A program made the position numbers and the translations under genes. Below are positions 1 through 64,000 of a stretch of DNA of 64,000 nucleotides, piece after piece. Below the pieces are notes generated by a model. The model was not told where the DNA came from and did no database searches. It saw only the letters and a list, made by a program, of their open reading frames with translations. The DNA comes from an uncultured Gammaproteobacteria bacterium. Its GTDB lineage: Bacteria; Patescibacteriota; Patescibacteriia; UBA9570; XYC2-FULL-38-9. How positions within the stretch are numbered: the first letter of the stretch is position 1; every line of letters begins with the position of its first letter. The stretch covers positions 148,467-212,466 of the forward strand of contig CAYFNF010000003.1 of assembly GCA_964344485.1 (NCBI GenBank), in the 5' to 3' direction.

Positions 1-161
1 GCCCAGGAATGTATTCTCGGCAAGCGAAAAATTAACATCCTCTAATACTGGGTGCCCAGTGCTATAGGAGAACTGCACGTCTTGTATGGATACAATTTCT
101 TTAGATGTCATGGTAAATAGTATAGCACGTCTGGAAGAGTTGTGGCTCAGCGTGCAGGAGG

Positions 162-791
162 TTACTTCTTTTTTGCGGGTATGTTGTAGGTATAAACTTT
201 GTTGCGTAGTTTCTCTAGCTTCATCATCTGTTTTGGCGTGAGTTTCTCAAAGTATCGTCGGAATGGACGAATGGCATTACTGTGAGTGACCACCAACACA
301 TTCACTTGCTCTCGCCGCATATATTTTTCAAGATCCTTAATAAATGAATATACCCGCTTTTCAACTTGTTTCATGCTCTCTCCGCCTGGAGGTGGCACAT
401 CATAGGAACGGTGATAGATCGGAAATATCTCTGGATGCTCTCGCGCATACTTATCCTTATTCTTCTTAGTGAGCTTCCCATAATCTCGCTCGATAATCCG
501 TGGATCAACCAATACAGGTGTGTCTGGATGATGCTTAAGGATGAGCTTGCACGTATGCTTGGTTCTGACGAGTGGGGAGTGAAACGCCACATCGATTTTT
601 TTTGCTTGCAATTTCTTAGCCAATGCTTTTGCTTGTTTCACACCATTGGGTGTCAGGCGTAAATTAGACCAACCAGAAAAAAAGCGACGCTTATTATGAA
701 ACGACTCTGTATGCGTTACTACATATAGTTTGTGGTTCTTGTTGTTTGCGCGCATAGTTGTTCTTTTTTTACTCATACTAATATAAGGCAA
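162..791 (-). CDS. histidine phosphatase superfamily protein (phosphoglycerate mutase-like)
   Basis: N-terminal VVTHTES..RRF.GW.N..LT..G...A motif resembles RHG catalytic-His motif of branch-1 histidine phosphatases/GpmA; C-terminal VVTHSNAIR matches second conserved His region. Start uncertain (internal MRANN possible). Confidence 0.55.
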   Translation of the reverse strand: MPYISMSKKRTTMRANNKNHKLYVVTHTESFHNKRRFFSGWSNLRLTPNGVKQAKALAKKLQAKKIDVAFHSPLVRTKHTCKLILKHHPDTPVLVDPRIIERDYGKLTKKNKDKYAREHPEIFPIYHRSYDVPPPGGESMKQVEKRVYSFIKDLEKYMRREQVNVLVVTHSNAIRPFRRYFEKLTPKQMMKLEKLRNKVYTYNIPAKKK

Positions 792-1248
792 ACGGGCCTG
801 CTAATCGGATGTCGCCCGAGCTAATTCCATCAACAATGTAGTATTGGTCATTGCAGATAACTGCATAGCGGAACACCCATACCCCGTCTTCAACAGATCC
901 TTGGTAGAATCGAAAGAACTCCCGTTGCTCTGCTTCAATTTCTGGTTCCTGGCACTCGAATGAAGGGTTCATACCAATGAGGTTCTGCGTCAATACAATA
1001 CCATCTTCATAGTAACCGGTCATATCAACACCAACAAATCGATCTTCAGGTATCTGTTCACGCTGCGACGTATAGGAAAAAAAGCTATGCACAGAACTCT
1101 TCCACCAAAGGACACTGCTAGTTAGTACCACCGCGAGAAAAAACACAAGAATCAACACCGCCCACAGTTTTGGGTGGCTACTCTGATCTGGGTCAGTAGG
1201 TATTTCGCTGTTAACGTGAGGCTGGTGGTTCATAATTAATCGATCCAA
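778..1248 (-). CDS. hypothetical membrane-anchored protein (single N-terminal TM helix)
   Basis: ORF with hydrophobic segment LWAVLILVFFLAVVLTSSVLWW; no recognisable catalytic motif. Confidence 0.35.
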   Translation of the reverse strand: MDRLIMNHQPHVNSEIPTDPDQSSHPKLWAVLILVFFLAVVLTSSVLWWKSSVHSFFSYTSQREQIPEDRFVGVDMTGYYEDGIVLTQNLIGMNPSFECQEPEIEAEQREFFRFYQGSVEDGVWVFRYAVICNDQYYIVDGISSGDIRLAGPFALY

Positions 1249-1484
1249 TATTTAAGGTCTCCGAGCTCATCGTCTTCTTCATCGTCATCGTCAGTGAGAA
1301 TCTCTTGCACTCGACCGACCTGCCCGCTTTCTAGACGAACTTTGATACCGCGCGGATGCACTGCTTTACTAGTGAGAATATCCTTCACAATCCCGTGCGT
1401 TCTCTTGCCTGTTCGCTGGTCTTTTTTTAGTACGATCTCCACTTCATCACCAGCAGAGATATCTTGTCGTTGTGTGCCGTCCAT
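1236..1484 (-). CDS. YwbE/DUF2196-family small protein
   Basis: 82 aa; GDEVEIVLKKDQRTGKRTHGIVKDILT...HPRGIKVRLESGQVGRVQ closely matches Bacillus YwbE-type sequences; acidic C-terminal tail. Confidence 0.6.
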   Translation of the reverse strand: MDGTQRQDISAGDEVEIVLKKDQRTGKRTHGIVKDILTSKAVHPRGIKVRLESGQVGRVQEILTDDDDEEDDELGDLKYWID

Positions 1485-1575
1485 ATCCTGATCATACTGG
1501 ATTTAAGTGAAAATGCAAACGGTTTTGCTGTTATTATCGCTCGCTCACAGTCGCGGTTTGTGATACAATTCTTTC

Positions 1576-2040
1576 ATGAACCAATATATGAACATTGCGG
1601 TTAAAGAGGCGTTTCAAGGTATTCGTGCTGGACACGGAGGGCCGTTTGGAGCAGTAATTGTCTGTAATGGAGAAGTGATAGCACAGGACCATAACCGCGT
1701 GTTAGAAAGCAACGATCCATCAGCGCACGCAGAGATGTTAGTCATTCGACAAGCTGCGCAGAAACTAAATCGCTATGACCTCTCAGACTGTGAGCTCTAC
1801 GCTTCGTGCGAACCGTGCCCGATGTGTTTTGCAGTTATACACTGGGCGAAAATCACACAATGTTACTACGGCTGCACACGAGAAGACGCTGCACGCTCAC
1901 AGTTTGATGACAAGTACTTATACGATGTGATAAAAGGCACTACTACAGAACTGCGCGTGACCATGGAGCAGATGGACCATGACGCCTGCATCAAGCCGTT
2001 CCAAGAGTGGGACCAGATGGAAGATCGGGAGCAGTATTAA
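1576..2040 (+). CDS. guaD: guanine deaminase (CMP/dCMP deaminase zinc-binding fold)
   Basis: HAEM..(x)..CEPCPMC zinc motifs; overall very similar in length and sequence to B. subtilis GuaD (GGPFGAVIV.., NDP.AHAE.., LY.SCEPCPMC, FQ.W). Confidence 0.75.
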   Translation: MNQYMNIAVKEAFQGIRAGHGGPFGAVIVCNGEVIAQDHNRVLESNDPSAHAEMLVIRQAAQKLNRYDLSDCELYASCEPCPMCFAVIHWAKITQCYYGCTREDAARSQFDDKYLYDVIKGTTTELRVTMEQMDHDACIKPFQEWDQMEDREQY

Positions 2041-2132
2041 GTGAAGAACACTTTTAGAAAATGGTCGTAGCGAGACTTGAAAGGGAACGTATAGCGCAAA
2101 GGCACTTTTTATATATTATTACGAATGACCGC

Positions 2133-2651
2133 TTAACACTCCACGAGCTTGCTGTAAGTGGATCCAGTATGCGTAATATGTGATTCGTATAAGGCAATTT
2201 TTTGTGCAGTCATCTCCCATTCCACGTCCTGATGAAATGCAGAGTAATCGTATCCAGGTTGCAGCGGTTTTGTACAGCGCCCTAATGTGATGTGCGGTTT
2301 TAAGCTGCGGTGACTAGGTTTATCGAGTGCTTCTTCTACTAGCTCTTTCATTGCATAGATCTCTGGTGTTGCTGTGCCCGTTGCCCAGAGCAACCGAGGG
2401 TTACGGGGTGTTGGACCGAATTCAACAGCAGTAAAACGCAACGCGCAGGGCTGTACGGCTCCACGAATCTGCTCCATCATACTCACTACTTCTAACTCTT
2501 CGCGCTCCTCCCACGGTGGAATCAGCGTAATATGAAGATCACTGCTTCGTAACCAGCGCACTGGTAGGCTGGAAACATTTTTTTCCCACTCAACAATTTG
2601 TTGTTCTAAGTCTGATGATATCGGAATCCCGACAAATAATCGTTTTTGCAT
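2133..2651 (-). CDS. thpR: RNA 2',3'-cyclic phosphodiesterase / 2'-5' RNA ligase family (2H phosphoesterase, ThpR/LigT)
   Basis: Two H-x-T-L motifs (LHITL, PHITL) about 85 aa apart, typical 2H fold; about 170 aa. Confidence 0.7.
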   Translation of the reverse strand: MQKRLFVGIPISSDLEQQIVEWEKNVSSLPVRWLRSSDLHITLIPPWEEREELEVVSMMEQIRGAVQPCALRFTAVEFGPTPRNPRLLWATGTATPEIYAMKELVEEALDKPSHRSLKPHITLGRCTKPLQPGYDYSAFHQDVEWEMTAQKIALYESHITHTGSTYSKLVEC

Positions 2652-2663
2652 GACTGTATATTA

Positions 2664-3467
2664 TTACACAGCGATGTCTCGTTTCTGGAATACCCACGCT
2701 CCTATTATCGTACACACGACGGCTGCGATAGAAAAAACTACGAGAGAAGTGAAGTTAAATTCATTCTGTGTCATCGCAGCAGCATGATCGTAATAGTAGA
2801 AGAACGAGATGTACTGTAAGTTTTCTGCTTTTTCAATAAGCGCCGCAGCGATATTGGCAACGTACATGAGAAACAGAATCGCCCCACAAAACATATACGC
2901 TCGACTGCGTTCTGAAGAGATCGCAGAGAACATACTTGCCATACTAAACACCGCCCAACCGAGTAACATGGAAAGCGCTGCGATCTTTACATGGGGCCCA
3001 ATATGATACTCCACACCATGAAACTGAACAAAGAGAATCACTGAAAACACCGATGCATTGACGAACACTGCTATGGCTACTAGCCCCGCGATGTAGCGTC
3101 CGAAATATAATCGTAGTCGCGATATAGGTTTTGCTAGGATATGCTCAATGGTCCCTTTCTCTACTTCACGCGCAAGTGTTGCTCCAGCAAATGAAACCAC
3201 GAAGAAGATCACCATCAGCGGCATAATGATGCTGTAATTCTCAACATCCAGGAAATTCTCCAGCGTTTCAAAACTGATGTCCTCAATGTCAAACATCTTC
3301 ATCATCGCTTCTGGGTAGTTCTCGACCATCTTTTGAAACTCCTCAGCTTGATCTAGAAACGAAGGATAGATCGCAACAAACATCCAGGTAAACAACATGC
3401 CAGCAAAACAGTAGGCCAGGATGGATGTCTTTTTATCTATGAGGGTTCTGATGATTATTTGAAACAT
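2664..3467 (-). CDS. ABC-2 type transporter permease
   Basis: About 6 predicted TM helices, immediately downstream (1-nt gap) of ABC ATPase gene; typical ABC-2 exporter pairing. Confidence 0.6.
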   Translation of the reverse strand: MFQIIIRTLIDKKTSILAYCFAGMLFTWMFVAIYPSFLDQAEEFQKMVENYPEAMMKMFDIEDISFETLENFLDVENYSIIMPLMVIFFVVSFAGATLAREVEKGTIEHILAKPISRLRLYFGRYIAGLVAIAVFVNASVFSVILFVQFHGVEYHIGPHVKIAALSMLLGWAVFSMASMFSAISSERSRAYMFCGAILFLMYVANIAAALIEKAENLQYISFFYYYDHAAAMTQNEFNFTSLVVFSIAAVVCTIIGAWVFQKRDIAV

Positions 3468-3468
3468 A

Positions 3469-4338
3469 CTAGGAATAGAATTCTAAGAATATATCTTCAA
3501 GATTTGCGTGAGTAATTTCCACATCATCGAATTGATAGTTGCATAGTTTGTCTAGGAGCGGATTGATGTCGCCTTTTACTGTCATCTCTAAACCATTAGT
3601 GATCTGTTGAACAGATGAAATGCCGTCACCCTGAAAGTCGCTTTGTGGTAGCTCTTGTTTTGAAAACAAACGCACCGTGTACATGAGCTTCTCTTTAATG
3701 GACGAAACACTTTCCACCGCCACCATCTTGCCTTGCTTTATTATTCCAATGCGGTCGCAGACACGTTCGACCTCCCGTAAGTTATGCGACGACATAAAGA
3801 TGGTCGCGCCGCGTGCACGTGCTTCTTCCAATAAGTCGTATACTTCGTTTTGCAGTATTGGATCCAGGGCGTTTGTGGGTTCGTCAAATATCAAGACATC
3901 GGGTTCGTTCATCATGGCTAAAATAATGCCGAGCTTCTGCCTGTTACCAGACGAGAGTTTCTTTGCTTTCAGGGACGTATCGAAGTCTAAACGTTTCACT
4001 AGCTGATCTGCGACATTGGTTTTGCCGTTCAGTTTACTGAAGAAATCTATATGTGTTTTACCCGTCCATTTATCGTAGAGCCGTACTGTACCCGAGAGGT
4101 AACCGACCTGATGCTTTAATGCAACAGATTCTTTTTGAGCGTTTTTATCAAGGATAGATATCTCTCCTTTAGTTGGACGGATATAATCCATCATACAGCG
4201 AATGGTAGTGGTCTTCCCTGCTCCGTTCGGACCAAGGAATCCGAAGATCTCTCCTTTTTCTACTTGAAAAGAGATACCGTCGACAGCTTTAATTTTGCCG
4301 AAGTGCTTATGAAGATCTGATAGTGATATAACGCTCAT
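3469..4338 (-). CDS. ABC transporter ATP-binding protein
   Basis: Walker A GPNGAGKTT, ABC signature LSSGNRQKL, Walker B LIFDEPTNALD, H-loop. Confidence 0.85.
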   Translation of the reverse strand: MSVISLSDLHKHFGKIKAVDGISFQVEKGEIFGFLGPNGAGKTTTIRCMMDYIRPTKGEISILDKNAQKESVALKHQVGYLSGTVRLYDKWTGKTHIDFFSKLNGKTNVADQLVKRLDFDTSLKAKKLSSGNRQKLGIILAMMNEPDVLIFDEPTNALDPILQNEVYDLLEEARARGATIFMSSHNLREVERVCDRIGIIKQGKMVAVESVSSIKEKLMYTVRLFSKQELPQSDFQGDGISSVQQITNGLEMTVKGDINPLLDKLCNYQFDDVEITHANLEDIFLEFYS

Positions 4339-4389
4339 ACTGTGGGTACTATAACAAAAAAATGAATTAAAAAAAAGGGCGATCTGGAA

Positions 4390-4914
4390 CTACACGGTGT
4401 CGCGGAAGGTCTCTTGCGGCTGATCGATCCACGGGCACTCACCGCTGGCGTCTGTTGCCACGAACTGCGCGTGGACGTCCGGTTCGACCGTTGAGGTCTG
4501 CTTGTGCCACAGGACAGCGAGCGTGATCTCGTCGCGTGGGATACTCTCCCAGTCAGCAAGCCACTGCAGGGTGCGTTCCGTGGTCAGACCCGAGTCCGTC
4601 AGGTCATCGACCAGAATCACTCCAGCGCGCCGAAGCGGTTTGGCTGAAGTGAGGTCGCGGCTGAGCATGACCTCGCGCTGCTTCTGGTCCCCGTCCGGGT
4701 AGCTGGAGACCGAGAGCACGGCCAGCGGAAGACCGAGCGTACGAGCGATCAGCTCACCGGGCAGCATGCCGCCCTTGGCGATGCAGATCACCTGCTGGAA
4801 CTCGATTCCGCTCTCGCGAAGCTTCCGGATCAGGGTCCGGACCAGCTCGAAGTATGCGTCCCAGGTCACGTGTATTCGCGGGTGTTCGTCTGACATGATG
4901 GTTCCGTCCTCCAA
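4390..4914 (-). CDS. gpt: xanthine-guanine phosphoribosyltransferase-like (type I PRTase)
   Basis: Collinear similarity to E. coli Gpt: VTWD, I..GG(M/L)LPG.L.AR.LG, SSY....Q.E, PRPP-binding VILVDDLTDSGLT, C-terminal WIDQP. CDS is about 60% GC, far above flanks. Confidence 0.7.
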   Translation of the reverse strand: MEDGTIMSDEHPRIHVTWDAYFELVRTLIRKLRESGIEFQQVICIAKGGMLPGELIARTLGLPLAVLSVSSYPDGDQKQREVMLSRDLTSAKPLRRAGVILVDDLTDSGLTTERTLQWLADWESIPRDEITLAVLWHKQTSTVEPDVHAQFVATDASGECPWIDQPQETFRDTV

Positions 4915-4975
4915 TTAGTTTTGCCCGTTTCTATTGTACAACAAAAACAGTTTTTTTAGTATGTAGGGCTATAAA

Positions 4976-5893
4976 TTAATTTACCGTATAATCTGCGAAC
5001 TCGGGCTCTCGGATGAATTCAACATGAGCCAGGTTGCCGACTCCTGTTTCCTGGTCCTGACGAATCATGCGCTCTAGATGTGGAATAATGCTCTCTGGAT
5101 AAAAACGAATCGCGCTTAAACTATTTCTCAGCACATCGGATAAACGCACAGTTGCGTTTCCGGTCTCTTGAAAAGAAGGATCAATATGCTGGATTAATTG
5201 TTCGAGTAAACCGCGGAGGTGAGCCTCTGCTCGTCGCATGTTTTCCACTTCATCGTCTCGTAATTGTATTTTTCCACTATGTATCAATTCCATAATATGA
5301 CTGGAAAGAACACCGAATAGATGTGGATTCTCCATTTCAAGTTTATAGTAGCGATGAGATCCACCTTGTTCATCAGTAACCAAGAACTGTATTTCATCCA
5401 TAGGGTACTCTCTGACTCCTGCTTTGCTCATCAAGTTTGGCATTGCGAGAACACGATCCTGGTCCCCAATGCTTGCAGTGAGCTCTTTGACTAGTCGATC
5501 AATCTCAGGAGCAGAACGATCCAATACAGTTGTGCGGTCCCCAGAATACTCCGTGCCAGGTTGTTCTCGTTGAATGACAAGCTTTCGATCAAGCACCGCG
5601 TTGTTCACCGTACGCCCAACAAAGTAATCTACTTGTGTTCTATCCAACGTACGTAGTAAGCTCGTGCGGTTATAACGCTTTCCTAGTGTTGGTGTTCGTA
5701 GCTGATCATACGTACCTTGCGAGAACTCCCGTTGCGGTTCACGTGTGAGTAAATGCTGTAGGTATCGCTCGGAACGTTCGACTGTTTGTCCTTCTTTTAG
5801 TTTCTCTTCTCTCAACCGCGCAACAAAACCTGGATCATCGCGTAAGCGCGGATCTTGCCATCCTCCCCTTTGATATAACGGCCTACCTGGCAT
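4976..5893 (-). CDS. hypothetical protein (305 aa, no recognised domain)
   Basis: Long intact ORF with native-like composition; no motif identified by eye. Confidence 0.4.
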   Translation of the reverse strand: MPGRPLYQRGGWQDPRLRDDPGFVARLREEKLKEGQTVERSERYLQHLLTREPQREFSQGTYDQLRTPTLGKRYNRTSLLRTLDRTQVDYFVGRTVNNAVLDRKLVIQREQPGTEYSGDRTTVLDRSAPEIDRLVKELTASIGDQDRVLAMPNLMSKAGVREYPMDEIQFLVTDEQGGSHRYYKLEMENPHLFGVLSSHIMELIHSGKIQLRDDEVENMRRAEAHLRGLLEQLIQHIDPSFQETGNATVRLSDVLRNSLSAIRFYPESIIPHLERMIRQDQETGVGNLAHVEFIREPEFADYTVN

Positions 5894-5951
5894 TGTTGTA
5901 TTATACTACTATCTGTCTCTATTCTGGGTCTGAATTACTGCTTTGTCAATA

Positions 5952-5980
5952 TTGACAGCTTTTACTACGTGATATATAGT
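5952..5980 (+). promoter_or_regulatory. sigma-70-like promoter (TTGACA, 17-bp spacer, TATAGT)
   Basis: Perfect -35 hexamer and 5/6 -10 hexamer with 17-bp spacing in an AT-rich intergenic region; followed about 100 nt later by an intrinsic terminator. Confidence 0.45.
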
Positions 5981-6068
5981 ACTCGCAACATGAAGAACCA
6001 CGTATACAACGCTACAGTAACAACTACCCACCTTATGTGAGGCGTTGTTTAGTTTGTATCAATACCCT

Positions 6069-6093
6069 AGCGCCTCACTCGAGGCGCTTTTTG
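6069..6093 (+). terminator. rho-independent terminator (8-bp GC-rich stem AGCGCCTC/GAGGCGCT + TTTTT)
   Basis: Perfect inverted repeat with 4-nt loop followed by T-run; no upstream + strand CDS, so terminates a short transcript from the 5952 promoter. Confidence 0.5.
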
Positions 6094-6263
6094 ATTATTT
6101 ATTCATTATGAACTTTCTCTTTTTTCAATCAACTACTACACCGTTATTGCTCTTCTTCCTCACTGGAACAGTGCCGTAATTAGTGTTGTGTAGTTGAAAG
6201 GAAGAAGAGCGCGGTCCGAATGGGCCGTGTTTTTGTTCTTTTGAATGTAAAGGAGGAATTCCA

Positions 6264-7232
6264 ATGTATGGAATTGAAGCAGAGTATCTGATGACGAGTC
6301 ATCGCATCCAAGATGTGCTCAAGCTGCAGCTCCCGGGCGTGACCGCCGAGTTCTTCGACTTCATGGTCGAGATCATCACGGATCCGCACGCGCGTGCACG
6401 TCAGGCTGTGGACCAGCTGGAGCGTCGGGTGCAAAGAATGCGTCGACGAGGTGTGGAGCTCGAGCAGTGGGCGTCCTTCCCGGACCGAGTTCAGCCGATT
6501 ACGTTCACGGACGTGGTCGCAGACAGCCCGTACTACCGCTGGGTCTATGACCAAGCGTGTAGATTCACGGGTCATGAGCCGCTGGACCTGCACCATGTGG
6601 GCATGCACCTGAACTACTCGTGCTCGGACATGAGCGAAAACGAGCTGGTGCACGCGGTGAACTGGTGTCGGTGCATGAACTTCTTGTTCATCCTGTTCTC
6701 AGCAAACTCACCGTTCCAGAATGGGCAGTCCTGCGGGCTACTGTCACGACGGTCATATCAGTACCCCAACCGATACGACGTCCCGCTGTGGGAAAGCGCC
6801 GTCGCGTTCAAGCGCTGGATCCAGGAGCAAGAAGCGTTGTATCGCATCTACCCTGGAAAAGGTCGCTGCTGGATGACGGTCTGCCCGCGCTTAGAGGATA
6901 ATGATTTCCGCAAACCGATTCAACGGATCGAACTGCGATCGTTAGACTCAGGCACCAATGTCCGCTTCGGTGTTGTGCACGGGTGCTGCAAGCTACTCGA
7001 GCGCATTGTCTTGCGCGCACGCCAAGGAGCGCCCCTGCCAGCGCAACTGAACGAACTGCAGCACAACGATCGAGAGGTCTCGCGGCTCGGAGCAAGCGCA
7101 TGGGTACGCTTGAATGGGCAAGAGTTCTGCGTGCAGCAGCTCGCTGAACAATGGGCAGCGGGTATCGACACGCTGGAGCAGATATTAACGCACGGATGCG
7201 CAGCACAATCGTCCTTGCGCTACTGCGTTTAA
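6264..7232 (+). CDS. GCS2-family carboxylate-amine ligase (glutamate-cysteine ligase family 2 / YbdK-like amidoligase), tentative
   Basis: N-terminal GIEAEY (GxExE[FY] hallmark of GCS2/YbdK), about 320 aa, internal His-rich HHVGMH; strong AAGGAGG RBS 8 nt upstream; CDS about 60% GC. Confidence 0.45.
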   Translation: MYGIEAEYLMTSHRIQDVLKLQLPGVTAEFFDFMVEIITDPHARARQAVDQLERRVQRMRRRGVELEQWASFPDRVQPITFTDVVADSPYYRWVYDQACRFTGHEPLDLHHVGMHLNYSCSDMSENELVHAVNWCRCMNFLFILFSANSPFQNGQSCGLLSRRSYQYPNRYDVPLWESAVAFKRWIQEQEALYRIYPGKGRCWMTVCPRLEDNDFRKPIQRIELRSLDSGTNVRFGVVHGCCKLLERIVLRARQGAPLPAQLNELQHNDREVSRLGASAWVRLNGQEFCVQQLAEQWAAGIDTLEQILTHGCAAQSSLRYCV

Positions 7233-7327
7233 CTCTCTGCAACACAAAGAGAACATGGTCTAGTATGAGCCACACATCATACTTTTTTTCTTTCTTCTAA
7301 ACTGCGCCTACGAATAATAAAACGGTA

Positions 7328-8551
7328 TTATTTCATTCTGAACTTCTTCCATGGGCTCCACTTGCTCCACCCAGCATCATTGCCGCATCGCACTCTGAAA
7401 CGATAGTACTGTTTACTCTTCACGAATTTCTTTGACTTTTTCAGAAATTTTGAATTAGTAGTAAGTCCTTTAAACTTTTTCACAGATGTAAATTTCCCGT
7501 TTGCTTTCTTTTTTTGTAACACTGCTTGATAGGTATCGGCATTTGCTTTCGCTTTCCACCACAACTTTGCTGACTTCTTCTTTTTCTTTTTCACTTTCAG
7601 ATGCTTCTTTTTCTTGATCTTGCTTGGTGCAGTGAGTTCATTAATTGTAAAATTTGCTAATGCATAATCTTCTGCTGAATCTGCTGCGCCATCAGTGGTC
7701 ATAGCAACACTATGCGCTCCGGCAATCCCAGCAACAGCATCACTGATCAATAAATCATACGCATCTTCATTACTTTTAGCTACGTCGGTAAGGACCTCAC
7801 AACTGAGTACAGAATTCTGACTGAGGTCATACGTTAAAATCTCATCTAAAGTGCCTTTAGAATTGTCTATAGTTGCATCAGTTAGATCCCACCCTGATTC
7901 ACTAGGCGATTTATTCTCTGCAACAAACACAATGCTTAGCTCTTCTCCGCTAGATAATCCACGGCTAAGCGTAAAATAGAGTTCTAGATCCAGTGTAGAG
8001 CCGGCGGTTGCCTCAGTTGGAGAAACTGATAACGAACCTACGGCATTTCCAAGGCCTTGGATGGACACAGTATCATCAGTCATGGTTGCATTCGCACTTT
8101 CACTCAGAGGCTGCGTTGTAACTCCAAAGCGAATTGACGTTGCCTCATCAGGATTCACCGCATCTGCTAGGGTGACGGTATACTTGTCTGCGGGGAGTTT
8201 TGCGGATAACGTTAATACAGTGCCCCTGCCATCAAGCACTGGTGAAAAAATAAAATTGGAGTTGCCAATAGATCCCTCTGATGAAGGAACCACATTTTGT
8301 AAATTTACATACTCCGGACCGTCGTCTTCTGTAGAGAAAATTGAGATAGTTGAACCGCTGGGTAGATCTACGTTAGTAGTGACGGCGATAGTATACGTCT
8401 CGGTTTCCCCAGCAATAGAAGCTGTTGGTGCAGCGGATACTTCTGATATATTTGCATCTTCCGTTCCTTGCATGCTAAATGCTTGCGCAGATGATGGCGC
8501 GTACACCAGGACTGCTGCGATAGCGAGTGTAAGCAAGATTGTTTTTTTCAT
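7328..8551 (-). CDS. secreted protein with Sec signal peptide, Ser/Thr-rich beta-rich body and Lys-rich C-terminal tail with FN3-like end
   Basis: MKKTILLTLAIAAVLVYAPSSAQA signal; C-terminal KKKKHLKVKKKKKK...YYRFRVRCGNDAGWSKWSP. Confidence 0.5.
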   Translation of the reverse strand: MKKTILLTLAIAAVLVYAPSSAQAFSMQGTEDANISEVSAAPTASIAGETETYTIAVTTNVDLPSGSTISIFSTEDDGPEYVNLQNVVPSSEGSIGNSNFIFSPVLDGRGTVLTLSAKLPADKYTVTLADAVNPDEATSIRFGVTTQPLSESANATMTDDTVSIQGLGNAVGSLSVSPTEATAGSTLDLELYFTLSRGLSSGEELSIVFVAENKSPSESGWDLTDATIDNSKGTLDEILTYDLSQNSVLSCEVLTDVAKSNEDAYDLLISDAVAGIAGAHSVAMTTDGAADSAEDYALANFTINELTAPSKIKKKKHLKVKKKKKKSAKLWWKAKANADTYQAVLQKKKANGKFTSVKKFKGLTTNSKFLKKSKKFVKSKQYYRFRVRCGNDAGWSKWSPWKKFRMK

Positions 8552-8612
8552 ATGTATTCTTTATTGATTAAGTGTATAGTATAACAGAAAGCAATGCTTA
8601 AAAAAAGCTGCG

Positions 8613-9020
8613 CTATTTCATATTATACGATGCCTGGAGCCAGGATAATAATTCTTTATTAATGTCTTTCTTGCTTTTCAAATCAAGACAGATTTTATAG
8701 CTCTTTGCGGACAAAGGAACTACAGCTTTTATTCTTTGCTTGGCGATCTTCTGACTATAAATAAACCGGATCTCTAATCGGTCTTTTTTTGGTAGCGCTG
8801 CGAGAAAATCGAATGTGCCGAATAGGTGTACGCAACAAGGAATGGAAATAATCTTGCACTTTCCAATTTTACTGTTTATCTCCTTTACCAAATAATTAAA
8901 AAGCTCTTGGGCCACTGTTTTGTTCTTGAAATGCTCTTTGACATCTAGTCTTTGGCAGGTGTGTGGTTGTTTCGCTCTACGAAAAATACGTTCGCATTTA
9001 GGGCAGGTCCACATAAACAA
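8613..9020 (-). CDS. hypothetical protein with N-terminal zinc-ribbon-like motif (CPKC...HTC)
   Basis: 135 aa, WTCPKCERIF..QPHTC; basic. Confidence 0.35.
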   Translation of the reverse strand: MFMWTCPKCERIFRRAKQPHTCQRLDVKEHFKNKTVAQELFNYLVKEINSKIGKCKIISIPCCVHLFGTFDFLAALPKKDRLEIRFIYSQKIAKQRIKAVVPLSAKSYKICLDLKSKKDINKELLSWLQASYNMK

Positions 9021-9070
9021 TTGCTCGTTTTACGGATTATTATTCTCAGTATATCATTTTTGTGCCATAT

Positions 9071-9096
9071 AAAAAACAGGGCGAGTCCCTGCTTTT
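9071..9096 (-). terminator. intrinsic terminator downstream of tRNA-Asn (CAGGG-CGAGU-CCCUG + U6 on minus strand)
   Basis: Perfect 5-bp GC stem, 5-nt loop, A6/T6 runs on either side (bidirectional-looking). Confidence 0.5.
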
Positions 9097-9101
9097 ATCT
9101 G

Positions 9102-9173
9102 CTCCGGGGGTGAGATTCGAACTCACGACCAATCGGTTAACAGCCGACTGCTCTACCACTGAGCTACCCCGGA
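9102..9173 (-). tRNA. tRNA-Asn (anticodon GTT)
   Basis: Reverse complement folds as canonical cloverleaf: acceptor TCCGGGG/CCCCGGA, D-arm GCTCAGTGGTAGAGC, anticodon loop CTGTTAA, T-loop TTCGAAT; CCA not encoded. Confidence 0.85.
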
Positions 9174-9240
9174 ATAATTCCTTTCTAAAAGAACACGGAC
9201 ATGAGTATATCGTACTCTTTTTTAAACGTCAATAGACTCT

Positions 9241-9915
9241 CTATTCGTCTTCGGATGCTGCTACTTCTTCTTTATACTCATCCAAAGTAATGCATGTTTG
9301 GTTTGCCCGGTCCCAACACTTACCTTCTCCACATGCGCAGTCATCAGTAGACCCTTGCCCACAGGTTAACCCTTCACCGCTGGCAATAGCTTCTTCTCGC
9401 GCTACCTGTGTTGCACAAGTGCCGGTGCATGTGGTGGGGTACTCAATCCAATCCCCGCCTTCAGCATTACATGCAGCAGCTTCTTCCTTGTCATGCTCTT
9501 TTGGGATTACGGTAAAATCCACAGGCGCTTCCTCTTCAACTGGTTCATCCGGCGTCTCAATTGCCATCTTGTACTCTTCCATTGTCATACAAGCTTCATG
9601 AATATCGTTCCAGCATAGGTTGTTACCGCAATCACAAGATACCCTCTCGGAAAACCCACATATAGGGTCATTTGTTTCGTTGAACACCGCTTCTCTGCAC
9701 GTATCAGTACAGCCAGAAAACAGTTCCCACGAACCTCCTGAATCTACACATCCTTCTATTTGGTCCCTGGTGGCGGTACCGCCTTTTTCTGCTTGCTTTA
9801 TCGCGTACGAAGTTGAGTTGTAATAGATGAAAAGACCGATAAAAACCAATGCTGATATTGCAAAAACAGTTATGACAGTAGCTATCAATATCACATCCAA
9901 TGGAGGGCGCTTCAT
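9241..9915 (-). CDS. membrane-anchored cysteine-rich protein with internally duplicated about 60-aa Cys module
   Basis: N-terminal TM helix; two copies of GG.W..(x)C..TC......C......C.CG...CWD.....C.T..EYK. Confidence 0.5.
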   Translation of the reverse strand: MKRPPLDVILIATVITVFAISALVFIGLFIYYNSTSYAIKQAEKGGTATRDQIEGCVDSGGSWELFSGCTDTCREAVFNETNDPICGFSERVSCDCGNNLCWNDIHEACMTMEEYKMAIETPDEPVEEEAPVDFTVIPKEHDKEEAAACNAEGGDWIEYPTTCTGTCATQVAREEAIASGEGLTCGQGSTDDCACGEGKCWDRANQTCITLDEYKEEVAASEDE

Positions 9916-9925
9916 ACCGTTCTTT

Positions 9926-11320
<1,395 letters not shown>

Positions 11321-11323
11321 ACG

Positions 11324-13114
11324 TTATCCTAACTTTCGTAAAGATTCCGTGAGTACACGAAATTCTTCTGAAAGCTGCTCGATCGTAGCATTATCATTAC
11401 TTTGTTCAGCTGTTGCAAGATCCTGTTCGATCTTCTTCAGCTGTCGTTGTATGCGAAATCGCTCTAAGCTTTCTAATAGAGTGAGCAGTTCTTGTTGTAT
11501 TTCTCTTGTTTCACGCTCACTATAGAGCTCTTCTCCGATGAGTTGAAGTTGCTGCCATTTGGATGACAATTGTGATGATTCAAACTCAACTGCATCTGGA
11601 GAAAAAGTACCTGCTTGATTATAATGGGATTCTATTTTTTTGTAAAGGTCTTGGAGTTCAGGGTCATGAATCGTATCTGACCGGACTTTCTCAGCAATCG
11701 CTGTAAATTCATCAGGTTTTACAGTAATTAGGGCAAGTAATCGCTCGACAGTCATATATTCCCGGTTGGGTTTTACTGTTTTTTGTGGTGTTTCTGTTGC
11801 ATCGCCCTTTGAGCCTCGCGCTTGGCTTTTTTGTTGTTTCTTGTTCATACTGCCTATCTTCTCTTGTAGTACGTCTGGGGTTACATCCAGAACCTCAGCG
11901 AGTTTTTTTACATAATGTGTTTGCTCAATTCTATCAGGGAACAGCGCAAGCATGGGCAGAAGCTCTTGTGCTGCCTTTTTCTTGTGATGCACATTGGTGA
12001 GATCAAGTGGCTCTAGAACAGAATCAAATGCATACTCCATGAACGGTTTTGCGTTTACAGCTCGATCGCGGAACTCTTGCGGGTCTTTCTTGATTAGATC
12101 GTCTGGATCTTGGCCTGGCGGAAGAATAAGGACTTTGATATTCATTCCTTGCTGGATCGCGAGCTGCATTCCTCGCCATGCAGCAGAGAGTCCTGCGGTG
12201 TCAGCGTCGAACGCTAAAATCACATTCGCAGAGTAGCGCTTGAGTAAACGGACCTGCTCTTCAGTGAGCGCGGTCCCGGATGCAGAGACCACGTTGCGGA
12301 ATTTCGCTTGATACGCAGTGATCACATCGGTGTAGCCTTCTACAATAACGGTCGCGTCCATCTTCTGAATATACTTCTTTGCCAAATGCAATCCATACAG
12401 TACTGCGCTCTTGTTATAAACCGGGGTCTGCGGAGAATTAATATACTTTGCTTCTTTCTCTTCTGGATTTAACGTGCGTCCGCCGAATCCAATGATGTTT
12501 CCATGTGCATTGTGAATAGGAAATAGTAACCGGCCACGAAATCGGTCGTAATACCCGCCGGTTTTCTCTGACGGCACAATCAGTCCGCTGCGTTCAATCT
12601 CCTTCTCTTTATAACCGTTCTTTTTTAAGTGATTCATCAACGCGTCCCATGAGTCCAAGCTGTAGCCGATCTGAAACAACTCAACCGTCTCTTTTTGAAT
12701 TCCCCGGTCAGTAATATACCTTCGAGCGTTCTCTGCTTCTTGTGCGTTTTGTAGCTGTGCTTGAAAGAAAGAATTTGCTTCTTTGAGGCAGTCCAGGAGA
12801 CGTGTCTTTTCATTATGTTCTCTTGGATTTGTTGGTCGTAACTCCACATTTGCTTTCTGTGCAAGAATACGCAATGCTTCTGCGAATTCTATAGATTCAA
12901 TCTCTTGGACGAACGTAAAGAGGTCGCCACCCTTGCCACATCCAAAACAGTGGAACATCTGCTTGGGTTCAGAGACCATAAAACTCGGTGTTTTCTCATT
13001 ATGGAATGGGCACCGTGCTTTGTGATTTGCGCCTGCTTTTTTTAGTGAAACGTACTCTTGGACTACGTCCACTATGTTCAAGCGTTCTTTGATCTCCTCG
13101 ACTGGTGTAGGCAT
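11324..13114 (-). CDS. dnaG: DNA primase DnaG
   Basis: CHC2 zinc finger CPFHNEKTPSFMV..FHCFGCG, RNA polymerase domain, TOPRIM VIVEGYTDV; dnaG-rpoD synteny. Confidence 0.9.
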   Translation of the reverse strand: MPTPVEEIKERLNIVDVVQEYVSLKKAGANHKARCPFHNEKTPSFMVSEPKQMFHCFGCGKGGDLFTFVQEIESIEFAEALRILAQKANVELRPTNPREHNEKTRLLDCLKEANSFFQAQLQNAQEAENARRYITDRGIQKETVELFQIGYSLDSWDALMNHLKKNGYKEKEIERSGLIVPSEKTGGYYDRFRGRLLFPIHNAHGNIIGFGGRTLNPEEKEAKYINSPQTPVYNKSAVLYGLHLAKKYIQKMDATVIVEGYTDVITAYQAKFRNVVSASGTALTEEQVRLLKRYSANVILAFDADTAGLSAAWRGMQLAIQQGMNIKVLILPPGQDPDDLIKKDPQEFRDRAVNAKPFMEYAFDSVLEPLDLTNVHHKKKAAQELLPMLALFPDRIEQTHYVKKLAEVLDVTPDVLQEKIGSMNKKQQKSQARGSKGDATETPQKTVKPNREYMTVERLLALITVKPDEFTAIAEKVRSDTIHDPELQDLYKKIESHYNQAGTFSPDAVEFESSQLSSKWQQLQLIGEELYSERETREIQQELLTLLESLERFRIQRQLKKIEQDLATAEQSNDNATIEQLSEEFRVLTESLRKLG

Positions 13115-13196
13115 ATCAGTACATAGACACTACCAGAAAAACCGCTGTATTGACAAGCGGCTTTATGAGGACAGATTGGGGATTTCCGGAAATATA

Positions 13197-13892
13197 TTAT
13201 GCAATTTTTGTGCCAAGTACCTTCTTTATTAGCACCGCACCATACATGATTGCGGTCATGATGGCCAATAGAATTGCGGCGATACTCAGAGCAAAAGCAA
13301 CAAATGAATTAATACCAGCGAGCTGAGGGATAAACACTGATGCAAGAATATATAGCACAAGAATTACTGCAACATTCTTAATGTCTTGTTTGGACGGAGC
13401 GAACGTTGCTAGGACGTTAATGAGACAAAACAGATAGACCCAGAACTTCCATGTGGCTAGCGCTGCCCACTGAAAGAACAGTGCTGGATGAATCATGCTT
13501 TTTACCAGTGTATACGTTGCGCTCCAGTCGCTATTCATTGCCACACGCATGAGCTCTTTGAAATCCATCCATGTTAGAGAGAAATACCAAAATGAAAGCA
13601 CTATCAAAAGTACGGTACCGACAAACAGCGGTGCTAAAGAGATGATGAATGCTCCAAGCAACGGAATGGGTGACTTTCCATGACGCACATGACCTTCTTG
13701 CCACCCGACTTTAAACTCAGATACAGGTGCGCGCATGAGCTTACATCCAATATAATGTGATGCTTCATGCACAAATACGCCCGGCCATAGCAGCCAACGA
13801 AAGATCTTGAGCCGCAACAACTGCAAATTGAAGAAGTAGCTCACTACCTCTATTCCGATGAACAAACTGACGACGATAATAAGAGGAATCAT
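13197..13892 (-). CDS. polytopic membrane protein with HExxH motif (M50-like/putative zincin membrane metalloprotease)
   Basis: HEASH adjacent to TM helix, multiple TM segments; family assignment tentative. Confidence 0.4.
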   Translation of the reverse strand: MIPLIIVVSLFIGIEVVSYFFNLQLLRLKIFRWLLWPGVFVHEASHYIGCKLMRAPVSEFKVGWQEGHVRHGKSPIPLLGAFIISLAPLFVGTVLLIVLSFWYFSLTWMDFKELMRVAMNSDWSATYTLVKSMIHPALFFQWAALATWKFWVYLFCLINVLATFAPSKQDIKNVAVILVLYILASVFIPQLAGINSFVAFALSIAAILLAIMTAIMYGAVLIKKVLGTKIA

Positions 13893-13896
13893 ATGT

Positions 13897-14469
13897 TTAG
13901 AATCCTAATTCATCAGCGATTTCTTGCATGGCAGCAATCGCGAGTGTGAAGAACTCGCTGCGCTCTAGTCCTGTTTTCTCTATATCGTTTATTAAATCTC
14001 GATTCACCTTAGCTGCAAAAGACTTATCTTTGAATTTCTTCGTAATGGACTTCGCTTTTACTCCTTCCAACTTCTTATCTGGACGCATTAAGGTGTACGC
14101 AACGATAAGACCAGTCAAGTTCTCAGCTGCTGATAGGCAATAATCAAGCTTGGATTCGCGCGCTACTTTAGTGTATTCCTCATTATGAGAGAGAATCGCT
14201 TGCTTCATCTCATCCGGAATCGCAAGTCCAGCGTCAGTCAATATTTGAATAGTCGTCGGCCCGTGCGCATCAGCATTGTTCTCGCCAGTTTGTTCAAAAT
14301 CTAGATCATGCAGCAAGCCAGTCACACCCCAGAACTCTTCATCCTCTTCAAAGTGCTTTGCGAGCGCGCGCATAATGACCTCGGTCTCACGTGAATGCTT
14401 GAGCATGAAATCTTCTTTCAAGTGCTCTGTAAGAAGGTCCTGTGCTTGTTCGATCGTTGGATAATTCAT
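13897..14469 (-). CDS. HD-domain phosphohydrolase
   Basis: H...HD motif (KHSRETE...LLHDLDF); start moved to MNYPT (14469) because the longer ORF overlaps the adjacent tRNA-Ser gene. Confidence 0.6.
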   Translation of the reverse strand: MNYPTIEQAQDLLTEHLKEDFMLKHSRETEVIMRALAKHFEEDEEFWGVTGLLHDLDFEQTGENNADAHGPTTIQILTDAGLAIPDEMKQAILSHNEEYTKVARESKLDYCLSAAENLTGLIVAYTLMRPDKKLEGVKAKSITKKFKDKSFAAKVNRDLINDIEKTGLERSEFFTLAIAAMQEIADELGF

Positions 14470-14488
14470 AGTTATTTTGCTAATGATG

Positions 14489-14573
14489 CGGTGGGAATGG
14501 GATTTGAACCCATGGTACATTTCTGCACACACGCACTCCAAGCGTGCGCCTTAAACCACTCGGCCATCCCACC
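14489..14573 (-). tRNA. tRNA-Ser (anticodon GGA), type II with long variable arm
   Basis: Reverse complement: acceptor GGTGGGA/TCCCACC, D-arm GCCGAGTGGTTTAAGGC, anticodon stem CACGC/GCGTG loop TTGGAGT, long variable arm, T-loop TTCAAAT. Confidence 0.8.
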
Positions 14574-14670
14574 ATATATTGTTTCAGTCCGCGTGCCAGG
14601 TCAGCCGACCAGAGCAAAGGACGCCTCTGTACAATAAAAGGCTTTGATTGTCCAGTCAAGCGCTGAGAAG

Positions 14671-17600
14671 CTATTCACTAGCCTGTTCCGCGCTTGGAAG
14701 CACAAATTCCATAATCGCGGCTCTCCTATATGTGTTGTAATCACTCAGCTTTCCACCGAATGAATCACTATATTGATATTCGTTCTGTGTACGTGCAATA
14801 TACATATCTCGCTCCTCTCCTTTGTTCTCTTCAGTATCTCCGCGAACAGTTGCACCGCGACGCGCCGCTTCTTCATAGAATGCTTGTAACGCCTGTTCGC
14901 ACCATACATGTGGAGTGATGGACACACTCGCTCCACAACTCTCTGCTTTATTAAATGCGAGCTGAGCAAATGCTTGATAGACACGCGGATGATCGATGGT
15001 TTTGTATGCAGGTTCAAGGAATAGTGTCGGATGCTCACCTTCTGTATTAGTTTCTCGAATCTGAGTAATACGCTCTACACATCGCAGTAGTATCTCGCCT
15101 TCTTCACCGCGTACATTAATTCCTTTTTTATTTGCATCCACAACATACGACAATAAGCATTCGTTGTATGCACCGCGCTTCCAGCTCTGGCACGTTTCAG
15201 ATGGTTCGGTTCCTAGTCTAATCATGCGTAATTCATCATCAAACTCCTCAGCTGTGACCGTTCCAACTTCGCTGACCGTGAATGGACGGTATAGCTGGTT
15301 CACGTCCGACGCGACTTGATGAAGACTCGCTGCTTCGCACTGCTGTTGCAAGCGCATGGCCATTCGCAGGACTGCACCACGTTCCAGAGGAGTGGCAGTA
15401 AGCTGCTCTCTGACTGCAGCGAGTTGGCGGGCGATCGCTGTAACTGCATCATCATCCGTGCGATCTGCGGTGAACTCTGCAAAATGTGCATCTGCATCAT
15501 CGAGCAGCCCGAGTGCAGCGGAACGTTGCTGCTCTAATAAGTCCTGCTCTTCATCTGAACGCTCTACTTGCACAGCGTCTTCGGTCTCAATCCAATGTTC
15601 ACGCTGATCACCTAGGAAACCAATCTGATCTTCTGCGCACTCATGCGTATATTTCCAAGAGGCAAAATCTCCCACTACATGATGTTCAATCACGCTACGC
15701 AACGCCTCGACTGGATCATCAACTTTCTTTGCTTCAAATGAGAGCAATAGGGTAGTACTCATATCTAGGAAGCCTGAACGATCATGCGCATCAATATTAT
15801 CTGCAATCGCATGACCGATCTCTGCGCTCACTCCGAGACGATCAGTAAGTACCGTAGCAACTCGGTCTCTGTAGTGTTCAGTTGGGCCAACCAATCCAGT
15901 TAATTCTTGCTCTTCTTTTATCAGTGCTCGTCGTCTGGTGCGAATTGCTTTACGTGTAGGTGGATCCAATCTCGGTAGAATCAATTCGATATTAGCAAGC
16001 GCTGCGCGAATTGCCTCTAAACGTTCAGTTGGATCATAGTCATACTCCATGCATCCAAACCGTTCTAGCATTTCAAACGAACGAAACATCTCTCGAACAC
16101 GTCGTGGATCATCACGTGTATCACGGTAACGCTGCATCATATCCTGAAGAACAGCAGCTCCTTGTTCACCTTGTGCTCGCATACGCAGGAATCCTTGCAA
16201 CAGAATACCCCTACTTTGATGAGATCTCCGTACTTTCTTGTGCGCCAAGAGCCGGCGAAAATTATCCATTGCATCCCCTTCTTCCTGTCCAATTGCTTCT
16301 TGCCCTATTTGTTCCATAAACTCAGGGTTAGCAGCGAGCGCAGCAGTTAAACCATGTATAGTCCACCACGGCGTCATGTCTCTGGCTTCTAGTACTCTAC
16401 GCTCTACTTCTTCGCGCTGTCGAAGTAGTATTCCGACAGAAGTACCATCCGGTAACAGCCCGGCCACAAATGCACTGCGCTCAGGCATGTCCATAAAGCT
16501 AAACATCTCTGGTACTTCAGTGTCAGAGAACAGATCTGCGAGTTGAGCGCGCGCTACAAAGAACTCGCCTTTTGACAGCAAACGAGTCCGTCCATATACA
16601 TCACTTGTTTCTTGATAGAGTACAGAATCTTCATCTACCATCTGTGCGATTAATGCACGTTCAATGCCAGGCATCGCTTCTAAATGCGCGCGTCCTTCCT
16701 CTGACTGAGCCAATCGTCTAATAATAGAAAATATCAGCACCGTGGTATGACCGGATCCAGCATAGAAGATATGCTCTAATAGCGGCTCGATAGCTTTAGG
16801 ATTTCCTAGTTTTCCTAGGTCCATCGCTGCATCTGTACCGTGGCCAGATTCGCGTCCACCTGGACGAATCATATCCCGCATCAGAGTTTCAATGAGAAAC
16901 TCTTCGAACTCTTCGAACTCTTCATCAGTCGCAATAGCTGCGACTTCAGGGTCGTCACGTAATAGACGTATGCGCTGTGTTCCACGTAGAATTTTTATCA
17001 GCTCATCATTGTTCCCGACATGTTGAATTGCGTCATCACGCAACGATCTACGTTGATGTTTAATAGCTGCGGTAGGGCGATCGTACGGTACAACTTCACG
17101 GTTAAAGTCACGATGCGCTCGCCAGTCAGCAAACAAACGCAAGAGATTCCTGGTTTGTTGGTTTGGATTCTCCCAGTTCGATCGGTCGATATCGCTGGGT
17201 GCCCACTCTACAGCCCTTCTCAGCTCTCTGTCTCTATCGTGCAGCATCATAAATCGATCACCAGGGCGGCGCGGAAATTCATCAGTAAGTGCACGGCCAG
17301 CTCTATCCTCCCATCCATTAAAGGTCTGCACTCGCTCACCACCGATGCGCAGATCATCTGGGTGCCTGCTATTACCATCATTCGTCAGTAGCGCGACGAC
17401 CGCTTGTTCCCACTGTCTGATCTGCGGTTCAAGGCCAGGATGCCTCTCTAATAGCTCATCCACAATTGGTTGAATATGCATTTCTCGTAACCGAGCATTA
17501 ATACGATCATGCAGCTCTGTACTCCCCGCAAGGGCATAGAGCTGCTCCTGTTGCTCGACGATCTCGGCTGTACGCTGCTGTGCTTCAGCATACAACCGAT

Positions 17601-18210
17601 CATCAATCACTTCTCTTGCACTCTCTCGTGCTGAACCCAAACTACGACGTCCTTGTCGCGATGAAACACCCTGGTCTGTTTGCAGATCTGCAACTGCTTC
17701 ACGAATGAGCTCCACAATGCGTTCATGTGCTTGCAATTGCGCTACTGCACGTTTGTGTGCTCTACTACATGTTCTGACCAACCAATGTGCTCCTGATAAC
17801 TGACGGGTACGAGCCTGCATCGCTCCGCTTATAACTGCAAGATTGCTTTCAAACGTACGTTCAAACGGCAATTCCACCACAGTAACGTCATACATGCTTA
17901 AGGTGTCAAGTGCTATCTCCTCCCATTCTGTTAAGAATTGAGCGTACTCCTGCTCTATTGCCTGCAATTCCTGTTCGAGCGCTTCTAGGCTTGCTTCAAG
18001 GTGCGCGTTCATTTCATCGTAACTCTCGCCTTGGAATACTTCACGTGCAGCAAGTAGTTCTTCTACACGCTGAGCCACTCCTTCTATGCGTTGCTGCACC
18101 CCTTGAAATCGTTCAAGCATAGCTCTGCCACGTTCAACAAACTGCTCATGATGTTCATGGTACTGAGCCTCTATTGGTGTTTGGTGATTTTCGCGAATAG
18201 GTGCATTCAT
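14671..18210 (-). CDS. giant hypothetical protein (1179 aa): N-terminal coiled-coil, central HEAT/PBS-lyase-like repeat, acidic DEEFEEFEEF patch
   Basis: Uninterrupted ORF 4 nt downstream of the 1849-aa gene; LGKLGNPKAIEPLLE HEAT-like repeat; no catalytic motif recognised. Confidence 0.65.
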   Translation of the reverse strand: MNAPIRENHQTPIEAQYHEHHEQFVERGRAMLERFQGVQQRIEGVAQRVEELLAAREVFQGESYDEMNAHLEASLEALEQELQAIEQEYAQFLTEWEEIALDTLSMYDVTVVELPFERTFESNLAVISGAMQARTRQLSGAHWLVRTCSRAHKRAVAQLQAHERIVELIREAVADLQTDQGVSSRQGRRSLGSARESAREVIDDRLYAEAQQRTAEIVEQQEQLYALAGSTELHDRINARLREMHIQPIVDELLERHPGLEPQIRQWEQAVVALLTNDGNSRHPDDLRIGGERVQTFNGWEDRAGRALTDEFPRRPGDRFMMLHDRDRELRRAVEWAPSDIDRSNWENPNQQTRNLLRLFADWRAHRDFNREVVPYDRPTAAIKHQRRSLRDDAIQHVGNNDELIKILRGTQRIRLLRDDPEVAAIATDEEFEEFEEFLIETLMRDMIRPGGRESGHGTDAAMDLGKLGNPKAIEPLLEHIFYAGSGHTTVLIFSIIRRLAQSEEGRAHLEAMPGIERALIAQMVDEDSVLYQETSDVYGRTRLLSKGEFFVARAQLADLFSDTEVPEMFSFMDMPERSAFVAGLLPDGTSVGILLRQREEVERRVLEARDMTPWWTIHGLTAALAANPEFMEQIGQEAIGQEEGDAMDNFRRLLAHKKVRRSHQSRGILLQGFLRMRAQGEQGAAVLQDMMQRYRDTRDDPRRVREMFRSFEMLERFGCMEYDYDPTERLEAIRAALANIELILPRLDPPTRKAIRTRRRALIKEEQELTGLVGPTEHYRDRVATVLTDRLGVSAEIGHAIADNIDAHDRSGFLDMSTTLLLSFEAKKVDDPVEALRSVIEHHVVGDFASWKYTHECAEDQIGFLGDQREHWIETEDAVQVERSDEEQDLLEQQRSAALGLLDDADAHFAEFTADRTDDDAVTAIARQLAAVREQLTATPLERGAVLRMAMRLQQQCEAASLHQVASDVNQLYRPFTVSEVGTVTAEEFDDELRMIRLGTEPSETCQSWKRGAYNECLLSYVVDANKKGINVRGEEGEILLRCVERITQIRETNTEGEHPTLFLEPAYKTIDHPRVYQAFAQLAFNKAESCGASVSITPHVWCEQALQAFYEEAARRGATVRGDTEENKGEERDMYIARTQNEYQYSDSFGGKLSDYNTYRRAAIMEFVLPSAEQASE

Positions 18211-18214
18211 ATAT

Positions 18215-21200
18215 TTATGTTGTTATCCTACCATATCCCATTACTGTTGGAAGTAGTCTCATTGGGCTAATATCTCGATATCGTGTCTTGCCTGGTTCCC
18301 CGGTTGGCTCTTCCATGCGAGCAAGATACGCCCCGGTTGCTAGAGACTTCATAAATTTCTCGAACCCTTCATGGATTGCGCGTCCTCCTTCAGAGATAAT
18401 CATCAATACCTCTTTATACTTCTCACCGGTTTCCAAGGTGCCTGACACCACCGCAGCAACACGTTCTAACTGTTCTGCTTCAACATCAGGCACAAACGTG
18501 CGAATTCCCTCTTGCACTAACGCCGGGTTCTGGAATTGTGCGAGCATGCCTAAGAATATCTTCTTAATGCTATCAATCTCTGTTTGCGCGATCTCGCCCG
18601 CGCTTCCAAGGTCCAGCTCTCCGAGTTCACCATCTGGCGTGACCACCCAATTTCCTGGGTGCGGATCTGCTTGAAATCGTCCTTTCACGAATATTTGATA
18701 CATGAGCGCGTCAAACGCTTGTACGTGGATATCTTCTAATCGACCGACGAGACCTTCATACGCAGTCATTTCATCTGGCTGCAAGTCGTATTTCGCTTGA
18801 AAATCTGCCAAGGTGCGTCGCCCCATTGCTACGTCAGTTAATTCTCGTAACGACAACCCTCGAATCTCCTCTTCTAATATATGTTCTTCACTGTGATCTA
18901 GGATCTCTGCAATGCGCACCGGGAACAGACGCGCCATAGCTGCTTGTGGGTAGTCTTCCATAGCCGCAGCCACTGCTTCATGATTCCGTACTTCTTCTTG
19001 GAAGTTTGCCTCATCACGTAACCAACGACCGATACGATCTTCCAAACCATCAGGTACAGTAAAATCTGCTTCGCGAAGATTTCCCATAATCCTATTCAGT
19101 ACCCGAAGGTCTTCCCCGAGATGCTTTGCAATAGATGGTCTTCGCACTTTTGCAATCACACGCTGTCCGTCTTCTCTAGTCGCACGATAGACTTGTTTAA
19201 TTGACGCAGCAGAGATTCGTCTGTCCATAGAAACCAGCCGATGTGGATGGCCTTCTTCAAACTGTCCCACTGCTCCCATCATGTGCATGCTGGCAGTACG
19301 GTGGAACGTTTTTGCGTTCTGTTGGAGCTTGCGCAATTCCTCGGCGATGTCATCAGGGAGCAACGGGGTACCGTCCGCGTTCTTTTCTTCAGCTAAGACT
19401 TGGCCTGCTTTAATACCGACTGGCCCGACCGCTTCTAGTAATCCACGCAGGCGTTCTCCAATTGTAGAGTCTCCTTGTCCGCGTAGTACTTCCATCATCT
19501 CGATGTAGACTTTTGCACGTCGGAATGGACCGTACTCTTGTAATGCAGTTGTAAAGATCACTCGTACTGCTTCTCTTCCTCTCTCTCCCAGTGCTTCTGC
19601 TGCTTCAGGTGGAAAGACTCGCTCAAACGATCGATCAATAAATTCTTGGAATATCGCTTCGTCTTCTTCTTCGCGCGGGTCCATGACACCGTTCTCTCCA
19701 AAGAGCAAACGGATATAGGTCTCTTCGCGTTCCTGTGGAGTGGCTGCAAAGAGTAGGTCTGGCATGTCTTCCACTGAGCACTCATTATGTCCACCGAATG
19801 CACGTAATATGCGCGGAGGTTGATCAGTCTCTCCGATAGTCCATAATACAAATTCTTTTCTGTCTTCACGGTTTAAATATGCTAAAACCGAATTGATTTT
19901 CTCTACTGTAGATTGTTGTGATAGTTCTGCGTCCTCGGTGGTGCGTCGTTGTACATCAAAAAGACGGCGTGTGATTTCCCGTGCTTGTGGAGGAGTGCGG
20001 ACTACGCCAGTATCTCCAAGTTGCAATAGCGCTTCACCCCGTACATGTGATGCGTGTGGGTAGAGCTCACTGATACGATCCAATTCGCTCGCAAAGGTCT
20101 CTTCCCCTGTTGCAAGGTGTTCTCGGAATAATGAATTCGCTCTTCGTGACCAAAGCTGCTGATGCGCTTGATCTGCAAACAGTGGAATGGTTCGTTGATA
20201 AAACGTATATAGTTCATGTGCAACATCTGGCTGAATCTCGTTCCCTTCTGGTGCAACAACTTCGTGTCCGTTCGTAGTAAGGCCACGCTCTTGTAGTAAT
20301 GCTGTTTCTATGGCGCCTAATAATTCATCACGATAATTCGTCACCTCTGGAATGAGTTCTTGAACGCGGTCCACTCTTCCAACTGCGGGGATCGAGGGAT
20401 CCGCTGGTAATTGAGTGTAGTCTATATAGAACTCTAGTGCATTGTACCGCTCTGAGTATTTGCGGTCCCCTCGGAATATCGTAGTAAAGCTCGGCGCAGA
20501 AGGATCATACGCTGCAGCATCAGATTCGATATTACGGGGGATCAACTCACTAGTGCTTTTTGAATAATGCGACTCTCGATCTATCGGGTGATAACGTTGA
20601 ACGAATCCACTCTCCACCACCTCATCTGGAAGCGCTCCTGGATGATACACTCGAAAGATGTCGCGAAGCTGCGTATCACGTGTGGAAACTGGAACAAACT
20701 GCGTTATAGCTGCAACACTCTCATCTTCTGATCGCTCATCTGGTTCCACATGCCATCTGCCCCATTGCCATATAATGCCGTGCGCTTCTAGTGCTCGTTG
20801 CATAATTGAATATGTAACCCCGCGATCAATACGATCCACGCCCCATTCTCCACTTCTATCTTCGGCTTGTTTGCATTTCCCTTCTATCTCTACGCAATAC
20901 CGTGCGAGCTCTTCTAGCTCTGGCTGAGTGAGTGCATCAAATGCTGCTTGTAAATCTGCAGCGTGTGGTGAAACGCTGGTATCAAAATTAATCGCGCCGT
21001 CTCGCAGCACTCTCTTCAGCGGCGCAACGATGGAATCGCCTGGATTAAGCACCATATACAACCGAACATACTCAATAGACAGCGAAATGCTATAGATAGC
21101 AGCTGCTTTATCGCGCTCTGTATAATCCTCAACTTCACGTCTGTCGATACAGTCGCTATCCCACTTCGGTACCACATCAAGTGCTGCCTCTAAAAAGTCT

Positions 21201-23764
21201 AACTGCTCTTGCTCTGACATACGTGCTCGTCGCTCTGCATCATTCCATGCTCCTCGAATGTGCGTCCATATTACTGAGGGATCTTCTCCTTCTAGAAAGC
21301 GGAGCATCTCTGCAGGTGGAACAGAATCAGAACATGATGATATAATCGCATCCAGAAACTCTTGTCGAGCTCGTTTAGATTCATACGTCACTGCAGGGTA
21401 TAGATGAAGTATCGGTGCGGCTCGCTCAACTAAGTCATCGTATGATGCTATCCCGACTTCATGCAACAATCCAACTAACTCAGCTTGATGCAGAGAAGCA
21501 ACTTCAGCATGGGAAACCTGTAAAATACTATGCATCTGTTCTAGGCGTTCTTGAGGGGTGAGTGTTTGAAACCCTTCTCTCTCAGCTCGTGCTTGGATCG
21601 CACGAGTTACCACGTGCTCCCATAATACATAGATAGCATCAGCACCGCGGAGAGGTGCGTCAAATCCTGTTTCTTCTAAAAATAATTCGTTCGCTGAGGG
21701 TCTCGCTTCTATAGCTGGTTGTGGAAAGTGGCGTAACCACTGTTCACACTCCTGTTGTGAAAGTGTTGCAACAAAACCTTCAAGTTCCGCGGGTTGATAT
21801 CCTCTTGCAGATAACTTCATGGCGAGTTCAGCAACCAACTGTCCAAGTGTAGCGGCGTGCTCTGCTGAAAGTAATGCGCGACCCTCTGCGCTAGTAGTAT
21901 ACCGCTGTGCAAACCGCTGAGCGAGTTCCGGAAGTATACGATCAACAGTAGGAGAAGGAATGGTCCGTGGTTCTAAGGCTGGCATGGATTCTCCTGTGGC
22001 AATTGCTTGTCCTAACGCGGCAAGCGCTTCATTGTCATCACTATCAAACGCGTTTCGCGCTTCCATCATGAGAACTTGCCTGATGACTGCTACTCTTCCC
22101 TCTGGAGTTGAGACATCATCTGCTCTACGTAACTCTTCAGGTAGATAATGCTCTCTTGTGAGGTCGACTGTTAAGACACCTTGAGTGAGTTTGTCCAGCT
22201 GCATCTTCCAATTGCGTGCTTGGTCATGAAAAAATGGGGTACTGCTTTCACTGCAGAGAGTCATAAGCTCTTCAGGCTCTGCTGCACGCACTTGCTCTTT
22301 TACTGCATCATTATATTCATATCCGTCTTCTTTCGGCCCGTCGATATCTGCGTTAGAAATAAGCGTGTCTAGCGTGTCAGCGGACACACCATCAACTACT
22401 GCTTCTAGCTGTGCACGAAGATGCTGTACTTTACGTTGTAGTTCAATACGTGCTGCAAGCTTTGCTGCTTTTTCATGATCGTCCGGGTCTTCATCAGCAG
22501 CTGCTTGCGCTTGTGGAATTTGCTCACTGAGAAACCGTAGTGTTTCATCATATGCTTTGATTACTTCCGCGCGTTGCCGCTGCAGTCGCGTGTGCAGCGA
22601 TCGTTCAAATTTCTCTTCGTCATACGGCCCTTCCTCTACTTGTGCCCCAAAATCAAATTCTCTATCCATATATCGAGAGAGTTTATCCGGTGCTACCGAA
22701 GCCCTTGCCAAATACTCTGCTCTTCCTTCAGAGTAATGGTAACCGTAATATGCGGCATGTAGTGCATTGAGCACTTCTGCAAAATTGTGAAGCACAATCC
22801 TCTGTGCATAGTGTTTTCGCATTCGCTCCTGCTCTGCTGCGTGATGAAATAACGCGTGACGATCTAATACAAAAGCAGCAACACCAACTTCAACCGCATC
22901 ATGAAAACTCTCAGCTTGAGCGATCATGTCTTCAATATGGTCTAAACCCTCAGCACGGTACAATCGCGTGCCAGGTCGGCCGGGTGGTTCATCGATAAAT
23001 GCACGTTGCACTTCTGCTGGAACAACGGTCGGCTCTTTTTCAATATTCGGTAGCCAGGTGTCTGGGCTCTCCACTAACTCCACGAGCTCTCTATATCTAT
23101 CAGCGGATCGAGGGTGGGATGTTCCAATAGGCAGATCATTCGATAGGCTTAATAGAAACTGGATAGCTGCTAATCCCTCACGTGGATTATATCCAGCTTG
23201 TGCAAGTGCGATCAGTCCACCACGGTCAGCGTCGTATTCCGCATTCAAGCGGCGCTGCTTCTCATCGTGATCTGGATAGTCTTCATGAACGACGCCTTCT
23301 TCAGTATGCTGATCAATATGTGTACTTTCATGCGCTGCCACCATAGCGATCATGTCTTCGGTCATTGGTCGACCGTGTCGTTCGCACCAGCGCCCAAGTT
23401 CTCGCAGCAATCCCATGTATGTGTAGACGTGCGCGTGCCCGCTTACGACAAACGCATTAATTCCGGGTGAATCAATTGCAACCACATCAGTGGCGGGAAT
23501 CGATAACTGCCGCTCAATTCTTGCTTGAATGCGTGCCAGCATCTCTTTTCGCGGATCATCATCATCTAGAATTCCAAAACGCTGCTCCAATTGATAGAGC
23601 ATTCGTCGTAAATACGCTTCTGTTTGGTCTTGCCTACTTTGTGCTTCTGCAAGCCCAATTATTTCTACTCTTGGCGGTTCATCATGATCAACTTCAGGAA
23701 CTTCAGCAATTGAACGTGCTGGTCGTGGTAGTCTGGATTCTGATGCTGCAGCGTGTGAGTTCAT
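18215..23764 (-). CDS. giant multidomain protein (1849 aa): N-terminal M48-family zinc metalloprotease domain + C-terminal ABC1/UbiB-type atypical kinase-like domain
   Basis: M48 signatures INAFVVSGHAHVY, HESTH(x)..., EYDADRGGLIALAQAGYNP. ABC1 signatures VGPVGIKAGQVLAEEKNADGTPLLPDDIAEELRKLQQNAKTF, ISAASIKQVYRATREDGQRVIAKVRRPSI, FQADPHPGNWVV. Confidence 0.75.
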   Translation of the reverse strand: MNSHAAASESRLPRPARSIAEVPEVDHDEPPRVEIIGLAEAQSRQDQTEAYLRRMLYQLEQRFGILDDDDPRKEMLARIQARIERQLSIPATDVVAIDSPGINAFVVSGHAHVYTYMGLLRELGRWCERHGRPMTEDMIAMVAAHESTHIDQHTEEGVVHEDYPDHDEKQRRLNAEYDADRGGLIALAQAGYNPREGLAAIQFLLSLSNDLPIGTSHPRSADRYRELVELVESPDTWLPNIEKEPTVVPAEVQRAFIDEPPGRPGTRLYRAEGLDHIEDMIAQAESFHDAVEVGVAAFVLDRHALFHHAAEQERMRKHYAQRIVLHNFAEVLNALHAAYYGYHYSEGRAEYLARASVAPDKLSRYMDREFDFGAQVEEGPYDEEKFERSLHTRLQRQRAEVIKAYDETLRFLSEQIPQAQAAADEDPDDHEKAAKLAARIELQRKVQHLRAQLEAVVDGVSADTLDTLISNADIDGPKEDGYEYNDAVKEQVRAAEPEELMTLCSESSTPFFHDQARNWKMQLDKLTQGVLTVDLTREHYLPEELRRADDVSTPEGRVAVIRQVLMMEARNAFDSDDNEALAALGQAIATGESMPALEPRTIPSPTVDRILPELAQRFAQRYTTSAEGRALLSAEHAATLGQLVAELAMKLSARGYQPAELEGFVATLSQQECEQWLRHFPQPAIEARPSANELFLEETGFDAPLRGADAIYVLWEHVVTRAIQARAEREGFQTLTPQERLEQMHSILQVSHAEVASLHQAELVGLLHEVGIASYDDLVERAAPILHLYPAVTYESKRARQEFLDAIISSCSDSVPPAEMLRFLEGEDPSVIWTHIRGAWNDAERRARMSEQEQLDFLEAALDVVPKWDSDCIDRREVEDYTERDKAAAIYSISLSIEYVRLYMVLNPGDSIVAPLKRVLRDGAINFDTSVSPHAADLQAAFDALTQPELEELARYCVEIEGKCKQAEDRSGEWGVDRIDRGVTYSIMQRALEAHGIIWQWGRWHVEPDERSEDESVAAITQFVPVSTRDTQLRDIFRVYHPGALPDEVVESGFVQRYHPIDRESHYSKSTSELIPRNIESDAAAYDPSAPSFTTIFRGDRKYSERYNALEFYIDYTQLPADPSIPAVGRVDRVQELIPEVTNYRDELLGAIETALLQERGLTTNGHEVVAPEGNEIQPDVAHELYTFYQRTIPLFADQAHQQLWSRRANSLFREHLATGEETFASELDRISELYPHASHVRGEALLQLGDTGVVRTPPQAREITRRLFDVQRRTTEDAELSQQSTVEKINSVLAYLNREDRKEFVLWTIGETDQPPRILRAFGGHNECSVEDMPDLLFAATPQEREETYIRLLFGENGVMDPREEEDEAIFQEFIDRSFERVFPPEAAEALGERGREAVRVIFTTALQEYGPFRRAKVYIEMMEVLRGQGDSTIGERLRGLLEAVGPVGIKAGQVLAEEKNADGTPLLPDDIAEELRKLQQNAKTFHRTASMHMMGAVGQFEEGHPHRLVSMDRRISAASIKQVYRATREDGQRVIAKVRRPSIAKHLGEDLRVLNRIMGNLREADFTVPDGLEDRIGRWLRDEANFQEEVRNHEAVAAAMEDYPQAAMARLFPVRIAEILDHSEEHILEEEIRGLSLRELTDVAMGRRTLADFQAKYDLQPDEMTAYEGLVGRLEDIHVQAFDALMYQIFVKGRFQADPHPGNWVVTPDGELGELDLGSAGEIAQTEIDSIKKIFLGMLAQFQNPALVQEGIRTFVPDVEAEQLERVAAVVSGTLETGEKYKEVLMIISEGGRAIHEGFEKFMKSLATGAYLARMEEPTGEPGKTRYRDISPMRLLPTVMGYGRITT

Positions 23765-23832
23765 GTATGATTATAACAAATAAAAATATCACAAAATAGT
23801 GAAAAAGTCAATGGAATCCTCCAATACAATCA

Positions 23833-26800
23833 TTATGCAGCAGCAGCTGGCGGCTCGGGTTGCTGACGATGTCGATGATGGCTGAACCATGCTATACCAA
23901 CTAAGAATATAATGACGATTCCAATGTTAATCATCACCAGCATGGTGGTGCTTGAGAGGCGATTCTTCTCTTCAATCACAAACCGCGTGATCTCGACCTG
24001 GTCAGATTTCACACCGTTTACTTCGGTTTGAGCAAAAACGACGTGATCTCCTTCACCGAGCAACTCTGCTGGAACCGTAATACTCCATTTACCGTTGGTG
24101 TCTACTTGCGCGACTTTTACTAATGGGTCTGAATAGATCGTCAGAATTGCCACAGCAGACATCTCTCTATACTGCTCAGCAATCTCTCCGGAGATAGTAA
24201 TCTCGTTCTTCTGTTCTTCGACTGTGCCGCCGAATAATCGTCTTGTTGCATCAATAATATCCCACTGCTGAACTTGCGTATAGGTGACGGTCCCATCATC
24301 TGATACCGTCGGTTCGATTGTAGTGCTATCTTGCTGGAACTCTATATCCGCAGTGTCTTGCAGCTGTCCAGTCTCGGTGGTCTGCAATTCTTCTCTTTGC
24401 TGCTTGGTCAGCGGCACGACTTCATCTGTATATGTATACGGATTCTCTGGCGGTTGTTTGACTCCATCCTCAGCATATTGTGTTTTTATTAGCTCTTCAA
24501 ATTTCTTTACGTTCACTACAACCACATCTGGAAGGCCGGTGTCGGTTGAACCCCCTTGGATTGGGTTGGTGCCGTACTTCACTTCATCACTATCTGATAC
24601 GCCGTCGTCATCAGAATCCGTGTCTGTTGGGTCAGAACCCAAATCCACTTCGTCGGAATCGCTTACCCCATCTTGATCTGAGTCCGCGTCTTCTGGATCA
24701 GTACCTAGCTCTTTCTCTTGTTCATCAGTCAGGCCGTCTCCGTCACTATCGGTCTCAGCTGGCTCGGTGTCAGTTCCTTGGTCAGGGCCTGGGTCTGTGC
24801 CCTGGCTCGGATCGCCGGTGTCAGTGTCTGGAGTATCAGTAGAAGGAGTTTCTTGAGGGGTGGCAGGGGCTACGGGTACGCTCACAGGAGCACTTACTGG
24901 TGCTGACACAGTAAAGGTGATTTCATTCGAAGTAGTCTCTGGATAGCCAGCTTGTTCAGAAGTGACAGCGTATGCAGTATGCGTGCCTGTAGATAGTGCA
25001 GATGGACGACATGCAACAGAGCTGGTCTCTCCACCACCAGTTGCAGTAGTATCGCAAATTCTCTGCCCATCAACATAGATTTGGGTATAAGCACCAGTAC
25101 GTGCTAATAGAGTAATCCATGGTCGGTTATATGATGTCTGCGCGTCCACCACAACTTGTTGCATCACTGCTGCAGGGTATGGGGTTGCGCGTACAATAGT
25201 CTGTGGAGTAAATACCTTTATCACAGTATCTTTTTTCGTATTCACGACCTTTACCTTGATCGCATTCGCTCCAATTGATAGTGCGGTGGTTGGTGTGCCC
25301 TGATATGAAATCACTGGACCAGTGTCGCTGGTAATAGCAGCAGTTCCGCTCAACGTACCGTTTACGAACAGTTGTACTGCAACATCATCCACTGAGATAT
25401 TTCCGATATAGACGTTACCGAAAAAGACCGGGTTCTTACTAAACGTCACATTCGAAGTCAATTTACTTCGCTCCTCTTTTGGATAGATATGAAATCGATC
25501 TGACACTACAGAAGATCCGACCGTATACCGGACACTGGATGTCTTTCCCACATTCCCTTTCTTATCTTCGATATTTGCCTCAGACGTATGTTTGTCGTAA
25601 TTCTTCTGGATCTGCGAATCTACCTCCCATTCTCCTTGCGCGTCTGTGGTGTCAGAACCGTCTAACTCACCTTCGGTATATACAGAAACTTCAGACTCTG
25701 TTTCAGCAGTTCCACTAAATGAAACGTATTGGTTGTAAACAATGTCATTTTGTTCTGGCTCTTCGATTACTGCTGCAGGCGGGCCGATTGAGAAACTCGC
25801 GGTCTTCTCCCACTCTGTGGAGCTGGATCTACTAGCGGTCTTCACTTTTGTGTACAGCTCCCAGAGTCCGCGCTTCAGTGTAAACTCTGTTTCTGCTGTG
25901 CCGTTACTGCCGACCTGTTCTTCATTGATCTTCTCTGCGCCGTTCTTTACGCGCACAAATTTAAACACCACCCACTGGCCAGTGGTTCCGGTTGCTGATA
26001 GCTCTACCTTCAGACGACCGGTATCCTCCTGTGCACTCAGTCGATGTACGCTCGAAGGATCACTTCGCAACTGCTCTCCATTTACTGTTAGTGCGGTGGG
26101 TAACAGTGATGACGCTGATCCTTCCTGTGTAGTGAATGAGTCTACTGAAGAGTTCGATGTATTACTACTCGCATCCGCGCTCACTACCTGATAGTAATAT
26201 GTAGTGCTGCTTAAAAGCCCTGATACAGTCACTGAATGGCTCTTTGTTAATCCACTAGTTGTTTGTGACTGCGGAATTTGCTCAGTCTTTCCATATCGTA
26301 CTTGTGATGTTGCTTTTTCATTCGTGGTCCAAGTAATAACCGCGGATGTAGAACGGCGAGTGACTTGAATATCTGAAATAGTGGGCGCCGAAAGGTCTCC
26401 AGTATCTGTGGTTGGGATTACTGACCCTGAAGTAAACTGAGATGTATTGTTTGATGAGTCTGTTAGCGTTGCAGTGACTTTATAGTTAGAAGCATATGAT
26501 TCTAGAGTGCTCTTGGGAACATCAACGCTCCATGTTAAACTCGTGACCGCTGCTTCTGTTATATAGACCTCGCCTTCATTATTCCGGTCTACAAAGACCT
26601 CCACTGTTCCGTCACTAGATGCAGTACCCGAGACAGTGTATGTATCTCCTTGCAAAGAAATTGCACTGATCACTGGGGTAGCAAGCCCCTCATTTGCTCC
26701 ATCAATTAGATTAATTCCACTTGAGGAGTTGTTATAGATAGAATTCTGTGTTACTAAATTGTATTTAGTTCCACTTTGAGAGATGTTCAATCCATCTGCA

Positions 26801-29202
26801 TAGGCGTTAGTAACTATGTTGCCCGGTCCAATGGTGTTGCTCTGACTAGTATTGGAGAGTGTTACTGCGTTCCACTGACACGGAAGCGGATCACCGTTTG
26901 TATCGATGCCGATCCTGTTTGATGAGAGAGTATTGTTTGAAGAGTCAGCAAATACCACACAGCGGTCTATATTGCCGATCACATTATCACTAATGGTGTT
27001 CCCAGTGCTGTTCGCTCGAATGATAATTCCATATACGTCATCCTGAGTAACAGGTTTCGTGATACCAATCCTATTACTGGAAATCACATTATTAATTCCA
27101 CCTTGCATTAGAATGTTCATGACATTGCCCGCAATAGTGTTGCTACCATTGATAGTGTTAGAACTGCCAGTGAGTTCAAGGCCGACAGCATTCTGCATCA
27201 CCGTTTGTTTACTCACTGCGAGGCCAATAGTATTCCCAGTGGCGGTGTTACTGTCTCCTTCAATCCATAACCCCACGCCGCTATGGTTAGAGATGAAATT
27301 CGTAGATATAGAATTACTATCGCTTTCAGTATCAATCACAAGACCGTTTGTGGTGTTTCCGATATTCGTATCACTTGCAGATACACCGATGTAGTTATCT
27401 GAGAGTGTGTTTGAATCAGAGGAATAGATAGCAATGCCCGATTCATTAAAACCAATGACATTAGATTGCGATGTTCCAATTCTACTATTTGATACTCCAG
27501 TAAATAGAATTCCGGTTCCAGTGTTCCCTCGATCGACTAGTGAAGCGTTGGTTCCAATATAATTACCCTCTATCGCTAGCTGAGAGATGTTTCCTGCGCT
27601 GCTATTTGCCTCAATACCATTTGATAGATTTCCAGAGATAGTATTCTTCGAAATCGATACCGCATTCGCGCTAATGGCAATAGAGATGCCATCCTCACCA
27701 TTCGAAACCGCTGCTCCACTTGAATCCAATCCAATAGTATTCTCAGTTATTGTGACATCGCTATCGTTTTCCAAGTAAATCCCATTTGCATCATTTCCTG
27801 AAATCACGTTATTCGGACCAATCGTTGTGTCTGCCCCACCAAAGATTCCGTCAGTATTTGGAATGGCTGTTCCAGAACTGTTTAATCCAATATAGTTCCC
27901 GGTGATTGTTCCAGTGCTCTGGTTCACTACTACCCCTGACTGGGTATTACCTGCAATAGTGTTGTTCGAAAGTGTATTCGCTCCTTGAAATGTTACACCG
28001 TTATTATTTTCAACTGCGCTCGTGCCGTTACTATCTACTCCGATATTATTCTTATTCACCGTGTTCCCAGATGTAGTTGCTTCTAAGAAGATACCTGACT
28101 TTGTATTGCCTGAAATTGTATTGCCAACGATCGTGTTATTGTTTCCGGTTACTCGAATACCTGAATCCCCATTAGTGGATTTTGTGGAACCGTCTGCAGT
28201 TATACCTATATAGTTCAAACCGATAGTACTGCTACTGCCTCGCAATTCAATTCCGTTGCTCGTATTTCCAGAGATGATATTGCGGAACGCTTGGTTGCTG
28301 CTATCTCCAATAGTGATGCCAGATACCGTCGCTGCTATATTAACTCCGTTTATCCCATTAGCGGTGATAGTGTTAGAACGCAATACATTAGTATTTGAAT
28401 TCTCGATAAAATTCACTCCCTGCTCAGAATTATTCGATATCGAGTTACCGGTTACCGTGGTGCTGGTTGCAGTGCCCCCAAAATAGATTCCGTTACGATT
28501 GCCTTTGATTGTGTTGCCTGAAATGGCATTATTACTCGATGCGACCTGAATGCCTTCACCCCCTGCAAAGCCTTCTATCGTGAAATTTGATATCTGACAA
28601 TTATCCGCTCGGATAGCTAGCCCATCATTATCTTGAGCTGCTGACAGCGCGCTCCCTTCAATGCCAACTCTGTTATCCCCATCGATTATAAGTTCATCAG
28701 TAATCGCGGGTAGCACACTTGAGGTTACTGCTATCTTTCCGTTTAATGAACTATTGAAACTGATCACGTCAGCACCAAGACTCGCGTTTGCATCGAGTAT
28801 AGCTTGCCGCAAAGATCCCGCACCGCTGTCATTCAAGTTTGACACAGTGAAATTAGCAGCATACGCGACTTTGATCTGATTCACCGGTAGCACTACAGAT
28901 GAAATTGCATACAAGAGAATAACCACTGCAACAAAGAACGCGGTGACTAACCCGCTGCGTAGTCGTATCTTTTTTCTGCGACTGTGATGCTCATGATACG
29001 AAAAACCCCAGATCCCTTTATGGTCTTGGTCATATAATGTACAGAATGTGTGCTGAGGTGGATAGAAAATGATATAGAAATATTCGTACAGCACGTATGC
29101 TATATATAGTGGAACGAGCGCAATGCCTAAAAGGACACGAATAATGAACGGTCGGGGTTTGGCTTGTACGTAGCACTCAATATGATTGATGGTTTTTTTC
29201 AT
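23833..29202 (-). CDS. giant cell-surface protein (1789 aa): N-terminal TM/signal, GSLRQAI (CSLREA-like) motif, many parallel beta-helix repeats, FN3-like domain, TSP3-like Ca-binding D-x-D-x-D-G repeats, C-terminal TM anchor
   Basis: Repetitive N.I.GN...GI units typical of right-handed beta-helix; DSDGDGLTDEQE/DSDQDGVSDSDE/DSDDDGVSDSDE repeats; C-terminal hydrophobic LVMINIGIVIIFLVGIAWF + HHRHRQQ. Confidence 0.8.
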   Translation of the reverse strand: MKKTINHIECYVQAKPRPFIIRVLLGIALVPLYIAYVLYEYFYIIFYPPQHTFCTLYDQDHKGIWGFSYHEHHSRRKKIRLRSGLVTAFFVAVVILLYAISSVVLPVNQIKVAYAANFTVSNLNDSGAGSLRQAILDANASLGADVISFNSSLNGKIAVTSSVLPAITDELIIDGDNRVGIEGSALSAAQDNDGLAIRADNCQISNFTIEGFAGGEGIQVASSNNAISGNTIKGNRNGIYFGGTATSTTVTGNSISNNSEQGVNFIENSNTNVLRSNTITANGINGVNIAATVSGITIGDSSNQAFRNIISGNTSNGIELRGSSSTIGLNYIGITADGSTKSTNGDSGIRVTGNNNTIVGNTISGNTKSGIFLEATTSGNTVNKNNIGVDSNGTSAVENNNGVTFQGANTLSNNTIAGNTQSGVVVNQSTGTITGNYIGLNSSGTAIPNTDGIFGGADTTIGPNNVISGNDANGIYLENDSDVTITENTIGLDSSGAAVSNGEDGISIAISANAVSISKNTISGNLSNGIEANSSAGNISQLAIEGNYIGTNASLVDRGNTGTGILFTGVSNSRIGTSQSNVIGFNESGIAIYSSDSNTLSDNYIGVSASDTNIGNTTNGLVIDTESDSNSISTNFISNHSGVGLWIEGDSNTATGNTIGLAVSKQTVMQNAVGLELTGSSNTINGSNTIAGNVMNILMQGGINNVISSNRIGITKPVTQDDVYGIIIRANSTGNTISDNVIGNIDRCVVFADSSNNTLSSNRIGIDTNGDPLPCQWNAVTLSNTSQSNTIGPGNIVTNAYADGLNISQSGTKYNLVTQNSIYNNSSSGINLIDGANEGLATPVISAISLQGDTYTVSGTASSDGTVEVFVDRNNEGEVYITEAAVTSLTWSVDVPKSTLESYASNYKVTATLTDSSNNTSQFTSGSVIPTTDTGDLSAPTISDIQVTRRSTSAVITWTTNEKATSQVRYGKTEQIPQSQTTSGLTKSHSVTVSGLLSSTTYYYQVVSADASSNTSNSSVDSFTTQEGSASSLLPTALTVNGEQLRSDPSSVHRLSAQEDTGRLKVELSATGTTGQWVVFKFVRVKNGAEKINEEQVGSNGTAETEFTLKRGLWELYTKVKTASRSSSTEWEKTASFSIGPPAAVIEEPEQNDIVYNQYVSFSGTAETESEVSVYTEGELDGSDTTDAQGEWEVDSQIQKNYDKHTSEANIEDKKGNVGKTSSVRYTVGSSVVSDRFHIYPKEERSKLTSNVTFSKNPVFFGNVYIGNISVDDVAVQLFVNGTLSGTAAITSDTGPVISYQGTPTTALSIGANAIKVKVVNTKKDTVIKVFTPQTIVRATPYPAAVMQQVVVDAQTSYNRPWITLLARTGAYTQIYVDGQRICDTTATGGGETSSVACRPSALSTGTHTAYAVTSEQAGYPETTSNEITFTVSAPVSAPVSVPVAPATPQETPSTDTPDTDTGDPSQGTDPGPDQGTDTEPAETDSDGDGLTDEQEKELGTDPEDADSDQDGVSDSDEVDLGSDPTDTDSDDDGVSDSDEVKYGTNPIQGGSTDTGLPDVVVVNVKKFEELIKTQYAEDGVKQPPENPYTYTDEVVPLTKQQREELQTTETGQLQDTADIEFQQDSTTIEPTVSDDGTVTYTQVQQWDIIDATRRLFGGTVEEQKNEITISGEIAEQYREMSAVAILTIYSDPLVKVAQVDTNGKWSITVPAELLGEGDHVVFAQTEVNGVKSDQVEITRFVIEEKNRLSSTTMLVMINIGIVIIFLVGIAWFSHHRHRQQPEPPAAAA

Positions 29203-29465
29203 ATCTCAGGATAACAAAAAGGCCTTCTCCTCAATAAAAAGCCTTTATTTTTCTATTCAATGAATGCATATACTATTGTCTGGTTTTGTTTTTGTTTTTG
29301 AACTGACTACATATAGAATTTTAACATTTTTAAGATTGTTTGTCAAACAATAAAATCCGGGAAAAAGCGGGTTTTGCTGTCCGCAGGATACAAAAAAAGC
29401 CAGGGACCCACGATCGGGTGTGGCGTTAGCTCAGGAACGGGTGACGCGGTGCTGCGTCGGTCCGG

Positions 29466-29759
29466 CTACGCGCTGGGCGCGTCGCTGGCCAGGGCCAGCA
29501 GGCCGTCCGGCATGACCGCGGCGAGCGTACCGAGGTGGCCGACGCCGTTGGCGCCGCTCGAGCCGTTCCCGGGCTCGTTGGACTGCGCGTCCTGGTCGGC
29601 GGTACCGCCGTCGCTGCTGCCGTCGTCGTCCGGGCTCTTCCTCTGGCTGCTGCCGGGCAGGCCGTCCGCCTCGCCACGTCGGGCGAGCTGGGCCGTGAGG
29701 TTCTGTGAGCCACCGACTCCGCGGTGCAGGGGGCAGGCGTTCCGTCGTCTCTGCGTCAT
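29466..29759 (-). CDS. small Gly/Ser/Asp-rich protein (97 aa) in about 70% GC island
   Basis: GAGGAG RBS 6 nt upstream of ATG; third-codon-position GC about 95% in this frame over a 60-nt sample, versus Arg/Pro/Ala-rich nonsense in overlapping frames. Confidence 0.45.
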   Translation of the reverse strand: MTQRRRNACPLHRGVGGSQNLTAQLARRGEADGLPGSSQRKSPDDDGSSDGGTADQDAQSNEPGNGSSGANGVGHLGTLAAVMPDGLLALASDAPSA

Positions 29760-29880
29760 CTCTTCTCCTCGTCAGTTCGACGTTCGCGCAGGCGTTGGGC
29801 AGGAGCCCAACTAAAAGCATCGAGTTGCCTCGAGCTTAACGCAAGAACTCTACACGAAAGTCTAATATTTGTCAAGAGTA

Positions 29881-29909
29881 GACTAGAAAACAGGGTTATT
29901 CGCCCTGTT
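29881..29909 (-). terminator. intrinsic terminator of ppsA (AACAGGG-N7-CCCUGUU + U-run on minus strand)
   Basis: 7-bp perfect stem just downstream of ppsA stop, followed by TTTTCT on the coding strand. Confidence 0.55.
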
Positions 29910-29929
29910 GCTAGTTTTTCTCCTTGTTT

Positions 29930-32374
29930 TTAGCTCTTATTCTTCAACTCTTTTTCATGCTGCGCAATCATCACCGAAGTCTTTACAACTGTGTCAGGAT
30001 TCAATGAAATAGAATCAATTCCTTTGTCGACTAAGAACTCTGCGATCTCTGGAAAGTCTGATGGTGCTTGTCCACAGATCCCGATCTTCTTCCCTTCTTC
30101 ATGAGCATAGCGAATCACTCGTTCAAGGATAATCGTAACCGCAAGATTCCGTTCGTCATACAGATGAGCAACTAATCCAGAGTCACGGTCCAACCCAAGC
30201 AGCAGTTGTGTCAGATCATTGGTCCCGATAGAGTATCCATCAAATATCTTTAAGAACTCTTTTGCGAGAATCACATTCGCTGGTATCTCACACATCATGT
30301 AGATCTCTAATCCATTCTCTCCTTGTTTCAGTCCGTTCTCTGCCATGATCTGTACTACCTTCTTCCCTTCCTCTGGTGTACGACAGAACGGGATCATAGC
30401 CTTCATATTCGTGAGCCCCATCTCATTGCGTACTCGTTTAAACGCCTCGCACTCTAACGCAAACGCTTCTTTATACTTCTCGGAGTAGTACCGTGACGCA
30501 CCACGCCATCCGATCATGGGGTTTTCCTCATGTGGCTCAAATTGCTTTCCTCCAATTAAGTTCGCGTACTCATTGGACTTGAAATCAGACATGCGCACGA
30601 TCACATCATGCGGATAAAACGCTGCACAGATCTTTCCCACTCCTTCTGCGAGCTTCTCAACAAAGTATTCGGTCTTGTCTTTATACCCAGCGGTTAATTC
30701 CTCTATCTGTTCCTTTACTTCACTGTCTTCAAGCTCATTAAAACGCAGCAATGCTAATGGATGTATCTTGATATAGTCCAAAATGATCAGTTCTTCACGT
30801 GCGAGTCCTACTCCCTGATTCGGAATTTGCGCAAAGTCGAATACGCGCGACGGGTCCGCTACAATCATCATCATCTGTGTTTCGGGCAGTTCCATACCAG
30901 AGATGTCAGTTTCATCTATACGAAACGGTAATTCGCCTTCATAGATAAACCCTCTCTCACCTTCTGCACACGAGACCGTCACGGTATCACCAGAATGCAA
31001 CGTGGTCGTAGCTTCTCCGGTGCCGACAATAGCCGGAATGCCGAGCTCACGAGAGACAATAGCAGCATGGGATGTTCTGCCTCCGGAGTTAGTTACAATC
31101 CCAGAGGCGATCTTCATAATCGGCTCCCAATCAGGGTCTGTTATTTCAGTCACAAGTATCTGTCCTTTTTGAAATCGGTGGATCTCAGACGCGTTTTTAA
31201 TGACATTTACTTCACCAGTACCGATCTTTGCGCCAACTGCGACTCCTTCCAACAACACCTTGCCCTTCTCTTCTAATACATACTCTCTGATCACATTCTT
31301 GTCTGTTTGTGACTGCACGGTCTCTGGACGCGCTTGCACAATGTATAACTCTCCGGTCCCACCATCTTTGGCCCATTCAATATCCATGGCTTTTTCATAG
31401 TGCTCCTCAATCTGCATGGCCCAGTGTGCGAGTGTAAGAATCTCCTCATTTGTCAGAACGAACTGTTGTTGCTCTTCTTCTGGAACCTGCACTTCTTTGA
31501 CCGCGCCTCCTAATGAGACCTCTGCTTCAGCTGCATAGACCATCTTATACTGCTTGGACCCAAGTTTTTTCTCAATAATCGGAGAGTTGGTAAATGCGAT
31601 CTTGCCCTGCTTCTCTACAGCGCCCTGCTTGAGCGCGGGCTTGAATACAATGAACTCATCTGGGTCAACCTTTCCTTGAACCACCATCTCGCCTAGCCCC
31701 CACGTAGCGTTGATCACCACCGCGTTCTCAAATCCAGACTCGGGGTCAATAGAGAACATCACTCCAGAGCATGCAGTGTCTGATCGCACCATCTTCTGGA
31801 TACCAACCGAAAGTGCAATCGTAAAGTGATCAAAGTTCTTGTCTTCACGGTATGAGATCGCGCGGTTAGTAAACAGTGACGCAATACAGCGCCTAGTGGC
31901 TTCTAGTACTTCGTGTGCTCCTTGTACATGTAAAAAAGTCTCTTGCTGTCCAGCGAATGACGCGTCCGGCAAGTCCTCAGCAGTTGCAGAGGACCGAACC
32001 GCGACATCCACATACTCTTCTCCATCTTTTTTGCTCAGTTCAGCATACGCTTGCTCCACTGCCTGCTCTAACTCATTCGGAAAATCTGCCTTCAAAATCG
32101 TCTCGCGTACTTTATGCCCTCGTTCCGTCAGGTTCTTCATGTCTGTAGTGTCTAAATCCGAAAGAATCTCCTTAATAGTATCTCGAATACCGGCTTGATC
32201 AATAAAGAAATTATACGCGTGCGCGGTCAGAGCAAATCCATTTGGAACTCGAATCCCTTTTTCAGCCAAGTTTTGATACATTTCGCCGAGCGAAGCGTTC
32301 TTACCGCCGACATACGGCACGTCCTCGATGCTTAAGTCGTTGAACCAAAGTATATATTCTTGGTCTTTGCTCAT
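29930..32374 (-). CDS. ppsA: phosphoenolpyruvate synthase (pyruvate, water dikinase)
   Basis: Collinear with E. coli PpsA: VGGKNASLGEM, RSSATAEDLPDASFAGQ, catalytic His region TNSGGRTSHAAIVSRELGIPA, PEP-utilising C-terminal domain; start chosen at MSKDQEY by homology. Confidence 0.85.
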   Translation of the reverse strand: MSKDQEYILWFNDLSIEDVPYVGGKNASLGEMYQNLAEKGIRVPNGFALTAHAYNFFIDQAGIRDTIKEILSDLDTTDMKNLTERGHKVRETILKADFPNELEQAVEQAYAELSKKDGEEYVDVAVRSSATAEDLPDASFAGQQETFLHVQGAHEVLEATRRCIASLFTNRAISYREDKNFDHFTIALSVGIQKMVRSDTACSGVMFSIDPESGFENAVVINATWGLGEMVVQGKVDPDEFIVFKPALKQGAVEKQGKIAFTNSPIIEKKLGSKQYKMVYAAEAEVSLGGAVKEVQVPEEEQQQFVLTNEEILTLAHWAMQIEEHYEKAMDIEWAKDGGTGELYIVQARPETVQSQTDKNVIREYVLEEKGKVLLEGVAVGAKIGTGEVNVIKNASEIHRFQKGQILVTEITDPDWEPIMKIASGIVTNSGGRTSHAAIVSRELGIPAIVGTGEATTTLHSGDTVTVSCAEGERGFIYEGELPFRIDETDISGMELPETQMMMIVADPSRVFDFAQIPNQGVGLAREELIILDYIKIHPLALLRFNELEDSEVKEQIEELTAGYKDKTEYFVEKLAEGVGKICAAFYPHDVIVRMSDFKSNEYANLIGGKQFEPHEENPMIGWRGASRYYSEKYKEAFALECEAFKRVRNEMGLTNMKAMIPFCRTPEEGKKVVQIMAENGLKQGENGLEIYMMCEIPANVILAKEFLKIFDGYSIGTNDLTQLLLGLDRDSGLVAHLYDERNLAVTIILERVIRYAHEEGKKIGICGQAPSDFPEIAEFLVDKGIDSISLNPDTVVKTSVMIAQHEKELKNKS

Positions 32375-32447
32375 AGGGGTGTGTTTATATGAAAAATGTG
32401 GCGGTTGCCACATACTAGAGTATCATATTTCGAACGATCTATAAACT

Positions 32448-33866
32448 TTAAATTTCGACTGCTTCTGCCAGTGCCAGGTCCCGTTTAATGAATCCGCTGA
32501 CAGTAACAATATAATCGCCTTTTTTTGCCATCTTTGCTTTCACGATCTCTCGGCGGGCTTTTTGGATAAAGTCTTTTCGGTCTTTAGGTCTGTTGATTTT
32601 GATTCCTTTACACCCCCAGATAAGTGCGAGCTGTCGAAGCACTTGATCGTCATCCGTGAACACCACAATCTCTGCTTTTTGCGGCCGCAGTTGTGAAATC
32701 ATGGTAGCGGTATGTCCGGTTCTACTGAGAATAGCGATTGCTTTTGCGCCGATAGCTTCAGCTAGATGCACAGTAGAGTGCGCGACTCCAATGGCTTTCG
32801 TTTTCTTGCGTCTGTCAAAGATATCATCAGAAAGATCATCAAATGCAGACTGTTCGATCTTGCGTGCAATACTGGACATGGTGCGTACTGCTTGTACCGG
32901 GAACTTCCCAGTCGCGGATTCTGCGGAGAGCATGATGGCATCGGTATGGTCGATAATTGCGTTTGCCACATCAGCTGCTTCAGCACGGGTCGGTCGAGGG
33001 TTTCTGGTCATAGACTCTAGCATCTGCGTTGCTACAATTACTGGCTTTCCTTCGGTAAGTGCTTTTGCCACCATCTTTTTCTGCAGTAGTGGAATCTCTG
33101 CTGGACCGAGCTCTACACCTAAGTCACCGCGCGCTACCATAATACCGTCCACTGCTTTTAATATCTTATCATAGTTCTTCACTGCTTCCGCGCGTTCGAT
33201 TTTTGCAATGATCTTAATTGGCCGTGACTTTGGAATGAGCTTTCGCAGCTGCTTAATGTCTTTGTCGTCTTTGACAAAAGAGAGTGCAACGTAGTCCACT
33301 CCTTGCTTAATGCCAAACTTGAGATCTTTCTTGTCTTTTGCAGTAATCACATCTGCCTCAATAGTAACACCTGGAGCGTTCACTCCCTTATGGGAGTACA
33401 CAGTCTCGCCTTGTACCACGCGGCAGAAGATCTTTTTATCCGTAATCTTCTGAATCTTCAAATCAATAATACCGTCTTGGATATAGATGTGTCCGCCTGG
33501 CTTTACAAACTGATAGAGCTCTTCGTATTGGATTGGTATTGGAATACGACCTAGCTCCTCGTGCTGCTCAAACTCTTGTTGAGAGAGAAGGATAACGTAG
33601 TCTCCATTGCGGATTTCAATACCTTCGGGCGGTACATCTCCAGTGCGAATACGTGGCCCTTGCAGGTCTTGAAGTAGTGCAATCGGTTCTTTCTCTTCTT
33701 TTGCTGCAGTACGTATGGTTTTTATTAGTTTGGCGTGGTCTTCATAGCTCCCATGAGAGAAATTCAAGCGCGCGACGTTCATTCCAGCCGAGATCATTTT
33801 GCGCAACTGTGTTTTCGAATCAGAGGATGGACCGATGGTACAGACAATTTTTGTATTCTTCTTCAT
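32448..33866 (-). CDS. pyk: pyruvate kinase
   Basis: KIVCTIGP, MVARGDLG, typical barrel + C-terminal regulatory domain; 472 aa. Confidence 0.9.
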   Translation of the reverse strand: MKKNTKIVCTIGPSSDSKTQLRKMISAGMNVARLNFSHGSYEDHAKLIKTIRTAAKEEKEPIALLQDLQGPRIRTGDVPPEGIEIRNGDYVILLSQQEFEQHEELGRIPIPIQYEELYQFVKPGGHIYIQDGIIDLKIQKITDKKIFCRVVQGETVYSHKGVNAPGVTIEADVITAKDKKDLKFGIKQGVDYVALSFVKDDKDIKQLRKLIPKSRPIKIIAKIERAEAVKNYDKILKAVDGIMVARGDLGVELGPAEIPLLQKKMVAKALTEGKPVIVATQMLESMTRNPRPTRAEAADVANAIIDHTDAIMLSAESATGKFPVQAVRTMSSIARKIEQSAFDDLSDDIFDRRKKTKAIGVAHSTVHLAEAIGAKAIAILSRTGHTATMISQLRPQKAEIVVFTDDDQVLRQLALIWGCKGIKINRPKDRKDFIQKARREIVKAKMAKKGDYIVTVSGFIKRDLALAEAVEI

Positions 33867-33878
33867 GTACGTATTATA

Positions 33879-34313
33879 TCATATTGAACAATAAAAAAAA
33901 GCTGCTGTTGCAGGTACTGACCAGGCTGCGGCTACGCGGGTGAGTGCGAGTCTGTCACGTCGCAGAACTCGTTCCGGTACCTCCAGGGCAGTGAGCTGCC
34001 CCGCGGTGTAGCGCTGCCAGATGATGAGCTGATCCAGGTGCGTTCCCGGGATGCTGCTGAGCGCAGCGTTGGTGCGGCGCACAGCCGTGAGCACGGTCAT
34101 GGGAGGTGCACCGTTGGCAGATGCCTCGGTTCCGCTGGCCACGTAGATGCGGCCCTCTCCACGTACCTCGTCCAGCTCCTCGCTGGTGAAGCCCCCGCCC
34201 AGTGAATCGGGCTTGAAGACCTGGAGGCTCCCGATCTCCACCACCAGCCTGAGCGCGGTCTCGCTGGCGTACAGCACGTGCGTCGGCGTTCCAGAAGTTG
34301 TGTTGCAGTTCAT
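33879..34313 (-). CDS. hypothetical protein (about 144 aa) in GC-rich island
   Basis: High-GC CDS with GGAG RBS upstream of MNCNTTSG start; no motif recognised; boundaries tentative. Confidence 0.35.
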   Translation of the reverse strand: MNCNTTSGTPTHVLYASETALRLVVEIGSLQVFKPDSLGGGFTSEELDEVRGEGRIYVASGTEASANGAPPMTVLTAVRRTNAALSSIPGTHLDQLIIWQRYTAGQLTALEVPERVLRRDRLALTRVAAAWSVPATAAFFYCSI

Positions 34314-34523
34314 ACGTTCGCTCCAGCACTGTCCTTTCAATGCAGCTATGGGTGTTCCCACCAACAGGGTATACCATAGCAGGAATAAATATGCAAACCA
34401 CTCTCATACGTCACACTATATAAGACATGATATGAAAACTGCTTGACTGTAACACCAAAACTACCTATTATCAGGGACGGAATAGTCTTTGTCGCCGTAT
34501 GAACCTGTTGGAATGGAGGTGTT

Positions 34524-34856
34524 TTGAGCGCCGCAGCCCACGACCGAGACTTCCCGCGTACGCGAGGTGAACCCGTCGAGACCGATGACGATGTCCGTGT
34601 CGCACTGCAACGACTCGAAGCCATCCCCGCACTGGAAGGTGCAGTGGCAACGATCGTGGCCTGGTGCTTCGTGGCCTTCGCGGTCAAGGAAGGATGGTGG
34701 CACGCCATCCTGATCTTCACCCTCGTGGGATGCGTGATCGCGTCTCTGGCGTGTATCGTCCACCGGGCCGACCTGAACCGGAAGTACATCCGGTCGTTCC
34801 TGTTCTTCTTCCTGGTCTGGCCACTGGTGATGACGGTCAAGGTCAAGAGCTTCTGA
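34524..34856 (+). CDS. small two-TM membrane protein (110 aa), GC-rich, TTG start
   Basis: GGAGG 4 nt upstream of TTG; upstream TTGACT-17-TATTAT promoter at about 34443-34471; two hydrophobic helices. Confidence 0.4.
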   Translation: MSAAAHDRDFPRTRGEPVETDDDVRVALQRLEAIPALEGAVATIVAWCFVAFAVKEGWWHAILIFTLVGCVIASLACIVHRADLNRKYIRSFLFFFLVWPLVMTVKVKSF

Positions 34857-34989
34857 TCACGGTACGCGGTTTTTTTATACTATTGCATTTTTTCGCGTTA
34901 ATCGCGTTTATTTCTATAAACAGCACTTGATTTTTTCATTTCTCTCTGTATACTAGGGGCGCACCTTTTTACTGCGAGGGGAGATAGGA

Positions 34990-35340
34990 GTGCACCCAGA
35001 GGAGCGGGAAGCCGCTCAGGCCCAATTCAGCATCGAATCATCGCGACAGCATGCCATCATGGCGATCGCGGTGCTGGGAAGCATCGCCTTTCACGGCGTC
35101 TTCCTGCCGGTTGTCTGGATCTTCTTCGGAATGTTCATTGCAGTTGGAGCAGACATCGCCCTGTGCATTCTGGCCGCCCTGGTGTGCCAGAACTGCGTCA
35201 AGGTCGTCCGCATACCTCGTCATGCGGGCATACTGCTCACGCTGTCGTACTTCCCGGAGTTCCTGGTCTGGGCTGCAATGTGGCCGATGATGGTCACTGC
35301 TGCGAAGATCCACTTCAGTCGAATGTCACCTCCCCCTTGA
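34990..35340 (+). CDS. small polytopic membrane protein (116 aa), GC-rich, GTG start
   Basis: Purine-rich RBS, upstream TTGATT-16-TATACT promoter at about 34927-34954; 3 hydrophobic segments. Confidence 0.4.
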   Translation: MHPEEREAAQAQFSIESSRQHAIMAIAVLGSIAFHGVFLPVVWIFFGMFIAVGADIALCILAALVCQNCVKVVRIPRHAGILLTLSYFPEFLVWAAMWPMMVTAAKIHFSRMSPPP

Positions 35341-35421
35341 GGCGACACGCAGCAACTTTTTCTACAACAACGCCCGGTATAACACCGGGCTTTTATAGTT
35401 GTGTTTTACTGCTATTCAGCG

Positions 35422-35985
35422 TTACGCTGTCGCACGTTCTACATACTCTCCAGTCTCTGTATTTATACGTACTTTATCGCCTTTATTAATGAAGAGCGGA
35501 ACGGAGAGTTCGTAGTCTGTCTCTACTTTTACCTTTTTTGTGACGTTTGATGCTGAGTCTCCTTTAATGCCTGGAGGTGATTGCACCACTTCCAGAACTA
35601 CTTTTGGAGGAAGAGAGATGCTCACTGGCTTCTCTTCATAGTACATCACGTCTACATCTTCGCCTTCTTTCACGAAGTTCACGTTGTCGCCTACTGCATC
35701 GTTATCAAGAGTGAACTGTTCATACGTTTCATTATCCATGAACGTTAAGCCGTCCTCGTCCTTGTATTGATAGTTAGCTTTCTTGTTCTGTAGATGCGCT
35801 GGTTCAATAGAGTCACTCTGCTGGAATGTATTGTCCAATACTTGTCCGGAGATCAGATTCTTCATCTTTACACGCAACACTGCAGCGCTTCGTGCTTGCT
35901 TTGAGTGCTCAGCTTTGACTACTTGGTACGGTGCTCCCTCATACGAAATAACCTTCCCTACTTTAATGTCGGATATTGATAGCAT
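35422..35985 (-). CDS. efp: elongation factor P
   Basis: 187 aa, KVG.VI...G.PY.VV...H.K..(R/K)..A....K.KNL..G; conserved length. Confidence 0.9.
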   Translation of the reverse strand: MLSISDIKVGKVISYEGAPYQVVKAEHSKQARSAAVLRVKMKNLISGQVLDNTFQQSDSIEPAHLQNKKANYQYKDEDGLTFMDNETYEQFTLDNDAVGDNVNFVKEGEDVDVMYYEEKPVSISLPPKVVLEVVQSPPGIKGDSASNVTKKVKVETDYELSVPLFINKGDKVRINTETGEYVERATA

Positions 35986-35995
35986 ATCTCTTGAA

Positions 35996-36235
35996 TTACT
36001 TCTGTTCGTTTGTATACGGAATCAGTGCCATGTATCGTGCTCGCTTTACTGATTTTGCGAGTTGACGTTGGTGCTTAGCACATGCTCCCATTCTCTTTCT
36101 TGGAAGGATCTTCTGATAGTTCGATGTGAACTTCTGAAGAACATTGATATTCTTGTAGTCGATCTCTGGAATGTTATTTACGCAGAAAAAGCAGAAGCGT
36201 TCTTGTTTTTGGTCTCGTTTTTTATGTGGTCTCAT
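35996..36235 (-). CDS. rpsR: 30S ribosomal protein S18
   Basis: CFFC...IDYKN...L.KF.S...KILPRKR.G.CAKHQR.LA..VKRAR..ALIPY. Confidence 0.9.
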   Translation of the reverse strand: MRPHKKRDQKQERFCFFCVNNIPEIDYKNINVLQKFTSNYQKILPRKRMGACAKHQRQLAKSVKRARYMALIPYTNEQK

Positions 36236-36247
36236 AGTCTGTCTTGA

Positions 36248-36700
36248 TTAAAAAGGAATATCTTCTACTGAGATGGTCTCTTCATCGCTTGCTGGTTCTG
36301 GTGGTGGGGGTGTCTGTCCGTCATCCTGCTCTTTTGCTGGTGCATCTGAAGCAGCTGCTGGAGCAGCATCTCCCTTGCTTCCTAGCATGATCATATTATC
36401 AGCCACAATCTCAGTACGGTATCGCTTAGTGCCAGATTGGTCGTCCCATGATCTGGTCTGCAGATGTCCTTCAAGATAAATTTGACGCCCCTTCTTTAGG
36501 TACTGCGCGCAGATCTCAGCAAGTCGTCTCCAGGCAACGATATTATGAAACTCAGTTTTTGATTGCATCTCTCCGCTCTTGTCTTTCCATTGTCGGTTGG
36601 TGGCAAGTGAGAATGTGGTGACTGTTTGACCAGAAGGAATGGTTCGTGATTCTGGATCTCGGGTGAGTCTCCCGATGATCATTACTTTGTTTAAATCCAT
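36248..36700 (-). CDS. ssb: single-stranded DNA-binding protein
   Basis: OB-fold N-terminus ([15 protein letters not shown]...G..V..FSLA), C-terminal acidic tail ending DIPF; start at MDLNK avoids overlap with rpsF. Confidence 0.85.
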
Positions 36701-36710
36701 ACGTGTGTAA

Positions 36711-37376
36711 TTAAATGTCAAAGTCGTTACTTAGTAGTTTGTCGATCTCATCATCCAGATCCTCAATAGATCGAGTCTCTTTTGGTTTCTCCTCTGTTGC
36801 TGTGTCTTTCACTGGCACAGCTTTCTTTACCTTCTTCTCTGGTGCGCTCTTGGTGGTAGTGGTTGCAGTTGCAACGGTCTTTGCGGCCGGCTTCTTTGTT
36901 GCTGCTTTCTTCTCCTCTTCTTCCGCACGTTGTTCTTCTTGCGCTTTCATATATCGCTCTTGTTTACGTGCATCGATCTTCTTTTGAATGCGCTCTTCCT
37001 CTGCGAGTTCTTCAGCTGTCTTCTCCCGCTTCTTGATAATGAGAAAGCGAGTCACCTTCTTATGAATACGAAGCTTCTCTTGCAATAGAGCAAGTTGTGA
37101 CTTCAAGAGATTAAACTCTGCCACGAAGTAGACACCACTACGTGAACCTTCTACCGTGTATGCGAGTGTACGGCTTCCAAGTGATTCGTCGAGTGTGATC
37201 TCTCCGTTAAAAGAAGTAATTGCGGATTTCACTTCTTCAAATACTGGCTCAGCTTGATCAGCGGTGAGCCCGCCCCCAACTAGCACCAATATTTCGTAGT
37301 GCTCCTTGAGCTCTTCTTTTTTCGGGAAGTCAAAAACCTCCCCCTGTTGCTCTTGCGCAACGTCTTGGTCTTGCAT
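36711..37376 (-). CDS. rpsF: 30S ribosomal protein S6 with Lys/Glu-rich C-terminal extension
   Basis: YEILVLV......A....E.V...I...G.I......G.R.LAY.V......G.Y; rpsF-ssb-rpsR synteny. Confidence 0.85.
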
Positions 37377-37560
37377 ATGTTGTTGAATTTACGATACTGT
37401 TTCGCTCACCATCATCCATGGTTGATACCAGTGGGCGATGAGCATGGGCCGCTTATACCAAATCTTCTATTCGGCACGACAAGCGGGAAACAATATGCTA
37501 TTGATTAAGCCTCAGGAGATTACCATGTGAGGGGCGATGTGTCAAGAAATGACAGGCAGT

Positions 37561-37583
37561 GAAAAAAACGCTAATATTAGCGC
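37561..37583 (-). terminator. intrinsic terminator (palindrome CGCTAATATTAGCG + U7) after large surface-protein gene
   Basis: Perfect 14-nt palindrome followed by seven T on the minus strand, about 20 nt below the stop codon. Confidence 0.5.
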
Positions 37584-37601
37584 TTTAATTAAGTTTTTTC
37601 G

Positions 37602-40544
37602 TTACCAATCACACGTGGACAACGTTGCGGTTGCCTGTAAATTACCCGACGAATCAATATAGATACAGTGTAATTGACTGTCTTGCCCGTATATATACAA
37701 CCCTCTGCTCACATGAGTAGCATCATGCCCGAATCCTGATCCAGTTGCTCGTCTCGTCAACTCTCCGCCAATATGCATGGTCCACATATACGTAGCATCA
37801 AATACTATGCCCCCTGGAATCTGGCCAGGAATCATACCAATGCCTTTAGCGGTTTCTTTCGAAATATCAAATATTGCCGTACCGTACCCTCCGGCTCCGC
37901 CACCACCTGCAAAAATAATCCAGATGTTAGCTCCATCAAACGCGACATCTACTGGCTTAGTTAGTCCTGTTGATGCGAGACTAAAGGTTCGGAAGTTGTT
38001 GGTCTTAGTATGCAGTTGAATTAATTCATTATTTGCTGCACTAGCAATCCAGAGATACTGTCCGTCATACGCCATCCGTTCTAACGACCCAGCTTCAAAC
38101 CCTGATATGACTGTATCCACTGCCATGGTGTCAATATTAATCTTAATCACCTGACCATTCGGTTTATCAATAGCCCAAATAAAACCATTAGCAAAGATCA
38201 TATCGATAATACGACCAAACCCACCTGCGACCACTTGAAAATTACTACCACCCCAATTCACATACCCAATCTGGCCCGCAACATTCCCTGCCCATATGCG
38301 AGCGTATTGATCATGTGTGGAACTCACTGGCTGCCCAAGTCCAGAAATAGTCGTCGTTGTTGCCGTATCATCTCGTAGTTGCACTTTTTTAATCTGATTG
38401 CTTGAACACAATATATAGATAGTTTCATCACGCAGCACCATGGTACGACAAGTGATCTCAGTAAAGTCATAATCCAATACTTTTCTCTTATCCACTGCGT
38501 TGTATCGATAGAGCCAGTCACCGGTAAGCACCCATACATCAGATCCATCAAACAACATGTCATCTACATTATTAGAAGTTCCTAGGCTCGTATTTCCTGC
38601 ATCCACATATGCATTCTGGTAGATACCGTCCCCGGAGTTTTCATTTGGATAGAACTGCCCGCCGATGAACTCTGCCTCACCTATAACCATGCCGGTATTT
38701 GCATGTAGTGCTAAGCCGAATTCATCCACTTTAATAATGACTCCTGATCCTTTATTCGACATATCCACCTGTATACCAGTTGCTGTCTCACCGCCTGCTT
38801 CGACACGTATACCGTATTTATCCGTTGTTGATGTTGTTGTATGAGTGTTTTGCGCGAGAAGTGCTGTAGAATTAGACCCATCAGACGTAAACCACCCACC
38901 GTATCCAGCAGTAGCAAACGTGGATGTGCCTACGACTCCGGCCCCTCCGCTTCCTGTCGAGGATCCAAATACCGCGTGTTCATTCACACTGATAGCATGA
39001 ACTGCTGTGTTATCAGTGGAATAGCCGAACACACCATGCTCGGTGTCACCGGTACCGATTACTGCTGATCCGTCAGCCACAATTGCCGTGACTGTTGCTG
39101 GGTCGATGTTATGAACGGTTGAAACTATACCGTAGCCTGGGCTTGAAGTGCTCACTGCTGTATTCTTCACTGTCAACACAATATCATTCTGCAACTGATC
39201 TTCCATATAGACCTTTGCAGTAAAATTTCCTGAGTAGGTTGGCCCACCAAGATACGCACAATTCGATGTCTGGTTACACATCACACCTCCATAATACGTC
39301 GTAGCATCCGCGGAGTTTGCGTATAACCCGTAATTTAACTCACTATGTGCAACAACTCCCATGTCTGAATTACCAGCACCATATACTCCTGCCCCACCTG
39401 CGGTGGATTCAGCATACCCAACCACACCGTAGGTTGAATCACTTAGTCCGAGCACTCCTTCACTTCCAGAGGTCGGGAACGACGCAGCTGGTACAGGTAC
39501 TGAACCCGAAACTGACCCTGAATCTGAACGTAATCCAATACCTCCAGCGGTATTACTGACCAGCACTGAAGCGTCTGGACTAGTTACGGCACTAGAAAAA
39601 GTTCCTGCAGGTCCTGTTCCTGTACTTGATGCTACTCCAGTTGCACCGGTTGTTCCTTTGACATTTACTCCTGTATGCGCTCCATCAACAAACACCTCTA
39701 ATGCATCAGCGACAGTAATAGGCGCAGCGCCGTCACCAATAGCCGCGGGGCCTTGAATAAATGCTGCATGGCTGGGATTTCCTAAGTCTGTATAATGGCC
39801 AGATGTCGTATTTTCTGCGTGCACTGCTACACCAGTATCAGAAGTAGTATACACTCCATCCGCGCCGCTCGTACCAACCGCGTATATACCTTTATAAGAG
39901 CCGTCGACATACACGGATAGACCGTCTGCAGTAGTAATCGGTGTGCTCCCTGAACCTATAGCTCCAGGGCCGCTTAAGTACGCAGCATGCGCAGGTGTAC
40001 TGAGATCGATAGAATATGATGATGTGGTGTTATTTGCAAAGATTGCTGGCGCTGAACCAGAAGCAGTAATTACCGACATGCCTGGACCGGCTCCGTCTTG
40101 TTGAATCTGAACTCCATTCACCCATGAATTCGTCACCACAGCAATGGCATTAGTTCCAGAGTCTTGGTGGTCGATATTTAACGACTCTCCTGAGGTGGTT
40201 ATAATTGCTATCTCCCCGTTGCCTGTACCAATAGATGGATCAATAAATAGATCTACTGCGGTTGCAGCTTGCTGTACAGCCAAGGTATTTTCCAACACCG
40301 TAGTTCCAACCACTGTTAATGAATCACCGAGTGTGAGTGGGCCTGCTTTGGTTTGCGCTGCAGTAGAGAGGTTAATTGGTGCTGAAACATTGCAAGATGC
40401 GTGTGTTGGCCCGTCTACATCAGGGTCACATGTAGGCTGATTCCAGGCTGCACGCGCATAAGGCGCAACAAGAAACATACAGAGAGAAATAACAAAAAAA
40501 CCAGTGAAATACTGCGAAAATCGTGTTATAAACTCTGTTTTCAT
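37602..40544 (-). CDS. large secreted/surface protein (about 980 aa): signal peptide, Gly/Thr/Ala-rich beta-rich N-terminal half, C-terminal probable beta-propeller
   Basis: Signal-like MKTEFITRFSQYFTGFFVISLCMFLVAPYARA; start chosen at 40544 because a TTGACG-18-TATAAT promoter for the divergent gene lies at 40547-40576. Confidence 0.55.
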   Translation of the reverse strand: MKTEFITRFSQYFTGFFVISLCMFLVAPYARAAWNQPTCDPDVDGPTHASCNVSAPINLSTAAQTKAGPLTLGDSLTVVGTTVLENTLAVQQAATAVDLFIDPSIGTGNGEIAIITTSGESLNIDHQDSGTNAIAVVTNSWVNGVQIQQDGAGPGMSVITASGSAPAIFANNTTSSYSIDLSTPAHAAYLSGPGAIGSGSTPITTADGLSVYVDGSYKGIYAVGTSGADGVYTTSDTGVAVHAENTTSGHYTDLGNPSHAAFIQGPAAIGDGAAPITVADALEVFVDGAHTGVNVKGTTGATGVASSTGTGPAGTFSSAVTSPDASVLVSNTAGGIGLRSDSGSVSGSVPVPAASFPTSGSEGVLGLSDSTYGVVGYAESTAGGAGVYGAGNSDMGVVAHSELNYGLYANSADATTYYGGVMCNQTSNCAYLGGPTYSGNFTAKVYMEDQLQNDIVLTVKNTAVSTSSPGYGIVSTVHNIDPATVTAIVADGSAVIGTGDTEHGVFGYSTDNTAVHAISVNEHAVFGSSTGSGGAGVVGTSTFATAGYGGWFTSDGSNSTALLAQNTHTTTSTTDKYGIRVEAGGETATGIQVDMSNKGSGVIIKVDEFGLALHANTGMVIGEAEFIGGQFYPNENSGDGIYQNAYVDAGNTSLGTSNNVDDMLFDGSDVWVLTGDWLYRYNAVDKRKVLDYDFTEITCRTMVLRDETIYILCSSNQIKKVQLRDDTATTTTISGLGQPVSSTHDQYARIWAGNVAGQIGYVNWGGSNFQVVAGGFGRIIDMIFANGFIWAIDKPNGQVIKINIDTMAVDTVISGFEAGSLERMAYDGQYLWIASAANNELIQLHTKTNNFRTFSLASTGLTKPVDVAFDGANIWIIFAGGGGAGGYGTAIFDISKETAKGIGMIPGQIPGGIVFDATYMWTMHIGGELTRRATGSGFGHDATHVSRGLYIYGQDSQLHCIYIDSSGNLQATATLSTCDW

Positions 40545-40546
40545 TT

Positions 40547-40576
40547 CGTTGACGGTTAGGCCATTTTTAGTATATA
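40547..40576 (+). promoter_or_regulatory. sigma-70-like promoter for 40605 gene (TTGACG, 18 bp, TATAAT)
   Basis: Consensus-like hexamers 28 nt upstream of ATG in divergent intergenic region. Confidence 0.4.
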
Positions 40577-40604
40577 ATATCAACACATTCATCGCAATAG
40601 CACT

Positions 40605-41096
40605 ATGGCATCATCTCGTTCATTCAGTCACTCATTTACCTCTGTTCTTCTATTTATCCTGGCAGCAGGCTGTGTTGTAATCATTGCTGCATTTACCTAT
40701 TTTTTACTAAGCAATACTAACAACCACACCGCATCTGAACAGAACACTGCTGCACCAAATAGCAATATAGCAGCTTCTGTAGAAGTTGAGTCCGTTCCGC
40801 AGCAGCAACAGGTCCGTGGGACGGTTTCAGAGGTCCAGGACAGTGAATTCTCTATTACTGTTGATGCGGAGTCTTCTAAAACTCGCACAGTGAATATTCT
40901 ATACTCTGATAATACGGTGGTCACTGAATACGACACCACTACACCGCCAGTACCAGGTTCTCAACCAGAAGAACCGTATACTGAAACAGACGTCACCTCA
41001 ATTACCGCAGGTTCCATTGTTGTGGTGCAAAGCGCAGAAGTCATAGCAGCAGACGCAACTACGGTTCAAGCCCAAGATATAATAATTTTAAAATAA
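40605..41096 (+). CDS. hypothetical membrane-anchored Thr/Ser-rich protein
   Basis: N-terminal TM helix LLFILAAGCVVIIAAFTYFLL; low complexity. Confidence 0.4.
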   Translation: MASSRSFSHSFTSVLLFILAAGCVVIIAAFTYFLLSNTNNHTASEQNTAAPNSNIAASVEVESVPQQQQVRGTVSEVQDSEFSITVDAESSKTRTVNILYSDNTVVTEYDTTTPPVPGSQPEEPYTETDVTSITAGSIVVVQSAEVIAADATTVQAQDIIILK

Positions 41097-41113
41097 TTAA
41101 TTAACACTATTGT

Positions 41114-41677
41114 ATGATTATTTTCGGAATTATCGCCGCTGTAGTGGTAGTCATCGGCCTCTGGCTGATTCTCACATACAACGGCTTAATCCGATCACGC
41201 AATCAAGTTGATGAAGCGTGGTCAGATATTGACGTTCAATTAAAACGTCGGTATGACCTTATCCCAAACTTAATCGAAACCTGTAAGGGATATGCAAAAC
41301 ATGAGAACGAAACGTTCCAACAGGTAACAGAAGCTCGAGCTAATGCAATTAAAGCTGAACAAGCTGGCGACACCAAGAAACTCGGGGAAGCAGAGAACAT
41401 GCTGACCGGCGCATTGAAGAGCCTGTTTGCTGTTGCTGAGAACTACCCAGAATTGAAAGCAAATGAAAACTTTCTTCAATTGCAGGATGAACTCTCAGAC
41501 ACCGAGAACAAGATCCAGGCATCACGTCGTTTCTACAACGGAAATGTTCGAGACTTCAACACCAAGGTTCAAGTGTTCCCAACCAACTTAATTGCCGGAA
41601 TGCTCGGATTCAAGGACTATGAATTCTTCGAGATTGGAGAAGAGGAAGAACGAGAAAATCCACAAGTAAAATTCTAG
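41114..41677 (+). CDS. lemA: LemA family protein
   Basis: N-terminal TM then YN.LIRSRNQVDEAWSDIDVQLKRRYDLIPNLIETCKGYAKHE, hallmark of LemA family. Confidence 0.8.
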   Translation: MIIFGIIAAVVVVIGLWLILTYNGLIRSRNQVDEAWSDIDVQLKRRYDLIPNLIETCKGYAKHENETFQQVTEARANAIKAEQAGDTKKLGEAENMLTGALKSLFAVAENYPELKANENFLQLQDELSDTENKIQASRRFYNGNVRDFNTKVQVFPTNLIAGMLGFKDYEFFEIGEEEERENPQVKF

Positions 41678-41726
41678 CAGCCTTTTGCGCGCAACAACGC
41701 GTGTTTGAGCTACCCTTCATACCTCT

Positions 41727-42662
41727 ATGACGGTCTATCAACAGATTTCTAAAAATAAGAGGCGCACTATTGTATTGATGATGATCTTTATTGCGTTCAT
41801 TCTTGGTTTAGGGTATGTGCTTGCTGAGTACTACGCCGGTGTTGGTTATATTGGTTTAGTGTACGCTGCAATCCTCTCGTTAGTCATGACAACGGTAAGT
41901 TACTTCGGTGGAGACAAAGCTGCGTTGCTAACATCAGGCGCAAAGGAGATCGCAAAAGATGATAACCCATACGTCTGGCGCATGGTAGAGAACCTCTGCA
42001 TCACTTCAGGCTTGCCTATGCCACGAGTTTATATCATCAATGATCCAGTGATGAATGCATTTGCTACAGGCCGAAAACCAGAGAAGTCTTCTATTGCACT
42101 AACAACCGGGCTAATTGAAAACCTCGAGAATGAAGAGCTAGAAGGAGTCATCGCACACGAACTCTCTCATATACAGAACTACGACACTCGATTAATGATG
42201 GTAGTGGTAGTGTTGGTTGGAGTGTTAGCGTTAATGGCAGACTGGATGTGGCGGTTCCATTTCTTCAGTGGTAACCGACGAGGTGGAGGACGTCGCGGTG
42301 GCGGTGGATTCCAGATTGAACTGATCTTTGCGATTGTCGGTGTGGCATTAATCATCCTCTCCCCAGTCATTGCCGAGCTGATTAAACTCGCGATATCGAG
42401 AAAGCGTGAGTACTTAGCAGATGCGTCTGCAGTGTTGATGACTCGATACTCTGAAGGATTAGCAGGGGCATTAGAAAAGATCGCTAAGCAAGACGGAAAA
42501 ATGCTGCGCGCGAACCATGCAACCGCACATCTGTATATCGCTAATCCATTTGGAGCAAAAGCAAAGAAATGGCTCACTCGTCTCTGGTCCACGCATCCGC
42601 CAATAGAAGATCGTATCGCAAAATTGCGAGATATGGGCGGATCTCCGCAAATTGAGGTATAA
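41727..42662 (+). CDS. htpX: zinc metalloprotease HtpX (M48 family)
   Basis: HELSHIQNYDT HExxH, 4 TM helices, C-terminal E...ADA.A; Gly/Arg-rich insertion NRRGGGRRGGGG; lemA-htpX pairing. Confidence 0.85.
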   Translation: MTVYQQISKNKRRTIVLMMIFIAFILGLGYVLAEYYAGVGYIGLVYAAILSLVMTTVSYFGGDKAALLTSGAKEIAKDDNPYVWRMVENLCITSGLPMPRVYIINDPVMNAFATGRKPEKSSIALTTGLIENLENEELEGVIAHELSHIQNYDTRLMMVVVVLVGVLALMADWMWRFHFFSGNRRGGGRRGGGGFQIELIFAIVGVALIILSPVIAELIKLAISRKREYLADASAVLMTRYSEGLAGALEKIAKQDGKMLRANHATAHLYIANPFGAKAKKWLTRLWSTHPPIEDRIAKLRDMGGSPQIEV

Positions 42663-42692
42663 TAGAAATACAAATATATAACCCATATATCT

Positions 42693-43487
42693 ATGGCAAA
42701 AACAAATGTTCATCAACAGGTCATTGCAATAAGCAAAAGCTATCACGATAGCATAGAAATCTACACAAAACACTTCTTAAAACTCATGGGAGTAGTGCTG
42801 ATTCCTAACCTATTAACGTATTTTCTGATTATTTCATTGAAGGCTTCTGTGGTCTCCTCTATTGCAAAACTTGGAGCGCTCGAGTTCTTTTCGTTCACAA
42901 ATATTAACTTTATTGTTTCGCTACTATTAATTCTCACCATTGTTATTGTGCAAGCACTGGGTGTAATTGCTTTAACGTATATGGTGGTACATCGAGAACG
43001 AGTCGCGGTGTTGACCGCGTTTGAACACTCCCTAGAGTTCTTCTGGAGATTTATCGGTCTGGCAATAGTCCTCATGGTTATCACTGGAATTGGTTTACTG
43101 CTGGGGTTCCTATTAGTAATCCTTATTGGCAGTCCGCTAGCAAGCTATTCACTCACTGCACTGGAATATACCTTTGACTGGCTGATGTTGATACCAGTAA
43201 TAATCAGCGCAATCATTACCACCTTCTTTGTCTTTGCTAGTTATAGCATTGTTGATAAGAATCAGAGCATTACTAAAGGTCTGCAACACAGCTTTACATT
43301 AGTGCGAGGACACTTTATCCCTGTTGCCATTCGCGTACTGCTGATCTATATCATCACCTCACTACTGTTCTTCGGAATTCAGTTTATTCCTCATATCGGA
43401 AACATTGTTTCTGTTATCCTGGTTGCTCCGTTCTCAGTGGTCTACCTCTACATTCTCTATAACGACTTAGTAAAATTTAAATCCTAA
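42693..43487 (+). CDS. polytopic membrane protein, unknown function
   Basis: About 6 hydrophobic helices; no motif recognised. Confidence 0.4.
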   Translation: MAKTNVHQQVIAISKSYHDSIEIYTKHFLKLMGVVLIPNLLTYFLIISLKASVVSSIAKLGALEFFSFTNINFIVSLLLILTIVIVQALGVIALTYMVVHRERVAVLTAFEHSLEFFWRFIGLAIVLMVITGIGLLLGFLLVILIGSPLASYSLTALEYTFDWLMLIPVIISAIITTFFVFASYSIVDKNQSITKGLQHSFTLVRGHFIPVAIRVLLIYIITSLLFFGIQFIPHIGNIVSVILVAPFSVVYLYILYNDLVKFKS

Positions 43488-43496
43488 CCTGTTTCT

Positions 43497-46076
43497 TTGT
43501 TCATGCAACTTGACCTACTCGACAAATTCACTTCTCATCTTCGCGGCGCACTTTCTCGGTCCATTGACCTTGCATGGCAATTACAACAAGAATCCATACC
43601 TCCGCTGTTTTTACTTATCTCAATAGCAGAACAACAAGGGAGTATTGGTTCTGACCTGCTCAAACGATATAACATATCCATGAAGACACTAGCAGAGTAT
43701 CTCTCTGAGCACGGTGAACAGTTCGCGCCGACTGTTTTACAGGAGCTCACAAAGTCAAAAAAACCATTTGTATTCCTGTGGCCAGAGTTTTCTTCTAAGA
43801 CAAAGGATTTAATTGAGCACGCAGCACTGACAGCGTACGATTATGAACATCAACATATTGGAACAGAGCATCTGCTGTTTGCGGTGTTGGACCAACAGGA
43901 TGAGGATGTTCAGCAGGTTCTTGCTCAGTCCAAAACCTCCTCGCAGAAGATCATTGGGGATTTAAAGAAAATACTGGAACAGAACACAGCAGCTGCACAA
44001 GTAGAAGCCGCGTTCACTAAAGCAGATAAAGCAGACCCAGACGACCAAATTGGTGTTGCTACTGCAGAGCTTTCCGCAGAAGAGGTGTCTGAGACTCCAG
44101 CGCTTGATTACTTTGGTATTGATCTTACTAGTACTGCGCAACAGGAGCAGCTTGATCCAGTGATTGGACGTGAAGATGAGATTGAGCGTGTTATACATAT
44201 CCTCTCTCGGCGCACTAAGAATAATCCAGTGTTAATCGGTGAACCAGGTGTTGGGAAAACAGCTATTGCAGAAGGCTTAGCCAAGCATATTGTAGACGGG
44301 AAAGTACCGGACATTCTACTTCACAAACGAATCATCTGCTTGGATTTAAGCTTGGTCCTCGCAGGCACTATGTATCGCGGTGAATTCGAATCGCGGTTAA
44401 AACAAGTAATTGAAGAGCTCAAAAGCCACCCTGATATTATTCTGTTTATTGATGAAATACACATGATTGTTGGAGCCGGAGGAGTGCAAGGTGGAAATAT
44501 GGATGCAGCAAATATCTTAAAGCCAGCGTTAGCAAAAGGGCTGATCCGTTGTATTGGAGCGACCACATCAGATGAATACCGCAAGCATATTGAAAACGAC
44601 CCTGCGCTTGAACGCAGGTTCCAACCTGTAGTGGTAGAAGAACCAACCATGGAGCAAACAGTAGATATCCTAAAAGGACTACGCAGCTACTATGAAACCT
44701 ATCACCACATTCGCATTCCAGATGCAGTGATTGAATCTGCAGTACAGTGGTCTACACGATATCAGCCGGATAAACACCAGCCGGATAAAACTATTGATTT
44801 AATTGATGAAGCTGGAGCAAAAGTGCACTCCAAACGCTCGGTTCCTGAATCTATGCGTGAACTGGACCGCTGCACACGCTTACTCTCCTCTCTGCGAAAA
44901 AAGAAAGAACTCGCTGCACAAGCAGAACGATTCTCTCTTGCGGTTGATATAAAGAAGCAAGAAGGAGTAATCGTGAAAAAGATGAAAGAGCTGCAAAAAC
45001 AGGTCCGTGCGTTAAAGATCCCTGCTACAGCGCTAACTGCAGATGATATTGCACAAGTACTCTCCTCAGCTACGAGCATCCCAGTTGACCACATTCGTGC
45101 GACCGGCAAGGAACGGTACGCAACGTTGGAGACAGAGATGAAGAAGTGCATCTTTGGGCAGGATGAAGCTATTGAGAAGGTCTGCTCGGTGATTAAGCGT
45201 TCGTACGCTGGACTTGCTTCTCCAAATCGTCCGTTAGGCAGCTTCATGCTGCTTGGGCCATCAGGCGTCGGAAAGACTGAATTAGCAAAAGTACTCGCAG
45301 AGAAGAATTTTGGACACCGAGATAACGTGATCCGCGTGGATATGTCTGAATTCTCTGAGAGTTTTACTGTGTCAAAGTTGATTGGTGCTCCAGCGGGATA
45401 TGTAGGGTATAACGACGGTGTGAAAATCTCCGACCATATTCGCCGCCGCCCGTACTCTGTAGTACTCTTTGATGAAATTGAGAAAGCACACCCGGATATA
45501 TTTAATATCTTGTTACAAGTTCTGGATGAAGGACGACTTACGGACTCTTCTGGACGTGAGCTTAACTTCCGCAATGCAATTGTGATCTTTACTTCGAATA
45601 TTGGAATCGATCTACTGAACCGACAAGCTGCAATTGGGTTTTCTACCGAAGAAGAGCAACCGGAAGAGTACCTCTCTCAAGAAGAGATTGAAGCGACGAT
45701 CACCCAAGAGCTGCAGCAACAGTATCCGCAGGAGTTCTTGAATCGCATCGATCATATTATGGTCTTCAGCTCCTTAACGCAAAAGAGCATGGAGAAAATT
45801 GTACAAGCACAATTCAAAGAGATTCAAGTGCGGTGCAAAGAAAAAGGTATATCGCTTCGACTTCTTCCGACTGCTAAACGCCACCTTGCAACTCAGAGCT
45901 ATGATCCGCAACAAGGAGCACGGTTGGTACGAAAAACACTCTCAGACTTGATCGAAGACCCATTAGCTGATAAGCTATTAACCAAGAAGTTCCGACCTGG
46001 AAATACTGTAGCAGTCAAGTTGAAAAAAGATGCGATTGTACTAGAACAGCAGAAGGACACCAAGAAAAAGAAGTAG
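43497..46076 (+). CDS. clpC: Clp/Hsp100 AAA+ chaperone ATPase, ClpC-like (two AAA modules, short middle domain)
   Basis: Clp_N repeats, Walker [16 protein letters not shown] and [18 protein letters not shown], Walker [10 protein letters not shown] / [11 protein letters not shown], sensor motifs. Confidence 0.85.
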
Positions 46077-46120
46077 TGCGGTCAGAACAGCAATAGAGCT
46101 CTTTCCTAAAGAATCATCAC

Positions 46121-46145
46121 CACCCATAACGGGTGGTTTTATTTA
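46121..46145 (+). terminator. intrinsic terminator after clpC (CCACCC-AUAA-CGGGUGG + UUUUAUUU)
   Basis: 6-7 bp GC stem followed by T-rich run; overlaps the start region of comF, so may act as attenuator. Confidence 0.45.
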
Positions 46146-46822
46146 TGAACATCTTCAAACAACTCTCAAGTAGTATTCTCGACGCACTCTTTCCTCGCCG
46201 CTGCGTTGGGTGTGGTTGTTATGATACGTGGGCATGTGCTTCTTGCGTTCAGGAGCACCGTAATGTGGAATGCTTAGATCTACTCACAGCAGACGCTCAG
46301 AGTGCTGCAACATCTATTATCACTATTGGTCTATATAGTAATCCGTTCTGGAGAGAGTTAGTGCAGTTGTTAAAGTTTCATAACGTTCGATCACTCAGTG
46401 AAGCGTTGACACAAGAGCTAGCAGCGACGCTATGGCACTATATGCAACAACAAACACACCCACAGCAACCGACTGTGCTCGTGCCGATTCCGTTACATAA
46501 GAGACGTCTGCGAGAACGTGGATTCAATCAAGCGACGGTGGTTGCGGAGCGACTCTCTGATCATACGGACTGGCCAGTTCTCGAGCAGTTGCTGTTGAGA
46601 ACTCACTACACTCCATCTCAGACCACTCTCTCTCACGAGGAGCGCGAACAAAACATTGCACACGCATTTTCGTACACCTCCGCTGAACTATCGCTGCACG
46701 GTGTTCATGTCATTTTGGTAGATGATGTTGTGACTACCGGCTCCACCGCGTTGGAAGCAGCACAAACACTGCAGGAGCTTGAACCTGCTTCTGTACATAT
46801 CGTTGCTATTGCTCGAGGGTAA
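46145..46822 (+). CDS. comF: ComF/GntX family phosphoribosyltransferase-domain protein
   Basis: N-terminal C-x2-C...C-x2-C zinc finger, C-terminal PRTase motif VILVDDVVTTGST; ATG start in frame preferred over upstream GTG. Confidence 0.75.
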   Translation: MNIFKQLSSSILDALFPRRCVGCGCYDTWACASCVQEHRNVECLDLLTADAQSAATSIITIGLYSNPFWRELVQLLKFHNVRSLSEALTQELAATLWHYMQQQTHPQQPTVLVPIPLHKRRLRERGFNQATVVAERLSDHTDWPVLEQLLLRTHYTPSQTTLSHEEREQNIAHAFSYTSAELSLHGVHVILVDDVVTTGSTALEAAQTLQELEPASVHIVAIARG

Positions 46823-46825
46823 GTG

Positions 46826-46899
46826 TGTCCCCGGCACGATTTGAACGTGCGACCTCCGGTACCGCAAACCGACGCTCTATCCAACTGAGCTACGGGGAC
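46826..46899 (-). tRNA. tRNA-Arg (anticodon read as GCG by hand fold)
   Basis: Reverse complement: acceptor GTCCCCG/CGGGGAC, D-arm GCTCAGTTGGATAGAGC, anticodon stem TCGGT/ACCGG loop TTGCGGT, T-loop TTCAAAT; anticodon assignment needs tRNAscan confirmation. Confidence 0.65.
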
Positions 46900-46980
46900 A
46901 GATTGTGTACAGCAATGAACATGCTGCAGTAACAAATGGTAAATAAAAAAAGCGTATTCGTCAATAGCTTTGTGCGTGGA

Positions 46981-47523
46981 TTATAACTTGAACATGCGGA
47001 TTGCAGTATCTCCGGCTGACTCCTCTTCTCTCTCAAGATCTTCATCGAGAAAATCCAGAAGCATCTTTCGTAAGGTGACTGGATTCTTGTCTCGCAGTGG
47101 AATCGAAAATTCTCCGCGTAGAATAGTATTTTTTGGTTTTATATAGAGCTGCTTAATTAACGGTGGTTCATAAATAACAGCAAATGACTCGATCTCACGA
47201 TAGATATAGAATCTATCACCAATCTGTACGCCGGTTTCATATATCACAAACGGTAGAATTGCAGGGTCGGAACGATGGTGTGTAAAAACAATCAACGCAA
47301 TGAGTAGAATGATTAGTGCAAACAAGAAATTACCATCTGCAATTGCATAGATCAGCAGACCACCTCCGATGAGGATGGCAAAGAAATACCAAATCGGTCC
47401 ACGTTCGTGTTTTTCATACTCTGGGAACTCCCATTGTTCTAGGACGCTTCCACGTTCAATGGGGTTTACCCCCATGCGAATGGACCGCTCTCGGTCTTCA
47501 TCTGTAAGGATTCTTTCTGGCAT
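46981..47523 (-). CDS. hypothetical membrane protein (2 TM)
   Basis: 180 aa with central hydrophobic hairpin; no motif. Confidence 0.4.
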   Translation of the reverse strand: MPERILTDEDRERSIRMGVNPIERGSVLEQWEFPEYEKHERGPIWYFFAILIGGGLLIYAIADGNFLFALIILLIALIVFTHHRSDPAILPFVIYETGVQIGDRFYIYREIESFAVIYEPPLIKQLYIKPKNTILRGEFSIPLRDKNPVTLRKMLLDFLDEDLEREEESAGDTAIRMFKL

Positions 47524-47594
47524 ACATACGTATTATAGCATTTTTTTTATCGAATGAAAAGGGGATATTTCAACTGTTTTTTACTAGATTTTTA

Positions 47595-47622
47595 TTGACT
47601 TTTTTAAAAAAATCGTTATAGT
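47595..47622 (+). promoter_or_regulatory. sigma-70-like promoter for tRNA cluster (TTGACT, 16 bp, TATAGT)
   Basis: Located about 30 nt upstream of first tRNA-like element. Confidence 0.4.
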
Positions 47623-47654
47623 TAGTAGCGCACGTTTCAGTTTGAGTGATATAT

Positions 47655-47784
47655 GGAGAGGTAGCTGAGTGGGTTCGAGCGGGCAATAAGTGAATGCATT
47701 TCTGCATTCACGGCCGCGAGAACGGGCGAACGATGCTGCAAAGCAGCCGTGAGTCCCGGATGAAAGCGATGAAATACCTCTCTT
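47655..47784 (+). ncRNA. unclassified about 130-nt tRNA-like element (type-II tRNA acceptor + D-arm, no canonical anticodon/T arms)
   Basis: Begins GGAGAGGTAGCTGAGTGGGTTCGAGC (near-identical to 5' end of adjacent tRNA-Ser genes) and ends CCTCTCT, but interior has a perfect 9-bp hairpin GTGAATGCA-TTTC-TGCATTCAC and a GCTGC-AAA-GCAGC hairpin instead of anticodon and T arms. Confidence 0.3.
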
Positions 47785-47811
47785 GGCTTCATTTCAATAT
47801 AGTTCTAACTT

Positions 47812-47903
47812 GGAGAGGTGGCTGAGTGGTTGAAAGCGACGGATTGCTAATCCGTTATATCGGTATTTAGCCGGTATCGAGGGTTCAAATCCCTCCCTCT
47901 CCG
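47812..47903 (+). tRNA. tRNA-Ser (anticodon GCT)
   Basis: Acceptor GGAGAGG/CCTCTCC, anticodon stem ACGGA/TCCGT loop TTGCTAA, long variable arm, T-loop TTCAAAT. Confidence 0.85.
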
Positions 47904-47927
47904 CAGGACCGATTTTTTTGTACGTCT

Positions 47928-48014
47928 GGAGAGATGACAGAGCGGTCGAATGTGACGGTCTTGAAAACCGTTGGGCCTTCACGGGTCCCGTGGGTTCGAA
48001 TCCCACTCTCTCCG
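47928..48014 (+). tRNA. tRNA-Ser (anticodon TGA)
   Basis: Acceptor GGAGAGA/TCTCTCC, anticodon stem ACGGT/ACCGT loop CTTGAAA, long variable arm, T-loop TTCGAAT. Confidence 0.85.
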
Positions 48015-48015
48015 C

Positions 48016-48399
48016 ATGACCATACCTTTTCTTATTTCTAACATAACAATTGTCCTCCTCTTTGTCGGACACTTGTACTATGGAGATAAAGAAATAAAAC
48101 GAATTGAACCAAGGGATTCATCTGTTAATCAAGGTCTTTGGACATTGGCACGAGTTGCATGGCACTGGGTATCTTGGGACTTATTGTTCATTGCGATACT
48201 CATGGCCTTAGTAAATTTTACAGGTGTTTTTTCAGGGAATGAAGCTATTGTACAAAAAATTATCGCGGTTTACATCATTGGAGTTTCCGTCTCTTGGACA
48301 ATCACCACTTGTATATCTCGGCCATGCGAGAAAAAATTCGTTATGTTTATTCCTGCTGCGCTGATTATTCTGAGTATAGGCATACTGGCTTTTTTCTAA
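48016..48399 (+). CDS. hypothetical membrane protein (127 aa, 4 TM)
   Basis: Start moved to MTIPF (48016) immediately after tRNA-Ser; hydrophobic throughout. Confidence 0.4.
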   Translation: MTIPFLISNITIVLLFVGHLYYGDKEIKRIEPRDSSVNQGLWTLARVAWHWVSWDLLFIAILMALVNFTGVFSGNEAIVQKIIAVYIIGVSVSWTITTCISRPCEKKFVMFIPAALIILSIGILAFF

Positions 48400-48417
48400 A
48401 AATTTGCGAGAGCTACT

Positions 48418-49128
48418 ATGGAACAACACCTCCACATTCCAACAGATGACGGGCATCAGATATATGGAGTATTGAACGGTGGCAGCGAGGAAAAGCTCAT
48501 CATCTTTGTGCATGGTCTTACAGGAAACATGAATGAGCATCAGTTCTATAATGCTGCTCGATTCTTTCCTGAGCACGGTTTTTCGACGTTTCGTTTTAAT
48601 CTCTACTCTGGAAAAGGAGATGCACGCACTCTTACTGACTGTTCACTCGATACTCATGTGCAGGACCTCAATGCAGTTATTGCTTACTTCACTGACAGTT
48701 ACCAATATCTTTATCTTGTGGGCCATAGTTTCGGTGGGCCAGCTATTCTTTATACGGATACGAAATCAGTCACATCAATTGTGCTATGGGATCCGTCATA
48801 TGATCCACTGGCATATCTCGGGGATGAAATCCAGTATAACGAACAGTTAGGACAATATATCCTCTCTTGGGAAAATGAATATATCATCTCCTCTGAGATG
48901 TATGACAGCTGGAAACAGTGCGGAGAAAAACTATTAGCACTCTTTTCTACACCCACTAAGATCATCTGTGCTGGACAGGATGTGTTATACAAAGACTGGA
49001 AAAACAATAGTGCTCATCTCCCTCCAGAAACAGAGCTCGCTCTGATTAAAGACGCAGGCCACTGTTTTGATGAGGAGGGAGCTGAAGAACAACTCTTTCA
49101 AGAAACCCTTAATTGGTTCACCTTATAA
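48418..49128 (+). CDS. alpha/beta-hydrolase fold esterase/lipase
   Basis: Nucleophile elbow GHSFGG, HGLTGN oxyanion region, C-terminal DAGHCF His. Confidence 0.65.
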   Translation: MEQHLHIPTDDGHQIYGVLNGGSEEKLIIFVHGLTGNMNEHQFYNAARFFPEHGFSTFRFNLYSGKGDARTLTDCSLDTHVQDLNAVIAYFTDSYQYLYLVGHSFGGPAILYTDTKSVTSIVLWDPSYDPLAYLGDEIQYNEQLGQYILSWENEYIISSEMYDSWKQCGEKLLALFSTPTKIICAGQDVLYKDWKNNSAHLPPETELALIKDAGHCFDEEGAEEQLFQETLNWFTL

Positions 49129-49523
49129 CACATATGAAACAAGCACTCGCAGTATTACTCGCAGGAGCATGGATAACACTCTCGGAATTCATTCGTAACG
49201 AATTCTTGCTAAAAAGCTACTGGACGGACCACTATAATACACTGAGCCTAACCTTTGAAACGCTTCCACTCAATGGTGTATTGTGGTTCATATGGAGCCT
49301 GATCTTTGCGTTTATAGTCATGAAGCTGTTGCAAAACAACTCTTTAAAAGAAACTCTCATTATTTCCTGGCTCGCTGCGTTTGTGATGATGTGGATCACG
49401 ATCTACAACCTTCAAGTGCTCCCTCTCCCGCTACTGTTATTTGCAGTTCCATGGAGTATACTGGAAGTACTGATCGCAATAATAATAGTTCAAACCATAT
49501 GCGAAAAACTCAAAAGGAATTAG
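49113..49523 (+). CDS. hypothetical membrane protein (136 aa)
   Basis: 4 hydrophobic helices; overlaps neighbours by a few codons. Confidence 0.4.
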   Translation: MVHLITHMKQALAVLLAGAWITLSEFIRNEFLLKSYWTDHYNTLSLTFETLPLNGVLWFIWSLIFAFIVMKLLQNNSLKETLIISWLAAFVMMWITIYNLQVLPLPLLLFAVPWSILEVLIAIIIVQTICEKLKRN

Positions 49524-49882
49524 TATCCATCTATAAACGCTTGAAAAAGATACTGAAGCAATACGAAGATCCACTCAAACCTAAAATGGATCTGGATAGC
49601 AAATACGACCTCTGGTCTTTTAAAGAAGTAGAGATTGCAGGTAGAACAAGAGATGAAGTCTACTTTGCAGGCATCATCATTCAAAGCTCTTACGTTGGGT
49701 TCTACTTCATGCCAGTGTATACTGACAAAACACTGAAAGAAGTGTTCAAACCGGAATTATTAGGGTTGTTAAAGGGGAAATCGTGTTTTCATATCAAATC
49801 CCTGGACGCGAAGTTAGAGAAGGAAATTGAGCAAGCAGTAAAAAAGGGCTATCAGCTCTATAAAAAAAGAGGCTGGGTATAA
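49499..49882 (+). CDS. DUF1801/YdhG-like small protein (tentative)
   Basis: Start chosen at MRKTQKEL; motif YFAGIIIQSSYVGFYFMPVY resembles DUF1801 core. Confidence 0.35.
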   Translation: MRKTQKELVSIYKRLKKILKQYEDPLKPKMDLDSKYDLWSFKEVEIAGRTRDEVYFAGIIIQSSYVGFYFMPVYTDKTLKEVFKPELLGLLKGKSCFHIKSLDAKLEKEIEQAVKKGYQLYKKRGWV

Positions 49883-49914
49883 CACCAGCTATATAATTCT
49901 ATAGACATACAACT

Positions 49915-50097
49915 ATGGGTAAAAAAATACATGACAGCGGACCGTCAGGAGCAATCTATGGCCTTGGTTTAATCGGAGCATTGGTCTACTACATTGCACA
50001 TGCTTCTGGTTTCTGGGTCGGAGTACTCGGAGTGCTGAAAGCGCTGGTCTGGCCAGCATTTGTGGTCTATGACCTGATGAAGTTTCTGAACATGTAA
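49915..50097 (+). CDS. small membrane protein (60 aa, 2 TM)
   Basis: Followed directly by a bidirectional terminator. Confidence 0.35.
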   Translation: MGKKIHDSGPSGAIYGLGLIGALVYYIAHASGFWVGVLGVLKALVWPAFVVYDLMKFLNM

Positions 50098-50104
50098 ACA
50101 AATA

Positions 50105-50140
50105 AAAAAACTTGCAGCGCTTTCGCTCAAGTTTTTTATT
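50105..50140. terminator. bidirectional intrinsic terminator (AACTTG-N13-CAAGTT flanked by A7 and T6)
   Basis: Lies between convergent genes 49915..50097 (+) and 50143..51105 (-). Confidence 0.45.
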
Positions 50141-50142
50141 CT

Positions 50143-51105
50143 CTATTCAGCTAACCATGCGAGCTGGTTATAGTACCCTGGATGCACTTGCTCCATGCAT
50201 GATCCTTCGGTCCGAAGAAAGTGCCGGAGCGCTTCTTTATCGTCTTCTGTTCTGGGAGTATATTCAAAGTGCTGAAAGTGATCTACTTGTCCATTAAAGA
50301 TAAAACTGCGAGCATGACGAAGTAGCTGAAGCGTTTCATCAGATGCTTTCCCATATACTGAAAGTTGTTGCATATACGCTTCAGCGAAATGCTTTGGGAT
50401 CTCTCTTTTTGCTGGGCCTTCACTCCATCGGGGGTTTACTGAACCGATATTCCGCTGCGGTATGGTTTCTGTGCCAAATGAATCATATGGACCAAGATCT
50501 CTATGAGTAATCGGCACAGTGACCCTTGCGTCTCCAACGTGAGAATACGCTAAAGCATGCCCGCGCATTGGCCACATGACGCCAGAATCAACTCCCATTT
50601 GTTGTGTTACGTACGCATAAAACGCTGCTCCAGTATCACACTCTAGAATTGAATACATACCATCTTGGCCGGTAGCGCCTGTTACTGCATCAAATCCATC
50701 TGGGTGTAAGTACTCTATTGTTGCATTTGGTGTTGGACCTCGATCAATATGCTGGTAACCAAAACGCAAGAATCCAGAGCTACGAAATGCTTCGTAGTTC
50801 ATCTTTGCAACCATGTAGGAACGAAAATTCTCTTCAGTCGGTTCTACCTCGTGGTCCTTGCAGAAATTCATAAACTGCTCTTGTTGAATCGGTAACTTCA
50901 TTAACTTCAGCACCTCTTCACGAGCGGCTGCAGTAAAATCACGAATTTCAATGGTCTCGACTGCGTGTTGCTCAGCTGTGCGCATTAATTCTCCAGCAGT
51001 TGCTTTGGGCGCAATTGCAGCAGCGCCAAGAAGCGACCCTGCAAGCTGTAAAAACTTTCTTCTATCCGGACCACTACGGCCGGGTCCTGAATCTCGTCTT
51101 TTCAT
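50143..51105 (-). CDS. Tat-signal secreted protein of unknown function
   Basis: N-terminal RRKFLQLAGSLLGAAAIAP twin-arginine motif; 320 aa. Confidence 0.5.
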   Translation of the reverse strand: MKRRDSGPGRSGPDRRKFLQLAGSLLGAAAIAPKATAGELMRTAEQHAVETIEIRDFTAAAREEVLKLMKLPIQQEQFMNFCKDHEVEPTEENFRSYMVAKMNYEAFRSSGFLRFGYQHIDRGPTPNATIEYLHPDGFDAVTGATGQDGMYSILECDTGAAFYAYVTQQMGVDSGVMWPMRGHALAYSHVGDARVTVPITHRDLGPYDSFGTETIPQRNIGSVNPRWSEGPAKREIPKHFAEAYMQQLSVYGKASDETLQLLRHARSFIFNGQVDHFQHFEYTPRTEDDKEALRHFLRTEGSCMEQVHPGYYNQLAWLAE

Positions 51106-51209
51106 ATAGTGATTTTAACATATTTGGCAAAAAAAATCAAGTCCTACACATAAATCCCCTTTTTTTTGATATAATAGAATCAGTATAAAAAACAATTAAA
51201 TAAAACACT

Positions 51210-52427
51210 ATGGTTGATCGAATCACCAAGGTCACGCGCACTGGGTACGGATCGCGTGTGGGCCAGTCTATTGGCGGCGTTCTTATTGGACTGCTGCTAT
51301 TTGTCGCGTCGTTCGTTGTGCTCTACTGGAACGAAGGCCGGCAAGACATGTCTCTGATTGCAGCAACTGCAACTGAGATTGAAGCAGAGACAGCAAACCA
51401 AGACGCTTCATTGGATGGAACGCTCGTTTCTCTCACCGGAACACTTTCCACCGATGAAACACTTGGCGATGACTTTCTTGTTGCTGGCGACTATATCGCT
51501 GTCAAACGAACTGTCGAGATGTATGCATGGGAAGAGTCCACGTCCAGCGAAACGCACACAGAGACTGGTGGTTCTGAGACAACCGAAACTACATACGAGT
51601 ACGACACAGTATGGACAGAGACACCTGCTGACTCAGATGACTTTGAGTACTCAGGGAGTTACTATAATCCAACTAAGGAGATTGAAAGCGTCACAAAAAC
51701 TGTTACTGACGCAAAAGTAGGTGTATATGCTGTAGATGCAGACGATGCAGAACTGCCAGGTTTTGATGAGGTATCACTTTCAGAAGACAACACGTATATC
51801 CTAGATACAGCTGCTGACCTCTATTGGGAAGATCCGCTATACGACACCTATTATGAATACGGGGATCAAGCACTATCTAGTTCATACATCTACATTGGAT
51901 ACGGCACATTAGATAACCCAACGGTCGGAGACTATCGTATCAGCTACTCCGTGCTACCAGCTGGTGAAGATGTGACGGCATTCGGAGAACTAGATGGAAC
52001 AAAAGTAGCAAGCTACACAGATGAAGACGGTAACACCTTATATCGCTTGTTTGACGGCTCTCGTGAAGAAGCAATTGCAACACTACACACCGAACATGTG
52101 ACTTCTACATGGATCTTACGTGTAGTTGGATTCTTCATGATGTGGATTGGACTCGCAGCTGTGTTTGGGCCAGTAAGCACGGTACTCTCCTTTATTCCAT
52201 TCCTTGGCAAGCTCAGCAAGAGTTTAATCGGGGTAGTAGCATTTGTCGTAGCGCTTGTACTGTCAGTGCTTACCATTGTTATCTCCATGATCCTACACAG
52301 CGTTGTCGCACTGATTATTATCGGTATTCTCGTACTTGCTGGAGTCGTGCTCATTGTTATGGGATATAAGAAAAAGAAAGGTGAAACTCCACCTGCATCC
52401 CCTCCATCTCCGGAGCCTACTCAATAA
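51210..52427 (+). CDS. membrane protein, TMEM43/DUF1625-like (tentative)
   Basis: N-terminal TM with WNEGR motif, large acidic ectodomain, three C-terminal TM helices, Pro-rich tail. Confidence 0.45.
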   Translation: MVDRITKVTRTGYGSRVGQSIGGVLIGLLLFVASFVVLYWNEGRQDMSLIAATATEIEAETANQDASLDGTLVSLTGTLSTDETLGDDFLVAGDYIAVKRTVEMYAWEESTSSETHTETGGSETTETTYEYDTVWTETPADSDDFEYSGSYYNPTKEIESVTKTVTDAKVGVYAVDADDAELPGFDEVSLSEDNTYILDTAADLYWEDPLYDTYYEYGDQALSSSYIYIGYGTLDNPTVGDYRISYSVLPAGEDVTAFGELDGTKVASYTDEDGNTLYRLFDGSREEAIATLHTEHVTSTWILRVVGFFMMWIGLAAVFGPVSTVLSFIPFLGKLSKSLIGVVAFVVALVLSVLTIVISMILHSVVALIIIGILVLAGVVLIVMGYKKKKGETPPASPPSPEPTQ

Positions 52428-52436
52428 ATAGATTCA

Positions 52437-53138
52437 ATGAATTGTACAATTGATCAACAACTGTTTACGCAGTTCCCGTCTTTGAATATCGGCATTCTGG
52501 TTGTGCGTGGAATTGATAATGCTGGTACATCCGAGGAAGTGGCGCAGCTGTTGCGTGAACAAGAAACACGAATTAAAGCACAACATAACCTGGAAACACT
52601 ATCCGAACAGCCCCAGATTCATGCGTGGAGAGAGGCGTATCGATGGTTTGGTGCAAAGCCTAAGAAATATCGATGCTCTGTTGAAAATCTCTATCGCATG
52701 GTGCTAGAAGATGTAGAGCTGCGACACATCAACAAGCTGGTTGATATCTATAATGTCATGTCGCTCAAGCACATGGTACCGGTTGGGGGAGATGACTTGG
52801 ATAAGATTGACGGTGGCTTGACGTTAACCGTGGCAACAGGAGATGAACCGTTTACGCAATTAAACGCCGAAAAAACTACACACCCCAAAGAGGGCGAAGT
52901 GGTCTACAGGGACGACAAAGAAGTGCTCTGCCGCCGATGGAACTGGAGAGAGTGTGATAAATCCAAAATGACAGAACAGACCACGAACGCACTATTAGTT
53001 GTTGAAGCGCTCCCGCCAACAACCGAACAAGACCTTCAAACAGCAATACAAGACCTTCAATCTCTTGCCCAGCAGTACTGCGGTGGTACAAGTGAAATAC
53101 ATATATTAAATAGCGCAACTCCGAGCTGCGCTATTTAA
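52437..53138 (+). CDS. B3/B4 tRNA-binding domain protein (PheT-beta-like stand-alone)
   Basis: 233 aa; pattern IGILVVRGIDN....L.......H..W...Y..FG.KPKKYRCSVE.L resembles B3_4 domain proteins. Confidence 0.5.
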   Translation: MNCTIDQQLFTQFPSLNIGILVVRGIDNAGTSEEVAQLLREQETRIKAQHNLETLSEQPQIHAWREAYRWFGAKPKKYRCSVENLYRMVLEDVELRHINKLVDIYNVMSLKHMVPVGGDDLDKIDGGLTLTVATGDEPFTQLNAEKTTHPKEGEVVYRDDKEVLCRRWNWRECDKSKMTEQTTNALLVVEALPPTTEQDLQTAIQDLQSLAQQYCGGTSEIHILNSATPSCAI

Positions 53139-53161
53139 AGAGAACTTGATATCAGAACTAA

Positions 53162-54031
53162 CTACCGCATCTTCTTGTTCTTTTGCGCACGTAATGCGAG
53201 TATTTCGTCGTACACTTGTTTGCTATACCCTTCTAGATCGTCCTCAGTTCGATACTCAGTAATATGCGGGCTAATAAACGCCTTGTCTTTCTTTAAGTAG
53301 AATCGCTTCGCACCAATAGCGTCCAGTATCACCTGTGTTGGTTCAAGAGTAATCAGCTCCCTCCCCCATTTCATTTTATCTAAGTCATAGATTATTGAGA
53401 GTGCTATCACGATAATTGGCGGGAATGTTAATACAATTGTTTTATACAAGAAGTGCGAGGTGTCCAAGAAAAGCGTTGAAAGAAAAATCACAATTGAGAG
53501 CGCGATCAGGATGAGCCACTCAGTAAAGAATAAACGCTCGCGGTAGAGTGTGTTCATTTTAATAGTAGATTGCGTATAGGTATTATGGCTGATCATCATG
53601 TACTCAAAATACAGCTCGTCTTTCTTTTGATTAATATCTACTAACTCAAACGTTTTAGCTACATCGTTATAGTACGGCTCTTCGAACTGACCTTCATCCC
53701 AAAGAATAGACTCATCAGCAATTGCACTCATCTCCATACGCTTTTTAAACTCTTTCTCAAACTTCGGGTTCTTTAGATAGAAGTATTCTGCACGACGGAC
53801 TAAATTCATACCAGAAGCTGATCGGTCTCCTTGCAGTGAACGGATCTCTGTATAGCGAGTCCAGAGCTCTGAGATAAAAAATCCAACCAGTAATCCAAAT
53901 AGGATACTGGAGATGCTCAGGATTACCCCGATGATTTCAATATCTGCGCTTGGGAACCCAAAACCGAACTTAATAATCGCAATAACAATCATTGTTACAG
54001 CGATAAGTATAATGGTTCTCCAGTTCTTCAT
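53162..54031 (-). CDS. hypothetical polytopic membrane protein
   Basis: 289 aa, 4-5 TM helices. Confidence 0.4.
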   Translation of the reverse strand: MKNWRTIILIAVTMIVIAIIKFGFGFPSADIEIIGVILSISSILFGLLVGFFISELWTRYTEIRSLQGDRSASGMNLVRRAEYFYLKNPKFEKEFKKRMEMSAIADESILWDEGQFEEPYYNDVAKTFELVDINQKKDELYFEYMMISHNTYTQSTIKMNTLYRERLFFTEWLILIALSIVIFLSTLFLDTSHFLYKTIVLTFPPIIVIALSIIYDLDKMKWGRELITLEPTQVILDAIGAKRFYLKKDKAFISPHITEYRTEDDLEGYSKQVYDEILALRAQKNKKMR

Positions 54032-54035
54032 AGTG

Positions 54036-54725
54036 TTATTTGTAATGCTTATTGAGTAGTTTTAGAACTTTCTTTCCAACACGCTTACCAGAGTTCGACT
54101 TCGGATGCCCGTCATACGGATCAGAGACATATTTCCGCTTCATATACCAGTGTTTTGGTCCTGTAAGCTGATAGAATAACCGGAATGAGTCTAAATTATC
54201 ACCGTTGTAATCTGAGATGTAGCGTTTTTTCAACCACTTATCAAACTTCTTTGCGCGCTTGGCGTTTGCTTTGCTGGTCATCTGTCTTGGTAGTGGAGGT
54301 GTAGACCACGGGATAAATAGCACATCTGGATGCGCTTGAAATATATCGTACAGTTTTCGATACTCCTTTTTATACTCGTTCAACTGTGCCTTGGATGAAA
54401 TATCACTATTTGGATAACATGATTTAAACATCAAGACGTCTGGAGTACCAATAATATCCCAAGAATCTGGATCAGAGAGCTGATCATGCCAGTCATTATA
54501 ATCTGTCGCTCCATCCCACCACGGTGCGCGCAGGTCGTATCCGTTGTTTTCTAGCTTGGTTTTCATGCCTCCGTCACGATAGATCTCTCCAGTAGAGTGA
54601 TGGATAAAAAAGACCTCTACATCAGCGGCTTCGCCCGCAAACGGGAAACAAAAAAACGCGCAGGAGATGAGCGTTGTTGTTAATCCAATGCCAATAATTC
54701 TCATATTGTTTGCGTTACTTATCAC
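54036..54725 (-). CDS. secreted hypothetical protein (signal peptide), Lys-rich C-terminus
   Basis: 229 aa, hydrophobic N-terminus LISCAFFCFPFAGEA. Confidence 0.4.
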   Translation of the reverse strand: MISNANNMRIIGIGLTTTLISCAFFCFPFAGEAADVEVFFIHHSTGEIYRDGGMKTKLENNGYDLRAPWWDGATDYNDWHDQLSDPDSWDIIGTPDVLMFKSCYPNSDISSKAQLNEYKKEYRKLYDIFQAHPDVLFIPWSTPPLPRQMTSKANAKRAKKFDKWLKKRYISDYNGDNLDSFRLFYQLTGPKHWYMKRKYVSDPYDGHPKSNSGKRVGKKVLKLLNKHYK

Positions 54726-54937
54726 TTAGTATTATATACTTTTTCCATGCGCAGAACAATGTTTTACTTTTTTAGTACAGCATGTTACAGTGCTCGTATG
54801 ATATTCATCAATGCACAATATACCGCCTGTTCATGTTCTCTTGAGTACGCCTCGAGGGATTTGTGTTTGTGTTAACTAGAACTATCAAACTTCTCCTTGG
54901 GGCTCGGCCCCGTTTTTTAATTAATAAAACAACTACT

Positions 54938-55825
54938 ATGAATACTACACTACTACACACCGTTGGAAATACCCCGCTCATTCAGTTGCACCATATTGTA
55001 CCGAACCCGCGGGTGCGATTACTTGCGAAGCTTGAAGGGCAAAATCCCGGCGGATCAATAAAGGACCGCGTCGCACTGTTTATGGTCGAGCAAGCAGAGT
55101 CGCGGAGGGAGCTACTTACTGGAAAAACCATTATTGAAGCCACGAGTGGAAATATGGGCATTGCGCTAGCACTCGTTGGTGCTCAGAAGAGATATCCTGT
55201 CCACATCGTCATGTCTGAGGGTATGAGCCAAGAACGCAGGAAGATGTTACGTGCTCTGGATGCTAAATTAACATTAACACCCGCTCTTCAAGGGACACAA
55301 GGTGCGATCGAACATGTCCATCAGTTACTTGCTGATGCACCAGATCAATACTGGTTCGCCGACCAATTTAATAATCCGGATAATGCTCGCGCTCACCATG
55401 ATTGGACTGCTGGAGAATTACTCGAGCAGGAGCCTGATATCGATGTACTCATTGCAGGTCTGGGAACTACCGGAACCATGATGGGCATGGCTGAGCGGTT
55501 TAGAACTGACTCGCCACATACGCAGCTCATTGGTGTCGTACCTCCGCCTGGATACGCTGTTCAAGGCCTACAACATCCGGAGCAGGACTTCTCTGGTCGA
55601 CTGTTTGACCGAGAATTACTTGATCAGCAGCTTCAAATCTCCGCGAAAGATGCGTATGAAACCGCACGACTGATTGCCAGAAAAGAAGGGTTATTTGTAG
55701 GCATGAGCTCCGGTGCTGCAATTGCTGCAGCGCTAGAATACAGCAAAACATTGGATTCTGGCACGATTGTGGTTATAATACCTGATAGAGGGGAGAAATA
55801 CTTAAGTACTTCATTATATCAATAA
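54938..55825 (+). CDS. cysK: cysteine synthase (O-acetylserine sulfhydrylase), PLP-dependent
   Basis: NPGGSIKDRVA PLP-lysine motif, SGNMGIALA, about 295 aa from MNTTLLH start. Confidence 0.85.
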   Translation: MNTTLLHTVGNTPLIQLHHIVPNPRVRLLAKLEGQNPGGSIKDRVALFMVEQAESRRELLTGKTIIEATSGNMGIALALVGAQKRYPVHIVMSEGMSQERRKMLRALDAKLTLTPALQGTQGAIEHVHQLLADAPDQYWFADQFNNPDNARAHHDWTAGELLEQEPDIDVLIAGLGTTGTMMGMAERFRTDSPHTQLIGVVPPPGYAVQGLQHPEQDFSGRLFDRELLDQQLQISAKDAYETARLIARKEGLFVGMSSGAAIAAALEYSKTLDSGTIVVIIPDRGEKYLSTSLYQ

Positions 55826-56431
55826 ATGAGCTCTCAATACCAAGATTTATTGAGCGAACTGACGGACTCGCTGTCACCGGAAGAGGCGTTTGTTCGTGTC
55901 TGTACATATGTAAGAGATATTCCATATCAATTCATTGGCAGCCGAGATATCGATAGCATGTTACAAGCAGGTGCTGGAACGTGCAATGCAAAACACATGT
56001 TGCTGCACGAGCTACTGAAAGGGCTGGGATATGAAACAGAGTATGTGATAGATGAGTTCCAGCTGACAGATTTGCTCGCAGGCATAAGCTCTTCTGATCC
56101 TCAGGTAGCACAGCTACGGCAAATGGCTACAGAGATTGAACCGTATTACCATACGTACCTGAAAGTGAAAAAGAATGAGGCCTGGATCTCTTTAGACGTC
56201 TCATTTGATACACCATTAGCTGTATACGGATTTCCTGTCGACCTAGATTGGGATGGAACCAGAGACATGCAATTATTTCACACGCCGCTCAAAACGACTG
56301 CTGTAGAAGGATCGCCGGATGCATTCAAAAAACAATTAGTTCAAAGAGAATCTCCTGAGAACAAAAAAAAGAGAAAAGAGTTCTTTCGTGTATTGAACTC
56401 ATTATTAGAATCATTCAGATCGTCATTATGA
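55826..56431 (+). CDS. transglutaminase-like cysteine-protease-fold protein (tentative)
   Basis: GAGTCNAKHMLLHELLKGLG resembles Cys-containing core of transglutaminase-like superfamily. Confidence 0.4.
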   Translation: MSSQYQDLLSELTDSLSPEEAFVRVCTYVRDIPYQFIGSRDIDSMLQAGAGTCNAKHMLLHELLKGLGYETEYVIDEFQLTDLLAGISSSDPQVAQLRQMATEIEPYYHTYLKVKKNEAWISLDVSFDTPLAVYGFPVDLDWDGTRDMQLFHTPLKTTAVEGSPDAFKKQLVQRESPENKKKRKEFFRVLNSLLESFRSSL

Positions 56432-56970
56432 ACAAAAAAGAAAAAATCGCATTTATTAAGGTCAGTGCATTTCTGATTGCAGTGTTAGTTATAGTATTGG
56501 TTGCCAGCTATGGACTGTTTACTGGGGTGACATTAAAGATCTCAAAACCCGTTTTTTCAGAAGCCCAGAGAGTGCTTAACCCCTCAATAGAGGTTGTAGA
56601 CTCTGCTGACCCAGTCATTAAAGTTGATTCAACAACTGAAACTGATGCAGTAAGTGCGGATATCATTACGGACTTTACTGCGCCTGACAGAAGTACTACA
56701 GAACGGACGTTGCGGACATTTTGGTGGGCAGCTCAGCAAGGTGACACTAAAACAGCGCTCACGTGCGTCGATCAAGACAAAGTATCACAAGGGAGAGATG
56801 GTCGAGATATTCATGAACATATCGACATCATTAAAGATATACCATTTGAAGAGTTCACGGTTGTTACCAGAGAACAAGGGGCATCAGTGCGCCTTCTAAC
56901 GTACTTTATGGACTATGACATGGAACAACAAGAAGATGGTAGTTGGGTCATCGTCTCTATTCATCCGTAA
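56428..56970 (+). CDS. hypothetical membrane-anchored protein
   Basis: N-terminal TM FIKVSAFLIAVLVIVLVASYGLF; 4-nt overlap with upstream gene. Confidence 0.4.
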   Translation: MNKKEKIAFIKVSAFLIAVLVIVLVASYGLFTGVTLKISKPVFSEAQRVLNPSIEVVDSADPVIKVDSTTETDAVSADIITDFTAPDRSTTERTLRTFWWAAQQGDTKTALTCVDQDKVSQGRDGRDIHEHIDIIKDIPFEEFTVVTREQGASVRLLTYFMDYDMEQQEDGSWVIVSIHP

Positions 56971-57028
56971 ATCGTACTAATACGGTTCTCGCCTTTCCAG
57001 AACACGTGTAAACTTTTATAATACGTGT

Positions 57029-59071
57029 ATGTCTGCATCCACACCACTATCACAGTTACACGGAGTCGGGCCTTCAATAATGAAGCGTTTGAAAGTTCTT
57101 GGCATTACCACCACACATGATTTAATGTGGCACTTTCCACGTCAGTATGAGGACCGTTCACTCATGACTGATATTATTGACGTAGAACCGGATAGCAAAG
57201 TGACTATCCACGGCACGATTGAAAAAATACAGTCACGTCAGTCGTGGAAACGTCGTATCAACCTCACTGAAGCAACTGTTACTGATACTACAGGATCTAT
57301 AAAAGCGATCTGGTTTAACCAGCCGTACGTAGCAAACACACTAAAAAAGGGGGATACAGTACAGCTCTCTGGTCAAGTAAAGAAAACCAAGTACGGAACG
57401 TCTCTGCAGAGCCCGGTCTATGAGAAAGTATTTGAAGAAAAAGATACGACGCATACTGGGCGCATTGTTCCAAAGTACTCCCTGACAAAGGGTGTAACGC
57501 AAAAGCAACTTCGGTATTTTATGAAGCAGGCGCTGGAAATAGAACTCCCGGTTGAGGATTACGTCCCTGAAGAGATACTACAGGAGTACGAATTATTTCC
57601 TTTAGCTGATGCACTGCAACATATTCACTTCCCCACTTCTGAGCAGGACTTTCTTCAAGCAAAACAACGATGTGACTTCGACTCACTCTATATCATTCAG
57701 CTCTATGCGCAGCTCCTGCGTCAAGAGTTGCAATCTCAGCAAGCCTCCAGTATCGAGTTCCAGGAACGTGCGATAAAACACTTTGTTGACGAGCTCCCGT
57801 TTACGTTAACCAATGCACAAAAGAAAGCATCATGGGCCATTCTACAGGATGTAGAGAAACAGACCCCGATGAACCGGCTGCTTATTGGAGATGTTGGATC
57901 AGGAAAAACCATAGTGGCAGCGATCGCGATGTTGAATGCAGTTTTAAATGGCGCGCAAGCTGCGCTCATGGCGCCAACAGAGATTCTAGCAAAACAGCAC
58001 TATCAGACACTACAAGAAGTATTTGACACAAAGAACATCACGATTGAATTGCTCACTGGTTCTACAAAAAACGGACCAAAGCAACAACAGCTTGAAGGGT
58101 GTGCGTCTGATATCGTTGTCGGTACACACGCGTTAATTCAAGAGAGCGTCACGTTTAACAATTTAGGTCTAGCTATAGTGGATGAGCAACATCGGTTTGG
58201 GGTAGAACAACGAAAAGCGCTGAAATACCAGTCTGGGGATGAAAAAACTGCGCCGCATCTGCTGTCCATGACCGCCACCCCGATTCCACGAACATTAGCG
58301 CTAGCATTATACGGAGACTTAGACCTCTCTATTATTGATGAACTACCGACAGGTAGAAAGCCAGTCACTACGAATCTTGTTCCCCCAAACAAGCGAGAGG
58401 ATGCATATGGATTTATCCGGGAACACCTCGACCGCGGAGAGCAGTGTTTTGTGGTCTGCCCTCTGATTGATCCTTCGGATACGCTGGAAGTCAAAGCTGT
58501 CACCACAGAGTATGAACACTTGTGCAACGAAGTGTTTCCTGAGTACCAGTTAGAGATTCTACACGGAAAGATTCAGCCACAGGAGAAAGATGATATCATG
58601 CAACGCATGCGTAATAAGGAGATCGACATCTTGGTCTCCACATCTGTTATTGAAGTTGGAGTAGATATTCCGAATGCGACAATTATCGTAATTGAAGGTG
58701 CGGACAGATTTGGATTAGCACAACTACATCAATTCCGTGGTCGAGTCGGTCGTTCTGATACACAGTCATACTGCTTGCTCTTCTCCGAATCAGATAATGA
58801 ACAGACTATTAAACGGCTACAGGTACTGACGAACACCTATGATGGATTCAAGCTTGCAGAACAAGACTTACAGCTGCGTGGAGCTGGAGAGTTCTTTGGT
58901 AAAAATCAGACCGGGTTCTCCCCATTAGCAATGCTTGCGTACCAGCAGCCACAATTACTAAACAGTGCTCGCTCAGCAGCAAAACAAACACTAGCGAAGG
59001 ATTATATCTCTTCCACGCCATTGCTAAAAAAGAAAATCACTGAATTTACAAAAAGCATCCACTTAGAGTGA
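57029..59071 (+). CDS. recG: ATP-dependent DNA helicase RecG
   Basis: Wedge/OB N-terminus, helicase motif I GDVGSGKT, DEQHRFGV motif II, motif VI FRGRVGR. Confidence 0.9.
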   Translation: MSASTPLSQLHGVGPSIMKRLKVLGITTTHDLMWHFPRQYEDRSLMTDIIDVEPDSKVTIHGTIEKIQSRQSWKRRINLTEATVTDTTGSIKAIWFNQPYVANTLKKGDTVQLSGQVKKTKYGTSLQSPVYEKVFEEKDTTHTGRIVPKYSLTKGVTQKQLRYFMKQALEIELPVEDYVPEEILQEYELFPLADALQHIHFPTSEQDFLQAKQRCDFDSLYIIQLYAQLLRQELQSQQASSIEFQERAIKHFVDELPFTLTNAQKKASWAILQDVEKQTPMNRLLIGDVGSGKTIVAAIAMLNAVLNGAQAALMAPTEILAKQHYQTLQEVFDTKNITIELLTGSTKNGPKQQQLEGCASDIVVGTHALIQESVTFNNLGLAIVDEQHRFGVEQRKALKYQSGDEKTAPHLLSMTATPIPRTLALALYGDLDLSIIDELPTGRKPVTTNLVPPNKREDAYGFIREHLDRGEQCFVVCPLIDPSDTLEVKAVTTEYEHLCNEVFPEYQLEILHGKIQPQEKDDIMQRMRNKEIDILVSTSVIEVGVDIPNATIIVIEGADRFGLAQLHQFRGRVGRSDTQSYCLLFSESDNEQTIKRLQVLTNTYDGFKLAEQDLQLRGAGEFFGKNQTGFSPLAMLAYQQPQLLNSARSAAKQTLAKDYISSTPLLKKKITEFTKSIHLE

Positions 59072-59094
59072 ATGCTTTGAATAATACTATACCT

Positions 59095-60081
59095 TTAATA
59101 TGAACAGCCGTGCCCGGTCCATTCGTAGTGCATGTAGTCTTTTACACTGCTCCAATCTCCGCCCCACATAAACCCTTCATTCTTAAACGCATTGATTAAC
59201 CAATCTGGATAGTCACAAGCGTCTGTTCCAGTAGTAGCGTTGTAGTTTGCACACATATCTGAGGAGAATTTCTCAGTGGTGTAACACGACATGGTTTTTT
59301 TACAGTTTGGATTGTTGCTCCAATTCACATCAATAGCAAAGCCGAATGAGTGATTACTGTAACACGAGGGATTGTTTACGTTTTGACGCCAGGCCCATGT
59401 TCCCGTATGACCAAATTCAATATCATATTGAGATGACGGGTGACCGTAATTATATGCAGCTATGGTTGCAAATGCATTTTCAAACGCGAGCTGTGCATCT
59501 TTATGGACTGCAAGTGTTTTTGCATGGTCGTCCACTCCATCATCAACCGTAATGCGCACTAAGTAATTTGTGTCCACGTAATCCTTATCAAATAAATTCT
59601 CATACTTTCCTGCTAGGCAGGTCTGCATACCACTTGTACAGTTGCTAGGATCACCATCTGCCATAAATGACAGTTCTGGTACGTCAATATCTCCATAGAT
59701 AGTAAATGTTGGACTGATCATATTAATGATAGTCCACGAAAGAAGTGCGATAACCAAACCGATCAGTGCATTCGTAATACGATCCTTCCCTTCGGATACT
59801 TTCTCTTTATTTCCAGCTGCTAGCGCCCATTGCGCACCACCAAAGATTATCATCCCTACTGCAACAATCGCGATACCGCTCACCAAGAACTGGTACATTG
59901 CAGCAAGATAGTTTGGCAGATACGGTTCAGTAATATTCTGCAGTACTCCAAGGCCAACTTCTAGTTTGATCACCGCCGCTGAGACTACCATAGGAAACGC
60001 TCCACAAAAAGCCATCACAGTCGTCAGTATTCTCCGCGGAGTGAAGCGAATTGATGATGTGTGTATTGTTTTTCGAGACAT
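59095..60081 (-). CDS. membrane protein: VirB2/TrbC-like signal + two-helix hairpin module fused to C-terminal M15-family peptidoglycan peptidase domain
   Basis: Shared N-module motif IKLEV.LG...Y..FL...IAIVAVGMIIFGGAQWALAAGN.EKV.E.K.RITNAL.GLVIALLSWTI; C-terminal HSFGFAID (HxxGxAxD), FMWGGDWSS, DYMHYEW zinc-peptidase M15 signatures. Confidence 0.6.
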   Translation of the reverse strand: MSRKTIHTSSIRFTPRRILTTVMAFCGAFPMVVSAAVIKLEVGLGVLQNITEPYLPNYLAAMYQFLVSGIAIVAVGMIIFGGAQWALAAGNKEKVSEGKDRITNALIGLVIALLSWTIINMISPTFTIYGDIDVPELSFMADGDPSNCTSGMQTCLAGKYENLFDKDYVDTNYLVRITVDDGVDDHAKTLAVHKDAQLAFENAFATIAAYNYGHPSSQYDIEFGHTGTWAWRQNVNNPSCYSNHSFGFAIDVNWSNNPNCKKTMSCYTTEKFSSDMCANYNATTGTDACDYPDWLINAFKNEGFMWGGDWSSVKDYMHYEWTGHGCSY

Positions 60082-60162
60082 GTAAAATCTCTAATCAAAT
60101 AGTGTCAATACTATTGTACAAGAAAATAGCAAAAAGTCAATCTACAATCCTCCTACACTCCC

Positions 60163-60909
60163 TTATCCCTCTTGCTGAATTTTTTCGATCTCCTGCTCTA
60201 CTAACACGCGCATCTCTTCAATCGTCTTCTCTCCAGTAACAAAAGTATCATTAATGAAGTACGATGGGGCTGAGTCAATCTGCAATGTCTTTGCAATATA
60301 GTATCCTTGTACAACGAGTTGCTTTTTTGATGTACCTGAGACGCACTCAGAAAACGTTTCAGTGTCTAAACCAATATCTTCAGCAATGGAGACCCAAGGA
60401 TTCAGAATAAACTGGTCTTGATCAAAGAATAGGAGATCATGGTACGCCCAAAAAGAATCCTGGTCTTGTGCGCAGCGTGCTGCCATAGCAGCGGTCTCAG
60501 AATTTTCATGTAATCGTGGAATTGGAAAGTCCTTCCACACATGCAAAACATCATTCGGATACTCTTGAACAATCTGCTCTATAATCGGGGACATGCGTTT
60601 ACACGCTTCACATTCAAAATCACCAAATTCAACGATAGTTACTGTTGGGCTCGCTGCGCCGCGCTGCGGATCAGTTGTTAATGGTCTGGGTGTGCTATCA
60701 CTCCCGTCAATTCCAGAGGGTACTTGAGTAATCAGCGGGTCGTACGGCATGGCACTGCCGGAGACCACCTCTCCATTGGTCGCGGTCTCAGTCCCTTGAT
60801 CAATATCTGACGCAGCATGATTTGTTACTGTAGCGCTTGCAACAAATAAAATGGCGATACAAACAGCACCGAGAACAAATATAAGAACTGCGCGGTTTTT
60901 CTTTTCCAT
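60163..60909 (-). CDS. DsbA-like thiol:disulfide oxidoreductase (membrane-anchored thioredoxin fold)
   Basis: N-terminal TM, thioredoxin CEAC active site in FGDFECEACKRMSPI context. Confidence 0.65.
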   Translation of the reverse strand: MEKKNRAVLIFVLGAVCIAILFVASATVTNHAASDIDQGTETATNGEVVSGSAMPYDPLITQVPSGIDGSDSTPRPLTTDPQRGAASPTVTIVEFGDFECEACKRMSPIIEQIVQEYPNDVLHVWKDFPIPRLHENSETAAMAARCAQDQDSFWAYHDLLFFDQDQFILNPWVSIAEDIGLDTETFSECVSGTSKKQLVVQGYYIAKTLQIDSAPSYFINDTFVTGEKTIEEMRVLVEQEIEKIQQEG

Positions 60910-60912
60910 ATG

Positions 60913-62151
60913 TTACTCTAATTCAATCTTAATTAAGCTGCCAGTGGTGGAGTCTTTAAAATAGAGCGTCTCTTCATCGTCGGACACGACCATATAATCG
61001 ACCGAATATGACGCTGTTCCATTTTCATCCACTGGAGTTGCTAGCTTAGTTTTAATTCCGGTGCTCAAATTAATCTTATAGATATCGTCCGCAACATCAT
61101 TCAGTAGTCGCGGTTCTAAACCGTATGCATCTACATCTTCTGCTGGGATGCCACAGTACGCGGTACCGCCATCACTACTGATCGTACATTTATCAGCAAA
61201 CGTATTAACGTTCAACTCTTTTCTATTTTTACCGATATCATCGCCATCCGAGTCCACAATCCATAGCGACGGTTTATAACCTGTACTACTGGAGTAGACG
61301 CTATAGAGTGCTTGCTTTCCGTCGGGTGTGTATTGATATTGCAGGCCCTTACCTTCAACAATGGTTCCTTTAAAGTTCTCTCCTTTTAATCCGATAAAAC
61401 CAAGTTCTTGCCTATTAAAATCAATAAACTCTGCCCAAGTAGCAGCGACTTTCCCAGTCGGAGACCACTCGACATTCACGCGATGTGCATTATTTCCAAG
61501 TGACTCTAACGTCCGTGCTGATGAGCCGTCAGGGCTGGACACTGCAAGTACTCGACGTTCTGGATCGATATGCATGTACTTGAATGCAATCTGATTTGAT
61601 GTCGGAGAGAAATCAAACTCTTCGTACTCCTTCGGTAGAGTGACTTGTGTATTTGAGTCCAGATCATAGTAGACATTAGTACCATCGGGAAATTCTAAGA
61701 TAGTTTCATTTGTTGTGTCTGCCCATGTGACTGTATCTACTGAGCTAAATCGGGCATCACTCAATGCGGTAACCTCACCGTCTGCATTTACTTTATAGAA
61801 CTTTCCGTCTTCTGCGTCATAGTAGCGCAGCGTACCATCTTTTGCTACTGACGGATCCTGTGCGTCTGTATCCGGAGTAAGAATGTCGGTTGCGGTATTT
61901 CCGCCTAACGCAACAGCGTCCACACCTGGAACAGTGGTGGTGGTATTGATGTTTGGCTCTGCGTTGTTTACATTCTCAAGTAACTCATTCACATTCGGGA
62001 GGCCGATATTAGCGTTGTTCACATTTTCATTGGTAACATCAGGCGGCGGTTGTCTAAAAAACACAATATACAGTAAATATGCAAGAGCGATCACTGTGAC
62101 CACAAAAAGTATGATCAACAGCGTTCTTTTTAATTTAGGGTTTAGTGCCAT
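60913..62151 (-). CDS. membrane-anchored PD40/TolB-like beta-propeller protein
   Basis: N-terminal TM; repeated [SYW](S/T)PDG/T..(I/A)... blades (FSPTSNQIAF, WSPTGKVAAT, YTPDGKQALY, SSDGGTAY). Confidence 0.5.
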   Translation of the reverse strand: MALNPKLKRTLLIILFVVTVIALAYLLYIVFFRQPPPDVTNENVNNANIGLPNVNELLENVNNAEPNINTTTTVPGVDAVALGGNTATDILTPDTDAQDPSVAKDGTLRYYDAEDGKFYKVNADGEVTALSDARFSSVDTVTWADTTNETILEFPDGTNVYYDLDSNTQVTLPKEYEEFDFSPTSNQIAFKYMHIDPERRVLAVSSPDGSSARTLESLGNNAHRVNVEWSPTGKVAATWAEFIDFNRQELGFIGLKGENFKGTIVEGKGLQYQYTPDGKQALYSVYSSSTGYKPSLWIVDSDGDDIGKNRKELNVNTFADKCTISSDGGTAYCGIPAEDVDAYGLEPRLLNDVADDIYKINLSTGIKTKLATPVDENGTASYSVDYMVVSDDEETLYFKDSTTGSLIKIELE

Positions 62152-62171
62152 ATAAATACTATCTTAATAAT

Positions 62172-63317
62172 TTATACACATTTATGTTGCGAGCCGTCCC
62201 AGGTAGTACCAGGCGTACAGTCGTCACATTTATCGTCCGTACATCCTCTTCCAGGTCCTTGACACTGATAATCTGCAGTACATTCATCTCCTGGACTGCC
62301 GTCGAAACACTCATTCGCCCACTCAAATGAACAGTACATGAGCGGACTATCTCCTCCGTAACAATCTGTGTCCCCGTCGCACGAATCTCCTTCTGCTTTT
62401 GGAGTACAGGAACTGCTCACACACTTAAATCCAGAAATACAATCACTTGAGTTTACGCACGGAAGACTATCTGACCCATCACCAGTAATACAGAAATTCT
62501 CTACTGTATTACATATTCCTGACTTACAGACACTATCTGATGTACAATACGCACCTTCAGAACGATTATTCTGAGTCAAGCACTTCTTTGACGGGTCTCC
62601 TTCACAGACAAACCCGGTTTCACAGTCTGCTTCGCTCGCACAGAGCGTTCCAGAGGTAGCAGTCGTACAAACCCCAGGTGCAGACGGACTCCCGCCAGCA
62701 CACGTCATGGGTTCTATACAATTTTCATCGCGTTGACATGCTGCGCCTTCACCGTTCGTATTTGTTCCGGTTGGACGACAGACCGTTAACCCCTCACCTA
62801 CATTCACACACTCACAGCCTCCCACACAGTAACTCACGCTCGTACACGCTGATTCTGCTCCACCTGGACATTCGGTCCAGTCAGAGGTAGTACCGTCACC
62901 CGAAGCCGTAAATTCAATCCCTGTTGGACAGATATTACCGAAAATCACCATTCCATCACTAATAATGCTCATTATGGTATAAGACAGCAAAGCGAGCACC
63001 AGCCCGAGCAGTGCATTAGTAATACGTGACTTAGCTTCGTTTACTTTCTCTGAATTACCTGCAGCAAGTGCCCACTGTGCTCCACCGAACATAATCATAC
63101 CCACTGCAACAACAGCAATTGCTTGAATTAAAAACGTATACACTGCGGTAATGTACTCACCTAAGCTAATTACTTGTTCGAGAGTGCCAACTTGCACTTC
63201 TAACTTAATTGGACTGGTAATACAATCCTCTGCAAACGCAGGGAAAGCAGCGATAAACAGCCCAGTCATGACTGCGGCGAGTAATGGTATTCTTTTGTAG
63301 AGATAATGTTGTTTCAT
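62172..63317 (-). CDS. membrane protein: paralogous VirB2/TrbC-like N-module fused to large Cys-rich extracellular domain (about 40 Cys)
   Basis: N-module about 55% identical to that of 59095..60081 (VVAVGMIMFGGAQWALAAGNSEKVNEAKSRITNALLGLVLALLSYTI); C-terminal G.C/C..C repeats. Confidence 0.55.
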   Translation of the reverse strand: MKQHYLYKRIPLLAAVMTGLFIAAFPAFAEDCITSPIKLEVQVGTLEQVISLGEYITAVYTFLIQAIAVVAVGMIMFGGAQWALAAGNSEKVNEAKSRITNALLGLVLALLSYTIMSIISDGMVIFGNICPTGIEFTASGDGTTSDWTECPGGAESACTSVSYCVGGCECVNVGEGLTVCRPTGTNTNGEGAACQRDENCIEPMTCAGGSPSAPGVCTTATSGTLCASEADCETGFVCEGDPSKKCLTQNNRSEGAYCTSDSVCKSGICNTVENFCITGDGSDSLPCVNSSDCISGFKCVSSSCTPKAEGDSCDGDTDCYGGDSPLMYCSFEWANECFDGSPGDECTADYQCQGPGRGCTDDKCDDCTPGTTWDGSQHKCV

Positions 63318-63322
63318 ATGTT

Positions 63323-64000
63323 TTAAAAAATTGCACTAGCTATTTCATCAACTAAGGAGGTGACCCCTAGTTCTTGTAACGCAGACATGGCTTCTTGTAG
63401 ACGTCCCCAATTCCATGGGGTCATCAGAGCAACAGCTGCGCTAACAATGACTAGAGCGAAAATATATTGAGCAGCCATGGAGATGAATATCAGGAACTCT
63501 GTAAATAATAGTAGAACGAACAGAGCTTTTTGCGCCATGTCCGGCTCTTCAAACATCTTTGTAGATTTTAGGAACTGAGAGATAAAGCCCAGTACTGGGA
63601 TCTCTGGTAGTAGATAGTATCCGAAAAAATGTAGATGAATGTAAATTAGTGTTGATGGATCACAGCAACAGAGATCTTCGGGTAGAGCAATAAACATCTC
63701 CCATAACCACATGCGACTTCCTGGCTTTGCCATACTCGATGCATCTGCAGCAGCTCCAGCTGCATCTGCAGCGCCTCCAGCTGCATCTGCTGCACCGCCA
63801 GCGCCTTTTGCTCCTTGCTTGTCTTTTCCGAGTTGAGATGCTGCTCCAGCGCCTGCTGCAAGTCCAGCTCCAGCAACAGCGCCTGCTCCGGCTCCTACTG
63901 GTCCAGCAGCGGCTCCAGCGCCTGCTCCGGCTGCGGCAGCTCCACCAGCTCCAGCAGCGGCTCCTGCTCCAGCGCCTGCTCCGGCTGCGCCTGCACCCGC
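63323..64000 (-). CDS. membrane protein with Gly/Ala-rich low-complexity N-terminal region (partial, continues past window end)
   Basis: Reading frame stays open upstream of annotated MAKPG through GCNGCNGGN repeats to the window edge; C-terminal part has 3 TM helices. Confidence 0.4.
   Translation of the reverse strand, partial: AGAGAAGAGAGAGAAAGAGGAAAAGAGAGAAAGPVGAGAGAVAGAGLAAGAGAASQLGKDKQGAKGAGGAADAAGGAADAAGAAADASSMAKPGSRMWLWEMFIALPEDLCCCDPSTLIYIHLHFFGYYLLPEIPVLGFISQFLKSTKMFEEPDMAQKALFVLLLFTEFLIFISMAAQYIFALVIVSAAVALMTPWNWGRLQEAMSALQELGVTSLVDEIASAIF

Follow-up and report, generated by a model that had tools for sequence, protein, structure and literature searches.

Six GC-rich, Shine–Dalgarno-led genes in a Patescibacteria chromosome segment as probable trimmed horizontal acquisitions

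The 64-kb stretch of DNA analysed here (the window; 45.8% GC overall) belongs, judged by its sequence, to the chromosome of an uncultivated member of the CPR/Patescibacteria that is closely related to Candidatus Kerfeldbacteria; its ppsA shows 71% identity to Ca. Kerfeldbacteria. Six GC-rich genes lie in it, flanked by spacers of 18–43% GC: a purine phosphoribosyltransferase gene (PRTase), a YbdK/GCS2-like ligase gene (GCS2-like) and four genes named after the lengths of their products, g97, g144, g110 and g116. They are listed here with their signals, including Shine–Dalgarno (SD) sites, and with the limits of each GC-rich segment, which come from two-state ML change-points with support intervals 10–80 nt wide.

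4390–4896, minus strand: PRTase, 168 aa, ATG start, SD GGAGGA at 4907–4912, T8 run adjoining the 3′ end; GC-rich segment 4377–4912, 63% GC
5952–6262, plus strand: AT-rich regulatory leader preceding the GCS2-like gene
5952–5980, plus strand: leader promoter, TTGACA-17-TATAGT
5990–6040 and 6108–6179, plus strand: two short leader ORFs with Thr runs
6069–6088 and 6205–6234, plus strand: hairpin and T-run, one after each Thr ORF
6252–6256, plus strand: SD of the GCS2-like gene, GGAGG
6264–7232, plus strand: GCS2-like, YbdK/GCS2-like carboxylate-amine ligase, 322 aa, first ~10 codons AT-rich; GC-rich segment 6293–7227, 59% GC
29466–29759, minus strand: g97, 97-aa low-complexity orphan, SD GAGGAG at 29765–29770; GC-rich segment 29399–29808, 72% GC, tight support intervals
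29875–29847, minus strand: native-type promoter of g97, TTGACA-17-TAGAGT
33879–34313, minus strand: g144, 144-aa orphan; GC-rich segment 33901–34288
34443–34471, plus strand: promoter of g110, TTGACT-17-TATTAT
34524–34856, plus strand: g110, 110-aa orphan with three hydrophobic segments, TTG start, SD GGAGG, T7 run adjoining the 3′ end; GC-rich segment 34528–34869
34927–34954, plus strand: promoter of g116, TTGATT-16-TATACT
34990–35340, plus strand: g116, 116-aa orphan membrane protein, GTG start, SD GAGGGGAG; GC-rich segment 34956–35353
35372–35390: terminator common to g116 and efp

Measured against 50 native ORFs of the window, which served as the reference for GC, GC3 and SD alike, all six coding sequences are compositionally foreign, as the first-pass annotation of this DNA had proposed. 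Their GC is 0.58–0.74 (native 0.444 ± 0.026; z = 5–12) and their GC3 0.70–0.91 (native 0.422 ± 0.039, native maximum 0.52; z = 7–12), with values of 0.80 for PRTase (z 9.6), 0.70 for GCS2-like (z 7.2) and 0.78 for g110. G3 and C3 are both up and the favoured codons are CTG, CCG, ACG, AAG, GAG and NNC, a usage of generic high-GC type that is the reverse of host preferences. The GC1, GC2 and GC3 of the GC-rich genes match Muto–Osawa expectations for genomes of ~58–73% GC, which implies little amelioration.

The claim that these shifts coincide exactly with start and stop codons holds to within about 5–35 nt for five of the genes; PRTase begins at an ATG (4896) and does not extend to the TTG (4914) previously taken as its limit. 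For g97 the claim is false, with GC-rich DNA reaching beyond the coding sequence as a 49-nt 5′ UTR and a 67-nt 3′ tail that stops at a T7 run; its codon positions (GC1/2/3 = 0.72/0.59/0.91) favour the minus-strand frame. The last ~7 codons and the stop of g144 lie in native AT-rich DNA, formed by a T8 run and the extended −10 box of the pyk promoter, and this gene is probably a 3′-truncated fragment. The GC-rich UTRs of g97 and the truncation of g144 into native DNA point to trimmed random fragments rather than designed cassettes.

The longest k-mers common to both ends of a segment are 6–8 nt and A/T-rich, with no direct repeats or att-like sites; no tRNA adjoins the GC-rich segments; and a domain scan that covered ~36 of the 56 ORFs of the window, among them the neighbours, gave no integrase or mobility domain. 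Integron gene cassettes were considered and set aside, as the 3′ ends hold no common imperfect inverted repeats, the genes have their own promoter-like sites (for PRTase, read-through is proposed) and no integrase is among those scanned ORFs. T7–8 runs, of which there are only 38 in 64 kb, adjoin the 3′ ends of four segments, where they serve as the −35/UP region of the native promoter that follows.

Reverse transcription of donor mRNAs, with units running from the SD to past the stop codon inserted beside A/T runs, would account for promoter-less, near CDS-exact inserts: the segments begin with the SD or slightly ahead of it and finish 5–70 nt past the stop codon, four of them right at T7–8 runs without a convincing terminator hairpin. 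We nevertheless consider such RNA-mediated capture very unlikely. A reverse transcriptase gene and target-site duplications are both lacking, such capture has no known precedent, the T-runs make better sense as the upstream portion of the native promoter that follows, the 3′ truncation of g144 does not fall at a transcript end, and deletional trimming fits the same data.

A chimeric assembly, which the first-pass annotation had raised, would require high-GC reads of another organism to have been joined into a CPR contig during assembly or binning. The source is indeed a metagenome-assembled contig, 301,665 bp long at NCBI, and two ENA single-run MEGAHIT contigs that match the window, L090 and L086, each terminate within or close to GC-rich genes. 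These two contigs, however, reproduce four junctions base for base, L086 being identical to window positions 28959–31381 through both g97 junctions and L090 to positions 4406–6651 through the 5′ junctions of PRTase and GCS2-like. As independent assemblies they argue against an assembly chimera, though they stem from the same project as the likely MAG source and so do not sample a different population. Further, the junctions fall at SD/start and stop positions beside functional-looking promoters, gene limits that chimeras would not keep six times, and one ORF, g144, stays in frame as it passes out of foreign DNA and into native DNA. We therefore rate an artefact as highly improbable.

Engineered, recoded or synthetic inserts, also suggested earlier, deserve almost no credence. 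The strong SD–spacer–ATG layout would suit them, as would a GAATTC site located between the GCS2-like gene's SD and its ATG, but the organism is uncultivated and known from environmental metagenome assemblies, the codons are the opposite of host-optimised, and there are no vector, marker or scar sequences. Truncated and orphan ORFs are present, one of them running into the pyk promoter, and an AAGGAGG-type SD also stands ahead of GCS2-like homologs in four other wild contigs.

The ribosome-binding sites are foreign as well. The GGAGG sites had been described as host-like, yet an SD motif precedes 6/6 GC-rich genes and only 2/50 native genes (Fisher p = 8.6e-7), a native rate that equals the 5% background. 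The native genes of the window are SD-less and often leaderless: 13 of the 50 have a TATAAT box 4–12 nt ahead of the start codon, and across CPR loci in general the SD fraction is 0–0.2. Because the native genes lack an SD while every GC-rich gene has one, each SD probably came in together with its gene. The earlier statement that these genes, unlike HGT islands, have no foreign flanks cannot stand, given the foreign SD of all six and the GC-rich UTR and tail of g97. The view that their promoters are host-like is borne out, with sigma-70-like sites in AT-rich DNA upstream of g97, g110, g116 and the GCS2 leader and similar sites at native genes. Other CPR loci (L035, L039 and L087) also hold GC-rich outlier genes, some with an SD.

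Comparison with a syntenic relative supports insertion. In the Kerfeldbacteria contig L001 the gene order is rpsF-ssb-rpsR-efp-pyk-ppsA, with 425 bp between efp and pyk; in the window this gap measures 1.55 kb and contains g144, g110 and g116. Both this cluster (33.9–35.3 kb) and g97, the two sites that the comparison covered, are absent from the orthologous site in L001, and neither L001 nor a second contig, L002, has a homolog of any of the six genes. A scan of metagenomes with the gene flanking the PRTase and GCS2-like sites gave no match. Right after ppsA, in the intergenic slot of g97, L001 carries its own non-homologous 250-bp island of 62–72% GC with an SD and an ATG. The spacers among the three clustered genes are AT-rich, which calls for three independent insertions at the same place unless the donor itself had AT-rich spacers. 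The g116 and g110 proteins are weakly similar to each other (E = 0.006), and sequence and family searches returned no homologs for g97, g110 or g116. For g144, phmmer against 1.84 billion representatives gave repeat-protein noise only, phages, plasmids and IMG/VR held no match, and the AF2 model has a pLDDT of 35.

Two of the six genes appear to encode full enzymes. By its domain match, PRTase is a type I purine phosphoribosyltransferase of Gpt/Hpt-like kind (Pfam PF00156, 65.5 bits against a cut-off of 26.3). The PRPP-binding acidic loop (VLVDD-x-x-x-G-x-T) is present as VILVDDLTDSGLT and is invariant across the family alignment, and the nearest PDB relatives are the archaeal purine phosphoribosyltransferases 4trb and 1vdm; 1a95 is also among the relatives. 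The protein misses the substrate-level NCBIfam models for xanthine PRTase (62 bits against 138) and HGPRTase (34 against 150). Its closest homolog, 54% identical, matches the native composition of the contig that carries it, which is unclassified and has 58% GC, and further homologs occur in candidate division WS2-like low-GC contigs.

The GCS2-like protein is assigned as a YbdK/GCS2-type ligase by its domain (Pfam PF04107, 41.4 bits against a cut-off of 21) and by a predicted glutamine-synthetase-like fold: its AF2 model (pLDDT 87) is matched by Foldseek to the YbdK structures 1r8g and 1tt4 with TM 0.68–0.72 and E = 2.5e-11 to 5.7e-11. While sharing domain and predicted fold with those ligases, it is just 14–15% identical to them and belongs to a small family apart, for which seven homologs were found. 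It falls below the curated NCBIfam subfamily cut-offs for YbdK (TIGR02050, 42.6 bits against 176) and GshA (TIGR02048, 38 against 249), and its profile had no match at 1e-3 among PDB sequences. The homologs are 42–50% identical to the window protein, and the contexts recovered for them are contigs of low to intermediate GC, several of which resemble CPR. An actinobacterial donor, as had been suspected, finds no support in the homologs of either enzyme. Nor do the six genes look like a dispersed functional set: four of them are orphans, and in other genomes no linkage is seen between the two enzymes' homologs.

The GCS2-like gene has a leader with a short regulatory-codon ORF, an intrinsic terminator and a codon run in a helix, which together suggest a leader-peptide attenuator. 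The layout recurs ahead of the homologs in L082 and L087, so that 3/5 contexts have a conserved, putative Thr-codon leader-peptide attenuator. Five leader ORFs in these three genomes contain the Thr runs TVTTT, TTT, TTTT, TTTTTTT and TTTT, each followed by a hairpin and T-run; in 4/5 of them the MFE fold has the Thr codons paired to a stretch further downstream, L087 being the exception. Against the Rfam gathering threshold of 55, Phe_leader reaches 23.7 bits in the window (6104–6237), and Phe_leader and Thr_leader reach 30.1 and 26.2 bits in L082. Like Thr_leader (RF00506) and Phe_leader (RF01859), the candidate combines a Thr-codon short ORF, a pairing segment and a hairpin with a U-run before the gene. 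It differs in that the window elements are duplicated in tandem, the leader ORFs seem to start leaderlessly, and the gene that would be regulated encodes a YbdK-like ligase in CPR, whereas the Rfam leaders belong to proteobacterial operons for amino-acid biosynthesis.

This gene is the one for which strong gene-specific selection, another of the earlier proposals, deserves a hearing; it does not serve for the others. On this account a long-resident gene is kept GC-rich, rare-codon and SD-led, and the gene, switched on by Thr-starvation attenuators, might demand codons whose tRNAs stay charged once the common ones run short, with an SD functionally needed behind the attenuator. GC is elevated in GCS2-like homologs in 5/5 known contexts, with GC3 exceeding the flanks by 0.28 in the window and standing at 0.57 against 0.22 in L082, 0.57 against 0.17 in L088, 0.68 against ~0.5 in L087 and weakly up in L084. 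The homologs of L084 and L088 share an upstream M20 peptidase gene at 41% identity, GC3 being raised in both. The leaders are AT-rich, start leaderlessly in the manner of the host and use Thr codons of host type, and their layout is conserved. The resemblance of the leader to those of distant homologs, the host mode of leaderless starting and the M20–GCS2 synteny suggest long residence and fit poorly with a simple recent import.

Three considerations weigh against selection. First, every amino acid is affected, in G3 and C3 alike, as in a high-GC genome and far beyond known translational selection, whereas the ribosomal protein genes and efp of the window have an unremarkable GC3 of 0.39–0.45. 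Second, the four orphans, the truncated g144 and the GC-rich UTRs of g97 are left unexplained. Third, the family has eight known members, star-like at 41–54% identity save one 75% pair. We thus hold it unlikely, though less so than the other alternatives, that selection maintains these genes, and equally doubtful that the ligase, rather than a recent import, is a long-resident CPR gene under tandem threonine leader-peptide attenuators whose GC-rich, rare-codon, SD-led coding sequence is actively maintained across at least five lineages, for instance to allow translation while the tRNAs in common use are uncharged. If true, this would mean that codon 'insulation' of a specific gene can persist in ultra-small symbionts.

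Our preferred reading, at a probability of roughly 0.7, is that the six coding sequences are natural horizontal acquisitions from GC-rich, SD-using donors, trimmed by deletion. Donors of roughly 58–73% GC would have supplied them in no fewer than four or five independent insertions, all into spacers between genes. The streamlined genome would probably delete useless foreign flank until it met something under selection, with trimming halted on one side by the SD and start codon that belong to the gene itself and on the other by the next native promoter. What was retained would be essentially the SD and coding sequence, with the UTRs as well in g97. For their transcription the genes would rely on AT-rich promoters of sigma-70 type within the native-type spacer around them, and PRTase on read-through. 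Two of the imports would be full-length enzymes and four orphans, at least one of them (g144) a truncated remnant. We infer the direction and recency of transfer from composition, and deletional trimming and promoter recruitment are likewise our reconstruction. The search turned up no donor, the best non-self identities being 54% for PRTase and 50% for GCS2-like; four genes had no homolog.

Compositionally atypical acquired genes, or genomic islets, are reportedly the subject of the parametric HGT detection and amelioration theory of Lawrence and Ochman. The six genes are likewise foreign in GC, GC3 and codons, intergenic and mostly orphan or accessory, with the cluster and g97 missing at the syntenic site of a relative. 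They differ from islets in being single genes of 0.3–1 kb rather than multi-gene units, in showing no integrase among the ORFs scanned, no tRNA anchor and no flanking repeats, in flanks cut to the SD and a few tens of bases, and in carrying a foreign SD into an SD-less, largely leaderless host. Episymbiotic CPR bacteria gain genes from neighbouring or host bacteria, one example being Saccharibacteria with host-type metabolic genes. Here too a reduced-genome CPR bacterium would be the recipient of salvage or metabolic enzymes, although the window genes have no near-identical donor sequence and a link to a physical host would be conjecture. A literature search found no paper on HGT in Kerfeldbacteria.

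As a kind of event, the probable import of single GC-rich genes is ordinary, though its form here is unusually clean, and it needs no new kind of genetic system. CPR/Patescibacteria are reduced and host-dependent, and their gene gain is poorly documented. PRTase would plausibly suit the purine salvage needs of a nucleotide-dependent symbiont, and a ligase under a predicted threonine-sensing attenuator may be of value to an amino-acid-dependent one, its GC elevation wherever it is found being a small puzzle. The window offers a clean, internally controlled example of imports that are marked by composition and SD and trimmed almost to the coding sequence, and the SD contrast may serve as a simple additional marker of recent imports in SD-less or leaderless lineages.

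Six GC-rich coding sequences in the window, encoding a phosphoribosyltransferase (PRTase), a GCS2-like ligase and four small proteins of 97, 144, 110 and 116 aa (genes g97, g144, g110 and g116), are most likely recent horizontal acquisitions of single genes, and a genuine, clean example of such events in a CPR genome. This reading is preferred to that of an engineered or recoded insert, which the first-pass annotation had raised and which we reject.

The PEP synthase of the window shares 71% identity with its counterpart in Candidatus Kerfeldbacteria CG15 (locus L001) and 67% with the one in Kerfeldbacteria UBA9570 (L002), and the order rpsF-ssb-rpsR-efp-pyk-ppsA and further genes are common to the window and L001, indicating that the window comes from a CPR/Patescibacteria chromosome. 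Over its 64 kb, GC content is 45.8%, and ordinary chromosomal genes are present (dnaG-rpoD, pyruvate kinase, PEP synthase, clpB, rpsF-ssb-rpsR-efp and five tRNAs); a phage identity was rejected, as megablast against phages gave no real match. The window's proteins are also recorded from an NCBI contig of 301,665 bp. The window also encodes three giant surface-type proteins, from neighbouring genes on the minus strand (14671–29202) of 1,179, 1,849 and 1,789 aa. M48 peptidase and ABC1 kinase-like domains occur together in the 1,849-aa protein, and the 1,789-aa protein carries beta-helix/NosD, purple-acid-phosphatase-N and TSP3 repeats. GC1 is unusually high in the first two genes (1,179 and 1,849 aa), at 0.66. 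At the window's edge, positions 63713–64000 (66% GC) belong to a minus-strand gene leaving the window and encode its N-terminal part, which is of low complexity and rich in Ala and Gly; here amino-acid composition drives GC, and there is no foreign insert.

Against 50 native ORFs with GC of 0.444 ± 0.026 and GC3 of 0.422 ± 0.039 (highest 0.52), the six coding sequences have GC of 0.58–0.74 and GC3 of 0.70–0.91, with GC3 z-scores of 7–12, upholding their initial description as compositional outliers. The increase affects G3 as well as C3, and all amino acids have moved toward codons typical of high-GC genomes. By our own calculation, GC1, GC2 and GC3 agree with the Muto–Osawa expectation for genomes of ~58–73% GC, and the genes have therefore undergone little amelioration. 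Block limits were located by a two-state likelihood fit with a resolution of 10–80 nt. The first-pass claim that GC shifts coincide exactly with the coding sequences stands as far as five genes have limits 4–35 nt from start and stop codons, and fails for g97, whose block (29399–29808) reaches beyond the coding sequence at both ends, by 49 nt on the upstream side and by 67 nt on the downstream side, with narrow support intervals; ‘CDS-exact’ is an approximation that data of this resolution cannot sharpen. In g144, the block stops 22 nt short of the stop codon, and the last ~7 codons and the stop fall in native pyk promoter sequence, namely its T8 run and extended −10 box, making g144 a 3′-truncated fragment fused to native DNA.

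A second distinction concerns translation initiation. The ribosome-binding sites, initially thought host-like, are the foreign part of the GC-rich units: GGAG or GAGG occurs 4–17 nt upstream of 6/6 GC-rich genes versus 2/50 native ORFs (Fisher P = 8.6e-7), the native count equalling the random expectation of 5%. Thirteen native genes, including pyk, ppsA and the ABC ATPase gene, instead have a near-consensus TATAAT box ending 4–12 nt before the start codon, which is a leaderless arrangement, and native starts such as those at 4338, 32413, 33866, 23764, 47523 and 59071 follow this pattern of no Shine-Dalgarno (SD) motif and a proximal TATAAT. Given the native genes without SD and the many such boxes, translation initiation in this organism seems to be mostly leaderless or SD-independent. 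The fraction of genes with an SD is 0 in L001 and L002 and 0–0.2 in most CPR loci fetched. Among 15 genes of L082, a contig with a GCS2-like homolog, that homolog is the sole SD-bearing one; in L087, another such contig, the SD is on both GC-rich genes and absent from the native gene. The promoters of the GC-rich genes were correctly described as native-looking: their TTGACA/TTGACT −35 and TATAAT-like −10 boxes in AT-rich DNA resemble those upstream of native genes.

Exact-protein look-ups led to ENA assemblies of two runs (project PRJEB17505) and, within these, to three short MEGAHIT contigs. The assemblies are independent, although the community they sample is probably also that of the MAG:

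L086: window 28959–31381, two mismatches at the contig end, spanning both g97-block junctions
L090: window 4406–6651, 100% identical, spanning the 5′ junctions of the PRTase and GCS2-like genes
L089: window 2910–3742

Because L086 and L090 reproduce four junctions (both of g97, PRTase 5′ and GCS2 5′), an assembly chimera, also suggested at first pass, is very unlikely.

L001 served as a sister genome against which to assess the insertions. The efp-pyk spacer measures 425 bp in L001 versus 1,555 bp in the window, where it holds the 144-, 110- and 116-aa genes, and BLAST found no similarity between the two spacers beyond the flanking genes. The L001 spacer (8180–8440) contains a promoter, a 27-aa hydrophobic ORF and a hairpin that is long and perfect. 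Directly 3′ of ppsA (12551–12750), L001 carries a 250-bp block with 62–72% GC, an SD, an ATG and a 42-aa hydrophobic ORF, at the same position as the g97 block of the window and unrelated to it in sequence. These separate blocks indicate that short GC-rich inserts recur in the lineage; GC3-outlier genes are also found in other CPR loci fetched (L035, L039 and L087). A metagenome scan for synteny at the PRTase and GCS2 sites, based on a native 305-aa protein that flanks them, returned no relatives. Literature searches on Kerfeldbacteria horizontal transfer and on amelioration and GC3 added nothing that is used here.

The segment junctions have no direct or inverted repeats beyond 6–8-nt A/T-rich k-mers; no tRNA anchor marks them, nor does any integrase among the ~36 of 56 window ORFs scanned. 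T7–T8 runs adjoin the 3′ ends of four blocks (4365–4377, 29392–29398, 33893–33900 and 34870–34876); with only 38 A/T runs of at least 7 in the 64-kb window, this adjacency is not chance. We considered intrinsic terminators imported with the genes, and rejected them on weak folds: no convincing terminator hairpin precedes the runs of the four blocks, and the sequence before the run folds weaker than shuffled controls for PRTase, g144 and g110. A better fit is promoter sequence: the runs lie in the upstream part, the −35/UP region, of the native promoter that follows in the same orientation, as in those of the ABC ATPase gene (T8, 15 nt, TATAGT, with TG before TATAGT) and pyk (T8...TGATATAAT). 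We infer that foreign DNA pieces entered intergenic spacers and that deletion then took away all DNA not under selection, its limits being the imported gene's SD and start on one side and the native promoter on the other; g144 would be a case of trimming into the ORF. RNA-mediated capture of the segments would leave similar block ends but has no independent support, and we consider it highly improbable.

The six genes differ in how far they can be assigned. The PRTase (168 aa from an ATG at 4896; PF00156, 65.5 bits) is a type I purine PRTase, with the PRPP loop VILVDDLTDSG and with the archaeal purine PRTases 4trb and 1vdm, then E. coli XGPRT, as nearest solved relatives; it falls below every NCBIfam equivalog cut-off. 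Its best non-self homolog is only 54% identical; it belongs to L081, a contig of 58% GC with murE/ftsI/uppS-type genes, and matches that contig in composition. Other homologs are in 37%-GC contigs, and the suspected actinobacterial donor is unsupported. Searches of Pfam, NCBIfam, plasmids, phages and IMG/VR found no homolog for any of the four small proteins. The 97-aa one consists of low-complexity sequence; those of 110 and 116 aa contain two to three hydrophobic segments and faintly resemble each other. For the 144-aa ORF, nothing meaningful was found among 1.84 billion representative proteins, similarity to giant repeat proteins was dismissed as low-complexity noise, and the AF2 model (pLDDT 35) is unusable. 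A structured RNA at g97, suggested by an island running from promoter to T-run, was ruled out by codon periodicity (GC1/2/3 = 0.72/0.59/0.91), the SD and ATG, and the lack of an Rfam match. The GC-rich proteins had no match among phages, plasmids or IMG/VR, which rejects any sequenced phage or plasmid as their source. No functional link between the six genes emerged, contrary to an earlier proposal of a dispersed functional set.

As a YbdK/GCS2-type carboxylate-amine ligase (PF04107, 41.4 bits; AF2 pLDDT 87; Foldseek TM 0.68–0.72 to YbdK), the 322-aa protein belongs to a small family of its own, in which its seven homologs are 42–50% identical to it; a metagenome scan with the GCS2 alignment returned one 1.2-kb contig. 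Its coding sequence exceeds the flanks in GC3 in 5/5 known contexts, and in the four other low- to mid-GC contigs the homologs are GC-rich relative to their neighbours and SD-led (weakly in L088).

GCS2-like ligase genes, their leaders and GC3 (ligase versus flanks)
Window: leader 5952–6262; GC3 0.70 versus 0.42
L082: ligase 10001–10993; leader 9700–9930; GC3 0.57 versus 0.22
L088: ligase 269–1219; GC3 0.57 versus 0.17
L087: ligase region 775–2227; leader 1100–1230; GC3 0.68 versus ~0.5
L084: ligase 10001–10987; GC3 0.48 versus ~0.38

In L087, a second GC-rich, SD-led gene (79 aa) adjoins the ligase; in both L084 and L088, whose ligases are only 41% identical, an M20 peptidase gene lies upstream. 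On eight sequences, either the gene has repeatedly been replaced by GC-rich xenologs or something holds it GC-rich. An EcoRI site (GAATTC) between the SD and ATG of the window gene (6252–6266, AAGGAGGAATTCCAATG) was judged a coincidence, because homologs in wild contigs carry the same SD without the site.

In the window leader, a strong promoter is followed by two short Thr-run ORFs, MKNHVYNATVTTTHLM and MNFLFFQSTTTPLLLFFLTGTVP, each with a hairpin and T-run behind it and with Thr codons that pair with a downstream segment in predicted folds. The first ORF begins ~9 nt past the −10 box, suggesting use of the host's leaderless mode. The layout recurs before the homologs in L082 (…FTTTTL… and …LTTTTTTTN…) and L087 (…YTTTTLL…), giving runs of up to seven consecutive Thr codons in three unrelated genomes. 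Rfam Phe_leader and Thr_leader matches are sub-threshold only, at exactly the leader positions. On sequence grounds, these leaders look like threonine-sensing leader-peptide attenuators, of which a literature search found no report in CPR bacteria.

Imports in this CPR genome are thus marked by the contrast between SD-led and leaderless genes. To this are added evidence of trimming to functional limits and, in several CPR lineages, candidate threonine attenuators before a persistently GC-elevated YbdK-like ligase.

Follow-up and report, generated by a model that had tools for sequence, protein, structure and literature searches.

A predicted tandem threonine-codon leader-peptide attenuator, probably leaderless, upstream of a YbdK/GCS2-like ligase gene in an uncultured bacterium

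The window, the 64-kb stretch of DNA that was analyzed here, contains a promoter-to-terminator unit at positions 5952–6092. From its sequence and that of its relatives, this unit is most likely the first of two tandem ribosome-mediated attenuators, which would sense threonyl-tRNA and gate transcription into the ligase gene that starts at 6264. Our analysis indicated that the unit is real and conserved, a leader-peptide attenuator that is probably leaderless. A previous sequence-only reading had presented it as a stand-alone unit encoding either a candidate sRNA or an attenuator. The attenuator part of that proposal received strong support from an alternative pairing and a covarying design in relatives, whereas the sRNA part did not, the homologous unit lying directly before the regulated genes. 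The stand-alone character did not hold either: the unit is the first of two in a single leader, and no separate promoter-like site was found for the ligase gene.

Results

Organization of the ligase leader

The unit lies in the intergenic region 5894–6263, which is flanked by two divergent genes; the gene on the minus strand (4976–5893) is a 305-aa ORF without a family match. All features of the leader and the ligase gene described below are on the plus strand. A consensus scan located the predicted leader promoter, with a −35 box TTGACA at 5952–5957 and, after a 17-nt spacer, a −10 box TATAGT at 5975–5980. This promoter, which the sequence-only reading had also picked out, agreed with the consensus at 11 of 12 positions and was the top promoter-like site between 4000 and 9000 in the scan. 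Sites of the form TTGACA-N17-TATAAT with at most one mismatch occurred three times in the 64-kb window, against 0.51 expected. The expected start site at approximately 5987–5988 leaves a 5′ UTR of only 2–3 nt, which is of the leaderless type.

The leader ORF1 (MKNHVYNATVTTTHLM) occupies 5990–6040 and consists of 16 codons followed by a TGA stop codon at 6038–6040, as had been read before. An ATG had also been placed exactly at the predicted start site; the ORF is indeed there, but its ATG is at 5990 rather than 5991 and lies about 2–3 nt past the expected start. The ATG is 9 nt downstream of the −10 box, and no Shine-Dalgarno sequence precedes it. Four of the 16 codons encode threonine, three of them consecutively, and the putative regulatory codons span 6014–6028 (ACA at 6014–6016, one valine codon, then ACA-ACU-ACC at 6020–6028). 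This threonine run (T-V-T-T-T) was the weakest of all the leader units, which counts against the attenuator reading.

Intrinsic terminator 1 (AGCGCCUC-ACUC-GAGGCGCU in RNA, AGCGCCTC-ACTC-GAGGCGCT in DNA; 6069–6088) had eight pairs, six of them G-C, with a hairpin energy of −14.5 kcal/mol, and in the sequence it ran into a U-tract of five T residues at 6088–6092. The 8-bp hairpin with its U5 tail (6069–6092) and the lack of a protein gene between promoter and terminator both agreed with the earlier description. The whole RNA of unit 1, approximately 109 nt, folded beyond shuffled sequences (z = −3.1). Between 5980 and 6873, an interval that includes the ligase start at 6264, the consensus scan found no other plus-strand promoter-like site. 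Because of this, transcription of the ligase gene probably starts at the flagged promoter and passes both terminators, and the unit at 5952–6092 appears to belong to the leader of the ligase gene and not to form a gene by itself.

Unit 1 is directly followed by a further ORF with its own terminator (6108–6234), which the sequence-only reading had not noticed. The leader ORF2 (MNFLFFQSTTTPLLLFFLTGTVP; 6108–6179, stop codon TAA) begins with an ATG after the U-tract of terminator 1, and its sequence contains the threonine codons ACU-ACU-ACA at 6132–6140. Intrinsic terminator 2 (6205–6234) had 13 pairs, with a core at 6210–6229 of −12.8 kcal/mol and a U-rich tail. Homologous second units encode MNLFILTTTTTTTNSPPV in locus L001 and MNFYQLTTTTTTASPP in locus L002.

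Leader units in related loci

Relatives of the ligase were rare. Among 5.8 billion proteins, seven were found by a word-indexed search and 15 with a profile, and when 1.84 billion representatives were searched exhaustively with HMMER, 10 clusters reached E ≤ 1e-30 and were separated by a gap from generic YbdK-like proteins. The ligase family thus comprises approximately 10 clusters at 50% identity, and all come from metagenomes and uncultured genomes. We fetched 14 loci (L001–L006 and L008–L015). In their upstream regions L011 and L013 duplicated L010 and L012, respectively, and L005 and L008 were left out because they were cut at a contig end with too little upstream DNA; the truncation of L008, a short locus from the metagenome scan, falls within the peptidase gene preceding the ligase gene.

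Mini-ORFs with a threonine run, one or two per locus, were present in all 11 distinct loci that had enough upstream DNA, the window counted among them, giving 16 units in total. They were located 5′ of the ligase gene in the window, L001, L003, L004, L006, L009, L012/L013, and L014, and 5′ of a PepT-like M20 peptidase gene preceding the ligase gene in L002, L010, and L015. Tandem units occurred in five distinct loci (window, L001, L002, L010, and L012). The leader peptides were MRNRRFTTTTLNFLFSR and MNLFILTTTTTTTNSPPV in L001, MRNVRFTTTTTDTIFIG and MNFYQLTTTTTTASPP in L002, MKYIVSTTTTTGTTLCG and MYIRIVTITTTTDPPT in L010, and MQYTRTSITTTTTSTPIPRS and MFSIHHSLLQTTTTTTTIGRGALLLGE in L012; the single peptides were MTYCGRYTTTTLLTRLPS (L003), MNNSPKKQLYTTTTTP (L004), MKSVFKTTTTKLP (L006), MNNSVQQLQTTTTTQPEC (L009), MNCHIRCTTTTTLTRLPS (L014), and MKNVCTTTTTLIPA (L015). 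A run of three to seven threonine codons was the only feature common to all 16 leader ORFs. Elsewhere in the analyzed DNA there were approximately nine short ATG-initiated ORFs with TTT per ~260 kb of strand length, and from this background rate about 0.1 leader ORFs with a threonine run were expected where 16 were seen. Two other mini-ORFs with threonine runs in the window (minus strand, 41154–41107 and 41044–40961) were rejected as further units; they had no nearby terminator and by eye were apparently antisense to a plus-strand coding sequence.

The L015 unit was a homologue of the flagged unit at the DNA level, and the two ligases were only 50% identical. The two units had in common AATATTGACA, the 17-nt spacer, and TATAGT, and further ATGAAGAAC, GTGAGxCG, TGTTGTTT, CGCCTCAC..CGAGGCG, and TTTTTGATT. 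In L015, TATAGT is placed 7 nt before the ATG, and terminator 1 was kept as ACGCCUCAC..CGAGGCGU. According to the sequence-only reading, its proposal would fail if this hairpin were not conserved in relatives; the hairpin was conserved.

The layout of the units was also shared. In 8 of the 11 first units, TTGACA was perfect and lay 17 nt from a TAnnnT box, and the gap from the −10 box to the ATG was 7–13 nt in eight loci; because the −10 box ends this close to the ATG, the mini-ORF would start at the 5′ end of the transcript or a few nucleotides from it. In all 16 units the terminator began 20–35 nt past the stop codon. The ACN frame was an ATG-started ORF across the threonine run in 16/16 units, and the other two frames were so in 0/16 and 2/16.

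These comparisons bear on whether the unit is an independent sRNA gene, whose ~105-nt RNA would act in trans; the ORF and its threonine codons would then be fortuitous or code for a small protein. The strong promoter, the good terminator, and the structure beyond shuffles (z = −3.1) fit such a gene, and terminated attenuator RNAs with trans functions are known elsewhere, such as rnTrpL in Sinorhizobium and SreA/B in Listeria, so that a dual role is possible. However, the ligase gene lacks its own promoter-like site and would be transcribed through the unit, and the homologous unit was always co-oriented and in front of ligase or peptidase genes. Conservation moreover fell on the in-frame threonine run, the stop codon position, and the antiterminator, not on a candidate seed region. 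Rfam, a scan of which had been suggested by the sequence-only reading, gave no sRNA or leader family at gathering score, and over the window and 12 loci returned only tRNAs at that score. In a permissive scan of 5850–6300 the best match was Phe_leader on unit 2, with 23.7 bits against a cut-off of 55, which we regard as noise; the T-box (RF00230) gave no match at gathering score or at E ≤ 10. We consider an independent sRNA gene very unlikely.

The leader peptides themselves bear on a second alternative, in which the threonine-rich peptides are substrates or partners of the ligase, RiPP-like or Pup-like, and the hairpins do no more than fix the peptide-to-enzyme ratio. In its favor, the small ORFs lie directly 5′ of an amide-forming ligase with a fold that PafA/Dop also have, and RiPP clusters often have hairpins behind their precursor genes. 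However, the peptides, of 13–27 aa, had only the threonine run in common, with neither a leader, core, or C-terminal motif nor a Glu or Lys handle conserved among them, and the duplicated units had differing peptide sequences. In four distinct loci the ORFs were 5′ of the peptidase gene, not the ligase gene. The stop codon was consistently located within the antiterminator, which a stoichiometry hairpin does not need. A substrate role for the peptides is highly improbable.

Antiterminator pairing and ribosome position

Alternative pairing between the ORF region and the terminator stem, the test proposed by the sequence-only reading, was found in unit 1. The antiterminator 5′ arm GUGAGGCGUUG (6037–6047) overlaps the ORF1 stop codon and pairs with 6068–6078 (UAGCGCCUCAC) in a duplex of −18.3 kcal/mol (z = −5.2, equaled by 0 of 300 shuffles). 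The 3′ arm consists of the full 5′ arm of terminator 1 (6069–6076) plus the loop bases 6077–6078, and the antiterminator and terminator 1 are mutually exclusive as they share the terminator 5′ arm. Across the family, 14 of 16 units had an antiterminator that was significant (p ≤ 0.027 each) and began between −9 and +4 nt relative to the stop codon; the exceptions were unit 2 of the window and unit 2 of L012, in which longer ORFs run through the matching segment. In a 12-unit alignment of the antiterminator helix, 84.9% of cells were paired compared with 71.9% after shuffling (0/500), and sliding the helix gave 25–48% paired. Double changes were observed in five of the nine antiterminator pairs.

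To model the ribosome we used a 28-nt block covering −15 to +12 nt around the A-site codon. When the nascent transcript was ended before the terminator 3′ arm, the probability that the terminator 1 5′ arm was paired, with the antiterminator formed, was 1.00 for a ribosome on the threonine codons and 0.33 for one on the ORF1 stop codon. The medians for 5′ arm pairing across the 16 units were 0.83 and 0.19 for the threonine-codon and stop-codon ribosomes, respectively. In the model, this truncated-transcript folding supports a simple two-structure attenuator. In full-length equilibrium folding of unit 1, the terminator was retained (P = 0.98) at every ribosome position, and in 11–12 of the remaining units the equilibrium was shifted by a stall at the first threonine codon. 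Because the full-length equilibrium keeps the terminator, which counts against the attenuator reading, a switch in unit 1 must be kinetic and co-transcriptional.

The minimum-energy fold also contained a 1:2 pairing of 6004–6031 with 6037–6059. As a classical 1:2 anti-antiterminator pairing, this was no better than shuffles in unit 1 (z = −0.3), and the 1:2 pairing was significant in only 6 of 16 units, a further point against the attenuator reading.

It is most improbable that, in place of the ribosome, a trans factor recognizing the ACN-repeat tract sets the switch, be it tRNA-Thr or an RNA-binding protein. In favor of such a factor, all mini-ORFs lack a Shine-Dalgarno sequence, no element is more conserved than the ACN tract, and some attenuation proteins, TRAP and HutP among them, recognize triplet repeats. 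However, the ATG-started ACN frame was kept in 16/16 units against 0–2/16 for other frames, the stop codon position tracked the antiterminator arm, the ATG 7–13 nt past the −10 box in eight loci has the geometry of a leaderless start, neither the T-box nor another Rfam family matched, and no conserved candidate binding protein adjoined the loci.

Second unit and the ligase Shine-Dalgarno sequence

The sequence-only reading had assigned the downstream ligase gene its own ribosome-binding site, and this was borne out by a Shine-Dalgarno sequence AAAGGAGG at 6249–6256, in front of the gene at 6264–7232. It was the sole strong Shine-Dalgarno sequence among the 27 long ORFs of the window. A segment of ORF2 covering codons 3–6 (UUCUCUUUU, 6115–6123) pairs with it and may serve as an anti-Shine-Dalgarno. 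In the minimum-energy fold of the full leader, the ligase Shine-Dalgarno region (6249–6257) was paired with 6115–6123 at P = 0.86–0.97, and this pairing dropped to P ≤ 0.14 once a ribosome covered 6108–6140. The folding models suggest that unit 2 in this genome may act mainly on translation, by unmasking the ligase Shine-Dalgarno sequence.

We also considered a 12-bp helix of GCUCUUCUUCCU with AGGAAGAAGAGC as a full unit 2 antiterminator. The segment GCUCUUCUUCCU at 6149–6160 is a perfect complement of 6199–6210, but its pairing displaces just the lower stem of terminator 2, and the upper 7–8 bp of this terminator persist; the helix was rejected in that role, and its limited reach also counts against the attenuator reading.

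No Shine-Dalgarno sequence was found before any mini-ORF. Its absence fits the first, leaderless ORFs but does not account for initiation at the internal second ORFs, a point against the attenuator reading. Among the 27 long ORFs examined in the window, many had a TATAAT-like box ending 5–9 nt 5′ of the ATG. This genome evidently relies on leaderless or Shine-Dalgarno-independent initiation, and use of the Shine-Dalgarno sequence seems almost wholly absent from it. The ligase would need one because it sits behind a 275-nt leader.

Properties of the ligase and links to threonine

The regulated gene encodes a YbdK/GCS2-like carboxylate-amine ligase of 322 aa (6264–7232; Pfam GCS2). The match to Pfam GCS2 (PF04107) was weak, with E = 1.5e-10 and 41 bits against a cut-off of 21, and against NCBIfam the protein was far under every equivalog cut-off. 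An AlphaFold (AF2) model with a pLDDT of 95 resembled YbdK (1r8g/1tt4) with a TM-score of 0.73–0.75 at 13–15% identity in Foldseek, and the next structural matches were GshA, Dop/PafA, and glutamine synthetase. The assignment is one of superfamily membership only. No connection between the ligase and threonine metabolism is known, which is a point against the attenuator reading.

Gene neighborhoods gave some links. The thrS gene was 3′ of the ligase gene in L001 and L014, and no T-box match was obtained upstream of the L001 thrS. The PepT-like peptidase gene was 5′ of the ligase gene in L002, L008, L010/L011, and L015. None of the neighboring genes in the window recurred in the other loci, and a conserved divergent or neighboring gene was therefore rejected as a regulator.

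The amino acid composition and codon usage of the regulated genes were then compared with those of the leaders. Threonine made up 3.1% of the window ligase compared with 7.1% of the other ORFs (p = 0.0016), and 1.4–4.1% of the PepT-like peptidases. The leaders used ACA, ACU, and ACC, with ACG at 8 of 91 threonine codons against 54 of 146 in the ligases (p = 7e-7), a preference that is confounded by the raised GC3 of the ligase gene; the threonine codons of the window ligase were ACG (8) and ACC (2), with neither ACA nor ACU. The GC content of the ligase gene was offset by +6 to +16 GC points in 12/12 loci, and because this offset was seen in all 12, recent horizontal transfer is an unlikely source of the high GC. 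Biosynthetic enzymes show a known "cognate bias", and the isoacceptor-sensitivity theory treats codon choice. On the basis of these two, we infer that the low threonine content and the codon patterns fit proteins made during threonine shortage. The patterns leave the reaction of the ligase unrevealed.

Discussion

The ribosome-mediated attenuator that we favor would work as follows. Transcription would begin 2–3 nt 5′ of the AUG, and because the transcript starts so close to it, ORF1 would be translated as a leaderless mRNA, apparently the usual mode in this genome. When threonyl-tRNA is plentiful, the ribosome would reach the UGA at 6038–6040 with its footprint over GUGAGGCGUUG (6037–6047), leaving 6069–6076 free to form the 8-bp terminator, and transcription would stop at the U-tract to give an RNA of approximately 105 nt. 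When threonyl-tRNA is scarce, the ribosome would stall at ACA or ACA-ACU-ACC (6014–6028), and 6037–6047 would pair with 6068–6078 as soon as the latter is transcribed; the terminator would then form too late and the polymerase would read through. ORF2 (6108–6179) and terminator 2 would repeat the check, possibly at the level of translation here, with a ribosome on the 5′ half of ORF2 unmasking the ligase Shine-Dalgarno sequence. As the net outcome, the ligase would be produced only under threonine limitation.

The proposed system resembles the enterobacterial thrL leader (Thr_leader, RF00506) and the trp, his, phe, and leu leaders in having a short ORF in which codons for the sensed amino acid follow one another, an intrinsic terminator before the structural gene, and an exclusive antiterminator that uses the terminator 5′ arm; ribosome position, here judged from the folding model, would likewise select the structure. 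It differs from thrL in showing no sequence or structure match to RF00506 at gathering score and in its target, which in place of thrABC is a YbdK-like ligase, in some loci together with a PepT-like peptidase. In contrast to the thrL type in general, the ORF has no Shine-Dalgarno sequence and would begin where the transcript begins, the stop codon itself falls within the antiterminator arm, a 1:2 hairpin is lacking or weak, and two units are arranged in tandem.

Salmonella mgtCBR is a documented example of leader-ORF attenuators in tandem (PMC3641672); it likewise has two regulatory units in series in one leader and a multiplicative response. The two ORFs of mgtCBR sense different signals, whereas both units here carry threonine runs. 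Two units in series are also found in tandem T-box leaders such as B. subtilis thrZ; T-boxes, however, bind tRNA directly and have no ORF. The predicted second layer in the window is similar to the translation attenuation of the erm/cat type, since a ribosome on unit 2 would open the anti-Shine-Dalgarno pairing and expose the ribosome-binding site, but the stall signal would be a shortage of threonyl-tRNA rather than an antibiotic. This layer, suggested by folding, is clear only in the window.

Leaderless leader peptides are also reported in Corynebacterium and mycobacteria. They have been documented, with a predicted use in attenuation, in Deinococcus deserti (PMC4007540), in which the AUG of the leader peptide is likewise at or a few nucleotides from the transcription start and leaderless mRNAs dominate the genome. 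The present leaders belong to another lineage, with 45% GC and only uncultured sources, and we claim no homology; the sensed amino acid and the target are also different from those in D. deserti, and the units are duplicated in tandem.

Leader-peptide attenuation itself is textbook knowledge, and what is new here is the leader family and its target gene. With 16 units and covariation, the predicted system would be a clear case, backed by comparison, of leader-peptide attenuation that is leaderless and tandem beyond the model phyla. The 16 aligned units and their common layout could seed a covariance model for mapping a putative threonine regulon in these organisms. With threonyl-tRNA limitation, the predicted switch also offers a concrete physiological condition under which a very rare ligase family can be tested. 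We put forward only tentatively, as a doubtful extension, that the attenuators mark a threonine-limitation regulon in an uncultured lineage with leaderless mRNAs. Its core would be the rare YbdK-like ligase, often together with the PepT-like peptidase and twice adjacent to thrS, and this ligase would catalyze a new reaction in the acquisition, salvage, or sparing of threonine, not glutamate-cysteine ligation. If such a regulon exists, the raised GC3, the avoidance of the threonine codons used in the leaders, and the low threonine content would be adaptations for translation during threonine starvation.

Divergent promoters and the leaders of related loci

Upstream of the leader, the back-to-back -35 boxes of two divergent promoters formed a perfect palindrome, TTGTCAATATTGACA (window 5944-5958). 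Because its left half was not kept in L015, the related locus with a DNA-level homologue of the first Thr unit (a mini-ORF with a Thr run plus a terminator), comparison of the two sequences suggested that the palindrome is probably not an operator. In two related loci with a single Thr unit, additional hairpins were present between that unit and the Shine-Dalgarno (SD) sequence of the YbdK/GCS2-like carboxylate-amine ligase gene (L006, 176-310; L004, 676-707). Those of L006 included a second terminator-like site, and no Thr ORF was found with the extra hairpins of either locus; these hairpins could be degenerate second units or else a different control element. In L010, the deposited M20 peptidase call (region 3730-3850) starts at 3730, inside terminator 1 (the hairpin of the first unit) and before the second Thr unit. 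This start is probably wrong, since homology to other peptidases begins only at approximately 3868. The thrS gene lay directly 3' of the ligase gene in two loci, L001 (6994-7332) and L014 (1494-1598). The thrS of L001 had a separate TTGACA promoter, an approximately 230-nt leader, and a terminator; neither a Thr mini-ORF nor, in an Rfam search, a T-box match was found in this leader.

Other features of the window

Two more short Thr-run ORFs were present at window 41154-40961 on the minus strand (MTTTTAAIIPKIIIQ and MTSALCTTTMEPAV...). No terminator was found near them, and by eye they appeared antisense to coding sequence on the plus strand; for these reasons, they were judged to be background and not further Thr units. 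Separately, three giant ORFs of 1179, 1849, and 1789 aa lay in a row at window 14671-29202 on the minus strand. They had few or no family matches: one matched an ABC1 kinase-like domain and M48, and a second matched beta-helix/NosD repeats.

Composition and translation of the ligase gene

In all 12 loci compared (window 6264-7232 and the ligase genes among L001-L015), the GC content of the ligase gene exceeded that of the rest of its locus by 6-16 points, with a GC3 of 0.48-0.74. With the same offset in 12 of 12 loci, recent transfer into one genome is an unlikely cause; codon choice suited to translation under starvation is one possibility.

Across the whole window, nearly all genes lacked an SD sequence; among 27 long ORFs, a strong SD preceded the ligase gene at 6264 and no other. 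Many window genes had a TATAAT-like box whose 3' end lay 5-9 nt upstream of the ATG (for example, 4976-5893, 18215-23764, and 32448-33866 on the minus strand and 57029-59071 on the plus strand). Together with the near absence of SD sequences, these boxes point to a source genome in which most mRNAs are leaderless. The ligase SD (window 6249-6257) was predicted to pair with codons 3-6 (6115-6123) of ORF2, the second Thr mini-ORF of the leader (6108-6179, plus strand), with a paired probability of 0.86-0.97, and to be released by a ribosome positioned over the 5' half of ORF2. Such sequestration, as modeled, may add a translational layer to transcription attenuation.

Follow-up and report, generated by a model that had tools for sequence, protein, structure and literature searches.

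Enzymes of the GCS2 type phosphorylate a carboxylate with ATP and Mg2+ and then pass the acyl group to an amine. Protect-then-deprotect pathways pair a ligase with an amidohydrolase, as exemplified by PuuA/PuuD and by the M20 deacylases of the ArgE/DapE/LysK type. The superfamily to which GCS2 belongs is defined by a GhExE signature together with two active-site arginines, placed in core strand 5 and the preceding loop (PMC2588565). On the regulatory side, the closest described systems are amino-acid leader-peptide attenuators such as thrL of the enterobacterial thr operon (RF00506) and pheL (RF01859). In these, as in the locus reported here, a brief ORF carrying a run of regulatory codons is followed by a terminator hairpin with a U-run, and this hairpin and an antiterminator exclude each other; the predicted logic is shared as well, with read-through when the cognate charged tRNA is scarce. 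We consider it probable that the 64-kb stretch of DNA analysed here (the window) carries a divergent, intact GCS2 ligase of a small family, placed under a tandem threonine attenuator in a Patescibacteria chromosome.

The gene and its ribosome-binding site lie as follows.

6250-6256, + strand: Shine-Dalgarno sequence AAGGAGG of the ligase gene (strong Shine-Dalgarno sequences also stand 5' of the homologues)
6264..7232, + strand: ligase gene, 322 aa, protein start MYGIEAEY

The first-pass annotation, made from the letters of the window, had assigned this gene to the GCS2 family and named the lack of a GCS2 HMM hit as the finding that would speak against it. PF04107 (GCS2) scored 41.4 bits, above its gathering cut-off of 21, and covered profile positions 28-208 of 291. 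The match is full-length at the level of profiles: comparison of the 17-member ligase family with 26 generic GCS2 proteins by hhalign gave 99.9% and E 8e-36 over 307 columns, and every invariant residue of generic GCS2 has its match in the ligase family. The residues conserved in the ligase are GhExE (G3, E5, E7), E29, E36, Y90/Y91, H115, N148-S149, S161/R163, R209 and E223/R225. Among them, the GhExE signature and the Mg2+/ATP-binding Glu/His ligands (G3-I-E5-A-E7, E29, E36, H115 and E223) are invariant in 17/17 family members and align to invariant generic GCS2 positions. R209 and R225, also invariant, align to generic R220 and R236, the two active-site arginines. The catalytic residues, whose presence the annotation had left to be checked, are all kept, and we predict the ligase to be catalytically intact.

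An AlphaFold model of the ligase (pLDDT 87, pTM 0.89) gave as top Foldseek matches 1r8g, 1tt4, 3ln6 and 1va6, with probability 1.00 and TM 0.64-0.72. YbdK (1r8g/1tt4, TM 0.68-0.72) was the best of the PDB folds, followed by GCL, PafA/Dop and GS, while a sequence search of the PDB with the ligase returned nothing significant (1r8g at E about 0.5). Judged from alignment and model together, the protein is predicted to be a very divergent ATP-dependent carboxylate-amine ligase of the GCS2 superfamily with a YbdK/GCL fold. It thus shares with YbdK/GCS2 (PF04107; 1r8g, 1tt4) and GshA (TIGR02048) a fold at TM about 0.7, full-length profile homology, the GhExE signature, the Glu/His metal ligands and the two active-site arginines. 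It differs from YbdK in having about 15% identity and about 320 aa instead of 370-380, and from both YbdK and GshA in falling far under every NCBIfam cut-off, in forming a tight clade of its own and in its Thr-leader control. The earlier label "YbdK-like" is therefore right for the fold (TM about 0.7) but not for family membership, at 42.6 bits against an NCBIfam cut-off of 176. Equivalogy was rejected both for YbdK (TIGR02050; 42.6 bits, cut-off 176.4) and for GshA (gshA_cyano, TIGR02048; 38.2 against 249), and the NF0100xx models scored lower still. PafA/Dop belong to the same superfamily as the ligase (fold search E 1e-5, TM about 0.5), and Dop illustrates that amide hydrolysis is also possible on the GS fold; the similarity is far lower than to YbdK/GCL, and no Pup-like protein, proteasome or Mpa genes accompany the ligase. 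PADLOC and PHROGs models gave no match to the ligase, and a defence or phage origin was rejected.

The family is small and sharply delimited, with about 17 clusters among 15 billion proteins. A cluster search with the ligase yielded 7 matches in 5.8e9 clusters, and a search of 1.84e9 representatives yielded about 10 at E<1e-47, followed by a gap to E about 1e-8, so that about 40 orders of magnitude in E-value lie between the ligase family and generic GCS2. A genome-collection scan and a metagenome scan each yielded a single locus, and an exact-protein look-up for the ligase of the window found no record. The members, only 32-57% identical, have invariant motifs of their own (YYRW, FPNRYDVP.W and GK.RCWM). 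The nearest named branch, which serves as out-group, is the cyanobacterial-type GshA (TIGR02048 above cut-off there). This neighbour suggests, as an alternative, a plain role in thiol synthesis: the ligase could be a divergent gamma-glutamylcysteine ligase with GshA/YbdK function, and the Thr-rich ORFs and hairpins upstream would have nothing to do with its role. The bona fide GshA out-group, the retained catalytic residues and the part that M20 dipeptidases play in glutathione turnover speak for such an enzyme. We nevertheless regard it as unlikely, since the ligase stays far below the cut-offs of gshA_cyano (38 bits, 249 needed) and of the YbdK family (42.6 bits, 176 needed) and a wide E-value gap lies between its family and generic GCS2. 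It also accounts neither for a Thr-leader kept across members only 32-57% identical nor for the Thr depletion of the enzyme described below.

As to the host, the best named relatives of the ClpC encoded in the window are from Candidatus Kerfeldbacteria and Patescibacteria, and by these relatives the genome of the window is assigned to a Patescibacteria (CPR) chromosome. This typing by ClpC covers the genome of the window; L001, another locus of the family, carries the label Gammaproteobacteria.

Upstream of the ligase, the following elements were located in the window.

5952..5980, + strand: sigma-70-type promoter, TTGACA, 17 nt, TATAGT, 11/12 matches
5990..6040, + strand: leader ORF 1, encoding MKNHVYNATVTTTHLM and a stop, Thr codons at 6014-6016 and 6020-6028
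6036..6048, + strand: region 2 of unit 1 (UGUGAGGCGUUGU), the antiterminator strand, spanning the leader-1 stop at 6038-6040
6069..6093, + strand: terminator 1, AGCGCCUC-ACUC-GAGGCGCU plus T-run, hairpin at 6069-6088
6108..6179, + strand: leader ORF 2, encoding MNFLFFQSTTTPLLLFFLTGTVP and a stop, Thr codons at 6132-6140
6141..6161, + strand: antiterminator strand of unit 2, core CUCUUCUUCC, pairing with GGAAGAAGAG at 6200-6209
6200..6243, + strand: terminator 2, 13-bp stem at 6205-6234, T-run to 6243

With its ATG 9 nt past the -10 box, leader ORF 1 has virtually no 5' untranslated region, or none; the same order of TTGACA, -10 box and ATG, with spacing of 6-11 nt, recurs in L001, L003, L007, L010, L011 and L013. 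By position, leader ORF 1 is homologous to the ORFs of L001 (MRNRRFTTTTLNFLFSR, then a stop) and L003 (MRNVRFTTTTTDTIFIG, then a stop). Region 2 of unit 1 can pair with the 5' arm of terminator 1; the duplex has -18.2 kcal/mol, with p=0.001 in a comparison with dinucleotide shuffles. Placing a ribosome on the first Thr codon of the run lowered the terminator probability of unit 1 from 0.97 to 0.07 in simulations that, like all switch figures given here, represent thermodynamic folding with a crude ribosome mask and not co-transcriptional kinetics. Leader ORF 2 begins in the context TTATGAA, common to the window, L001 and L003. Its antiterminator duplex (-24.3 kcal/mol, p=0.002) uses the base of terminator 2 at 6200-6209; the alternative fold was computed, and the simulated switch was only partial, from 1.00 to 0.54. 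The window leaders are the weakest of the family, with 3 consecutive Thr codons each and the partial switch of unit 2. The first-pass annotation had seen a short promoter-to-terminator transcript ahead of the ligase. The promoter at 5952-5980 and the hairpin at 6069-6088 are indeed present, but they do not make up a separate gene or an independent transcript. The apparent transcript is unit 1 of a tandem attenuator of the ligase gene, in which terminator 2 precedes the ribosome-binding site.

We found the same leader-attenuator design 5' of every family member with available upstream DNA, amounting to 12 units in 10 loci. Each unit consists of a short ATG ORF with an in-frame Thr run, a region over the leader stop, a hairpin and a T-run. 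Thr-run leaders precede the ligase or an M20-ligase operon in the window, L001, L003, L005, L007, L008, L010 and L013. In the divergent member L011 the leader is of a Ser/Thr type and rich in Ser, and at L006, on a contig edge, part of a leader is seen. Each predicted leader ORF holds 3-7 Thr codons in a row (in L011, Ser and Thr codons), with the ATG in frame and the stop nearby. In a scan of the family loci, runs of >=4 Thr codons within short ORFs were confined to the leader positions, and Thr-run scans of the window and the loci found no further leader copies. The Thr codons differ at the wobble position, and the leader peptides, 13-23 aa long, share N-terminal starts within a unit type (MRNxRF; MNF/MNL). 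No obvious Shine-Dalgarno sequence stands before the second-unit leader ORFs. Two units occur in tandem in 3 loci (window, L001, L003), and the tandem leaders are collinear.

In 12/12 units, region 2 lies over the leader stop and can base-pair with the 5' arm of the terminator (Fisher p 1.4e-12). This pairing is built from different sequences in different units, and region 2 carries a conserved U-UGA-GG core over the leader stop. An intrinsic terminator, hairpin plus T-run, stands between leader and regulated gene in all units. In the folding simulations, a ribosome at the stop codon gave an ensemble terminator probability of >=0.89 in 12/12 units, and a ribosome stalled at some Thr position gave <=0.07 in 11/12. 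Computationally, a conserved ribosome-mediated attenuator with switch logic is present upstream of the ligase family.

Compared with Rfam, the window yielded nothing but tRNAs at gathering thresholds, and permissive scans of the leaders returned no T-box and no riboswitch, with all Phe and Thr leader matches below threshold. Phe_leader, the sole leader-family match of the window, aligns at 6104-6237 with 23.7 bits (gathering score 55), and Thr_leader gave no match to the window up to E=1. In unit 2 of L001, both Thr_leader and Phe_leader align end-to-end below threshold, Thr_leader with 26.2 bits at 9827-9921. At 24-30 bits against a gathering score of 55, the leaders are therefore not members of the Rfam Thr or Phe leader families. 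They differ from thrL/pheL in the host, which for the window genome is of Patescibacteria and not Proteobacteria, in the tandem units of three loci, in a first ORF that is nearly leaderless and in having region 2 over the leader stop; unlike thrL, they regulate a GCS2 ligase, alone or together with an M20 hydrolase, and not thrABC. In our literature search, neither a connection of GCS2 with Thr leaders nor a leader-peptide attenuator from Patescibacteria came up.

Short Thr-rich ORFs next to an amidoligase could also be read as RiPP-like precursors that the GCS2-type enzyme modifies, in line with the earlier suggestion of a peptide-modifying amidoligase. They lie directly 5' of the ligase in most loci, an M20 peptidase sometimes adjoins the ligase, and carboxylates of peptides or proteins are substrates of some GS-fold ligases, for instance PafA (PMC2588565). 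We find such a role scarcely credible. Beyond the short N-terminal starts, the peptides have nothing but the Thr run in common: they lack a conserved leader or core, as well as any conserved Glu/Asp carboxylate or Lys amine on which the ligase could act, and the loci have no transporter or other tailoring genes. The stop codons fall inside the terminator-complementary segment in 12/12 units, a geometry that an attenuator needs and a precursor does not. In L003 and L010, moreover, the peptides precede the M20 gene and are separated from the ligase. Because only the Thr run and the RNA switch geometry are kept, and M20 intervenes in two loci, the ORFs look like attenuator leaders and not like substrates, and the suggestion of peptide modification was not borne out.

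Under the attenuator reading, transcription from the promoter would lead almost at once into a short ORF that holds several Thr codons in a row. When charged tRNA-Thr is plentiful, the ribosome would reach the leader stop and cover region 2, the terminator would form and transcription would stop, yielding as its product the short transcript noted earlier. When charged tRNA-Thr is scarce, the ribosome would stall on the Thr codons and leave region 2 free to pair with the 5' arm of the terminator, and with the antiterminator formed, RNA polymerase would read through into the ligase gene. As read-through would depend on stalling, the ligase should be made when Thr-tRNA is limiting. Ranked by Thr content, the ligase comes last among the 45 window ORFs, the 15 ORFs of L001 and the 9 of L010; the bottom two places among the 9 ORFs of L003 go to the M20 protein and the ligase. 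This Thr depletion of the ligase and M20 proteins agrees with expression under starvation.

An M20 gene lies directly upstream of the ligase in L003, L009, L010 and L014, with two different M20 subfamilies represented, and in two of these loci (L003, L010) the leader precedes the M20 amidohydrolase-ligase pair. No M20 gene stands beside the ligase in 7/12 ligase-carrying loci (the upstream side of L006 ends at a contig edge), and the remainder of the 64-kb window yielded none. An amide-forming ligase beside an M20-type amidohydrolase in 4 loci recalls PuuA/PuuD and ArgE/DapE/LysK, as an analogy only; unlike PuuA/PuuD-type pathways, no intermediate-converting enzymes lie nearby, and the ligase is alone in most loci. 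We infer that the ligase helps to provide or to save threonine (or hydroxy-amino acids). Most plausibly, ligase and M20 amidohydrolase would together make or convert an amino-acid conjugate of the gamma-glutamyl or N-acyl type. Against this main reading, the gene under control has no known place in Thr biosynthesis, and no chemically obvious reaction leads from a carboxylate-amine ligase to threonine supply.

The attenuator would report the charging of Thr-tRNA and not threonine as such, which speaks for a further reading, a role in stress or resistance. The uncharged tRNA-Thr sensed would then result from an inhibitor or antimetabolite of ThrRS, such as an inhibitor with a carboxylate group or a hydroxy-amino acid that competes, and the ligase would inactivate the compound by amidation or gamma-glutamylation. 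GS-fold ligases in other pathways do detoxify or assimilate amines by gamma-glutamylation, thrS is the next gene downstream of the ligase in L001, and the family is rare, patchy and of atypical composition, as accessory and resistance genes often are. However, the thrS adjacency occurs in one locus only, no efflux or other resistance genes are nearby and the recurrent M20 partner is left unexplained; we hold this role to be quite improbable.

The atypical composition itself concerns two genes of the window, the second being the following.

4390..4914 as listed, ATG at 4896 more likely: PRTase, Pribosyltran 65 bits

The ligase gene has a GC content of 57.8% against 45.8% for the window and a GC3 of 0.70 against a mean of 0.44 (sd 0.08; 45 window ORFs); the PRTase has 62.9% and 0.80, and these two are the only compositional outliers in the window. 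A high-GC ligase gene and a PRTase of equally odd composition, as first described, are both confirmed. The proximity of the two does not amount to an association, as the PRTase is unlinked to the ligase in every other locus; a conserved linkage of the ligase with the PRTase or with a 305-aa ORF was rejected, since neither adjoins any other family member, and in L015 a PRTase homologue occurs with no ligase nearby.

From the GC3 values and the outlying PRTase, together with gene neighbourhoods that differ between genomes, one could take the ligase for a recently acquired horizontal island, with promoter, terminators and small ORFs there by coincidence. This we judge very unlikely. The ligase gene is GC-richer than its flanks in 12/12 family-carrying loci despite 32-57% identity, and the leader architecture is conserved, collinear across genomes and statistically non-random. 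High GC3 in every host is therefore a trait of the family and not evidence of one recent import here. What had been called foreign composition is real at synonymous sites, but the single-import reading does not hold, and a single recent HGT island was rejected. Horizontal spread of the whole leader-plus-gene cassette is possible and compatible with the main explanation, the Thr-controlled ligase.

Patescibacteria (CPR), most of them uncultured, account for a substantial part of bacterial diversity. They are believed to lack most amino-acid biosynthesis and to obtain amino acids from other organisms; to our knowledge, next to nothing has been established about how they sense amino-acid shortage and respond to it. 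The predicted Thr-tRNA attenuator provides a concrete regulatory element in such organisms, and for a GCS2 branch with no assigned role it offers a strong clue to function, namely that the enzyme would be needed at Thr-tRNA shortage. It further joins the ligase gene and the short transcript upstream into a single regulatory unit. The unusual composition, for its part, characterises the gene family and is no local island. Tentatively, we suggest that the ligase, often together with M20, may constitute a new response to threonine (hydroxy-amino-acid) limitation in Patescibacteria, by salvage or sparing or as a defence against ThrRS poisoning, under the first ribosome-mediated attenuators described there. 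If this is true, the raised GC3 seen throughout the family would stem from selection on a gene expressed in starvation, or else from the cassette having spread repeatedly.

The open reading frame at 6264..7232, which encodes the ligase, is real and carries a ribosome-binding site (AAGGAGG) 8 nt upstream. The promoter-like site and the first hairpin noticed ahead of it by the first-pass annotation are both present, and a further hairpin lies directly before the ribosome-binding site:

5952-5980: promoter-like site
6069-6088: hairpin with a T-run (terminator 1)
6205-6234: second terminator-like hairpin
6264..7232, forward strand: ligase gene, 322 amino acids, N-terminus MYGIEAEY

The GCS2 assignment made there is correct at the superfamily level, with a Pfam GCS2 score of 41.4 (gathering score 21) covering only part of the profile. 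Profile-profile comparison of a 17-member alignment of the ligase and its close homologues (the family) with 26 generic GCS2 proteins gave a full-length match (99.9% probability, E 8e-36, 307 columns). All invariant generic GCS2 residues have counterparts in the family: GhExE (G3/E5/E7), E29, E36, Y90/91, H115, S149, S161/R163, R209 and E223/R225. An AlphaFold model (pLDDT 87, pTM 0.89) matches YbdK (1r8g, 1tt4) with TM 0.68-0.72 at about 15% identity, and more weakly GCL, PafA/Dop and glutamine synthetases. Membership of the superfamily and an intact active site are thus well supported by sequence and model, and the enzyme looks catalytically competent. The likeness to YbdK holds for the fold but not for orthology: the NCBIfam models for YbdK (42.6, cut-off 176) and GshA (38, cut-off 249) both score far under their cut-offs, and we rejected orthology to either. 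The GshA score also weighs against a plain GshA function, a less well supported reading.

That the family is rare is well supported. Ligase homologues form only 7 clusters among 5.8 billion, and when 1.84 billion representatives were searched exhaustively with an HMM, about 10 scored E<1e-47 and, across a gap, the next matches (E about 1e-8) were ordinary GCS2 proteins. The members, only 32-57% identical to one another, constitute a new GCS2 subfamily, to which cyanobacterial-type GshA are the closest out-group proteins. No defence-system or phage connection of the ligase was found. The window encodes DnaG, RpoD, PPDK, PK, ClpC and RecG, indicative of a bacterial chromosome, and the closest proteins to its ClpC are named Candidatus Kerfeldbacteria and Patescibacteria; by this sequence criterion the window's own host, to which alone the statement applies, is with good support assigned to Patescibacteria. 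Another family locus (L001/L004; GCA_964522405.1, contig CAZFTR010000001.1) has 36% GC and GC3 of about 0.2, and its ligase and leader are otherwise Patescibacteria-associated; its label "uncultured Gammaproteobacteria bacterium" may be unreliable.

The neighbourhood comparison proposed earlier revealed no conservation of the ligase's gene context between genomes. In contrast, short ATG-initiated ORFs with runs of Thr codons lie directly upstream of each homologue or its operon. The peptides, each ending at a stop codon, are as follows (L numbers denote other family loci):

Window: MKNHVYNATVTTTHLM and MNFLFFQSTTTPLLLFFLTGTVP
L001: MRNRRFTTTTLNFLFSR and MNLFILTTTTTTTNSPPV
L003: MRNVRFTTTTTDTIFIG and MNFYQLTTTTTTASPP
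L005: MTYCGRYTTTTLLTRLPS
L007: MKSVFKTTTTKLP
L008: MNNSPKKQLYTTTTTP
L010: MKIFVFKFTTTTNPSDSR
L013: MMLAKYTTVTTTTTS
L011: MKKKVGTAVLTSSSSTISLERS, in which Ser and Thr codons both abound

No other Thr run of at least four codons was found within short ORFs elsewhere in the leader-bearing loci. The Thr run is nearly the sole peptide feature conserved across units (leader, antiterminator strand or region 2, and terminator), apart from a common short N-terminal start in units at the same tandem position; that it is kept while its wobble positions vary suggests a constraint on decoding. From the TTGACA box through the second terminator, the tandem leaders run collinear in the window, L001 and L003, and the first ATG falls 6-11 nt past the -10 box, which makes the first ORF nearly leaderless. 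In each window leader the Thr run is only three codons long. The L011 unit (3900-4034) keeps the same terminator/antiterminator design; its ligase (P0016, about 37% identity) is one of the two most divergent members, and the sensed amino acid may have shifted there.

In every unit, the 5' arm of the next terminator can pair with a segment that overlaps the leader stop codon (core U-UGA-GG). Because different units use different sequences for this pairing, it has been kept by compensatory change. Against dinucleotide-preserving shuffles, this complementarity gave p values of 0.001-0.14 per unit and a Fisher's combined p of 1.4e-12. We then simulated the switch by masking the RNA stretch occupied by the ribosome and computing the ensemble terminator probability, together with MFE views. 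With the mask at the stop codon the probability was at least 0.89 in 12/12 units, while with the mask on a Thr codon it was at most 0.07 in 11/12. Window unit 1 switched cleanly (0.97 to 0.07) and unit 2 only partially (1.00 to 0.54), which, with the three-codon Thr runs, makes the window copy the weakest of the family. The earlier suggestion of a peptide-modifying enzyme is not supported, because the peptides have hardly anything in common beyond the Thr run and their stop codons are embedded in the switch geometry; a RiPP system composed of the small Thr-rich ORFs and the ligase is accordingly less well supported than attenuation.

These units match the classical design of thrL and trpL, with read-through predicted when charged tRNA-Thr is short. 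Rfam scans of the leader regions detected no T-box or riboswitch. Leader models align end to end with L001 unit 2 (Thr_leader and Phe_leader) and with window 6104-6237 (Phe_leader), but their scores of 24-30 bits fall well short of the gathering score (55), a likeness of architecture and not membership of those families. Sequence and modelling together give good support to a leader-peptide attenuator with Thr codons, conserved and often in tandem, ahead of the ligase. The signals of the short transcript described in the first-pass annotation are therefore real, but they form one regulatory unit with the ligase. The attenuator is classical in kind, and both the lineage and the target are new for it; we found no comparable report in the searchable literature.

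Two further elements were observed. In L007 (176-339), a second strong terminator (AAAGAGUCUUCC...GGGAAGACUCUUUUU) lies 3' of the Thr-leader unit behind a CGGCAGUGGCUUUU motif; no ORF with a Thr run accompanies it, and it may be what is left of a second unit. In L010 (2470-2525), between an M20 amidohydrolase gene and the ligase, a terminator 5' arm and loop (CGCCUCACC) is complementary to GGGUGAGGUG spanning the M20 stop codon, the same placement of region 2 as in the leaders but here where a full-length gene ends.

An M20 gene directly precedes the ligase in L003, L009, L010 and L014, and the Thr leader stands ahead of it in L003 and L010, where sequence is available, so M20 and ligase form one regulated operon. 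Two M20 subfamilies that share only about 25% identity are represented, PepT-like (L003, L009, L014) and ArgE/DapE-like (L010), which suggests that the association arose more than once. No M20 homologue was found within the 64-kb window. Downstream of the ligase lies thrS in L001 and, in L014, the one higher-GC locus with M20 ahead of the ligase, a ProB-like glutamate 5-kinase gene (1455-2036, 127 bits) directly 3' and ended by the contig edge.

The ligase gene was initially regarded as isolated, high-GC and foreign. It is indeed an outlier (GC 57.8% vs 45.8% for the window; GC3 0.70, where 45 ORFs average 0.44 with sd 0.08), but it is GC-richer than its flanks in 12/12 loci (GC3 0.57 vs 0.19-0.28 in L001; 0.83 vs about 0.45 in L010), whereas leaders and M20 genes look host-like. 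Recurring among members so divergent, this composition is a family trait and does not point to one recent import. A chance island is also less well supported given the collinear tandem leaders and the combined complementarity statistic. The only comparable outlier, and the strongest in the window, is a nearby phosphoribosyltransferase gene:

4390-4896, reverse strand (4390-4914 from a TTG start): divergent type-I PRTase, likely true start ATG 4896 behind GGAGG

It scores 65 bits with Pribosyltran, falls under the cut-off of the Gpt equivalog model, and belongs to a rare family (16 hits) whose relatives are labelled Patescibacteria or WS2. Its equally unusual composition is borne out (GC3 0.80; 0.73 vs a locus GC of 0.48 for its homologue in L015), but linkage to the ligase was never seen in other loci. 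L010 holds two more small genes (616-1062 and 5852-6151) with GC3 of about 0.8 among others at about 0.4-0.5, and GC3-rich genes seem scattered across these AT-leaning genomes.

Several other window genes, all on the reverse strand, deserve mention. A 305-aa ORF of host-like composition (4976-5893), with the PRTase downstream on the same strand, diverges from the leader promoter region behind a minus-strand promoter-like site (5949-5921); searches of Pfam, NCBIfam, PADLOC and PHROGs gave nothing for it, and none of the fetched loci contains a homologue. The gene at 7328-8551 encodes 407 aa, including a signal peptide; the protein has no family match, and near its C-terminus a poly-Lys stretch (KKKKHLKVKKKKKKSAK) is followed by a weak Ig-like match. 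An RpoD-like sigma factor (9926-11320) is extended at its N-terminus by about 85 aa of Lys/Ala/Pro/Thr repeats resembling histone H1. Two giant ORFs encode 1849 aa (18215-23764; M48 peptidase region and C-terminal ABC1 atypical-kinase domain) and 1789 aa (23833-29202; beta-helix/NosD, purple-acid-phosphatase-N and TSP3 repeats).

Enzymes that cells produce when starved of an amino acid are known to be poor in it. Among 45 window ORFs the ligase is the poorest in Thr (3.1%, mean 6.6%), and it likewise ranks last among 15 genes in L001 (2.4%) and 9 in L010 (4.0%). In L003 the bottom two places among 9 go to the M20 protein (1.7%) and the ligase (3.3%). These values independently support expression under Thr limitation. 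Resistance to ThrRS inhibitors is a less well supported role. We infer instead that a shortage of charged tRNA-Thr would cause read-through, so that the ligase would be made when Thr-tRNA is limiting, and that, often with an M20 amidohydrolase, it would help to supply or spare threonine or hydroxy-amino acids; for its fold, the most natural chemistry would be a conjugate of the gamma-glutamyl or N-acyl type.

Follow-up and report, generated by a model that had tools for sequence, protein, structure and literature searches.

The window (the whole 64-kb stretch of DNA analyzed here) encodes a soluble, cytoplasmic multi-domain enzyme from a genuine single gene, in which an N-terminal M48 zinc-metallopeptidase domain is joined to a C-terminal ABC1/UbiB atypical kinase-like domain by way of a long helical scaffold and a conserved module that we term pre-kinase. 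The ordered cassette is a conserved and previously undescribed family of ultra-small prokaryotes (CPR, Omnitrophota, and DPANN). Our working model, to which we assign a probability of roughly 0.4, is that a UbiB-type ATPase unit acts through an alpha-solenoid to gate an M48 protease that is otherwise autoinhibited.

Gene Structure and Domain Architecture

The gene starts with ATG, terminates at a stop codon at positions 18215-18217, and comprises a single uninterrupted frame encoding 1849 aa (Table 1). An open reading frame (ORF) of 1849 codons in DNA with a GC content of ~48% is not attributable to chance. Homologs P0002-P0009 share 29-41% identity with the protein and align over 96-98% of its length, which excludes an internal frameshift and upholds the original prediction of one polypeptide. 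Local HMM boundaries delineated four regions at residues 60-240 (M48), 241-1100 (middle), 1102-1400 (pre-kinase), and 1401-1837 (ABC1). The protein is very acidic (net charge of -123), and its top Kyte-Doolittle 19-residue mean is only 1.29, indicating that it has no transmembrane (TM) helix, as had been predicted; hydropathy over the full length revealed neither a TM helix nor a signal peptide. No AAA domain was matched in the protein by Pfam at E ≤ 1. A promoter scan of the upstream intergenic gap returned fewer sites than were found in shuffles, and the promoter-like elements listed for it are a consensus match only.

Table 1. Coordinates of the fusion gene, its domains, and its diagnostic motifs within the window.
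Feature	Residues	Position	Strand	Basis
M48 / helical scaffold / pre-kinase / ABC1 gene	1-1849	18215..23764	-	ORF list and full-length homologs
Upstream intergenic gap, 68 nt		23765..23832	-	Promoter-like TTGACT-17-TATTTT; TATAAT-like box immediately before ATG; weak evidence
M48 zinc-metallopeptidase domain, short 'minimal' version	60-240	23045..23587	-	Pfam and profile matches
HExxH motif H145-E-S-T-H149 (two Zn ligands and catalytic Glu)	145-149	23318..23332	-	Translation; invariant in both family alignments
E176-Y-D-A-D180 (third Zn ligand Glu)	176-180	23225..23239	-	Aligned with 3C37 and BepA (E201)
HPx4R 'active-site plug' H217-P-R-S-A-D-R223	217-223	23096..23116	-	Translation; H217, P218, and R223 invariant
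All-alpha helical scaffold (~860 aa)	241-1100	20465..23044	-	AF2 model, Foldseek, conservation profile
Conserved pre-kinase module (~300 aa)	1101-1400	19565..20464	-	HMM matches, alignments, predicted structure
ABC1/UbiB atypical kinase-like domain with KxGQ N-terminal extension	1401-1849	18218..19564	-	
UbiB-specific KxGQ motif GPVGIKAGQ (K1452, G1454, Q1455)	1447-1455	19400..19426	-	Conserved; translation
Ala-rich nucleotide loop AASIKQVY replacing Gly-rich loop	1519-1526	19187..19210	-	Conserved; alignment
ATP-binding Lys1539 in VIAKVRRP	1536-1543	19136..19159	-	Aligned with VAVKIQYP of 5YJZ
Catalytic loop QADPHPGN (D1700, H1702, N1705)	1698-1705	18650..18673	-	Aligned with GDAHPGN of 5YJZ; conserved
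Metal-binding DxG (DFG equivalent) ELDLGS, Mg-binding D1718	1716-1721	18602..18619	-	Aligned with IDFG of 5YJZ

A Plug-Bearing M48 Protease

Assignment of the N-terminus to Peptidase_M48 (PF01435) in the original prediction was borne out by a modest Pfam score of 30.6 bits (cutoff of 20.3), with relatives scoring 30-50 bits. When searched against PDB, the family profile matched this domain to 3C37 (E = 1.7e-12), BepA (E = 4e-8), and also HtpX; the family profile was required, as single-sequence phmmer of the N-terminus returned a chance match only. HExxH was present in 76 of 76 M48 matches, as was ExxAD, at a spacing that ranges from 13 to 48 aa. The distance from HExxH to the Glu ligand (E176, invariant in the family alignment) is unusually short in the window protein, at 27 aa as compared to 61 aa in BepA. 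The translation also places INAF at residues 102-105 and AGYNP at residues 190-194. The M48 plug pattern H-E-x-x-H-x(30,140)-H-P-x(4)-R (PMC7950410) is satisfied, with 67 residues from H149 to H217.

M48 proteases are widespread and what triggers their activation is poorly understood (PMC7950410). In BepA (Glu ligand E201; plug residues H246, P247, and R252), the plug His is the fourth Zn ligand, autoinhibition by the plug is experimentally supported, and the protease is packed against a helical (TPR) domain (PMC7950410). Features that the window protein shares with Escherichia coli BepA (PDB 6AIT/6SAR) and the Geobacter M48 peptidase 3C37 are HExxH, the E..AD segment that contains the Glu ligand, and an HPx4R plug whose His binds zinc; like BepA, it has a non-membrane M48 domain joined to an all-helical partner domain. 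Unlike BepA, it is cytoplasmic, lacks a signal peptide, and has a helical partner of ~1150 aa rather than ~200 aa, and only the window protein continues into a C-terminal ABC1 domain that is absent from both BepA and 3C37. Retention of the plug implies dependence on an activating signal of some kind.

A UbiB-Type ABC1 Domain

At the C-terminus, Pfam identified ABC1 (PF03109) with 93.5 bits (cutoff of 22.9), in agreement with the original prediction, and the predicted fold of the domain is protein-kinase-like and closest to COQ8A. Structure-level checks confirm the assignment of both the M48 and ABC1 domains. Every M48 and ABC1 motif that had been quoted was located in the translation as stated (including LLP at residues 1468-1470), and the catalytic residues (the Glu of HESTH, the Lys of VIAKV, and the Asp of ADPHPGN) are intact in both the translation and the family alignments. 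K1539 is conserved in at least 90% of aligned family members, D1718 and G1720 are conserved in the family alignment, and DxHxGN was found in 84 of the 94 ABC1 matches.

UbiB proteins are ATPases in which steric closure keeps protein substrates out of the active site and for which lipids or phenols act as activators; KxGQ is described as invariant among them (bioRxiv 10.1101/149823). In COQ8, KxGQ and the Ala-rich loop go together with a closed substrate cleft and with activity as an ATPase, not as a protein kinase (bioRxiv 10.1101/149823). We infer that the chemistry of the window domain is likewise that of an ATPase rather than a protein kinase. The retention of these two features argues against a phospho-signaling scaffold, in which ABC1 would be a real protein kinase, directed at itself or at substrates, with the protease either as its output or under control by phosphorylation. 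Such a reading would be consistent with a report that AtABC1K6 acts as a protein kinase in a Mn-dependent manner (PMC8956952) and with the accessory domains of several relatives, namely FHA (P0027), Metallophos (a PPP-type phosphatase) with a weak receiver (P0046), and a Hanks Ser/Thr kinase with HD (P0101). However, the CPR form lacks these accessory signaling domains, as do 13 of the 15 giant relatives surveyed, and we consider phospho-signaling unlikely.

An ordinary UbiB ortholog (a quinone biosynthesis helper) with extra N-terminal sequence is far less probable still. TIGR01982 UbiB is the best NCBIfam match and one relative is annotated by JGI as an 'unusual protein kinase regulating ubiquinone biosynthesis'; yet the match to TIGR01982, at 112.9 bits, falls far under the equivalog cutoff of 487.55, and the NF003404 equivalog scored 72.1 bits against a cutoff of 667. 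The C-terminal TM helix is missing, and inspection of the 64-kb window and of five related loci revealed neither ubi nor men genes. To our knowledge, respiratory quinone synthesis is generally lacking in CPR bacteria. The window protein differs from the UbiB/ABC1 family members COQ8A/ADCK3 (PDB 4PED), E. coli UbiB, and Mycobacterium tuberculosis Rv3197/MABP-1 (5YJZ) in having no TM helix and, at the loci covered, no quinone-pathway context, and in that a dedicated 300-aa module, together with 1100 further residues that include the protease, lies N-terminal of its ABC1 domain.

Helical Scaffold and Pre-Kinase Module

The original prediction recognized a middle region of ~1000 aa with no assignable identity. 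This region is not one unit but comprises an ~860-aa variable all-alpha scaffold followed by an ~300-aa conserved module. The AF2 model of the scaffold consists of helices throughout, arranged as an alpha-solenoid (pLDDT of 79), and a Foldseek search with this model returned generic alpha-solenoids only (TM of 0.1-0.2). Conservation within the scaffold is low and varies by lineage, and the HMM built on it matched ~25 of 102 sequences tested, every one of which belongs to a subfamily of roughly 1800 aa.

The HMM of the pre-kinase module, in turn, matched ~80 further large proteins, and the module is always positioned immediately N-terminal of ABC1. Searches of Pfam and of PDB sequences returned no match to it. 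Its motifs in the window protein are IPEvTnYRD (1138-1146), QLWSRRA (1203-1209), LYPhASxxR(D/G)EAL (1234-1246), QRRT (1272-1275), KeFvLW (1302-1308), ERE (1345-1347), and GxNGV (1356-1360). The family signature (PE..D, W..RA, [LF][YF]P..S..RD, W, ER, G.NG) is complete in the window protein except at position 1243, where Gly replaces the Asp of RD that is found in all other members examined. Pre-kinase and ABC1 were predicted to form one rigid body (pTM of 0.80; pLDDT of 84.8). The pre-kinase module is a new, previously undescribed conserved domain that is helical.

Distribution and Co-Inheritance of the Cassette

We searched 1.84 billion representative proteins with a profile and recovered 98 relatives, 74 of which carry the cassette in the order M48, helical spacer (~1000-1250 aa), pre-kinase (~300 aa), and ABC1. 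These proteins are 1750-6707 aa long, and named carriers are affiliated with the Peregrinibacteria (CPR), the Omnitrophota, and one Woesearchaeota (DPANN) archaeon; the contig scan of genomes relied on one peptide pattern, such that the taxonomic range of the family is under-sampled. A search for orthologous fusions had been proposed at the outset, and the fusion itself had been called unprecedented. This description stands for the literature, in that the library searched yielded no paper on PF03109 together with PF01435, on UbiB in Peregrinibacteria, or on a fusion of UbiB and M48, and the two papers on Omnitrophota giant proteins mention neither M48 nor ABC1. It does not stand for sequences, given that the architecture is shared by no fewer than 74 representative clusters, which come from CPR, Omnitrophota, and DPANN. 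Some deposited cassette proteins bear one-sided names ('AarF/UbiB family protein' or 'M48 family metalloprotease'). Other matches comprise pre-kinase and ABC1 with no detectable M48, and these look mostly like fragments. A viral origin was rejected, as viral contigs carry generic stand-alone ABC1 domains only.

Two alignments were evaluated, one of 9-11 members at 29-41% identity and one of 15 giants at 20% mean identity. Invariant columns in both correspond to the catalytic and diagnostic residues of M48 and ABC1, together with the pre-kinase motifs. Retention of the catalytic residues of both domains across the family shows that both active sites are under purifying selection. Moreover, pairwise divergences of the M48 and ABC1 domains are positively correlated (r = 0.79; Mantel, 0 of 999 permutations) and clusters based on the two domains agree (ARI of 0.71), which indicates a single ancient fusion that has never since separated.

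A further alternative is that the fusion is an artefact, with two neighboring genes merged through faulty sequencing or assembly, or a chimeric contig. In the relative L056, the gene was predicted as a pair of overlapping ORFs of 1236 aa and 572 aa; however, this split reflects a single-base frameshift inside a conserved pre-kinase motif rather than at a domain boundary, for which reason L056 was also rejected as a natural split form. Uninterrupted architecture was observed in 74 other independent assemblies from different projects, and conservation is continuous over the full length. An artefact is effectively refuted.

Among the 74 cassette proteins, the median distance from HExxH to the end of pre-kinase is 1317 aa (range of 981-1786 aa) and the median gap between pre-kinase and ABC1 is 13 aa. 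It is conceivable, albeit somewhat unlikely in our assessment, that the solenoid merely co-localizes two independent activities, a protease and a UbiB-type ATPase, on one target (e.g., a membrane- or lipid-associated complex), with the fusion providing 1:1 stoichiometry and co-targeting in the absence of allosteric gating. Giant relatives are anchored through N-terminal hydrophobic segments that serve as membrane anchors, the ~1000-aa spacer is poorly conserved in sequence, and plants and cyanobacteria keep M48 and ABC1K as separate proteins in a common compartment, all of which would fit such a tether. Conversely, spacer length has been held over a huge divergence, whereas a plain tether would be expected to drift more, and the autoinhibitory plug has been kept.

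Genomic Context

In the window, the fusion gene is flanked on one side by the gene of a beta-helix surface protein (1789 aa) and on the other by an orphan gene (1179 aa) that lies 4 nt downstream of it. The orphan had zero homologs among 5.8 billion proteins, no relation to the middle region of the fusion, and no match in related loci. No neighboring gene was conserved across five loci; neighbors differ at every locus examined and, outside of the window, are housekeeping genes. A multi-gene system with operon partners was rejected on the basis of this variation and the lack of homologs of the 1179-aa gene. The absence of conserved neighbors fits a self-contained machine. ClpC of this organism exhibits 59% identity to a Candidatus Kerfeldbacteria protein, which supports the assignment of the organism to the Patescibacteria/CPR.

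Proximity to a surface protein and an orphan gene could also point to an exported effector, that is, a protease/kinase toxin delivered to or acting on the host cell of episymbiotic lineages. All named carriers come from host-dependent ultra-small lineages, and the Woesearchaeota relative opens with a HopA1 effector-family domain. We nonetheless consider an effector role improbable: the 1849-aa protein has neither a signal peptide nor a TM segment, its neighbors at other loci are housekeeping genes, PADLOC returned no match (a result that also led us to reject a defense system), and the N-terminal membrane anchors of the giants suggest retention in the producer cell.

Proposed Mechanism and Comparison With Known Systems

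In the gated-protease model that we favor, the rigid unit formed by pre-kinase and ABC1 would bind and hydrolyze ATP, like other UbiB proteins, possibly when triggered by a lipid or small-molecule ligand. A conformational change would then travel along the solenoid, which may double as a docking surface for substrate, and the HPx4R plug would be lifted off the zinc or substrate would be presented to the protease. The two active sites would thereby be coupled. We find plausible, and also prefer, the earlier suggestion of a protease under regulation by ABC1 or of proteolysis under the control of a lipid-binding module.

A hint of a functional link between M48 and ABC1 comes independently, and by analogy, from photosynthetic organisms. 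There, plastoglobules and cyanoglobules harbor both an M48 protease (PGM48/sll1280) and several ABC1 kinases, of which ABC1K7 and ABC1K3 are co-expressed with PGM48. PGM48 (sll1280) and ABC1K1/3/6/7 resemble the window protein in combining an M48 protease that lacks TM helices with ABC1 kinases in the same micro-compartment; however, whereas the window protein is one chain, PGM48 and the ABC1 kinases are individual polypeptides located on a lipid droplet. By this analogy, the cassette would be a 'Rosetta stone' form of the PGM48-ABC1K pairing.

FtsH is a zinc HExxH protease. The logic proposed here is like that of FtsH and Lon, in which a nucleotide-hydrolyzing module controls a protease within one chain, although this is an analogy only and does not extend to ring oligomers or to unfolding activity. 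The ATPase fold is protein-kinase-like here and AAA+ there, and the protease is M48 here and M41 or S16 there. The Kae1-Bud32 fusion of Methanocaldococcus (PDB 3EN9) likewise offers an analogy only: Kae1 is a t6A-synthesis enzyme rather than a protease, Bud32 is RIO-like rather than UbiB, and the long scaffold is missing.

A broader and more doubtful proposal is that the cassette defines a novel type of energy-dependent protease: a plug-inhibited M48 protease would be gated, via an alpha-solenoid, by a UbiB-type ATPase together with the pre-kinase module, in place of an AAA+ ring. If so, the fusion might reveal a UbiB/ABC1-M48 partnership in general, including ABC1K-PGM48 on plastoglobules and possibly ADCK/COQ8-type with OMA1-type proteins in mitochondria.

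Implications

UbiB/ABC1 proteins are ancient, disease-linked, and found in all domains of life, and the target of their ATPase activity is unclear (bioRxiv 10.1101/149823). A fusion of M48 and ABC1 with both active sites under selection in CPR, Omnitrophota, and DPANN is a strong comparative-genomics hint that these are cooperating enzyme families, and such cooperation fits the unexplained co-residence and co-expression of the two on plant and cyanobacterial lipid droplets. Because the CPR version is soluble and lacks TM helices, it is tractable for biochemistry, cryo-EM, and a direct test of UbiB action on a partner. The finding also defines the pre-kinase module as a new conserved domain, and the cassette is a further recurring building block of the giant proteins, themselves little understood, that ultra-small, host-dependent microbes encode.

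Domains and residues of the fusion protein

The fusion gene is a single ORF with an ATG start. The window is chromosomal DNA of a CPR/Patescibacteria bacterium, and its other genes include dnaG, rpoD, those for pyruvate kinase and PPDK, clpC, and five tRNA genes; ClpC is closest to proteins of Candidatus Kerfeldbacteria and other Patescibacteria (identity 59% and below). Pfam placed both domains above cutoff, Peptidase_M48 (PF01435) at 30.6 bits (cutoff 20.3; two stretches, the better one at aa 74-152) and ABC1 (PF03109) at 93.5 bits (cutoff 22.9; aa 1516-1741), and all M48 and ABC1 motifs quoted in the original prediction were found in place. To these we add the metal-binding D1718-L-G and the M48 'active-site plug' motif H217-P-RSAD-R223. 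With this motif the protein matches in full the diagnostic pattern H-E-x-x-H-x(30,140)-H-P-x(4)-R, which was established by experiment for BepA and for M48 as a family (PMC7950410).

The fusion protein has every testable hallmark of the M48 and ABC1/UbiB families and lacks the score and the TM anchor of UbiB proper. UbiB TIGR01982 is its top NCBIfam model (aa 1415-1609), at 112.9 bits, far below the equivalog cutoff of 487.55; an ordinary UbiB is very improbable. Neither a hydrophobic segment nor a signal peptide was found in the strongly acidic protein (net charge -123), and its maximum 19-residue Kyte-Doolittle mean of 1.29 bears out the predicted lack of TM helices.

Features of the window, regions of the fusion protein, and accessory domains of very large relatives (giants)
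Feature	Location	Strand	Remarks
Fusion gene	18215-23764	-	Single ORF, ATG start, 1849 codons
Beta-helix/TSP3 surface protein, 1789 aa	23833-29202	-	Directly upstream of fusion gene
Acidic 1179-aa ORF	14671-18210	-	Starts 4 nt past stop codon of fusion gene
dnaG-rpoD	9926-13114	-	Within a few kb of fusion gene
HD-domain ORF	13897-14541	-	Listed TTG start
tRNA-Ser(GGA)	14488-14573	-	Overlaps HD-domain ORF by 54 nt
Pyruvate phosphate dikinase (827 aa), pyruvate kinase (472 aa)	29930-33866	-	Adjoining, same strand
996-aa ORF	37602-40592	-	No Pfam match
407-aa ORF	7328-8551	-	No Pfam match
M48 region	aa ~60-240		Highly conserved
Second region	aa ~241-1100		Weakly conserved
Third region (pre-kinase)	aa ~1101-1400		Strongly conserved
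ABC1 region	aa ~1401-1849
P0027 (Woesearchaeota, 3327 aa)	aa 23-124 and 330-391		HopA1 effector-family domain, FHA
P0046 (Omnitrophota, 4899 aa)	aa 1338-1420		Metallophos (calcineurin-like phosphoesterase), weak receiver domain
P0101 (5759 aa)			Amidase_2 (peptidoglycan amidase), Hanks Ser/Thr kinase, HD_4 domain, SAM methyltransferases

Close relatives and genomic surroundings

A homologue search recovered approximately 10 proteins with both Pfam domains (1731-2327 aa, 27-41% identity). In their alignment, the invariant or nearly invariant columns hold the catalytic residues of M48 and of ABC1, and the conservation profile splits the fusion protein into four regions. One relative (locus L056) is encoded as two ORFs of 1236 and 572 aa that overlap by 13 nt; because a conserved motif (SQLERFNV / MG..KKDF) is interrupted midway by a frameshift of one base (11650-11760), this relative is no natural two-gene form but a pseudogene or assembly error.

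Gene neighbourhoods differed at every locus examined and were housekeeping in kind. At the locus of the related protein P0003 (L055), the fusion gene and lgt are followed closely by VKOR, DsbA-like thioredoxin, and DoxX genes (13865-15478), and VKOR implies quinone use by that organism. dnaG-rpoD is also near the fusion gene in L001 (6639-9826), in a different order, and many Chitinophagaceae loci (L006-L052) have a stand-alone M48-like gene 1.5-3 kb from dnaG; this proximity may be coincidence.

In the window, the upstream 1789-aa protein combines right-handed beta-helix/NosD and bacterial TSP3 repeats with a purple-acid-phosphatase N-terminal-like (fibronectin-type) domain, has hydrophobic segments close to either end, and is typical of the giant surface proteins of CPR bacteria. 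The downstream 1179-aa ORF is probably co-transcribed with the fusion gene. It showed no relatedness to the fusion protein. It had no Pfam domain, and its only match in a search of 5.8 billion proteins was itself, which makes it a true orphan. The HD-domain ORF probably starts downstream of its listed TTG. PADLOC returned zero matches.

A conserved cassette in a wider family

AlphaFold modelled aa 240-1400 with confidence as almost purely helical (pLDDT 79, pTM 0.59). Foldseek matched this model in the PDB only to alpha-solenoids of a generic kind (karyopherins, HEAT and PCI scaffolds, and N-terminal arms of PIKK kinases; TM-scores 0.1-0.2), and the predicted fold is therefore a helical scaffold to which no solved structure is specifically related. 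A profile of this region retrieved 98 of 1.84 billion representative proteins. Only approximately 16 (1731-1922 aa) matched the entire middle region; approximately 80 further proteins (1750-6707 aa) matched its conserved part, aa 1100-1400, which we named the pre-kinase module. No Pfam family or PDB sequence match was found for this module, which the structure prediction joins to ABC1 as a single rigid unit (pTM 0.80).

Local HMMs from our own alignment identified the ordered cassette of M48, spacer, pre-kinase module, and ABC1 in 74 of 102 sequences, with a median of 13 aa between pre-kinase end and ABC1 and 981-1786 aa (median 1317) from HExxH to pre-kinase end. HExxH and E..AD were present in all 76 M48 matches and DxHxGN in 84 of 94 ABC1 matches, and Pfam found both domains independently in each subgroup tested. 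Among 15 aligned giants with a mean identity of just 20%, HExxH, E..AD, HP....R, K.GQ, AS, K, D.H..N, D.G, and the pre-kinase motifs were invariant. Matches without M48 look like fragments, as they are mostly short or have a non-Met first residue.

Two deviations were observed. In P0106 (4600 aa), the pre-kinase module and ABC1 come early in the chain (aa 661-1243, near the N-terminus), far ahead of its HExxH motifs (HEITH 2217, HELTH 2640); the cassette may be permuted here, or may lack M48. In the fusion protein itself, aa 1243 (20036-20038, minus strand), within the pre-kinase motif LYPxASxxR(D)EAL, is Gly, one nucleotide change from the Asp found in at least 90% of the family; the RD pair is invariant in the 15 giants. 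The Gly may be genuine variation or may stem from an error in the MAG consensus.

Across the 74 cassette proteins, M48 and ABC1 pairwise divergences were correlated (Pearson 0.79; Mantel 0/999 permutations) and their clusters agreed (ARI 0.71), and pre-kinase and ABC1 divergences had a correlation of 0.84. The simplest reading of these sequence comparisons is one ancient fusion passed on as a unit.

The fusion had looked unprecedented. We found no paper on an M48 and ABC1 architecture in the literature searched, but the ordered layout recurs in 74 sequences, and cassette proteins already stand in public databases under one-sided names. The catalytic domains are known; the conserved module and architecture are new. 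That the fusion is an artefact has a negligible probability.

Carriers and accessory domains

Named carriers comprise a Candidatus Peregrinibacteria MAG (L003), Candidatus Omnitrophota (annotated 'AarF/UbiB family protein', 4899 aa, and 'M48 family metalloprotease', 3725 aa), and a Candidatus Woesearchaeota archaeon (3327 aa, 'FHA domain-containing protein'). All of these lineages are ultra-small and regarded as host-dependent. The CPR forms are soluble; hydrophobic segments occur in 20 of 82 long members, mostly giants of 3000-6700 aa, many at the extreme N-terminus. M48 and ABC1 are the only domains seen in 13 of the 15 giants surveyed, and ABC1 domains on viral contigs were only of the generic stand-alone kind. 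An exported effector appears quite improbable.

Proposed mechanism

In BepA, the plug His of HPx4R is the fourth zinc ligand and blocks the active site, proteolysis requires plug movement, and the protease has a helical TPR domain packed against it (PMC7950410). UbiB proteins have a KxGQ extension that shuts the cleft against protein substrates; the activity that can be measured and is conserved among them is hydrolysis of ATP, which lipids and phenols stimulate (bioRxiv 10.1101/149823). Protein-kinase activity has been reported for ABC1K (PMC8956952), and FHA, phosphatase, and Hanks-kinase accessory domains among the relatives also point to a true protein-kinase signalling role, which we consider rather improbable.

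The cassette retains all these BepA and UbiB features, in fixed order and spacing, across very deep divergence. We therefore propose a plug-inhibited, nucleotide-controlled M48 protease, at a probability of roughly 0.4; the analysis shows the architecture, residues, predicted folds, and co-inheritance, from which chemistry, coupling, and substrate are inferred. The plug would hold the protease inhibited; turnover of nucleotide, and possibly also ligand, in the pre-kinase/ABC1 unit would control protease activation or substrate presentation; and the solenoid would transmit this control to the protease. Two independent activities that are simply tethered together are a real, if less likely, alternative.

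For a functional relationship between M48 and ABC1, the nearest precedent comes from the plastoglobule/cyanoglobule proteome, where PGM48 (sll1280), a TM-less M48 protease, co-resides with several ABC1 kinases and is co-expressed with ABC1K7 and ABC1K3. The fusion would be a Rosetta-stone form of the PGM48/ABC1K pairing.
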